32,000 bases of DNA from Candidatus Saccharimonadota bacterium. GTDB taxonomy: Bacteria > Patescibacteriota > Gracilibacteria > BD1-5 > UBA6164. Made by a program: the position numbers and the translations under genes. Below the pieces are notes generated by a model. It was given only the letters and a program-made list of their open reading frames with translations, was not told where the DNA came from and did not search any database. The stretch is taken from assembly GCA_965229705.1 (NCBI GenBank), contig OZ245922.1:150001-182000 (forward strand). Direction: 5' to 3'. How positions within the stretch are numbered: the first letter of the stretch is position 1; the number at the start of each line of letters is the position of its first letter. Shown in pieces: positions 1 through 32,000 of the stretch.

Positions 1-1
1 T

Positions 2-427
2 ATAGGAATGCAGACAACACTCAATATTCCTATTCTCGGATACGCAAACGCCGGTACGCCACTAGCAGTTGCTGAGAGTAATGACTATGGAACACTCCCT
101 ATCTCAAAAAATATTATCGGAGAAAATTCAGGAGAATACTTTGTACTACGAGTTTCATGAACAAGTATGAATGAGTGTGAAGTATCAGGGAAAAAGCTCG
201 AAAATGGGAGTTATGTTTTGATTAAGAAAGATGAACGAGTACTCAATGAGAGAGATCCTTTTTTGTTTATCGTAAACGGATGAGCGACTCTCAAGCGTTA
301 TAAGAAAAATGCATGACAAGTGTACCTTCTTCCACAGTCAAATGAAGACCATCATACTCCTATTATCCTCTCAGAATCTGATGAAGTATATCCAAGTGGA
401 AAGGTTGTAGATGTGTTTCACTTTTAG
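2..427 (+). CDS. lexA: LexA-like S24 peptidase repressor, C-terminal part (5' end outside window)
   Basis: Frame 2 reads ..IPILGYANAGTPLAVAE..GEYFVLRVSGTSMNE..NGSYVLIKKDE..FIVNGGATLKRYKK..LLPQSNE..GKVVDVFHF, with TAG stop at 425-427. It has the LexA layout: an Ala-Gly autocleavage site (ANAG), a Ser nucleophile motif (SGTSM) and a Lys in TLKRY. The Gly of SGTSM is TGA at 158-160. Confidence 0.65.
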
Positions 428-469
428 GGAAAAAGAAAAAACTTTGATTTTTGGCTAAAAACGATATAG

Positions 470-686
470 TGAAGCCTACGAAAGGCGTTTGAGTCTCGCT
501 GACACGGGACGAGCTAGAGGAAGAACCCCCTCTCTATACATAGTGATTACTAGGGATAGTAGAACCTCTCGGAGTCGAAATACTTCGTCAAAAAAATACA
601 ATTGAGTATCGTTTTTGGTGGCACCTTCATACCGTGTAATATTCTCGGATGACCAAAAGCACATGAATATTTTTCGTGTGTTTTTT
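470..686 (+). promoter_or_regulatory. T-box-like tRNA-sensing transcription attenuator (aspS leader)
   Basis: GGTGGCACC at 617-625 matches the T-box core GGUGGNACC. The proposed antiterminator has helix A1 (611-618 with 653-660), a 5'-side bulge UGGCACCU (619-626), and helix A2 (627-634 with 646-652). A competing terminator at 655-686 reuses the A1 3' strand. N=C fits a G73 discriminator as in tRNA-Asp. Candidate GAC specifier codons lie at 501-503 and 508-510. I could not fold Stem I convincingly by eye. Confidence 0.55.
655..686 (+). terminator. Intrinsic terminator of the aspS leader
   Basis: Stem CACATGAA (660-667) pairs with TTCGTGTG (673-680) with one G-U pair and loop TATTT. It can extend through AAAAG/TTTTT and is followed by a T6 run (681-686), 24 nt before the aspS ATG. 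Confidence 0.6.
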
Positions 687-709
687 ATATATAGAGTAAC
701 ACTATTTTT

Positions 710-2530
710 ATGCATAGAAGTCATAACTGTAATCAACTTACAGCAAAAAATATTTGAGAGCAAGTCATGCTTGCTTGATGGGTGAGTAACCGTCGAGATC
801 ATGGAGGAATTATTTTTATAGATCTCAGAGATCGTTATGGTCTGACACAAGTGGTGTTTGACCCAGAAGATGATACGGCGTCTTGGGAACTCGCAGACAG
901 TTTGAGATCAGAATATGTGATCAAGATTCAAGGAACAGTGAGGTCTCGACCAGACGGTCAGAATAACCCAAATATGTTTACGGGAGAAATAGAAGTCATT
1001 GTTTCACAGATAGAGCTTTTATCAAAATCAAAAACTCCTCCTTTTGAACTAGATGAACATGCTACCGAGGCAAAAGAAGATCTCAGACTCAAATATCGCT
1101 ATCTTGACATGAGAAGAAAGAAAATACACGACTTTATTGCCTTTCGTTCAGAGATGACGCACTATACACGAAACTGGTTTATACAGCGAGGCTTTTATGA
1201 TGTACAGACCCCTATTCTTGCAAACTCTTCTCCTGAGTGAGCGAGAGATTTTCTGGTACCGAGTCGGTTGAATCCGGGAACATTTTATGCGCTTCCTCAA
1301 GCACCTCAACAATTTAAGCAACTTCTTATGGTGTGAGGAATAGATAAATATTTTCAGATTGCTCCATGTTTTCGAGATGAAGACCCGCGAGCTGATAGAC
1401 ATGCCGGAGATTTTTATCAAGTGGATTGTGAAATGAGTTTTGTAGAACAGTCAGATATATTTGATGTGGTAGAGTCGTATATTCTCGATATAACACAAGA
1501 ACTCTCATCTCAAGAGATTCTTTCTGAAACTCCGTGAAAAGATACTCTCAGAGAAGGAGGAAAATTTTTTCTCCTTACTCATGAAGCAGCAATTGAAAAA
1601 TATGGTTCAGATAAACCAGATCTCCGCTATGGTATGGAACTCATGGATGTAGATGATATATTTGCTCGTAGTTCCAATGAGATATTCTCATCAATTGCTA
1701 CTGATAAGAAGAAAAATAGGATTAAAGCATTGAAAGTCTCAGGATGAGACACGGTATTTTCCAAAACACAGATGAAATGATTTGAGAGTTATGTGCGTCA
1801 GTTTGGAGCTCAATGACTTGGATATTTTCAGATGAAGGAGGATGGGCTGAAAGGACCACTTAATAAGTTTTTTGAAGAAAAAGATCTCAAAGAAATTGTT
1901 GAGAGAACAGAGCTTGAATTAGGAGATGTGATATTTTTTGGAGCAGGGGAAAGAGAACTTGTATGTCATTATATGGGAAAATTTCGAATATATCTTGCGG
2001 AGCTTCTTGACTTGCAAGATCCAAACACAATAGTGTTTTGTTGGATCACAGATTTTCCTATTTTTGAAAAAGACGAAGTTACCGGGAAGATAGACTTTGA
2101 ACACAATCCATTTTCGATGCCTCAGTGATGAGCAAGTGATTTTGAAAAAGAGGGAGATGAGCTTCTTAAAGTGAAAGGGTTTCAGTACGATCTTGCTTGT
2201 AATGGGTATGAGATACTCTCATGAGCTATTCGAAACCATGATATTGAGAGCCTTGTACAAGCTTTTGAAAAGGTTGGTAGGAGCGCAGATGAAGTGAGAG
2301 AAAAGTTTGGGGCTATGTATGAGGCTTTTCAGTATGGGGTCCCTCCTCATGGTGGATTTGCTATTGGTTTTGATAGGCTTATGATGATTTATTTGAACGA
2401 AGAAAATATTCGTGATATCTATGCTTTTCCAAAATCTGGAAGGGGAAAAGATGAGATGATGAACTCTCCAGTTACAGTTGATGATGATATGCTTGAAGAG
2501 TTAGGCTTAGAACTCTCTGTTTGAGAATAA
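710..2530 (+). CDS. aspS: Aspartate--tRNA ligase (606 aa)
   Basis: It starts [44 protein letters not shown]. It also contains [37 protein letters not shown] and [18 protein letters not shown]. Track fragments 782-1240, 1832-2128 and 2294-2524 are all in this frame and are joined by TGA=Gly. The true stop is TAA at 2528-2530. Confidence 0.95.
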
Positions 2531-2566
2531 AGGAAGCTCTGAGAAAATATTTCTTAAAAAGATTCT

Positions 2567-3478
2567 ATGATTCGGCATCTTCAGATAAAAGGGATTACCT
2601 GGATTGATGCGGTAAATCCGAGCTGAGAGGATATTGCAAAGATTCTCAGTCCTTATGACTTTCATGAGCTTGATATTGAAGCTGTTCTGGAACCAAATCA
2701 GAGAGCTCGTATAGACAGTTATGGGAGTTATATGTTTCTTACACTGCACTTTCCAAAATATAATAACTATAAAAAACTCTATGAACTCAATGAGTTTCAT
2801 ATATTTCTCGGAAAAAATTTTCTCATTACTCTTCGAGACTTTGACGGGAGGCATATAGATGAGATATATGAAAAATATGAGAAAAAAGGAGATGATGACG
2901 AGTATGATATTGATGTTTCTTCATGACTTATTCTCTATGAGATTATTCAAGAAATGCTAGAAAAAATGTTTAAGGTAGGGACTAATGTTCGAAAAGATAT
3001 TGCAAAGATTGAGAAAGAGGTGTTTCAGAGTCCAACGAGTCCACTCGTACGAGATATATTAATAAAAAAAAGAAATATCATAGTCCTCAAGCATATGTTT
3101 GAGCCACAAATGCCCGTTCTCATAGGTCTGGAAAATCATATGAAAAAACTTTTTGATGATGAGATAGAGGCGTATTTTGAGGACTTAGAAGATAAACTTC
3201 AAAAAATCATTACAGATATTTTGATACTCGAAGAGCAGATACAGTCGGTAGAAGATGCGTTTACGGCTATGATTGATATCCAAACAAACACGATTATTAA
3301 GTTGTTGACTATTTTTTCGGCCTTTGTTCTCCCTTTGACGCTGATTACAAGTTTTTATGGAATGAATATTGATCTTCCGTTTCAAGAAAATCCATTTTTT
3401 GCGTATGTTCTTATGGCAGTTTCTGTCTGTGTTCTGGGTCTTGTTTTTTTATATTTTCAGAGGAAGAGAAGGATGTAG
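2567..3478 (+). CDS. corA: CorA-family magnesium/cobalt transporter (303 aa)
   Basis: It starts MIRHLQIKGITWIDAVNPSGEDI. It carries the C-terminal YGMNIDLPF (GMN) motif flanked by two TM helices. Track fragments 2732-2926 and 2954-3478 are in the same frame and joined by TGA. Confidence 0.85.
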
Positions 3479-3583
3479 TTGTGTGAAATACAAGTCTCTC
3501 GGTGTTTGCTAAATAAAAAATCATATTTTCCCTTTTTCAGATATTTTGTATAATCCCACCACTTTATTTTTCATAGACAAGAA

Positions 3584-5068
3584 ATGTACGCAAAAGTAAC
3601 AATTATTGGTCGTCCAAATGTCGGAAAGTCGAGTATTTTTAATATGATGACGGGTCATAAAATCGCTATAGTTGCTGATGAGGCAGGAACAACACGGGAT
3701 ATATCAGAGTTTGAATATACAGATGAAAAACATGATCTCACATATATTCTTGCAGATTCTGGAGGACTTGATTATGGAAGTAGTGATGATGAAGTTGCAG
3801 AAGATATTGTAGAGAGAACAGAAAAGGCTATTGCAGAGAGTGATATACTCTTATGGGTGATAGAATATGATAGATTTACAAAGCTTGATGAAGATATTGC
3901 AAAAATCCTAAGAAAGGCAAAGAGAAACAATATCATCATACTTGCTAACAAAGCAGATAATAAGTCGCAAGTGATGGAGTCATGGAGTCAAGCAGGGAGA
4001 GGAGAAAAAGAGTTTTTCCCTGTATCAAGCTCACATAACTCTGGTCTGGGTGACGTGAAAAGATATATTGCAAAATTTCTCACAGAAAAATGACTCAACT
4101 ACAAAAAAGAACTTGATGATACTACACTCAAGATTGCATTTATTGGTCGTCCAAATGTTGGAAAATCTAGTCTCGTAAACGCTATTGTAGGATCACAAAG
4201 AGTCATGGTAAAAGATATGTCAGGAACAACTCGTGATGCTGTGGATACAAAGTTTACATACCTTCATAAAAAATTAGATATCAAAGCAAACTCTTCTCCT
4301 GAACAGAGAGATGAAGACGAATCTGTTGAGTTTACACTCATTGATACAGCTGGTATTCGGAGACTCTCAAAAGTATGAACACGAAATATTGAAAACTGGT
4401 CAGTGATGCGCAGTGAAAGAGCTCTCAGGAGAGCAGATGTTGTAGCGATAGTTATAGACGGGTTTGATGGAGTAGTACAGCAAGATCTTTCTCTTATCTC
4501 TGAAGCTATCGAAGAAAAAAAATGACTCATTATCATCGTAAATAAGTGGGATAAGGTTTTAGAGAAAGCTCGTCTCAATTCATCAACCTCGATGAGTGAT
4601 CAATCAGGTGCAAGTAAACAGGAAGAACAAGAGGAAAAATCAAAGATGATGCTCAAATATATCGACTACCTCAAAGAAAAGATAGAGTTTATATCATGGG
4701 CATCTATTATATTTACTTCAGCGACAGAGAAAAAAAGAGTAAGTGAGATACTTGATGAAGCGATAAGAATATCCGCAGAGAGAGGAAAGAGAGTGAAAAC
4801 AAGTATCATGAATGAGTTTCTAGAGCAGGCAGTATACCACCATCCACCAACAGGAAATAAAAAGTCTCATTCCCCCAAGATATATTATGGTTCTCAGGTA
4901 GATACTCATCCTCCGAAGTTTATTATTTCTGTGAATAATCCAGATCATTTTCACTTTTCCTACAAGCGTTATCTCGAAAATAAGATCAGAGACAATTTTG
5001 GTTTTGAGGGAACTCCTATAGTGATTGAGTATAAGGGGAGAGGAAAATATAAGGATGTGAAAAAATAA
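3584..5068 (+). CDS. der: Ribosome-associated GTPase Der/EngA (494 aa)
   Basis: It has two tandem G domains ([20 protein letters not shown] and [22 protein letters not shown]) and a KH-like C-terminus ([27 protein letters not shown]). Fragments 3584-4093 and 4592-5068 are in frame with no TAA/TAG between them. Confidence 0.9.
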
Positions 5069-5071
5069 TTA

Positions 5072-6064
5072 TTACCGTAAATACAAGCTTTTATTGTGTT
5101 CGTGTTCAGCGTTTGTCCGAGCGTAGTAAATCTGTCCAGTAAGAGTATCATGGAGATAGTAGTAGTACGGACTTTGTTTTGGAGAAATAACAGCTTCGAT
5201 ACTACTCAGGCTCGGGTTTCCTATCGGACCAGCTGGTAGACCAGTTTTTTGCCTCGTATTATACTCATTTTTATCATAGAGGTATTTTGTTACAGAAAGC
5301 TTGCATTCTTGAGAAGTGAGTCTATGGGCATAACATACCGTAATATCTGCTCATATTTTCCAGCCTTCATTGAGTCGTTTTTTTAGTATTCCTGCCACAA
5401 TGGGGCGTTCACTAGTATTTCGTTCTTCTTTTTCGACAATGCTTGCAAGTGTTATTATTTCATGAAAACTCCCGTCTTCTATTTCTCAAGAGAGAGAAGT
5501 TTGGGGGGAAATCTTTTTTTCAAAATTACTGAGCATTTTTCTTGCAAGTCACTCTACTTGAAAACTGCGAGGATTGACAGCGTAAGTATCTGGATAGAGA
5601 TATCCCTCAAGGGAAGAGATATTTTTGAGGAAGGGGTATTCACTTTCTAAGCTATGGTTTTCAGCGTAGGAAATAAAGTCAGAAGCTCAAATCAATCACT
5701 TGCTTGTGAGAAATGCGTCAATATCAAAGATATTCCATCACTCTAAAAATGTAAGAAAGATATCTCATTCATACTGAGGTTTTTCTAGATTTGCTATAAA
5801 CTGTTGTATATTTGATCATGAGGGAATCATATATTCTCCTGCTTGGAGTTCAAAACTGGGAGGATTATTCCTCAGATAGAGTTTTGTAAAAAAAGGTTTT
5901 TTTGTTTTTTCAGAGAGGATATGTGAGAAAGTAGTATTTTTTTTGACGGTAAAACTGGTTTCTTCGGTAAAGAGAATTTCATTTTTGTAGTTTGAATATT
6001 GCCAGGAGAATATAAGAAAAGTAAGAATAATGATTCAAAATCAGATTTTTATAGTATTGAACAT
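5072..6064 (-). CDS. mltG: Endolytic murein transglycosylase MltG/YceG-like (330 aa)
   Basis: It has an N-terminal TM segment (MFNTIKIGFGIIILTFLIFSW) and the family C-terminus NTRQKTGLPAGPIGNPSLSSIEAVISPKQSPYYYYL..YYARTNAEHEHN. The frame is open under code 25 (checked codon by codon). The gene is absent from the supplied track. Confidence 0.8.
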
Positions 6065-6129
6065 AAGGTATTGAAAAGAAATTATTATGCCATCATATGA
6101 GGAAAGTTTTTGAAGTAAAAGAAACAAGT

Positions 6130-6159
6130 TTGACAAATAATTTTTAAGGATTATATAGT
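6130..6159 (+). promoter_or_regulatory. Putative sigma70-type promoter for the AAA+/hicBA unit
   Basis: A perfect TTGACA sits at 6130-6135. TATATA follows at 16-nt spacing and TATAGT at 18-nt spacing, about 40 nt upstream of the ATG at 6196. This is a motif match only. Confidence 0.3.
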
Positions 6160-6195
6160 ATAATACTATAAGTACGTAAATAAAATTATATAAAT

Positions 6196-7413
6196 ATGAT
6201 AAAAAACAGCTTCCATGAGTGACTACCAGATGAAGATATAGTATCTTGAATACTGGATTTATCTCAAAGTTCAGATGCGATATTAGACATATCATCAGAA
6301 TTACTAAAAGAAGTTATTTGACAAGATAATGCAAAGAAAATTCTACGTGATATATTAGAGGAGATAACTTCAGGAGTAAATTTGCGAAAAGCGGGATATA
6401 ACAAGCCCATAGCAAGCATGATCTTTGCATGACCTAGTTGAGTAGGAAAAACACTACTTGCAAGAGTAACCCAAAAAATACTCAATAAGCATTTTTCTAA
6501 TGAAATTGAGATTATAAAAATCAACTGTGCTGATTTTGCAGGTGAGAGCATTTACGGTATCACAAGGCTTACATGAGCAAGTGCAGGATTTATTTGATCA
6601 GATAGAAAGCCTGTATTACATCCAGATAATGTAGAATGAAAAGGAAGAGTGATTTTACTCGATGAAATCGAAAAAGCTTGACCTGCCTTTTGGAATATTC
6701 TCCTCTCTATTCTTGATGATGGTACGCTCGATATTGATTACACAGAAACTAATAAAGAGAAAGCGGAACCTCTCATCCTTGATTGAAAAGCGGTAGATAG
6801 TACTGATATTTCATCACTTCGAACATTGTTTTGAGATAGTGTTATTATTATGACTTCAAATATTTGAAATGATGCAGTAGAAAAAGAATTGCAAGGTTTA
6901 GCTATAGGATTTTGATCATGAGAAAAAGATCCTGAAGATGTAGATATAGAGTCTATTATTCTACAGGAATTCTGAAAGCAGTTCAGAATTGAGATGCAGT
7001 GAAGATTTGATTATGTTGTCCATCTAGAGCATCTTACAAAAGATAATGCAAGAGATATAATAAATCAGCTGATCAATAGACTCAGTACTAATACTCTTTC
7101 AAAGTGAAATGGTTTTGTAATAGAGTTTACTAACGAAGCAAAAGAAAAAATTCTTGATGAAATAACAAATTCTCCTAGTTTTCGAAAGTTTGGATGAAGA
7201 TATATTGAATGATATTTCAAAAAGAATGTTATTCCTTATGTTGCAAAAGCGATAAATTCTTGAAAATTCAGAGAAGATGAGAATCATAGTTGTTTACTTG
7301 TTACTCTCCATAATGGAGAAATTGTATTTTCAAAGATTCCTATTTGAGAATCTAAAGAAGTAAAGATAAAAGTTGAAAAAACCTTGGGACGGCGTAATGA
7401 TTCTACTATATAG
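6196..7413 (+). CDS. Single-domain Clp/Hsp100 D2-like AAA+ ATPase with an IGF loop (405 aa)
   Basis: Motifs seen are VIGQDNAKKIL, Walker A FAGPSGVGKT (both Gly are TGA, 6430-6432 and 6439-6441), Walker B VILLDEIEKA and sensor-1 IIMTSNIG. There is an AIGFGSG tripeptide loop (IGF at 6904-6912) and FRIEMQGRFDYVVHLEHL, resembling FRPEFLNRID. There is no N-domain or D1 ring. It contains 21 in-frame TGA against 14 GGN codons, so no ORF appears in the track. Confidence 0.8.
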
Positions 7414-7483
7414 GTTTTTAGAAACTCCTTGAAAAACATGATCAAAGAACTATACTACAAATAATAACCATTAAGATACTATC

Positions 7484-7783
7484 ATGCAAGAACAAGAAAA
7501 TCTTCATCTTCCACTTTTACTTGACCAAGACGAGGATGGAATCTGGGTTGCTGAGTCTCCTATTTTTGATGGATTCTTCACGCAGGGATACTCAAAAGAG
7601 GAGTTGCAAGATAACTTACAAGATTTATCAAATATGTATTTTGCTATGATAAAGGAGTGAAAGAAACCATTTAAGCATAGTTATCTTATTAGTTTACAAT
7701 ACAATAAAGATGGTAAAATTACCAATGATCTGAAGCAAGAAATTGATCAAACTTTTGAAAAAAAGATGATTTGAGCTTGTTAG
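7484..7783 (+). CDS. hicB: HicB-family antitoxin (99 aa under code 25)
   Basis: MQEQENLHLPLLLDQDEDGIWVAESPIFDGFFTQGYSKEELQDNLQDLSNMYFAMIKEGKKPF resembles the HicB/UPF0150 N-domain. With TGA=Gly the frame runs to TAG at 7781-7783, overlapping hicA by 74 nt. Confidence 0.7.
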
Positions 7784-7943
7784 ATCATCAGGAAGTCATC
7801 AACAATATATGTATGAAAATATCACTGTGACGGTTCCTGTTCATTGTGGAAAAGATATATGAAGGTGACTTTTGAGAGTTATCCTCAAACAAGCTGGTAT
7901 TTCTCATCAAGAGTTTTTAGATGAAGTTGGAGTCAGAAATTAA
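7710..7943 (+). CDS. hicA: HicA-family mRNA interferase toxin (77 aa)
   Basis: MVKLPMIGSKKLIKLLKKRGFELVRSSGSHQQYMYENITVTVPVHCGKDIGRGLLRVILKQAGISHQEFLDEV follows the HicA pattern (KLP..SGKE.IK.L.K.GF...R..GSH.......TVP.H.GK...G.L..IL.QAGI). The stop is TAA at 7941-7943. Confidence 0.8.
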
Positions 7944-8069
7944 GAAATTCTTCCTTGACTTCATTTTTTTTTCGCTATACTCCCTGTGTTCGCACAAGGT
8001 TTTGATGAGTTCTAGGGGAAAATCTTGGGCATTTTTTTGCGTTTTAATTTTTAATATCATTTTCACCAT

Positions 8070-11606
<3,537 letters not shown>

Positions 11607-11713
11607 ACCTCAAGAAACCTCTATCTTGAATTCTTTCTCCTCAAAGGAGAAAGAGAATACAGAAAATAATGCATTCTTCCTCTCTTTGAGGAGAGGAGAT
11701 TCAGAGGTGAGGT
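11607..11713 (+). promoter_or_regulatory. Structured rpoB-rpoC intergenic element (two tandem hairpins closed by a long-range helix)
   Basis: Hairpin 1 pairs TTCTTTCTCC (11631-11640) with GGAGAAAGAG (11646-11655) around loop TCAAA. Hairpin 2 pairs TCCTCTC (11678-11684) with GAGAGGA (11691-11697). A closing helix pairs ACCTC..ACCTCT (11607-11622) with AGAGGTGAGGT (11703-11713). No U-tract follows either hairpin. Confidence 0.4.
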
Positions 11714-11758
11714 TGAAAGAAAGTCATTTAAAATAATTTTATTTCATCAATTAACACT

Positions 11759-15778
<4,020 letters not shown>

Positions 15779-15802
15779 TCTGTAGAAAAATATTTGACAA
15801 AT

Positions 15803-15841
15803 AAAAAAATAAACTACAATAACCATTGTAGTTTATTTTTT
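15803..15841 (+). terminator. Intrinsic terminator after rpoC
   Basis: A 12-bp stem pairs ATAAACTACAAT (15809-15820) with ATTGTAGTTTAT (15825-15836) around loop AACC. A T5 run follows, and an A-run lies upstream. Confidence 0.7.
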
Positions 15842-15854
15842 ATAGTTTTTCTTA

Positions 15855-16136
15855 ATGACTCATACAGTAGTTGTTCCAGCTGGAACACCTCTCACGCTTG
15901 AGTGAAAGAAGTTTTCCCATGAGATCATCAGTATTTTGGAAGAGTTTTCACCTGGTATAAGAGATGATATTTGAGCCGTATGCAAAATAGTATCTGGTCT
16001 TGTATGACATAGTCAATATTACCTTGAGGATTTTGATCTTCCTCAAGAAGATGATAACACAGAAGATGCGCATGTAATATTAGAAAGTGAGAAGACTTTA
16101 TATGAAATCAATGGGGAAATATCTTTTTCCTCCTAG
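15855..16136 (+). CDS. Hypothetical acidic protein (93 aa)
   Basis: An ATG-to-TAG frame is open under code 25 with three TGA codons. It reads MTHTVVVPAGTPLTLEGKKFSHEIISILEEFSPGIRDDIGAVCKIVSGLVGHSQYYLEDFDLPQEDDN... I recognise no motif. It is bracketed by two hairpin terminators. Confidence 0.5.
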
Positions 16137-16169
16137 TGATTAAAAATAGGATATTTGATTCTTGAAGTT

Positions 16170-16200
16170 GACCTTATAAGCATAAGGTCTCTTTTTTTTT
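16170..16200 (+). terminator. Intrinsic terminator
   Basis: An 8-bp stem pairs GACCTTAT (16170-16177) with ATAAGGTC (16182-16189) around loop AAGC. It is followed by TC plus T9. Confidence 0.7.
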
Positions 16201-16216
16201 GTTTCTCAGAGGTTCC

Positions 16217-17524
16217 TTAAATAACCCTCAGTATTTCCTCAATCGTAGTATATCCCTTAATTGCTTTCAAGATACCGTCTTCTTTCATTCGTATGAGATC
16301 TCCAATTCTTGCCTCAGCTACGATATCCTCAACACTTCATCCATGACGAATAATATCTCTGAGTTTTTCGTTTAGAGTAATAATTTCATATACTCCTATT
16401 CTTCACTTGTACCCAGAGTTTCCACACTTGCTGCAGCCTTTTCATTCATAGAGCTTCATATTTTTTGTTGAGAGAGCACTCATTCAGATATCATGTGTCA
16501 TGCTTTTTAAAAGTGTGAGATCTTCTTGCGTTTTTTCTTTTTCTTCTTTACAGTCAGGACATATTTTTCTCACAAGTCTTTGAGCTATTATTGTGTCAAG
16601 AGCACTTGCAAGAATATATGGTTGGAGTCCCATATTGATGATCCTATCAAGAGTATCTGCTGCTGATTTTGTATGGAGTGTTGAAAGCACGAGATGCCCA
16701 GTAAGTGAAGCAGATGTTGCGGTTTGGAGCGTCTCATAATCACGAATTTCTCATAGCATAATGATATCTGGATCTTGCCTCAGACAAGCATGTAAACCTG
16801 ACTGAAATGTGAGTCCATTTTTTTCATCAATTTCAGACTGAACAATACCCTCAAGCTCGTATTCGATAGGGTCCTCAAGAGTGATGATTTTTTTTAGACG
16901 AGTATTGAGTCTGTGGAGTATAGTATAGAGTGTGGTGGTTTTTCCTGATCCAGTCGGTCCTGTTACCAGTATCATTCCAGATTTGTTTTGTATAGCTCTT
17001 TCGAGCATTCTTTTAGATGTCCAGAAAAATCATAAGTCTTCAAAATCGACAATTGCTTTATGAGAGTCAAGTATACGGCATACAATATTTTCTCCATAGT
17101 GAATTGGCAGGGTAGAAACCCTGACATCTATCTTTCTGTCTTCATCAAGATGCATAGAATATTTTCCATCTTGAGGAATATTGGAGATATTCAGTTTGAG
17201 GCTTGCAGCATATTTGAGACGTTCAACTATTTTTTTGTATTCACTTTCACTCATATGAAAAATATCCACCAAAACTCCATCAATACGAAATCTTAATATT
17301 ACAGAACTTTCATAGCATTCATAGTGAATATCACTACTCCCAAACAGTAGTGCTCAGAGAGAAATATCTTTGAGTGCATCATCTGTTTTTTGTTTTGAGA
17401 GGTCTTCTTTTACTTTTTTTTCGAGCCGTATAAAACTCTCAGAAGTATAGCTTTTTTCTTCTAAGTTCTCTAAAACAACTCGTTTGAGCGTTTCTTCGTA
17501 GCTGATGTGAGTGTATTTTGACAT
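16217..17524 (-). CDS. pilB: GspE/PilB-family type IV pilus or type II secretion assembly ATPase, short form (435 aa)
   Basis: Motifs seen are Walker A LVTGPTGSGKTT, Walker B DPDIIMLGEIRD and His box LTGHLVLSTLHT. A tetracysteine cluster (CPDC...CSKCGNSGYKGRIGVYE) is typical of PilB/GspE rather than PilT. Track fragments 16484-16690, 16751-17008 and 17030-17272 are in the same frame. The frame was checked codon by codon. Confidence 0.8.
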
Positions 17525-17559
17525 ATTTTTATTTCATATAGGGAAATCTTAGCATATTT

Positions 17560-17587
17560 TTGCTCTGAATACAAAAAAACATATACT
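17560..17587 (+). promoter_or_regulatory. Putative promoter for the pta-like operon
   Basis: TTGCTC (17560-17565) and TATACT (17582-17587) are separated by 16 nt, 30 nt upstream of the ATG at 17618. This is a motif match only. Confidence 0.25.
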
Positions 17588-17617
17588 TCTTTGTATATTT
17601 TTGTAGTTTTTGCTCCA

Positions 17618-18511
17618 ATGCCTTCAATACAAGATGTCTTATCACATATATCACCAGAAAATAAAGCAAGAAAAGTCATATTACCAGATATTACGGGAAG
17701 TGTTATAAAAAGAGCGATCTTAAGACTCAAAAGAGATGGTTTCTCTCCTGTTATTTGTGGTTTTTCAGATGAAATTCAGGAGTATCAAAGTGAGATAGAA
17801 GCAGGACTTGAGTTTTTTGAAGTAGCAAAAGGAGAAGACAAACTATTTTTTGCTGCTCAAAAAGTTCTGGAGTGAAAGGTATATGGATTTTTATGATGAA
17901 ATAATTCTACAACGGCAGATACAGTGAAGGCAATTATTCAAGCAAAAAAGTCCTGTGGTTTTGTGCAAGAGAGACTGAGTTCTCATTTTCTTTCAGAGTT
18001 ATGATGAGAGATAATACTTCTTGCTGATGCTGCGCTTTTCAATCATCATTCTTCACAGGCATACACCGTGACGATAGAGCATGCAATACACGCAGCAAAA
18101 AAATATGGTATTGTGAGACCTTCGGTAGCGCTCTTGAGTTTTATGACTGGATATCCTGAACTCAAAGAACATGAGAAATGATATATTCCTCATATTGCGC
18201 ATATGCAAGAAGCTTTGAGGACCATTCGTCAAAAATTTTGAGAAGATTATCCGATAGAGTGACCGTGTCAGTTTGACGCTGTTATGACTCCAGAGATTGC
18301 AGTGAAGAAAAATCCTCAGACCCTCTTTGCAACTCAGCGACCCGATATTTTGATATTTCCGAGCCTTGATGCAGGAAATATTGCTTATAAAATACTTCAT
18401 TATATGTGAGCTCCAACACTTGGTCCAATACTTTCGGGGACATTACACGACTTGAGTAGGGGAGCCAGTGAGGAGGATATTTATCAGAGTTTTATTATAA
18501 ATATATTGTAG
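17618..18511 (+). CDS. pta: Phosphate acetyl/butyryl-transferase family protein (297 aa)
   Basis: It shows PTA_PTB-like features: ..KVILPDITGSVIKRAILRLKRDGFSPVICG.., FPSLDAGNIAYKILHYMG and GPILSGTLHDLSRGAS. I prefer the ATG at 17618 to the TTG at 17591 used by the track. The stop is TAG at 18509-18511. Confidence 0.65.
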
Positions 18512-18512
18512 T

Positions 18513-19379
18513 ATGGAACCTTGGATTATATGGGCAATTGCTTCAGCCCTTACGGGATGAATATATAACTTTGCCTATAAGATTATTAGTGAAGAGTGAT
18601 ATAATACACATCTTGCGGTTTTATATAGTTATACAGCATCAACTATACTGGCAGGTTTGTATTGTCTTTATACAGGGTCATTTTATATCTCATATGAGAT
18701 ACTTCTCATAACTTTTATATTTGCATTTATACATACCTCATTTTTTTATATATCAATTGTTGCAAGAGTAGAAGCAATGAAAAATATTGATACAGTAATA
18801 TTTTACCCTCTTTATAAGACTTTCTGACCTATTTTTGTTACTTGTATCAGCTTATTTTTCTTTTGAGAATATTTATCCTCGAGAGACTTCCTATGAATTG
18901 TACTCGGGATTTGTGTTCCTCTTTTACTCATTACCAAGACAGAAAATAAGATACAGAGAAATCTCTTATTATGAGTTATTTTGGTTATCATTACTTCCGT
19001 TGTAGCTTCTGCCTCATCTACTGCTACAAAGATGGTGTATATCAAAGAGGGAAGTCCAGAATTATTCTTATTTTTATGTCCCTTACTTTGAATGATTTTT
19101 TCGTATCTTGTGTATCATTTACATTCTAAAAAAACGGGAAAAGTTTATAAAACTAAGTGACTACCAAAGTTTGCTTTGATGGTATGAGTAATCCATATAT
19201 TTGCGTTTTATACCTTTATTAGAGCATTTGAGTGAAATACAGCAATAGCATTTACGATAAATTCTTTTTCAATACTTGTTCCTATCACGCTCTCAATTAT
19301 ATTTTATGGAGAACACTTTAGCATGAAGAAGTGATGTGTTATAGCTCTGTCTATTGTTTCTATTTTACTATTTCTGTAA
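18513..19379 (+). CDS. EamA/DMT-like multi-pass membrane transporter (288 aa)
   Basis: It has about 10 predicted hydrophobic helices in two similar halves (MEPWIIWAIASALTGGIYNFAYK... and ...AIAFTINSFSILVPITLSIIFYGEHFS). The frame is open under code 25 (checked). The gene is absent from the track. Confidence 0.6.
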
Positions 19380-19388
19380 TTTTATGCC

Positions 19389-19940
19389 ATGAGATGTTCT
19401 TGGGTAAAAGGCGATAACCAACTCTCTATCAAGTATCATGATGAAGAGTGGTGAGTTCCTGTATATGATGACAGAGTCTTATTTGAGTTTCTGATACTTG
19501 AATGAGCACAGGCCTGACTCAGCTGGGAAACAGTTTTGAAAAAGCGAGAAAATTATAGAAAAGCTTTTGATCAGTTTGATTATGAAAAAATAGCCCAATA
19601 TGATGAGAGAAAAAAAGAAGAACTTCTCAGTAATGAGGGAATTATTCGAAATAGGCTCAAGATAAACTCGGCTGTGAAAAATGCAAAAGTGTTTATAGAG
19701 ATACGAAAAGAATATGAAACATTTTCAAACTATTTGTGGGGATATGTCAGTGGGCAGCAAGTCATACATTATCCCAAAAATCTTTCACAAGTTCCTGTCT
19801 CAACAGAGCTTTCTGACAAGATTTCCAAAGATTTGAAAAAAAGAGGAATGAGTTTTGTCGGAACGACTATCATATATGCCTATCTTCAAGCGGTATGAGT
19901 TATAGATGATCATATCATAGGTTGTTGTTGTAAGAAATAG
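19389..19940 (+). CDS. tag: DNA-3-methyladenine glycosylase I (183 aa)
   Basis: MRCSWVKGDNQLSIKYHDEEWGVPVYDDRVLFEFLILEGAQAGLSWETVLKKRENYRKAFDQFD...IIRNRLKINSAV...LKKRGMSFVGTTIIYAYLQAVGVIDDH matches the Tag signature. Several conserved Gly residues are TGA. Confidence 0.85.
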
Positions 19941-20049
19941 CTTTTTTGGTAATTCTTGTTAGAGAAATATGAAAAACCTTATTGATATTTTTTTGTTTTT
20001 CGGAAAAAACAGAATAACATATAGTAGATATATATACTAAAGCTATATT

Positions 20050-20289
20050 ATGAATTCACAAATTGTTGCAAATATTGATAGCGAATTAAAAGAAAAAGCT
20101 ATGAAAATGGCAAAAAAAGAGGGACTTACTATGAAGGCACTTCTCAGTTTTCTCCTCAAGTGATACACACAAGAAAAAATTACACTCACTACTACTTCCT
20201 CTTTTGAGAGAAACTATTGTAATATTGAAGTAGAGGAATTGTCTCAGCAAGAGGAAGATATTATAGCTCAAAGCTCAAAAATGCAGTAA
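20050..20289 (+). CDS. RelB/DinJ-like ribbon-helix-helix protein (79 aa)
   Basis: MNSQIVANIDSELKEKAMKMAKKEGLTMKALLSFLLKGYTQEKITL resembles the DinJ/RelB RHH N-domain. No RelE/YafQ-type toxin is adjacent. The stop lies 2 nt before the ABC ATPase start. Confidence 0.55.
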
Positions 20290-20291
20290 AC

Positions 20292-21203
20292 ATGGAAAAA
20301 GTATTAGAAATACAAAATCTCAAAAAATCCTATGGGAAACTCGAAGTACTCAAATGAGTCAATCTCTCTGTATGAGAGGGAGACTTTTATGCTCTTTTAG
20401 GTCATAATGGAGCAGGGAAATCTACCACAATAGGGATTATGACCAGTCTTGTGAATAAAAATAGTGGAGTAGTACAGATATGAGGAATAGATATAGATAC
20501 AGATTTCTCCAAGGCAAAAAAATATATTTGAGTCGTGCCTCAAGAGTATAACTTTGATATTTTTGCAAAAGTATCAGATATATGTCTCTTCGCTGCAGGA
20601 TTTTATGGTATCCCGAGAAAAACCGCAGAACAAAGACTCGAAAAATACCTCAAAAAACTCGAACTCTGGGATAAGAGAAATGTCCCAGCAAAAGAACTTT
20701 CAGGATGAATGAAGCGTCGACTCATGATTGCTCGGGCACTCATGCACGAACCAAAGATACTCGTACTCGATGAACCTACAGCAGGAGTAGATGTTGAGCT
20801 GAGAAAGACTATGTGGGAATTTATACAAGAGCTCAATACGCAAGGGACAACCATCATCCTCACAACGCATTATCTCGAAGAGGTAGAACAACTTTGCAAG
20901 AATGTTGCGATACTCACTGACGGACATATCGTATATGAATGATGAGTAAAATCACTCTTAAAAACACTTGATGAAGAAGTATTTGTTCTTGATCTCAAAC
21001 ATGAACTTTGAGAAATACCAAAACGATTTTCTCAGTACAGTCCAAAACTGGTAGACTCTACAACTCTCGAACTTTCGGTAAAATCACAGGAAAGCGTCAA
21101 TGAAATATTTTCAGTTTTAACACAGAAGGGAGTAAAAGTCCTTTCTATGAGAAATAAATCCAATAGACTAGAACAGCTGTTTTTGAAGCTAGCAAAGGGA
21201 TAA
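20292..21203 (+). CDS. ABC transporter ATP-binding protein, ABC-2 exporter type (303 aa)
   Basis: It has Walker A GHNGAGKST, the signature LSGGMKRRL (second Gly is TGA at 20706-20708), Walker B ILVLDEPTAGVD and the H-loop TTHYLEE. Confidence 0.9.
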
Positions 21204-21260
21204 CTTTTATCCTGAGATGGTCATCTCTTGCAATTCACTATATAATATACTTTTACAACT

Positions 21261-22016
21261 ATGACAGACTTATATACACTTACTTATAAAGAAGTTGCTC
21301 GTTTTATGCGGGTATGGAAGCAAACACTGGTTCCACCGATTATTACTACGGTTTTGTATCTTGCGATTTTTGGAAAATTTATTGGGGAGAGGATTTCTGT
21401 TATCGAGGGGGTGAGCTATATTAACTTTATATTTCCAGGTCTCTTGATGATGTCAGTGATCATGGCAAGTTACCAAAATACTTCGAGTAGTTTTTTTGGA
21501 GCAAAGTTTCAAAAATCTATAGAAGAACTTTTTGTTTCCCCAATGCCATATTGGAAGATACTGATTTGATTTTGTTTTTGAGCTATCCTGCGATGAATGA
21601 TAGTAGGTGTATTAGTATTTCTTGTTGGAGTTTTTATGACTGATATTGAGATACAAAACTATTTTATTGCTTGTGTTTTTTTGTTTTTGACGAGTTTTTT
21701 GTTTGCGCTTTTATGACTGTATAACGGTCTTTATGCAAGAAGTTTTGATGATATTGCTATTATTCCCACTTTTATTATCACGCCCCTCATATATCTTTGA
21801 GGAGTATTTTATCCTATAGTGATTCTCCCAGAATTATGGCAGTATGTGAGCCAGGTAAATCCTATTTTATATATGGTTAATGGTCTTCGCTATGCGTTTA
21901 TTGGTTATAGCGATATAAATATGTATGTCTCTATCGGGGTATTATTATTCTTTATCACAGTTTTTGTGATACTGATTCTCGAACTCCTGAAACGATGATA
22001 TTGAATAAGGAATTAA
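21261..22016 (+). CDS. ABC-2 family transporter permease (251 aa)
   Basis: It starts MTDLYTLTYKEVARFMRVWKQTLVPPIITTVLYLAIFG, has about 6 TM helices, and contains the ABC-2-like C-terminal block VNPILYMVNGLRYAFIGY. It lies directly downstream of the ATPase. Confidence 0.75.
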
Positions 22017-22036
22017 GAAATAATTTCACATAAATC

Positions 22037-22070
22037 AAAAAAATACATACACTAGCGTATGTATTTTTTT
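22037..22070 (+). terminator. Intrinsic terminator after the ABC-2 operon
   Basis: A 10-bp stem pairs AAATACATAC (22041-22050) with GTATGTATTT (22057-22066) around loop ACTAGC. A T-run extends to 22070. Confidence 0.7.
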
Positions 22071-22083
22071 GTCTGTATATATC

Positions 22084-22689
22084 ATGAAACAACAAGTCAT
22101 ATTTTTCCCCTGAGCTGTTCCAAAAGAAAACTGGGACTCATACTATGATTTTCTCTGAAATATTGAGTATGATCCATACGAAGAAAAGCTTCTCAACTGG
22201 AATAAAACCCTTTGAAAAGAACTGTGAGACGAGTACGAATATCTAAGAGTTCCATATGGAGAAATAAAGTTTGCAGATTATACTGCATGGAAAATCATGT
22301 TTGAAAAACTCCTGCCTTTCATCAGAGAAAATCCTATTATTGTTAGCACTTCACTTGGGAGTAGCTTTATCTTGAAATATATCTGAGAAAATGAATTTCC
22401 CCGAAAAATCAAAAAACTTTTTCTGATTGCTCCAGCAATTCATGATACCCCACAAGAAAAACTCGGGACATTTTGACTGAATATAGAAGATATCTACTAC
22501 AAAGTCAGTCGATGGGCAGAAAAAATATATATTTATCATAGTAGGGACGATGATCTGGTTCCTTTTGAACAGTCTCTTCATCTCGCAACTTTTTTTCCTG
22601 AAGCAACTTTTCGCGATTTTGATGATAGGGGACACTTTTTCCTTGAGGAAAAAATCCTTGAACTTGAAGAAGATATACAGAGAGATTAA
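22084..22689 (+). CDS. Alpha/beta serine hydrolase, YdeN/RBBP9-like (201 aa)
   Basis: It has a nucleophile-elbow-like IVSTSLGSSF, an acid residue in YHSRDDDLVPF and a His in DDRGHFF. Its size and motif order match the small Ser_hydrolase family. It contains six in-frame TGA codons and is absent from the track. Confidence 0.6.
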
Positions 22690-22710
22690 GAAAGCTCTGA
22701 TGAAAAAGCC

Positions 22711-22741
22711 AAAAACATCTTGCCCGAAGGTGTTTTTTTTA
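22711..22741 (+). terminator. Intrinsic terminator
   Basis: A stem pairs ACATCTT (22715-22721) with AAGGTGT (22727-22733) with one G-U pair and loop GCCCG. A T7-8 run follows. Confidence 0.65.
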
Positions 22742-22842
22742 TATGCTTATTCATAATCTGTCATTCTTTCGGGAAGCATAAAAAATATGAAAAACTTATA
22801 TTTCTCTCCTTTCGTAAAAAAGTGAGATTTTGAATATCAATT

Positions 22843-23706
22843 ATGAAAAAAATAAAAAAATGCGTTATTCCAGCAGCATGAATGGGAACTCGATTTCTTC
22901 CTGCCACAAAAGCTCTTCCCAAAGAAATGTTTCCGATTGTAGATAAACCGGTGATGCAGTACTTGGTAGAAGAAGCAATTGCTGCAGGTTGTGAAGAAAT
23001 CATTATTGTGACAGGAAGAAGTAAAAGAGCGATAGAAGATCACTTTGACTCTAACCCTGAACTCGAACAAAGACTCGATAGTTCATGAAAATTTGACTAT
23101 CTCAAAAAAGTAAAAAGCCTCAACGAAATGGTAAATATTGTATATGTTCGCCAACCTTATCCAAAATGAGATGGAGACGCGATTCTTCGTACAAAAAACC
23201 TTATTGGAGACGAACCATTTCTCGTACTTTTTGGGGATGATATTATTGACCATGAAATAAGTGCTGCAGAGCAACTGGTAGACAAGTATTATGAAAAAAA
23301 TGCTCCTATCATTGCTACCATGCAAGTAGATAGAGAACTCGTCTCAAACTATGGAATCATCGAGTGACATACCCAAGAAAAAATAACGAAAGTTACAAGA
23401 TTTTTAGAGAAACCACAAGCTCAAGAAACATCGTCTCAAACAGCGGTTATCGGAAAATATGTTCTTTCTCCAGATATTTTTTGTTATCTTGAAAAGTCAT
23501 ATTCATCTACAGGAGATGGAGAGATTCGTCTCGCAGATGCCTTTATACAGATGCTCTGAGAAAGAGATATTTATGGTGTGCAAGTAGATGGAGTTCGCTA
23601 TGATACAGGTAGCAAGATAGGGTATCTTGAGGCTTGTATTGCCTACGCGATGAAGGATTCGGAAATTGCAAGAGAGCTCAGAGATTTTCTCAGTAGATAT
23701 AGCTAA
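22843..23706 (+). CDS. galU: UTP--glucose-1-phosphate uridylyltransferase (287 aa)
   Basis: [45 protein letters not shown] matches the GalU N-terminal signature; the first Gly of GMGTR is TGA at 22879-22881. It also has VRQPYPKGDGDAIL and KYVLSPDIF. The frame was checked codon by codon. Confidence 0.9.
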
Positions 23707-23717
23707 GGAGTTATGGT

Positions 23718-24875
23718 ATGAAAAAAATAGTCACTATCTGATGAGGAAATGGCCAGTCTCATTTATTGGATGCATTTTATACCTACGCTTCAAGAAAATA
23801 CAAAATATCTACCATTGTCTCTATGAGCGATGACTGACGAACAACAGGAGAACTGATGAATATATTTTCCAATGAACTCGGTACATACCTTCCTCCTCCC
23901 TGAGACTTGCGTCGCTGTCTCTTTATGATGTCTTCCTCTCCTAAACGAGAAGAATTTCAAAAATATCTCGAAACACCTGCGTGTCAAGACATACAAATAT
24001 CTTCATTGAAAATAGAGGATTATTTTTCCCTTGTTGGGGCTGATGTATCTTTTTTACAACATCTCACATCTATGATATCTTCTTTTAAGTATGAGAAAGA
24101 TATTTGTGACTTTATACTTCCTCTCAACTCTTCTATTTTGGGTCATAAGATGGGGAATATACTTATGGCAAACCTTTTTTATAACCTTCAAAAAGATTAT
24201 AAGAAAATGCTGCAGTTTATGCATCATATACTGGAGGTTGAGGCCCATATTATTCCTGTGACCACACAGAGAGCTACTATTCGAGCAATACTATGAAATG
24301 GTCAGGTAGTAGAGTCCCAAAATAGGATATCAAATGTTGCTCACTACTCAAGTGGGATAGCAGATCTCCAGCTCGTAGATGACCCAAAAAATGTATATCA
24401 AGACAAAGATGTTTCAAAAGTGATACATAGTGCAGATTATATTGTGATTTCTCCGGGAGATCTCTTTACATCTATTATTTCAAACTTTGTTATTTGAGGA
24501 GTGAGAGAGGCAATCATGCAGAGTCAGGCGCGGGTAATATATATATGAAATAGTACCAATAAGTGATGAGAGACACAGTGACTGACCTGTCTTGATTTTA
24601 TTAGTAAAATAGAAAGATTTCTTGGGAGAAAAATAGATGCATATATATGCAATAACAAAAAACGACATCTCTCGGATCAAGAAAAACAAGTATTTCGTGA
24701 ACATCGTTCTATTAAAGGGTGAGATTTTTTATATCTCTCTGATAGAGAGAGATCAGAGCTTCGGAGAAGAAATATAGCTCTGTTTGAGTCTGATCTATTA
24801 GATACAAAGAGCCTCTATAAACATGACAAAAAGAAACTTATAGAGCTCATAGAAAGTGTCATGGATTGTATGTAA
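23718..24875 (+). CDS. yvcK: YvcK/CofD-family (UPF0052) protein (385 aa)
   Basis: It contains MKKIVTIGGGNGQSHLL (two TGA Gly at 23739-23744), VSMSDDGRTTGEL, GHKMGNILMANL and ISPGDLFTSIISNFVIGGV. The frame is open under code 25 (checked). Confidence 0.8.
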
Positions 24876-24914
24876 GGAGATATGGAAAAACAGTGCAGTT
24901 TCCATCATATAGTA

Positions 24915-25490
24915 CTACTTGTATTTTGCCTTTTTTGAGATAAGTAGAAAGATATGATACGGCGTCAAGATAATTCATTTTCCCAAATTATACACAAAGA
25001 GTATCACAGCCTCCGTAGAGTCAAAAATTCAGAGTCACAGACCAATGAACTCATCAGTCATACTTTTAGGATTTTTCGCTTTTTCGTAGAGTTTTTTTCA
25101 AAATATTCTCTCTCCACTATAATATCGATGTTGTTCTGGGACATAGATCTCCTGTAACATATCCTTGAGTGATTCTCTCTTTTTTTTGCTCAGAGCAGAT
25201 ATACTTTCTCGAGCCTTGAGTATCTTTCAGGCGAGAGATTCTTTTACATCTTTTGTAAAAGATGTTTTGAGAGAGTCGAGATCTTGGTGAGTTTCTGACG
25301 TGATGAGGGACTCTACCTGAGTACTATCAAGTCAAAATTCTTCTGCAATTTCCTTGGCAAGTTTTTTGAGAAGAGTAGAGCTTTCTCTCAGGAGTTTTTT
25401 CTCATCAAAAAATTCCTGAGAACGCTTCTCTTCTCTACGTTCTTTCTTTTTTTTGTACATTTCATCATGTTCGTGTTGTTCGATACTCAT
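24915..25490 (-). CDS. Hypothetical protein with a charged N-terminal half and a C-terminal membrane segment (191 aa)
   Basis: It starts MSIEQHEHDEMYKKKKERREEKRSQEFFDEKK and ends ...EFIGLGLGIFDSTEAVILFVYNLGKGIILTPYHIFLLISKKAKYK. Its start lies 4 nt downstream of the TPR gene stop, which suggests an operon. The frame was checked and has no TAA/TAG. Confidence 0.5.
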
Positions 25491-25493
25491 AAT

Positions 25494-26948
25494 TTATTGC
25501 GTAAAATTTTCTATTTCTTCTTGCGCTGCGAAGTAAAATTCATCCTGAAACTGACTTGCAAGAATTTTTTTAAAAAGCGTGAGAGCTTGGCTTGATTCTC
25601 ACATATCTTGTTTGAGATATCATAGATTGAGTAAGAGAAAAGCATCTTGAGAGTCTTTTTCGTATCACTTCATCAGTATATCTTGAGCCGCATCTAACTC
25701 TCATCTTTCTCTGAGTATCCATCAATGATAGGTATAAAAATCTGTTTCATCAGGAAATCTCTCTGAGAGTTCTTGAGTCAAGCGTAGAGCAGTATCTGTT
25801 TCATCATGGAGTATATGATAATATACTGCGAGAGATCCATCTTCTGCATCATAGTCAGTTTCTTCTGTTAGAATATCTCGAAATACTCAGAGCATTTTTT
25901 TATAGCTGCCAACTTCTTGAAAATTTTGTATCATGTATCTTCTTACATTGAGGCTATCTGAAATATCGAGCTTAAGGGCATTAGAAAAAAATATATTTGC
26001 TAGGACAAAGTCTTTGAGTTTTGTATTACATATTCCGAGTAAATACTGTACTCACGGATCACTGCTATCTTTTTCATTATACATATTGAGGTATTTTCTG
26101 GCGTTAGCGTATTCTCAGATTTGAAAATAACTTTGAGCAACTATCTTTATTACTGATAGATAATCGGTCTTCTCTTCTAGTATCTGTTTCCCCGTCTCTT
26201 TACTGAGGCTATAAAAACTATTTGCATACCACGCTCATATAATATAGGCTTTTTTGAGGGCTTCATCTGTAAGTTGAAAATTGTTGTAGTTTTGTAGTGC
26301 TTGTTCTATACTCTTGAGTTTTTGTGACTCAAGAAAACCTGGAACTCATACTCAAGCAATAAAATAGTCTTCAAACTCTTTCTGACACTCGTCAAAGTTA
26401 TAACTACATAAAATACTTGTTTCATAGTAAAACATATCCTCTGAAGAGAGTTTGAATTTTTGTATTTCTTTGAGGAAAAATTCTGTTTTTGTTGCTTGTG
26501 AAAAATCAAGAGTTTTTTCTAGGATTCATAGATATGCTTCACGACTTTCAGTATCAAATACCTCAATTTTATTATAGTATTTTATAGCATTTTCGTACTT
26601 TCCCATAGTCTCATAGCTTTTTGCTATCTTTTTGAGAATGAGAGTATCATTTGGATTTTGAGCGTAAAAATCAAGATATTTCTTGAGTGCGATAGCGGTC
26701 TGTCATTCTTGCATATAGCGATCTCACTGTATAATGAGTCCCTTGAGCGCTAGACGGTTACGCACAATCTGCATCTGAGTTTGTATATCTTCTTGTGAGA
26801 GAGAATTTTGTTTTTCTCAAGAGTTTTCCTTATATGTTTCTGAATGTTTGGAGTCTTGTATGTTTTCTCAATGAAAAAATCAGAACCATATACCACCTCA
26901 GACAATGATCAGAGCTATACCAGCAGAAAGCAAAACTTTAGGATTCAT
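25494..26948 (-). CDS. Membrane-anchored TPR-repeat protein (484 aa)
   Basis: It has an N-terminal TM segment (MNPKVLLSAGIALIIVGGGIWFGFF). Repeated TPR-like helices follow, for example AIALKKYLDFYAQNPNDTLILKKIAKSYETMGKYENAIKYYNKI and AQSYFQIGEYANARKYLNMY. The frame was checked codon by codon. The gene is absent from the track. Confidence 0.65.
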
Positions 26949-27046
26949 ATTGTGTGTATTTTTACAAAAAAGGTATGTCGATCTTCTCAGATATATGAGA
27001 AGAAAAAAAATAGATTTTACAGATGGAATATTCTTTTATATAGTAG

Positions 27047-28549
27047 ATGTATGCAATATTTTTGCAAGGTATTAGATTTTTATTTCCTCGACATTTGTAT
27101 AAAAAAATAGCCTCAAATACTCTTTTCCAGGTACTGACAAAAGTATGTACAGCGCTTATATCTATCCTGCTTTTGAGTATCCTCACAAAAAATCTTTCCG
27201 TAGAATATTTTGGAATATATAACAAAGTATTTCAGTATCTTGGGATTTTTATCTTTCTTGCGGATTTGTGACTCTATACGATTGCTATTCGCGAGATAGG
27301 GAAGTATCCAAAAAATACAGAAAAAATCATCGGAAATATCCTCTCTCTTAGGTTGGTACTGGCAAGTTTTATATGGTGAGTTGCTCTTATTATTGCCTCT
27401 TTTCTTCCATGATTTTCATCGTCACTGGTACTGTGGAGTATTTTTATTGTTTGAGCCTTTAGCTTTGTGAGCCTTATTAACTCGTCTTTACTGGCCTTGA
27501 TGCAGTCACAAATGAAAATGGAATTTTCTTTCATATCTACCGTATCAGGAAAGATTCTCAACCTTATAGCAGTGAGTGTGGTATGTATGTATATGCTTGA
27601 TGTATGAGAGGGGAGAGTACTGTTATGCATCTTCACCATAGCCACACTTTCTCTCATCGTGACAACATACATGAACTATCTCTATGCAAGAAATATTTGT
27701 AGTATCAGACTCCTATGGGATAGGGAATACATATATCATATTTTCCGTATTTCTCTTCCTTATGGTATAGCGCTCTTTTTATCAGTAGTGTATTTTAAGA
27801 TAGATGTTATTATGCTATGAATTTTAGAGTGAGAAGGAGCAAACACTTCAATAGCTCTCTATTCTTTGCCGATGAAGATTATTGAAGTTTTGATGGTTGT
27901 GTGAGGATTTTATCTCAATTCTCTCCTGCCAACTTTGACACAAAAGATTCATAATCATATATCAGAGGTTCAAGAGATAGTCAGGCTTTCATGTAAATTT
28001 CTCGGAAGTCTTGGTATATGTATATATGTATTCTCAGTACTATTTTGATGAAGTATCCTGACTCTGATTGCTACTCCAGAATACCTCACAGCTCTTCCAT
28101 TTAACTCATACGATGTGTTTATTTTGAGTTCGGGGGTACTACTGTTTCACTTTTTGGCTCTTATTTTTATATATTTACTGATTGCCAAAGAACAACAATC
28201 TCAGCTTTTGAAGATCAATGCTATTATTACCTGCGTAAATATTGCTCTCAATAGTATACTTATACCGCAATTTTCTTTTTACTGAGCTGGAATAGCGACA
28301 CTGATTTCACAAGCTCTTTTGTGTATGATATGTTACGGAAGCATTGGGAGAATGTATATTTCTTTTTTGAGACTTTGACAGTCGATCATTCCGAGTATTC
28401 TGCTTGGGGTGAGTATCTATGTTCTTGGAATTTTTCTGATAGAACGTATGAGTTTTGGAGATGTGGGGAATATGTTTCTTCTCGCGCCACTACTTTTTTG
28501 TATTTATTTGTGATGAGAGTATCTGCTCTTTACTCGATCACGCCACTAA
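27047..28549 (+). CDS. MOP-superfamily polysaccharide/oligosaccharide flippase, Wzx-like (500 aa)
   Basis: It has about 14 hydrophobic helices. The N-terminus (KKIASNTLFQVLTKVCTALISILLLSILTKNLSVEYFGIYNKVFQYLGIFIFLADLGLYTIAIREI) is typical of Polysacc_synt proteins. The frame is open from 27047 to TAA at 28547-28549 (checked). Confidence 0.75.
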
Positions 28550-29093
28550 GCATATCAAAGTGAACTTCCTCTGAAAACTGAGCATTTCCATATCGAACTA
28601 TAGCACGACTTGGAAAATCAATAGCATTCATGCTTTCATCATCACAACTGAGGATATCTCCTTTTGCTCATCTAAATATTATTTCTATTTCTGCCATCTT
28701 TACTTGAGGAACATCACTTCGCCCAAGGCATGAAAGTGACAGAAAAGACATTCAAGACGGAGCTTTCCATCTAAGGTACTCTGTATAAGAAACTTTGTCA
28801 AGACTGTAGTATGATTGTATCGTACTTTTAGGGTTTTGTGAAAAAACGATTTTCCACAACTCAGGACTTTGAGGAGGATTTCATGCTCATTTTCAGGTAA
28901 GAGCATTATTTCGTACTTCTTCACTTATGTTGATAATTTGGAGAATATCATTCTCAAGTTTTTGTTTTGTATTTTGTTCACGGAAGTTAAAGCTTCCTAC
29001 TCATACAGCAATAATACATATTATAATTATCACAATAACAATTTCTATGAGTGTGTATCATTTTTTTTGAGGAGAGAGTAACCACTGTTTCAT
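28530..29093 (-). CDS. Type IV pilin / pseudopilin with a prepilin-peptidase signal (187 aa)
   Basis: The N-terminus MKQWLLSPQKKGYTLIEIVIVIIIICIIAV has a class III signal: short basic leader, G(-1), an aromatic at +1, E(+5) and a hydrophobic helix. G(-1) is encoded by TGA at 29058-29060. The frame was checked. It differs from the track ORF 28700-28924. Confidence 0.7.
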
Positions 29094-29197
29094 ACTAAAT
29101 TTTTATAAATATTTGATTAGAAGAGTTTTTTTCATATATATAAGTATATGAACATATCTTTTTTAAAGAATTTTTTAGTATTATAAAAACTTTGACT

Positions 29198-30133
29198 ATG
29201 AAATATTTTCTTTCTTCTATATGCTGACTTTTTTTGTTTTTGGGTTTCATGCAGATATCTAGCGCGTCTGATGCTCCTGTAAATCTCTATCTTGAGTCTC
29301 GAAGTGATTCTCAAATAGAAGTATCATGGGATCCTGTAGAAGGGGCTCTCGGATACTATATATACTATGGACAGAGTTCATGACAAGATGGACTCTATGA
29401 TGTAGAGGGTATTGAACTAATAGAAACAGCGGAATATACTCTTTGAGATTTGCAGCCAGATACGCAGTACTATATTGCTCTTACGGCTCTTGATGACACA
29501 GGAAAAGAGTCATCATACTCTGAGGAGCTTGCTGCTCAGACATTGGCTTTTGGACAAGCATCGCAAGTAGAGGAACTGAGACTGGTAGTAACAGAGGTTG
29601 TTTCGGTAAATGAAATCATGCTTGAGTTTTCAAAAAGTCTTGATAATACTGATGAGACGCGTCGAGAGTTTATACTTGTTGATTCTCTGCAGTGAAGAGA
29701 GATCATGATAGAAGAGACGCGTCTTGATGAAGAGAAACCACATCTTCTCTTTCTTACTTTGGAGTCCTCACTTTTTCCTGAGACACAATATGATATTACC
29801 ATACTTGATATTCTTGCTGTCGATGGGGCAACAATAGAACAATGAGTAGAATGATTTTGAAGCTTTGTCACTCCAGAGATTTTTCCAGAAAGCAATATGT
29901 GAGATGAGTTATTACCCGAGTTGAGCTCTGCTCCAGAAGAAAATAACCAAGATGTTGTAGAAGAAAGCTCTCAGTGAACAACACAAACTTCCTCACAAGA
30001 AGAGCAATGACAATGAGTAAATGAGGTTGCCGCTGAAACATCAAAACTTCCCGATACGGGAACAGAACATATTCTCCTGCTCATCATTGCAGCGATTGCT
30101 GGACTAGGATTGTATACGAGAATGAGAAAATAA
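29198..30133 (+). CDS. Secreted FN3-domain surface protein with an LPXTG sortase sorting signal (311 aa)
   Basis: It has a signal peptide (MKYFLSSICGLFLFLGFMQISSA) and an FN3-like domain (PVNLYLESRSDSQIEVSWDPVEGALGYYIYYG...YTLGDLQPDTQYYIALTALDDTGKESSYS). A second beta-rich domain and an acidic/polar linker follow. It ends with LPDTG (30047-30061), a TM segment (HILLLIIAAIAGLGLY) and an RMRK tail. Confidence 0.75.
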
Positions 30134-30138
30134 ATACC

Positions 30139-30178
30139 AAAAAAATAAATCCGAGCTCTACAGCTCGGATTTATTTTT
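30139..30178. terminator. Bidirectional intrinsic terminator between convergent genes
   Basis: An 11-bp stem pairs AAATCCGAGCT (30147-30157) with AGCTCGGATTT (30162-30172) around loop CTAC. It is flanked by an A-run upstream and a T-run downstream. Confidence 0.7.
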
Positions 30179-30560
30179 ATACTTCGTTGAGCATTTTCAG
30201 AATTTCATCTGGATCTTCTTCTGTTTCGCTCTTGTCAGCTGCTTTGGCAGCTGCTACTTTCTTTTTTCCTTCTTTTACCTGCATCTCCTGCCACTCAATC
30301 AGATGTTTCTCGTTAAGAGACTTAATCTCTTTTTGGTATTTTGTTTCGAGCTCTTGGAGCTTTTTTCTTTCTGTATCAAGTATATCATAGAGTCTGTCTA
30401 TTTGGGTATCATTCATTGATGGCATGATATCAAACCAGTACTGTCTCTCATCATGGTCCATAGATTCTGTTGCGAGAATGAGCTCTATGAGCTCAGGGAA
30501 TTTTGCCTGCATCTCATCGGATACTTGAAAGGTTTTATCTCCTTTTTTTAGTTCAGCCAT
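30177..30560 (-). CDS. Hypothetical coiled-coil protein (127 aa)
   Basis: This is an uninterrupted ORF in the track: MAELKKGDKTFQVSDEMQAKFPELIELILATESMDHDERQYWFDIMPSMNDTQIDRLYDILDTERKKLQELE... It has a charged C-terminus. I recognise no family. Confidence 0.6.
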   Translation of the reverse strand: MAELKKGDKTFQVSDEMQAKFPELIELILATESMDHDERQYWFDIMPSMNDTQIDRLYDILDTERKKLQELETKYQKEIKSLNEKHLIEWQEMQVKEGKKKVAAAKAADKSETEEDPDEILKMLNEV

Positions 30561-30668
30561 AATTTTTTATAAAAATACATATTTTTCATTATATCACGAG
30601 CCTGAATTATTTGCAAAAAAAAATACTCTCTCTATACTTTTTTTATTGAATTATTAACTTTTTACACT

Positions 30669-30917
30669 ATGTTTTTTGTATATATAGGCATATATGTATT
30701 TATACTTTTATTCTTGTGGGGGTTTTTTCTCATAGCACGCCATCACAGCTTCAAATTTCAGAGATTTAGTACCAATATAGTTCCTGTGACAAATTTTTTG
30801 ATGATATTTCTTTTGATATTATCACTTTTGGGTTTTGTTCTCATACTTTCTCTTGACCGATGAACATCGCAGCTGCGTATAGATATGACGCGACCTCAAG
30901 ATATATCATACTACTAA
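30669..30917 (+). CDS. Small membrane protein (82 aa)
   Basis: It has two hydrophobic helices (MFFVYIGIYVFILLFLWGFFLIA and NFLMIFLLILSLLGFVLILSL). The track ORF 30669-30863 extends through one TGA to TAA at 30915-30917. Confidence 0.45.
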
Positions 30918-30933
30918 TACTTTCTTGATATTT

Positions 30934-32000
30934 ATGAGTACACAGAAAATACTATTTGCTATTATTGGAATTATCTTCATTTGAGCTCTTTTTTTTCTTA
31001 TGAGCGTTTTGACCTCATGACAAGGATCAAAATCAGTATCAGCCACACAGTGAAAATTTACTGTATGGATACTCAGTGACGATGCTGGAGATTTTCAGTC
31101 ATATTTATGATATTTTAAAGAAGCTTTCCCACAATATCGTTCCAAAAACATTGTTGTGGAAAGTTTTTTGGATATGCAAACATATAAGAATACTCTCATA
31201 TCAGCAATAGGGAGTGAAAAAGCGCCAGATGTTTTTATGCTTCCTGCATGAGAAGAGTCTATATTTGAAAACTTTATTGCCTGAGTTGATCCTGAGAGAG
31301 TGAGTCCGAGCGACTTTCGTTTAGCATTTCGAGAAAATTTTTCTCAAGACCTTATTGTCAGTACTGATGATGATACACGAGAGTTTTTGAGATGAGTTCC
31401 AGCATGATACGAGACTTTGTGATTTTTTTATAATAGAAAATATTTTCTCAAACCTTCTGAACTCAACTCATGGAATGATATAGAAAAAGAAATACAAAAC
31501 ATATCTTACAAGCATTCAAACATTGTTCCTCTTGCTCTTTGAGCCACAAGTGGGATGTTGCACTTGAGCGATATCCTTGGAGCATTTTTTGTCCTTGATG
31601 GAGTGAGGGATCTCTGACAAATACCAAATACGACAGTGAAGCAGTGATTAGCTCAATATCTTTCTTATGGAGATCGTTCTTGATCGAATGGTTATGACGC
31701 TGTAAAAAATCGTTATCCTGATAAGACGGAACTGGATTTTTTTGTAGAGGGGGAGGTCGCTGCTATGATTTGATATCCAAGAGACCTCTTTGCTATTGAT
31801 AGCGTTGGGTATCAGAAGAGTTTTTTGTTTGTGCGTCCTTTTCCACAATATGCTTCGGAGTTTTCTGAAAAAAAGATTTTTGCGAAATACAATTTTTTTG
31901 CGACACATAAAGACACACAGTTTTATGATATGGCGCAAGATTTTCTTTCTTTTGTCGTATCTCAAACAGGACAGGAAAAATACATAGAAACTTTTCCGCA
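30934..32000 (+). CDS. Membrane-anchored ABC-type extracellular solute-binding protein, family-1-like (3' end outside window)
   Basis: It has an N-terminal TM anchor (MSTQKILFAIIGIIFIGALFFLMSV). An SBP-like body follows: KFTVWILSDDAGDFQSYLGYFKEAFPQY.., APDVFMLPAGEE, GVPAGYETLGFFYNRKYF and EVAAMIGYPRDL. The frame is open to the window end with many TGA codons (checked). Confidence 0.7.

Follow-up and report, generated by a model that had tools for sequence, protein, structure and literature searches.

In-frame UGA at glycine positions across 32 kb of a Gracilibacteria-type genome

Gene content of the window

The stretch of DNA analysed here (hereafter the window) spans 32,000 nt, is AT-rich (GC = 35.7%) and, when TGA is treated as a sense codon, holds 28 genes that tile 93% of its length. 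These are listed with strand, in-frame TGA codons, stop codon and the family model or search that identified them.

2..427 (+): lexA-like S24 peptidase domain, cut at its 5' end by the window edge; 3 TGA, including 158-160; stop TAG; Pfam Peptidase_S24, E = 9e-16
710..2530 (+): aspS (AspRS); 12 TGA, including 1238-1240; stop TAA; Pfam tRNA-synt_2, E = 1e-104, covering all TGA
2567..3478 (+): corA; 2 TGA; stop TAG; Pfam CorA, profile 3-292 of 292
3584..5068 (+): der/engA; 3 TGA; stop TAA; Pfam MMR_HSR1 (two copies) and KH_dom-like
5072..6064 (-): mltG/yceG; 10 TGA against 9 GGN; stop TAA; Pfam YceG, E = 6e-58
6196..7413 (+): stand-alone ClpB/ClpC-D2-like AAA+ ATPase; 21 TGA against 14 GGN, the Walker A TGA codons being 6430-6432 and 6439-6441; stop TAG; Pfam AAA_2 and ClpB_D2-small
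7484..7783 (+): hicB-like ORF, name unconfirmed; 2 TGA; 74-nt overlap with hicA; stop TAG; code-25 ORF
7710..7943 (+): hicA toxin; 4 TGA in 77 codons; stop TAA; Pfam HicA_toxin, E = 3.7e-21
8070..11606 (+): rpoB; 15 TGA, including 9096-9098; stop TAA; tblastn
11759..15778 (+): rpoC; 16 TGA; stop TAG; tblastn
15855..16136 (+): hypothetical 93-aa gene; 3 TGA; stop TAG; code-25 ORF only, no family match (Pfam, NCBIfam)
16217..17524 (-): pilB-type T2SSE ATPase; 7 TGA; stop TAA; Pfam T2SSE, E = 2e-117
17618..18511 (+): PTA_PTB-like, C-terminal two thirds of a phosphate acyltransferase fold; 9 TGA; stop TAG; Pfam PTA_PTB, profile 102-317 of 319
18513..19379 (+): EamA/DMT transporter; 11 TGA against 7 GGN; stop TAA; Pfam EamA
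19389..19940 (+): tag (3-methyladenine glycosylase I); 4 TGA; stop TAG; Pfam Adenine_glyco, profile 1-176 of 177
20050..20289 (+): small ORF, weakly RelB/DinJ-like (NCBIfam scores far below cut-off); 1 TGA; stop TAA
20292..21203 (+): ABC transporter ATPase; 8 TGA; stop TAA; Pfam ABC_tran
21261..22016 (+): ABC-2 permease; 7 TGA; stop TAA; Pfam ABC2_membrane, E = 2e-37
22084..22689 (+): alpha/beta serine hydrolase; 6 TGA against 4 GGN; stop TAA; Pfam Ser_hydrolase
22843..23706 (+): galU; 5 TGA, including 22879-22881; stop TAA
23718..24875 (+): yvcK/CofD family; 11 TGA, including the tandem 23739-23744; stop TAA; Pfam CofD
24915..25490 (-): hypothetical 191-aa gene; 6 TGA against 3 GGN; stop TAG; code-25 ORF, no Pfam match
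25494..26948 (-): TPR protein; 18 TGA against 10 GGN; stop TAA; Pfam TPR families
27047..28549 (+): Polysacc_synt (flippase-type) membrane protein; 14 TGA; stop TAA; Pfam Polysacc_synt
28530..29093 (-): type IV pilin-like protein; 7 TGA, including G(-1) at 29058-29060; stop TAA; Pfam N_methyl
29198..30133 (+): fn3 surface protein whose C-terminus bears an LPDTG-like signal; 11 TGA; stop TAA; Pfam fn3; NCBIfam LPXTG_anchor at 14.5 bits, slightly under the 15.9 cut-off
30177..30560 (-): hypothetical 127-aa gene; 0 TGA, 2 Gly codons; stop TAA
30934..31998 (+): solute-binding protein, cut at its 3' end by the window edge; 14 TGA against 12 GGN; Pfam SBP_bac_8, E = 4e-9

Of the gene names in the earlier note, HicA, the solute-binding protein and the pilin are borne out by family models; the last scores 26.1 bits (cut-off 16.3) over residues 10-32 with NCBIfam TIGR02532 (IV_pilin_GFxxxE), a model that includes the G(-1) TGA. 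For the name hicB, no Pfam or NCBIfam model matches 7484..7783. In the public protein collection, Tag is present as a TGA=Trp translation carrying W at the TGA positions, and the 127-aa hypothetical protein is present as an identical sequence.

TGA as the only interruption of reading frames

The longest stop-to-stop frame grows from 226 aa with table 11 to 1348 aa once TGA is freed; freeing TAG leaves it at 226 aa and freeing TAA extends it to 266 aa only. Over 9929 codons, the coding frame contains 230 TGA but neither TAA nor TAG, and no frameshifts were found among these codons, while each of the three triplets occurs at 9 to 52 per 1000 in the two non-coding frames. Every gene but the one at 30177..30560 has an in-frame TGA, and Pfam domains run full length across these codons. 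As the earlier note had stated, genes end in TAA or TAG exclusively: 18 and 9, respectively, of the 27 complete 3' ends.

These data bear on the possibility that UGA has remained a stop, the genes being pseudogenes or products of sequencing or assembly errors, or that it encodes selenocysteine. Every conserved gene does look broken with table 11. However, decay or error would strike all three stops as well as the frame, and here the interruptions are TGA alone and extend to the essential genes rpoB, rpoC, aspS and der. Selenocysteine, for its part, would align with Cys or Sec, whereas Cys occupies a single one of 1980 aligned cells (see below), and 230 sites far exceed any selenoproteome. We regard both variants as exceedingly improbable, the least credible of the readings considered.

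The effect on annotation was assessed with a list of table-11 ORFs of at least 60 aa, used as a proxy for the ORF track that accompanied the earlier note. Only 34 of the 94 ORFs lie in frame with a real gene. Thirteen genes have no in-frame ORF: the nine already named (mltG, AAA+ ATPase, hicB, hicA, DMT transporter, hydrolase, TPR protein, pilin and solute-binding protein), three genes that are small or hypothetical, and the fragment of lexA. The further claim that several ORFs continue through a standard-code stop into adjacent genes was not reproduced; under table 11 this is impossible in the literal sense. What is seen instead are off-frame ORFs straddling gene borders (e.g. 22550-22756, 26844-27110 and 4969-5151). 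Stop-to-stop frames with TGA as sense, moreover, reach upstream of true starts, as in galU (frame 22690-23706, start 22843).

The residue at TGA codons

Ten TGA codons had been assigned to conserved glycines. All ten are TGA, on the strand given, in frame and inside the quoted motifs: LexA RVS[TGA]TSM, AspRS SPE[TGA]ARDF, AAA+ A[TGA]PS[TGA]VGKT, RpoB RSV[TGA]EL, ABC LSG[TGA]M, GalU AA[TGA]MGTR, YvcK I[TGA][TGA]GNG and, on the minus strand, pilin KK[TGA]YTLIE. The codon count reported for the AAA+ gene is likewise exact.

In order to identify the encoded residue, RpoB (70 loci) and RpoC (77 loci) were aligned by tblastn against 77 standard-code genomes, yielding 31 TGA columns with 1980 aligned cells. 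Among these were 1076 Gly, 2 Trp and 1 Cys, so that Gly makes up 54% of the cells compared with a background of 7.6%. Gly is the most frequent residue in 17 of the 31 columns, reaching at least 80% in 14, and Trp in none. Eight of the 15 RpoB columns contain almost only Gly (59/59 at 9096-9098), and 9 of the 16 RpoC columns have a Gly plurality, two of them with Gly in 77/77. In an empirical likelihood comparison, Gly ranks first by >1600 nats. About 45% of the TGA columns are variable, Gly not being the majority residue in distant homologues, and GGN codons behave in the same way: 59% of them lie in conserved-Gly columns, compared with 45% of TGA (Fisher p = 0.17). Alignments to solved structures, in which TGA was masked as X, agree. 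The masked residue falls on Gly in AspRS (PEGARD, GWV, AQGL and LSGAIR), in GalU compared with GalU and YngB structures (AGMGTR/AGLGTR, KGK and PLGLG), in the LexA 'GDSM' motif (158-160), in YvcK compared with UPF0052 proteins (both positions of the tandem in IGGGTG, as well as DDG and PPGD), in the ClpC-D2 Walker A GPTGVGKT together with VIGQ, VGAPPGYVG and SNVG, and in the ABC motifs LSGGM and SGGN, where 20706-20708 is the second G of LSGG. By these alignments, UGA is shown to sit at glycine positions, invariant catalytic ones included.

Table 4, under which Mycoplasma, Spiroplasma and a number of insect endosymbionts read UGA as Trp, restores long ORFs equally well and was evidently the choice of an automated gene caller, judging from the public Tag protein. 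The alignments nevertheless refute it, in favour of Gly as the earlier note had held. Trp lies ~3800 nats below Gly. TGG codons of the window already stand opposite Trp in 6/6 conserved RpoB/RpoC columns, and the TGA codons of Spiroplasma (code 4), which serve as a built-in control, face window TGG in 6 cases rather than window TGA. Reading Trp would also replace Gly in the Walker A, LSGG, GxGTR and GGGxG motifs and imply an implausible Trp content of 2.9%, compared with a Gly content of 6.9% when TGA is counted as Gly. We consider Trp decoding very unlikely.

It is somewhat less improbable, though still very unlikely, that UGA is ambiguous or 'leaky', being mostly Gly with appreciable termination or near-cognate Trp; a U34 tRNA(UCA) may also misread UGG. 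That U34 wobble might blur the distinction between UGA and UGG has been pointed out before (PMC8629427), and in another BD1-5 bacterium peptides with Trp, Ala, Asp or Lys at UGA were rarely detected beside 40 to 97 Gly peptides (PMC4032931). In the window the share of TGA among Gly codons is lower in rpoB, rpoC and der (10-16%) than in less conserved genes (up to 67%). However, UGA and GGN occupy invariant catalytic glycines at nearly equal rates (45% and 59% of codons; p = 0.17), which would make sloppy decoding costly. Furthermore, TGA positions are uniform along genes (KS p = 0.60), with no clustering near gene ends, and no gene ends at UGA.

Relation to known codes and likely mechanism

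Taken together, the data indicate, with a probability of about 0.96, that the window comes from the chromosome of a Gracilibacteria (BD1-5)-type CPR bacterium using table 25, with UGA as an ordinary Gly codon and UAA and UAG as the sole stops. Placement rests on one marker protein, RpoC; its best match, at 64% identity when no other locus exceeds 49%, is a Candidatus Gracilibacteria MAG that has its own in-frame TGA at Gly positions, in keeping with the lineage proposed earlier. In this MAG, 24 of the 31 window RpoB/RpoC TGA codons correspond to GGN or TGA. In codon-level alignments (for rpoC, with loci L001, L039 and L079), the Gracilibacteria and SR1 MAGs have their TGA codons opposite window GGA, GGT or TGA.

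Table 25, the SR1 and Gracilibacteria code, is attributed to Campbell 2013, Rinke 2013 and Hanke 2014 in PMC8629427 and PMC4032931. The window shares with it UGA = Gly, stops restricted to UAA and UAG, low GC and the exchange of UGA with GGN among relatives. There is no qualitative difference, but the window makes heavier use of UGA: it accounts for 16% of the Gly codons of rpoB and rpoC, while the corresponding shares are 2.6% for the nearest Gracilibacteria MAG and 5.1% for an SR1 MAG. Over the entire window UGA provides 34% of all Gly codons. Absconditabacteria (SR1), a related lineage, have an extended code in which UGA = Gly is joined by CGA/CGG = Trp (Shulgina & Eddy 2021, PMC8629427), and CGG = Trp is predicted in some Gracilibacteria (PMC8629427). 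Neither CGA nor CGG occurs in rpoB and rpoC of the SR1 locus L039. CGA is common in the window (74 codons) and meets conserved Arg in 13/13 conserved RpoB/RpoC columns, and the CGG codons checked lie opposite Arg in 3/3 AspRS structures and at 2/2 Der sites (aa 38 and aa 259, PDB EngA). Arginine-codon reassignment is therefore absent: no codon besides UGA has changed meaning, and the code is plain table 25 rather than the SR1 variant. Table 4 (Mycoplasmatales, Entomoplasmatales and insect endosymbionts) resembles the window in having a sense UGA in an AT-rich reduced genome, with RF2 loss as the presumed enabling step, likewise here, but its UGA is Trp.

Published work on the clade suggests how UGA would be decoded. 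A tRNA-Gly with anticodon UCA is expected in Gracilibacteria and SR1 (PMC8629427), and would carry the Gly identity elements G1:C72, C2:G71, G3:C70 and U73; the 32,000-nt window itself contains no tRNA genes, and an Rfam search of it gave no match. Release factor 2 (prfB), missing in all BD1-5 genomes available at the time (PMC6851277), would be absent from this genome too, with RF1 handling UAA and UAG, and UGA would therefore meet no competitor at the ribosomal A site. The likely route is a single first-position G-to-T change from GGA to UGA; given this one-step difference and an AT-rich genome, GGA could drift to UGA, which agrees with most UGA here being GGA/GGN in the nearest relative.

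The earlier observation is thus real and was correctly interpreted, including its view that the reassignment is established (PMC8629427, PMC4032931, PMC6851277), with proteomic proof (PMC4032931). UGA = Gly in this organism is already covered by NCBI table 25, and it matters as context for annotation rather than as a discovery.

Reading frames and gene ends with UGA as a sense codon

Under the standard bacterial code (table 11), the longest stop-to-stop frame in the window (35.7% GC) is 226 aa, and freeing TGA extends this maximum to 1348 aa. Since the maximum barely moves when either TAG (226 aa) or TAA (266 aa) is freed, the frame-lengthening effect is specific to TGA. With TGA taken as sense, 28 genes covering 93% of the window were laid out. 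As can be seen from their codons, the coding frame contains 230 TGA and no TAA or TAG (n = 9929 codons), and in the two non-coding frames of the same genes each of the three triplets occurs at 9 to 52 per 1000. In-frame TGA is present in 27 of the 28 genes and is evenly distributed along them (KS p = 0.60), with no clustering toward gene ends. All 27 complete genes whose 3' ends lie inside the window terminate at TAA (18 genes) or TAG (9 genes), and these ends coincide with the ends of the family profiles. Pfam models span the in-frame TGA codons at full length, as observed for AspRS (1e-104), T2SSE (2e-117), CorA (profile positions 3–292 of 292) and Adenine_glyco (1–176 of 177). Each of the ten TGA codons that the earlier note had placed within conserved motifs is indeed TGA, in frame and within the motif quoted, nine being on the plus strand and one, in the pilin gene, on the minus strand.

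As a stand-in for the ORF track on which the earlier note was based, we used our tool's own list of table-11 ORFs of at least 60 aa. The nine genes said to lack an ORF of the right frame (mltG, the AAA+ ATPase, hicB, hicA, the DMT transporter, the hydrolase, the TPR protein, the pilin and the solute-binding protein) all proved to lack one, and the same was found for four further genes, such that 13 of the 28 genes vanish under table 11 and the remainder are shredded. Of the 94 table-11 ORFs, only 34 share the frame of a real gene and the other 60 are spurious. ORFs had also been described as running past a standard-code stop into their neighbours, which is not literally possible under table 11; what is seen instead are off-frame ORFs that cross gene borders, together with stop-to-stop frames that, when TGA is sense, reach upstream of the real start.

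Several individual genes were noticed in the window.

6196–7413: stand-alone AAA+ ATPase of 405 aa
7484–7783: 99-codon ORF in the antitoxin position before hicA
7710–7943: HicA toxin gene (Pfam E = 3.7e-21)
16217–17524, minus strand: PilB-type ATPase
17618–18511 (putative start): PTA_PTB-like protein
28530–29093, minus strand: GFxxxE pilin
29198–30133: protein with an fn3 domain and a signal peptide

The AAA+ ATPase resembles only the D2 and small domains of ClpC/ClpB, without an N-domain or D1, and its TGA load is among the highest in the window: 21 TGA against 14 standard glycine (GGN) codons, exactly as counted previously. The 99-codon ORF shares 74 nt with hicA and has no match among the Pfam or NCBIfam families, HicB included, leaving the label 'hicB' without support from either collection. 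The pair (7484–7943) lies directly upstream of rpoB, the usual place of ribosomal protein genes. The two type IV pilus components are 11 kb apart, and neither pilC, pilM–Q nor a prepilin peptidase gene was found in the window. The match of the PTA_PTB-like protein is confined to profile positions 102–317 of 319; because the stop-to-stop frame upstream of 17618 (17474–17617) overlaps the pilB start on the opposite strand, both the start and the function of the PTA_PTB-like protein are considered putative. At the C-terminus of the fn3-domain protein, 'LPDTG' precedes a hydrophobic segment and an RMRK tail, an arrangement resembling an LPXTG-type sorting signal for sortase, and the protein scores slightly below the cut-off of the NCBIfam LPXTG_anchor model (14.5 versus 15.9 bits).

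The residue inserted at UGA

In order to identify the amino acid, RpoB and RpoC were aligned, with TGA masked as X, to 80 loci from species-representative genomes. Three loci with several in-frame TGA codons (a Candidatus Gracilibacteria MAG, which is the closest relative, an SR1 MAG and Spiroplasma) were left out, leaving 77 standard-code genomes. Tabulating the TGA columns across RpoB/RpoC orthologues, as the earlier note had proposed, clearly favoured glycine: the 31 columns comprise 1980 aligned cells, of which 1076 are Gly, 2 are Trp and 1 is Cys. Glycine thus makes up 54% of the cells, compared with a background of 7.6%; it ranks first in 17 columns, whereas Trp does so in none, and 14 of the 31 columns are at least 80% Gly. 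In the same alignment, the window's GGN codons face Gly in 73% of cells and its TGG codons face Trp in 71%. Where Gly does not dominate a TGA column, the site is variable (Asp, Ala, Pro, Ser); GGN codons occur at such sites as well, and the proportion of codons falling within conserved-Gly columns is 59% for GGN versus 45% for TGA (p = 0.17). A likelihood test, in which the emission models were built from the residues aligned to unambiguous codons of the window itself, gave Gly as the best assignment for TGA by >1600 nats, with Trp ∼3800 nats worse.

Tryptophan is the meaning that UGA has in table 4, in which case UGA should occupy the Trp positions of homologues. This was not observed, and the RpoB/RpoC alignments rule out table 4. 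The codon-level control points the same way, the TGA codons of Spiroplasma (code 4) facing TGG in the window, a pattern opposite to that of the window's own TGA. At the 31 TGA codons the closest relative has GGN in 22 cases and TGA in two, and the relatives' own TGA codons face GGA, GGT or TGA in the window. Translation of TGA as Gly results in a normal glycine content (6.9%), and translation as Trp in 2.9% tryptophan. The alignments likewise rule out pseudogenisation or sequencing error, as well as selenocysteine, given the single Cys among 1980 cells.

Alignments to solved structures (PDB), again with TGA entered as X, located the residue within known motifs. X falls on the glycine of PEGARD, GWV and SGAIR in AspRS; of AGxGTR, KGK and PxGxG in GalU; of GGGxG, DDG and PPGD in YvcK; of GPxGVGKT and several other motifs in ClpC-D2; and of LSGG in the ABC ATPases. 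In LexA it falls on the G preceding the catalytic Ser. The pilin matches the GFxxxE model with a score above the cut-off, and its G(-1) lies inside the match. Taken together, these comparisons indicate that all 230 in-frame UGA codons of the window are translated as glycine, and a gene end at UGA was never seen. The observation made in the earlier note is confirmed and its glycine interpretation is supported.

CGA and CGG codons, lineage and decoding

Since CGA and CGG have been predicted by Shulgina and Eddy to encode Trp in Absconditabacteria, and CGG to do so in some Gracilibacteria (PMC8629427), the remaining codons also needed to be checked. A codon-by-codon table of RpoB/RpoC showed that all codons besides TGA keep their standard meaning. 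The window contains 74 CGA and 12 CGG codons (n = 9956 codons). CGA lies on Arg in 13 of 13 conserved RpoB/RpoC columns. None of the 12 CGG codons is within rpoB or rpoC; four were inspected elsewhere and three of these are clearly tested, all on Arg. The CGG of AspRS (LVPSR) corresponds to Arg in three structures and that of Der to Arg at two sites; in YvcK, one structure has Arg opposite the CGG and the other has Glu. An SR1-type extended code, with CGA/CGG as Trp, is thus rejected, the conserved CGA and the clearly tested CGG codons aligning to Arg. Judged from the alignments, the code is plain table 25, its CGG part coming from a small sample (12 codons). In rpoB/rpoC of the SR1 MAG (locus L039, 6196–13789) neither CGA nor CGG occurs, whereas the corresponding region of the window (8070–15778) has 26 CGA, all at Arg-type columns. 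This fits a reassignment confined to SR1 and absent here, the window's genome differing from the SR1 code in retaining both CGA and CGG as arginine.

The best RpoC match among the 80 loci is that of the Gracilibacteria MAG (64% identity), a genome with in-frame TGA of its own at glycine positions; all others are at or below 49%, the SR1 MAG being at 43%. Judged by the identity of this single marker, the sequence affiliates with Gracilibacteria or Absconditabacteria.

In this clade UGA is expected to be read by a tRNA-Gly(UCA) (PMC8629427), and prfB was absent from all BD1-5 genomes available at the time of study (PMC6851277). Glycine at UGA was confirmed by proteomics in another BD1-5 bacterium (PMC4032931). 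By extension from this literature, UGA in the present organism would be decoded by a tRNA-Gly(UCA) with the identity elements G1:C72, C2:G71, G3:C70 and U73, and release factor 2 (prfB) would be missing, such that no factor releases at UGA. No tRNA gene was found in the 32-kb window, in which an Rfam scan gave no match, or in the related code-25 loci of the Gracilibacteria (L001) and SR1 MAGs, and none of the 80 rpoC loci, these two included, carries a tRNA(UCA). Metagenome contigs were scanned with a guessed tRNA-Gly(UCA) pattern (CTTCAAA, a spacer, GTTCRANNC, eight free bases and CGCT); the matches listed were only chance ones, and the scan, which relied on a guessed pattern, is uninformative on the tRNA's existence. 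A tRNA with anticodon UCA was found in 0 of the 120 loci covered. The window also lacks prfB, which is uninformative for 32 kb of about 1 Mb.

Consequences for annotation and the extent of UGA use

That UGA encodes glycine is already known, having been described in 2013–2014 and codified as NCBI table 25, and we agree with the earlier note that the phenomenon is an established one. New here are only the retention of CGA/CGG as arginine and a heavier use of UGA than in the two relatives sampled. The importance is practical: table 25 is needed for the window, and table-11 and table-4 products are both wrong, table 4 turning each UGA glycine into tryptophan. The choice of code governs all downstream readings, and other findings in the window need to be re-evaluated with table 25. 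The Tag protein (gene tag, 19389–19940, plus strand) illustrates the point. An exact-sequence look-up in a large public protein collection found only the table-4 translation, with Trp at the TGA positions, and not the table-25 translation, indicating that automated gene calling has placed Trp-for-Gly errors in the public catalogue. The same look-up matched two of the window's proteins, Tag being one of them, to a single NCBI/ENA contig of 1,006,762 bp.

Over the whole window, 34% of glycine codons are UGA. The UGA share is low (10–16%) in der, rpoB and rpoC, with der at 10%, and high (53–67%) in mltG, the AAA+ ATPase, the DMT transporter, the TPR protein, the hydrolase and one hypothetical gene. 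In rpoB/rpoC it is 15.9%, compared with 2.6% in the nearest Gracilibacteria MAG (L001, 786–8614) and 5.1% in the SR1 MAG (L039, 6196–13789), i.e. UGA is 3 to 6 times commoner than in either. The window's lineage could use UGA more heavily, although calling this unusual would take more than two reference genomes. Considering that UGA supplies a third of glycine codons, the majority in fast-evolving genes, and invariant catalytic glycines besides, one might suppose that the lineage is unusually far along in UGA capture, a reading we regard as unlikely. If it were true genome-wide, and if the set of tRNA-Gly genes or the discrimination between UGA and UGG had changed to match, this organism would provide a natural example of late-stage stop-codon capture.

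Follow-up and report, generated by a model that had tools for sequence, protein, structure and literature searches.

The DNA analyzed here (the window, a 32,000-nucleotide stretch of contig OZ245922.1 from a Candidatus Saccharimonadota bacterium) encodes a 405-amino acid AAA+ ATPase, denoted A1 below, which, with moderate confidence, we consider to be an accessory ClpP-coupled unfoldase lying beside an autonomous hicBA toxin-antitoxin (TA) pair. Genetic code 25, with TGA coding for glycine, was assigned to this DNA because the reading frame of rpoB (8070-11606) is open only under this code; TGA accounts for 60% of the glycine codons in A1 vs 16% in rpoB. A1, hicB and hicA are encoded on the same strand (Table 1), with 70 nt separating A1 from hicB and with the 5' part of hicA overlapping the 3' end of hicB by 74 nt in a different reading frame, so that the spacing, the shared orientation and the hicB-hicA order given in an earlier reading of this DNA made from the sequence alone (hereinafter, the sequence-only reading) all stand. 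A promoter-like site is located 37 nt upstream of the A1 start codon. No terminator-like site was found after the A1 stop codon, and therefore, read-through from A1 and co-transcription with hicB are possible; the promoter-like site within the gap could give hicBA a separate transcript. The Rfam scan of positions 5800-8300 yielded a single small RNA match, at chance level.

Table 1. Features of the A1-hicBA locus (positions in the window).
Feature	Coordinates	Strand	Details
A1, single-ring Clp/Hsp100 D2-type AAA+ ATPase, intact	6196..7413	+	405 aa; 21 TGA=Gly codons
hicB, putative HicB-family antitoxin	7484..7783	+	99 aa; homologues paired with hicA in 12/12 loci
hicA, HicA toxin	7710..7943	+	77 aa; G-S-H30 motif; PF07927 match
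Promoter-like site TTGACA-18-TATAGT	6130..6159	+	11/12, consensus match only; yceG/A1 divergent intergenic region
Promoter-like site TTGAAA-16-TATACT	7429..7456	+	10/12, consensus match only; within the 70-nt A1-hicB gap
A1 Walker A, G79-P-S-G-V-G-K-T86	6430..6453	+	P80, S81, K85, T86 invariant in 28 orthologues
A1 pore-1 loop, G127-A-S-A-G-F132-I-G-S-D136	6574..6603	+	aligns to GAPPGYVGY of canonical ClpC D2
A1 Walker B, V152-I-L-L-D-E-I-E-K160	6649..6675	+	I153, L154, D156, E157, E159, K160 invariant
A1 family-specific insertion, pore-2 position	6736..6828	+	~25-45 aa; gap vs ClpC; variable sequence and length
A1 sensor-1, T220-S-N222	6853..6861	+	T220, N222 invariant in 28 orthologues
A1 ΦGF motif, I237-G238-F239, P-loop tip	6904..6912	+	putative ClpP H-site docking motif, by ClpC alignment
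A1 Arg finger, R270 within FRIEMQGRFD	7003..7005	+	invariant
A1 sensor-2, R335 within GGRYIE	7198..7200	+	invariant

A1 belongs to the D2 type of Clp/Hsp100 ATPase modules. It scores above the cut-offs of the Pfam families AAA_2 (E = 2.2e-22; 80.3 bits vs 27) and ClpB_D2-small (E = 9.2e-6; 26.1 bits vs 21.9), and the D2 ring of S. aureus ClpC is its top match among solved structures (E = 1.9e-30), albeit at only about 27-30% identity. The catalytic and translocation motifs are all present and show little or no variation among 28 orthologues, with F or Y in the aromatic position of pore-1 throughout the family. The AF2 model of A1 (pLDDT 77, pTM 0.76) retrieves as its top Foldseek matches the D2 rings of ClpP-bound ClpC1 and ClpC (E ~5e-23) and is also close to ClpB NBD2 (target-normalised TM-score 0.72-0.80); the insertion in the pore-2 position, which lies between DDGTLD and the sensor-1 strand, is modeled with short strands at residues 193-211. 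A Clp_N domain was not detected in A1, where only ~35 residues precede the D2 core, and neither was a D1 ring, the protein containing a single AAA+ module. The models of two-ring ClpC/ClpA equivalogs score far below their thresholds on A1 (110-124 bits vs cut-offs of 993-1232), and the ClpX models fail as well (TIGR00382, 23.1 bits vs 370.75; NF003745, 28.1 bits vs 359). The description of A1 in the sequence-only reading as a stand-alone D2-type ATPase without an N-domain or D1 ring is thus accurate.

The case for coupling to ClpP centers on the ΦGF motif. In the alignment with S. aureus ClpC, I237-G238-F239 of A1 falls exactly on A671-G672-F673, the AGF tripeptide that docks in the H-site of ClpP; ClpP binding is abolished in the G672D/F673D mutant (PMC12521514). 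A [I/M/V/F]GF tripeptide is retained in each of the 28 A1 orthologues, and in one alignment that also included A2, a second family of single-ring ATPases, [I/M]GF is found in 11/11 re-translated A1 rows and 24/24 A2 rows, the ClpB-type rows having lost it. In the AF2 model, the ΦGF loop has pLDDT <50, as would be expected for a flexible loop. The motif was previously placed ~20 residues past sensor-1, which has to be corrected to 15; the accompanying suggestion of a ClpP-coupled unfoldase is strengthened by the alignment with the ClpC tripeptide, by its invariance, by the best Foldseek matches being ClpC:ClpP complexes and by the presence of clpP in the genome. ClpP docking requires the ΦGF motif, but having this motif is by itself insufficient as proof of docking. 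Judging from these sequence features, A1 is probably a stand-alone, ClpC-D2-like ring that couples to ClpP, although an isolated D2 ring may fail at hexamer assembly or at substrate recognition unless it has a partner.

The repertoire of proteases in this genome and across the order also supports such a coupling. The clpP gene, the presence of which the sequence-only reading proposed to check, is found at G000:224318-224938, with an intact Ser-His-Asp context, and the genome further carries one two-ring ClpC, with an IGF of its own, and FtsH; neither ClpX nor a real Lon was found in it. Among the 201 sampled genomes of the order, 187 encode ClpP and none encodes ClpX, and ClpP is present in every A1-positive genome. 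A1 itself was detected in only 4 of the 200 other sampled genomes of the order and in none of the 12 genomes of the same genus. With such a patchy distribution, A1 cannot substitute for ClpX throughout the order, and it is to be classed as a rare accessory gene rather than a housekeeping one. The gap between yceG and rpoB, where A1 resides, contains different cargo in each of four genomes of the same genus (G117, G168, G243 and G217), and on the best reading, both A1 and hicBA belong to the accessory cargo of this variable hotspot. The low GC content of the region (31%) and the excess of TGA among the glycine codons of A1 relative to rpoB also speak for the accessory status of A1.

The A1 family is small, with ~30 sequences found, all of them from Gracilibacteria or Absconditabacteria. 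In a phylogenetic tree with 80 ordinary ClpC/ClpB loci as the outgroup (obtained by a generic Walker-motif pattern search of genome contigs), both A1 and A2 are monophyletic (SH-aLRT 100 each) and both fall outside the canonical ClpC/ClpB D2 clade, whereas the ClpC of the same genome falls inside it. The possibility that A1 arose when the clpC of this genome was recently truncated was considered and rejected on account of this position in the tree.

The scenario that we favor can be outlined as follows. This lineage-restricted family derives from the D2 ring, the one that faces ClpP, of class-I Clp/Hsp100 proteins; A1 would probably assemble as a hexamer, thread substrates through a pore lined by the F/Y pore-1 loop and dock on the single ClpP of the genome via the ΦGF loops, which are conserved without exception in the family. 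In that capacity, A1 would activate ClpP as an accessory to the two-ring ClpC already encoded in the genome, the order having ClpP but neither ClpX nor Lon. Since A1 has no N-domain, D1 ring or M-domain, its selectivity presumably must come from elsewhere, and the candidate sources are the conserved 35-residue N-terminal segment, the pore-2 insertion or some adaptor. Whereas the fold and motifs of A1, its phylogeny, the gene distributions and the absence of a conserved linkage are observed, its assembly into hexamers, its binding to ClpP and its choice of substrates are inferred.

The neighboring pair is best interpreted as a separate, autonomous type II TA system of a Gracilibacteria-specific subfamily that is characterized by a short, tailed HicB and an overlapping hicA. 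HicA is unequivocal (Pfam HicA_toxin, PF07927; E = 3.7e-21, 75.4 bits vs the cut-off of 27). HicB is only weakly recognizable by sequence: of the profiles named in the sequence-only reading, AAA_2, ClpB_D2-small and HicA all match above their cut-offs, but the Pfam HicB-type families remain below theirs (E about 0.1-0.2). The assignment of hicB draws on a match to PHROG 497 (E = 0.0036), an 80% hhalign probability against the second HicB of the same genome, weak HicB-like matches of its profile to the solved structures TTHA1756 and TTHA1013, and the location of hicA next to hicB in 12 of 12 homologous loci. The top structure match of the HicB profile, a designed repeat protein, was judged spurious. 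The AF2 model of HicB has a pLDDT of only 52, which is too poor for a fold search, and was used solely for the order of secondary structure elements, beta-beta-beta-alpha-beta, with the core extending to approximately residue 73. The C-terminal tail is therefore ~26 amino acids long, not ~40 as previously estimated; 10 homologues, each 97-99 amino acids in length, retain it, with Y73, N74, G77, I79, T80, N81 and K94 invariant. No RHH or HTH DNA-binding domain was found in HicB by Pfam search, alignment or AF2 modeling, as the sequence-only reading had it. The out-of-frame overlap of hicB and hicA (~60-74 nt) is conserved among the homologous loci. The genome contains a second hicBA pair, in which HicB is also short and which has no ATPase neighbor.

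An alternative that we regard as unlikely is that A1 is an ATPase of a conflict or defense island, similar to DolB of the Dodola system or to the candidate system PDC-M37, that counters phages or mobile elements, whether ClpP takes part or not. Indeed, A1 matches the PADLOC profiles of PDC-M37B (E = 3.8e-24) and DolB (E = 1.4e-15), but these matches are confined to the generic AAA_2 core, from residue 19 to 179 of the 405 in A1 and, in the case of DolB, positions 127-258 of 375 in the profile, and as partial matches, they were not accepted as evidence of membership in a defense system. A1 is very patchy in distribution, changes its location between genomes, has a TA pair for a neighbor in a hotspot of variable content and lies in a region of low GC content (31%), and some orthologues are found near type I restriction-modification genes (L147), an Xre-like HTH gene (L146) or SWI2/SNF2 fragments (L145). 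However, no single neighbor recurs across the orthologues, PADLOC detected neither DolA nor any other known partner among the proteins encoded next to A1, no integrase gene was found at the A1 locus, and a repeat search gave none of the direct or inverted flanking repeats by which a mobile element could be recognized. Furthermore, A1 is 84% conserved, compared with 74-82% for its neighbors in L098, which is about the level of conservation of housekeeping genes and thus atypical of fast-evolving defense genes.

Another possibility, one we deem quite improbable, is that A1 functions independently of ClpP, either as a remodeler or as a subunit acting together with protein X and A2, possibly in connection with RNA turnover. 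CLPB/Skd3 and similar D2-only proteins act without a peptidase, and CLPB is among the PDB matches of A1. Protein X (340 amino acids, function not assigned) adjoins A1 in the contigs of its two closest orthologues, where the gene orders are A1-X-A2-RNB (L097) and rplK-A1-X (L098), and accordingly, A1 may serve another multi-protein system; in the genome of the window, X-A2 follows a gene for a beta-CASP/MBL hydrolase (680622-685047). There, however, A1 is 527 kb away from X-A2, and in three other A1-positive genomes (G022, G047 and G171), X was not found, which led to the rejection of A1-X-A2 as an obligatory unit. A2 was not detected in G047 and G171 at E <= 1e-35, with an A2-like match present in G022. 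Moreover, the invariant ΦGF of both A1 and A2 is difficult to account for unless they dock on ClpP, given that D2 domains of the ClpB type lose this motif.

The sequence-only reading itself centered on a possible dedicated three-component TA-unfoldase cassette similar to the TAC systems, in which A1 would bind the C-terminal tail of HicB and, via ClpP, set the stability of the antitoxin; we find this highly unlikely. The co-orientation of the three genes, the short gap, the lack of a terminator after A1, the conserved HicB tail with its seven invariant residues and the missing DNA-binding domain are all compatible with such a cassette, and so is the lack of Lon and ClpX in the organism, considering that Lon degrades HicB in E. 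coli (PMC4963847). Without Lon, turnover of HicB, if any, must use ClpP or FtsH. The comparative evidence, however, is against it. HicA or HicB matches are found in none of the 16 A1 orthologue loci (~11 distinct contexts), the 12 loci of the same tailed-HicB family include none with an AAA+ neighbor, and A1 is absent from 7 of the 8 other genomes that encode a tailed HicB, the eighth, G171, being the sole other sampled genome with both A1 and tailed HicB, on different contigs. The hotspot cargo differs among relatives, hicBA has its own promoter-like site, and because residues 76-99 of the HicB tail overlap the hicA frame, conservation of the tail is perhaps partly imposed by hicA. The sequence-only reading had set against its cassette the picture of a housekeeping gene with no recurrent TA neighbor; the latter half of this picture is what was found, and the former was not. 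A1 and hicBA thus do not form a conserved functional unit and look like chance neighbors. Also very improbable is a broader proposal that merges A1 and A2 into an undescribed class of single-ring, ClpC-D2-derived ClpP activators, which would have arisen as island-borne specificity modules in Gracilibacteria lacking ClpX and Lon, with A1 caught here in a nascent tripartite set that feeds the tailed HicB, devoid of a DNA-binding domain, to ClpP and so gates HicA.

With regard to TA systems, then, the answer is mostly negative, and in a densely packed genome of 1 Mb, the proximity of genes is no evidence of a three-gene system. The pair itself resembles known HicAB systems in the HicA domain, with its catalytic His context, and in the adjoining small antitoxin, putatively of the HicB fold, but differs from the typical ones in that hicB precedes hicA, the two genes overlap out of frame and a 26-amino acid tail takes the place of the RHH or HTH domain; the combination of a tailed HicB without a DNA-binding domain and a conserved out-of-frame overlap with hicA is of some minor interest by itself. 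In TAC, which consists of HigBA and a SecB-like chaperone, the TA pair has a third gene beside it and its antitoxin is extended at the C-terminus (PMC4963847). The present locus shares these two traits, except that the third gene encodes an AAA+ unfoldase instead of a SecB-like chaperone and the three-gene linkage is not conserved.

As for the ATPase, A1 has in common with DolB of Dodola and with PDC-M37B the AAA_2 core and the patchy distribution, with the differences that the profile matches are partial and the DolA partner is missing; no ΦGF loop is known in DolB. CLPB/Skd3 and isolated ClpB NBD2 are, like A1, stand-alone D2-type nucleotide-binding domains, and ClpB NBD2 is a close structural match, but they have no ΦGF loop and do not bind ClpP, and Skd3 possesses an ankyrin N-domain. 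The closest relatives by both sequence and structure are the D2 rings of ClpC and ClpC1, which share with A1 the Walker, sensor, Arg-finger and pore-1 motifs, the position of ΦGF and the D2-small domain. A1 departs from ClpC in lacking the N-domain, D1 ring and M-domain (405 vs about 810-860 amino acids), in belonging to a separate clade, in its pore-2 insertion and in the form of pore-1, GASAG(F/Y)IGSD as opposed to GAPPGYVGY. Should A1 indeed drive ClpP, a class-I D2 ring without an N-domain or D1 would be a complete ClpP partner and a minimal model for D2 translocation and P-loop docking, with a bearing on the diversification of regulated proteolysis in a ClpP-bearing order devoid of ClpX and Lon. 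ClpX is not homologous to A1 at the family level, and A1 lacks the zinc-binding N-domain and contains a module of the AAA_2/ClpB-D2 type; nevertheless, the two have in common a single AAA+ ring and an IGF-type loop, which docks on ClpP in ClpX and putatively does so in A1. By analogy, the role of A1 is possibly comparable to that of ClpX, in a lineage that lacks ClpX, and if so, A1 would be an architectural analogue of ClpX that evolved from ClpC.

The genome from which the window derives is closed, comprises 1.007 Mb and uses genetic code 25 (TGA=Gly); only under this code do rpoB (8070-11606) and the majority of the other genes form open reading frames. The protein A1 matches the Pfam families AAA_2 (2.2e-22) and ClpB_D2-small (9.2e-6), each above the cut-off, and the NCBIfam models of ClpB, ClpA, ClpK, ClpV and ClpG match it in the D2 part alone, far below their cut-offs. 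The best solved-structure match is the D2 ring of Staphylococcus aureus ClpC (E 1.9e-30, residues 495-756). With an AF2 model of A1 (28 orthologues as input; pLDDT 77, pTM 0.76) as the query, the top Foldseek chains are ClpC1:ClpP1P2 and MecA/ClpC/ClpP (E about 5e-23), and ClpB NBD2 aligns with a target-normalised TM-score of 0.77-0.80. Together with the motifs (see the table), these matches bear out the description, made in the sequence-only reading, of a single Clp/Hsp100 D2 ring encoded next to hicB-hicA: A1 is genuine and intact, a single-ring unfoldase that descends from the D2 ring of ClpC. The start of A1 and the promoter-like site ahead of it fall within the longest yceG/mltG ORF (5072-6295, minus strand; 407 aa); because the YceG proteins of relatives consist of 327-340 aa, the true start of yceG is probably the Met at 6064, which yields a 330-aa protein and a 131-nt divergent intergenic region.

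The HMMER alignment places I237-G238-F239 of A1 directly under A671-G672-F673 of S. aureus ClpC. In the MecA/ClpC/ClpP cryo-EM structure, the P-loop (residues 660-680) carries AGF at its tip, this motif docks in the ClpP H-site, and the G672D/F673D mutant of S. aureus ClpC loses ClpP binding (PMC12521514). Thus, the IGF motif does lie at the ClpP-docking position, albeit 15 residues past sensor-1 rather than the approximately 20 initially proposed. All 28 A1 orthologues carry [I/M/V/F]GF here. The W at this position in many database entries is TGA read under code 4, and re-translation under code 25 gives [I/M]GF in 11/11 A1 rows and in 24/24 rows of A2, a second single-ring family. The motif is missing from the ClpB-type rows of the same alignment, so that its retention in A1 and A2 is informative; this conservation points to selection for ClpP docking. 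In the AF2 model, the IGF loop has a pLDDT <50, as expected for a flexible P-loop.

The clpP gene that coupling of A1 to ClpP would call for was found in the genome (see the table). FtsH is encoded as well, ClpX is absent (best TIGR00382 match, 26 bits), and there is no genuine Lon, with only a partial Lon_C match of 23.6 bits; ClpC and FtsH alone appear to be the canonical AAA+ protease motors. Across the order, ClpP is present in 187 of the 201 sampled genomes (123 of the 129 high-quality ones) and ClpX in none of the 201. Judging from motif, fold and context, A1 is most likely an accessory ClpP activator.

Features of A1, its genome (G000, contig C1) and homologous loci (L) or sampled genomes (G)
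Feature	Position	Strand	Description
A1 (P0001)	6196-7413	+	405 aa, 21 TGA=Gly codons
Walker A	A1 G79-T86		invariant across orthologues
Pore-1 aromatic residue	A1 F132		invariant motif across orthologues
Walker B	A1 V152-K160		invariant across orthologues
Sensor-1	A1 T220-N222		invariant across orthologues
Arg finger	A1 R270		invariant across orthologues
Sensor-2	A1 R335		invariant across orthologues
hicB	7484-7783		begins 70 nt past A1 stop codon; 99 aa
hicA	7710-7943		HicA_toxin match 3.7e-21
clpP	224318-224938 (genome)	-	one copy in genome; Ser/His/Asp contexts intact
ClpC			one copy, two-ring, 862 aa; carries AAQIGFNIS
A2	683410-685047 (genome)		single-ring D2-like, ~545 aa, KPIGFYAH
X/A2 locus	G000:C1:680622-685047		outside window
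X/A2 locus	L097:358-5606		
X/A2 locus	L098:5001-7315		
A1 context	G047		convergent RND-pump gene downstream
A1 context	G022		convergent TPR-protein gene downstream
A1 context	L097		A1 - X - A2 - RNB
A1 context	L098		rplK - A1 - X
A1 context	L099 / L100		small lipoprotein-like ORFs, then ApbE
A1 context	L101 / L102		tsf - A1, then convergent SulP
A1 context	L145-L149		other mixed contexts

The gene order der-yceG-rpoB-rpoC is kept in four same-genus genomes, where the yceG-rpoB gap spans 345-950 bp; in one of them it is empty, and in the others it holds an ORF of 171 aa (GNAT-like), 182 aa (membrane) or 179 aa. Given these differing contents, the gap (window 6065-8069) is a cargo hotspot. Its sole conserved part is the last 60-110 nt before rpoB. 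This stretch (window 7937-8047), 78-87% identical across same-genus genomes amid unrelated flanking DNA, has no match in Rfam and may act as a conserved leader or promoter of rpoB. Elsewhere in the genome (G000:C1:518891-523978, outside the window), rplK is followed not by rplA but by a convergent gene for a 494-aa serine-recombinase-like protein, and then two more accessory genes. A1 and X (a protein of ~340 aa) occupy the post-rplK position in L098, a relative, and this site looks like another variable hotspot.

The sequence-only reading combined A1, hicB and hicA into a three-component toxin-antitoxin-unfoldase cassette, and named the lack of a recurrent toxin-antitoxin neighbour of A1 as an outcome that would refute it. 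No such neighbour was found: HicA and HicB, used as tblastn queries, had no match in any of the 16 A1 orthologue loci (about 11 distinct contexts), and none of the 12 loci of the tailed-HicB family matches A1, A2 or X. Tailed HicB occurs in eight other genomes of the order sample, of which G171 alone also encodes A1, on a different contig. The A1-hicB gap contains a promoter-like site (TTGAAA-16-TATACT); no terminator was found there after A1. The genome's second hicBA pair (694427-693986 of G000:C1, outside the window, minus strand; HicB of 73 aa, HicA of 75 aa, 8-nt overlap) adjoins a HesB/IscA-like gene and Suf-like genes; its short HicB, like that of the window, has no DNA-binding domain, and no ATPase gene adjoins the pair. 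The reciprocal absences, the hotspot synteny, the promoter-like site of hicBA and the ATPase-less second pair jointly leave the cassette unsupported. The hicBA pair is an independent two-gene module that shares the variable hotspot with A1, apparently by chance.

A functional link of A1 to hicBA is accordingly very improbable, and retains a slight chance because Lon and ClpX are absent and the HicB tail is conserved. In Escherichia coli, HicB is degraded by Lon (PMC4963847), so that here regulated HicB turnover, if any, must use ClpP (with ClpC, A1 or A2) or FtsH. The tail exists as proposed but measures ~26 aa, not ~40 aa; the 99-aa HicB has ten homologues (97-99 aa, 61-73% identity), and Y73, N74, G77, I79, T80, N81 and K94 of the tail are invariant. 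However, tail residues 76-99 are encoded in the overlap with the conserved HicA N-terminus, which may explain part of this conservation. Over the 74 nt of this overlap (7710-7783), hicB and hicA are read in different frames. In all 12 loci of the tailed-HicB family, hicA adjoins hicB with the same out-of-frame overlap, which is kept, along with the hicA start position, in the 11 other loci of the subfamily; hicA of one locus (L150) is apparently frameshifted.

A search of 5.8 billion proteins delineated a sharply bounded A1 family of ~30 members (394-428 aa, 33-95% identical), beyond which lie generic ClpC D2 domains with ~30% identity. The D2-domain tree recovers A1 (11 rows) and A2 (560-610 aa; 24 rows) as monophyletic groups with an SH-aLRT of 100 each. 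The canonical two-ring D2 clade (support 98) excludes both groups but includes the genome's own ClpC; A1 is thus not a recently truncated copy of the resident clpC. Of 151 genomes sampled across the class, with A1's own genome among them, 3 encode A1, all in one family; so do 4 of the 200 other genomes of the order and none of the 12 same-genus genomes. Despite this rarity, A1 is slow-evolving where present, at 84% identity in L098, where the adjoining genes reach 74-82%, and at 69% in L101, where they span 38-88%. TGA accounts for 60% of the Gly codons in A1, compared with 16% in rpoB and 6% in clpP, and the GC content around A1 is 31%, compared with 36-40% in the flanks, values that fit a weakly expressed accessory gene. 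The TGA share differs between gene classes: clpP, der, rpoB and rpoC have 6-16%, and A1, X, A2, hicA and yceG have 47-68%, which may reflect an expression-linked bias for the reassigned codon.

On both contigs that carry the closest orthologues, X, which has no known domain, comes after A1; in L097, X is in turn followed by the gene of an A2-type ATPase and that of an RNB nuclease. In the window's genome, X-A2 is located 527 kb from A1, directly 3' of a beta-CASP/MBL hydrolase gene, and is possibly an RNase-associated Clp-like module. The A2 proteins (about 545-610 aa) combine a D2-like ring and an invariant [I/M]GF with a C-terminal extension of ~170-200 aa. X was not found in three other A1-positive genomes, so A1-X-A2 is not an obligatory unit.

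A1 draws its interest from the idea of a single-ring ClpP partner and from the lack of ClpX across the order rather than from the cassette. PADLOC reports partial AAA-core matches of A1 to PDC-M37B and Dodola DolB; no partner gene of these systems is present by A1, and the likeness is therefore a resemblance in the AAA core alone, not membership. A1 belongs to a lineage-specific family, the architecture of which is a new variant among the known Clp ATPases.
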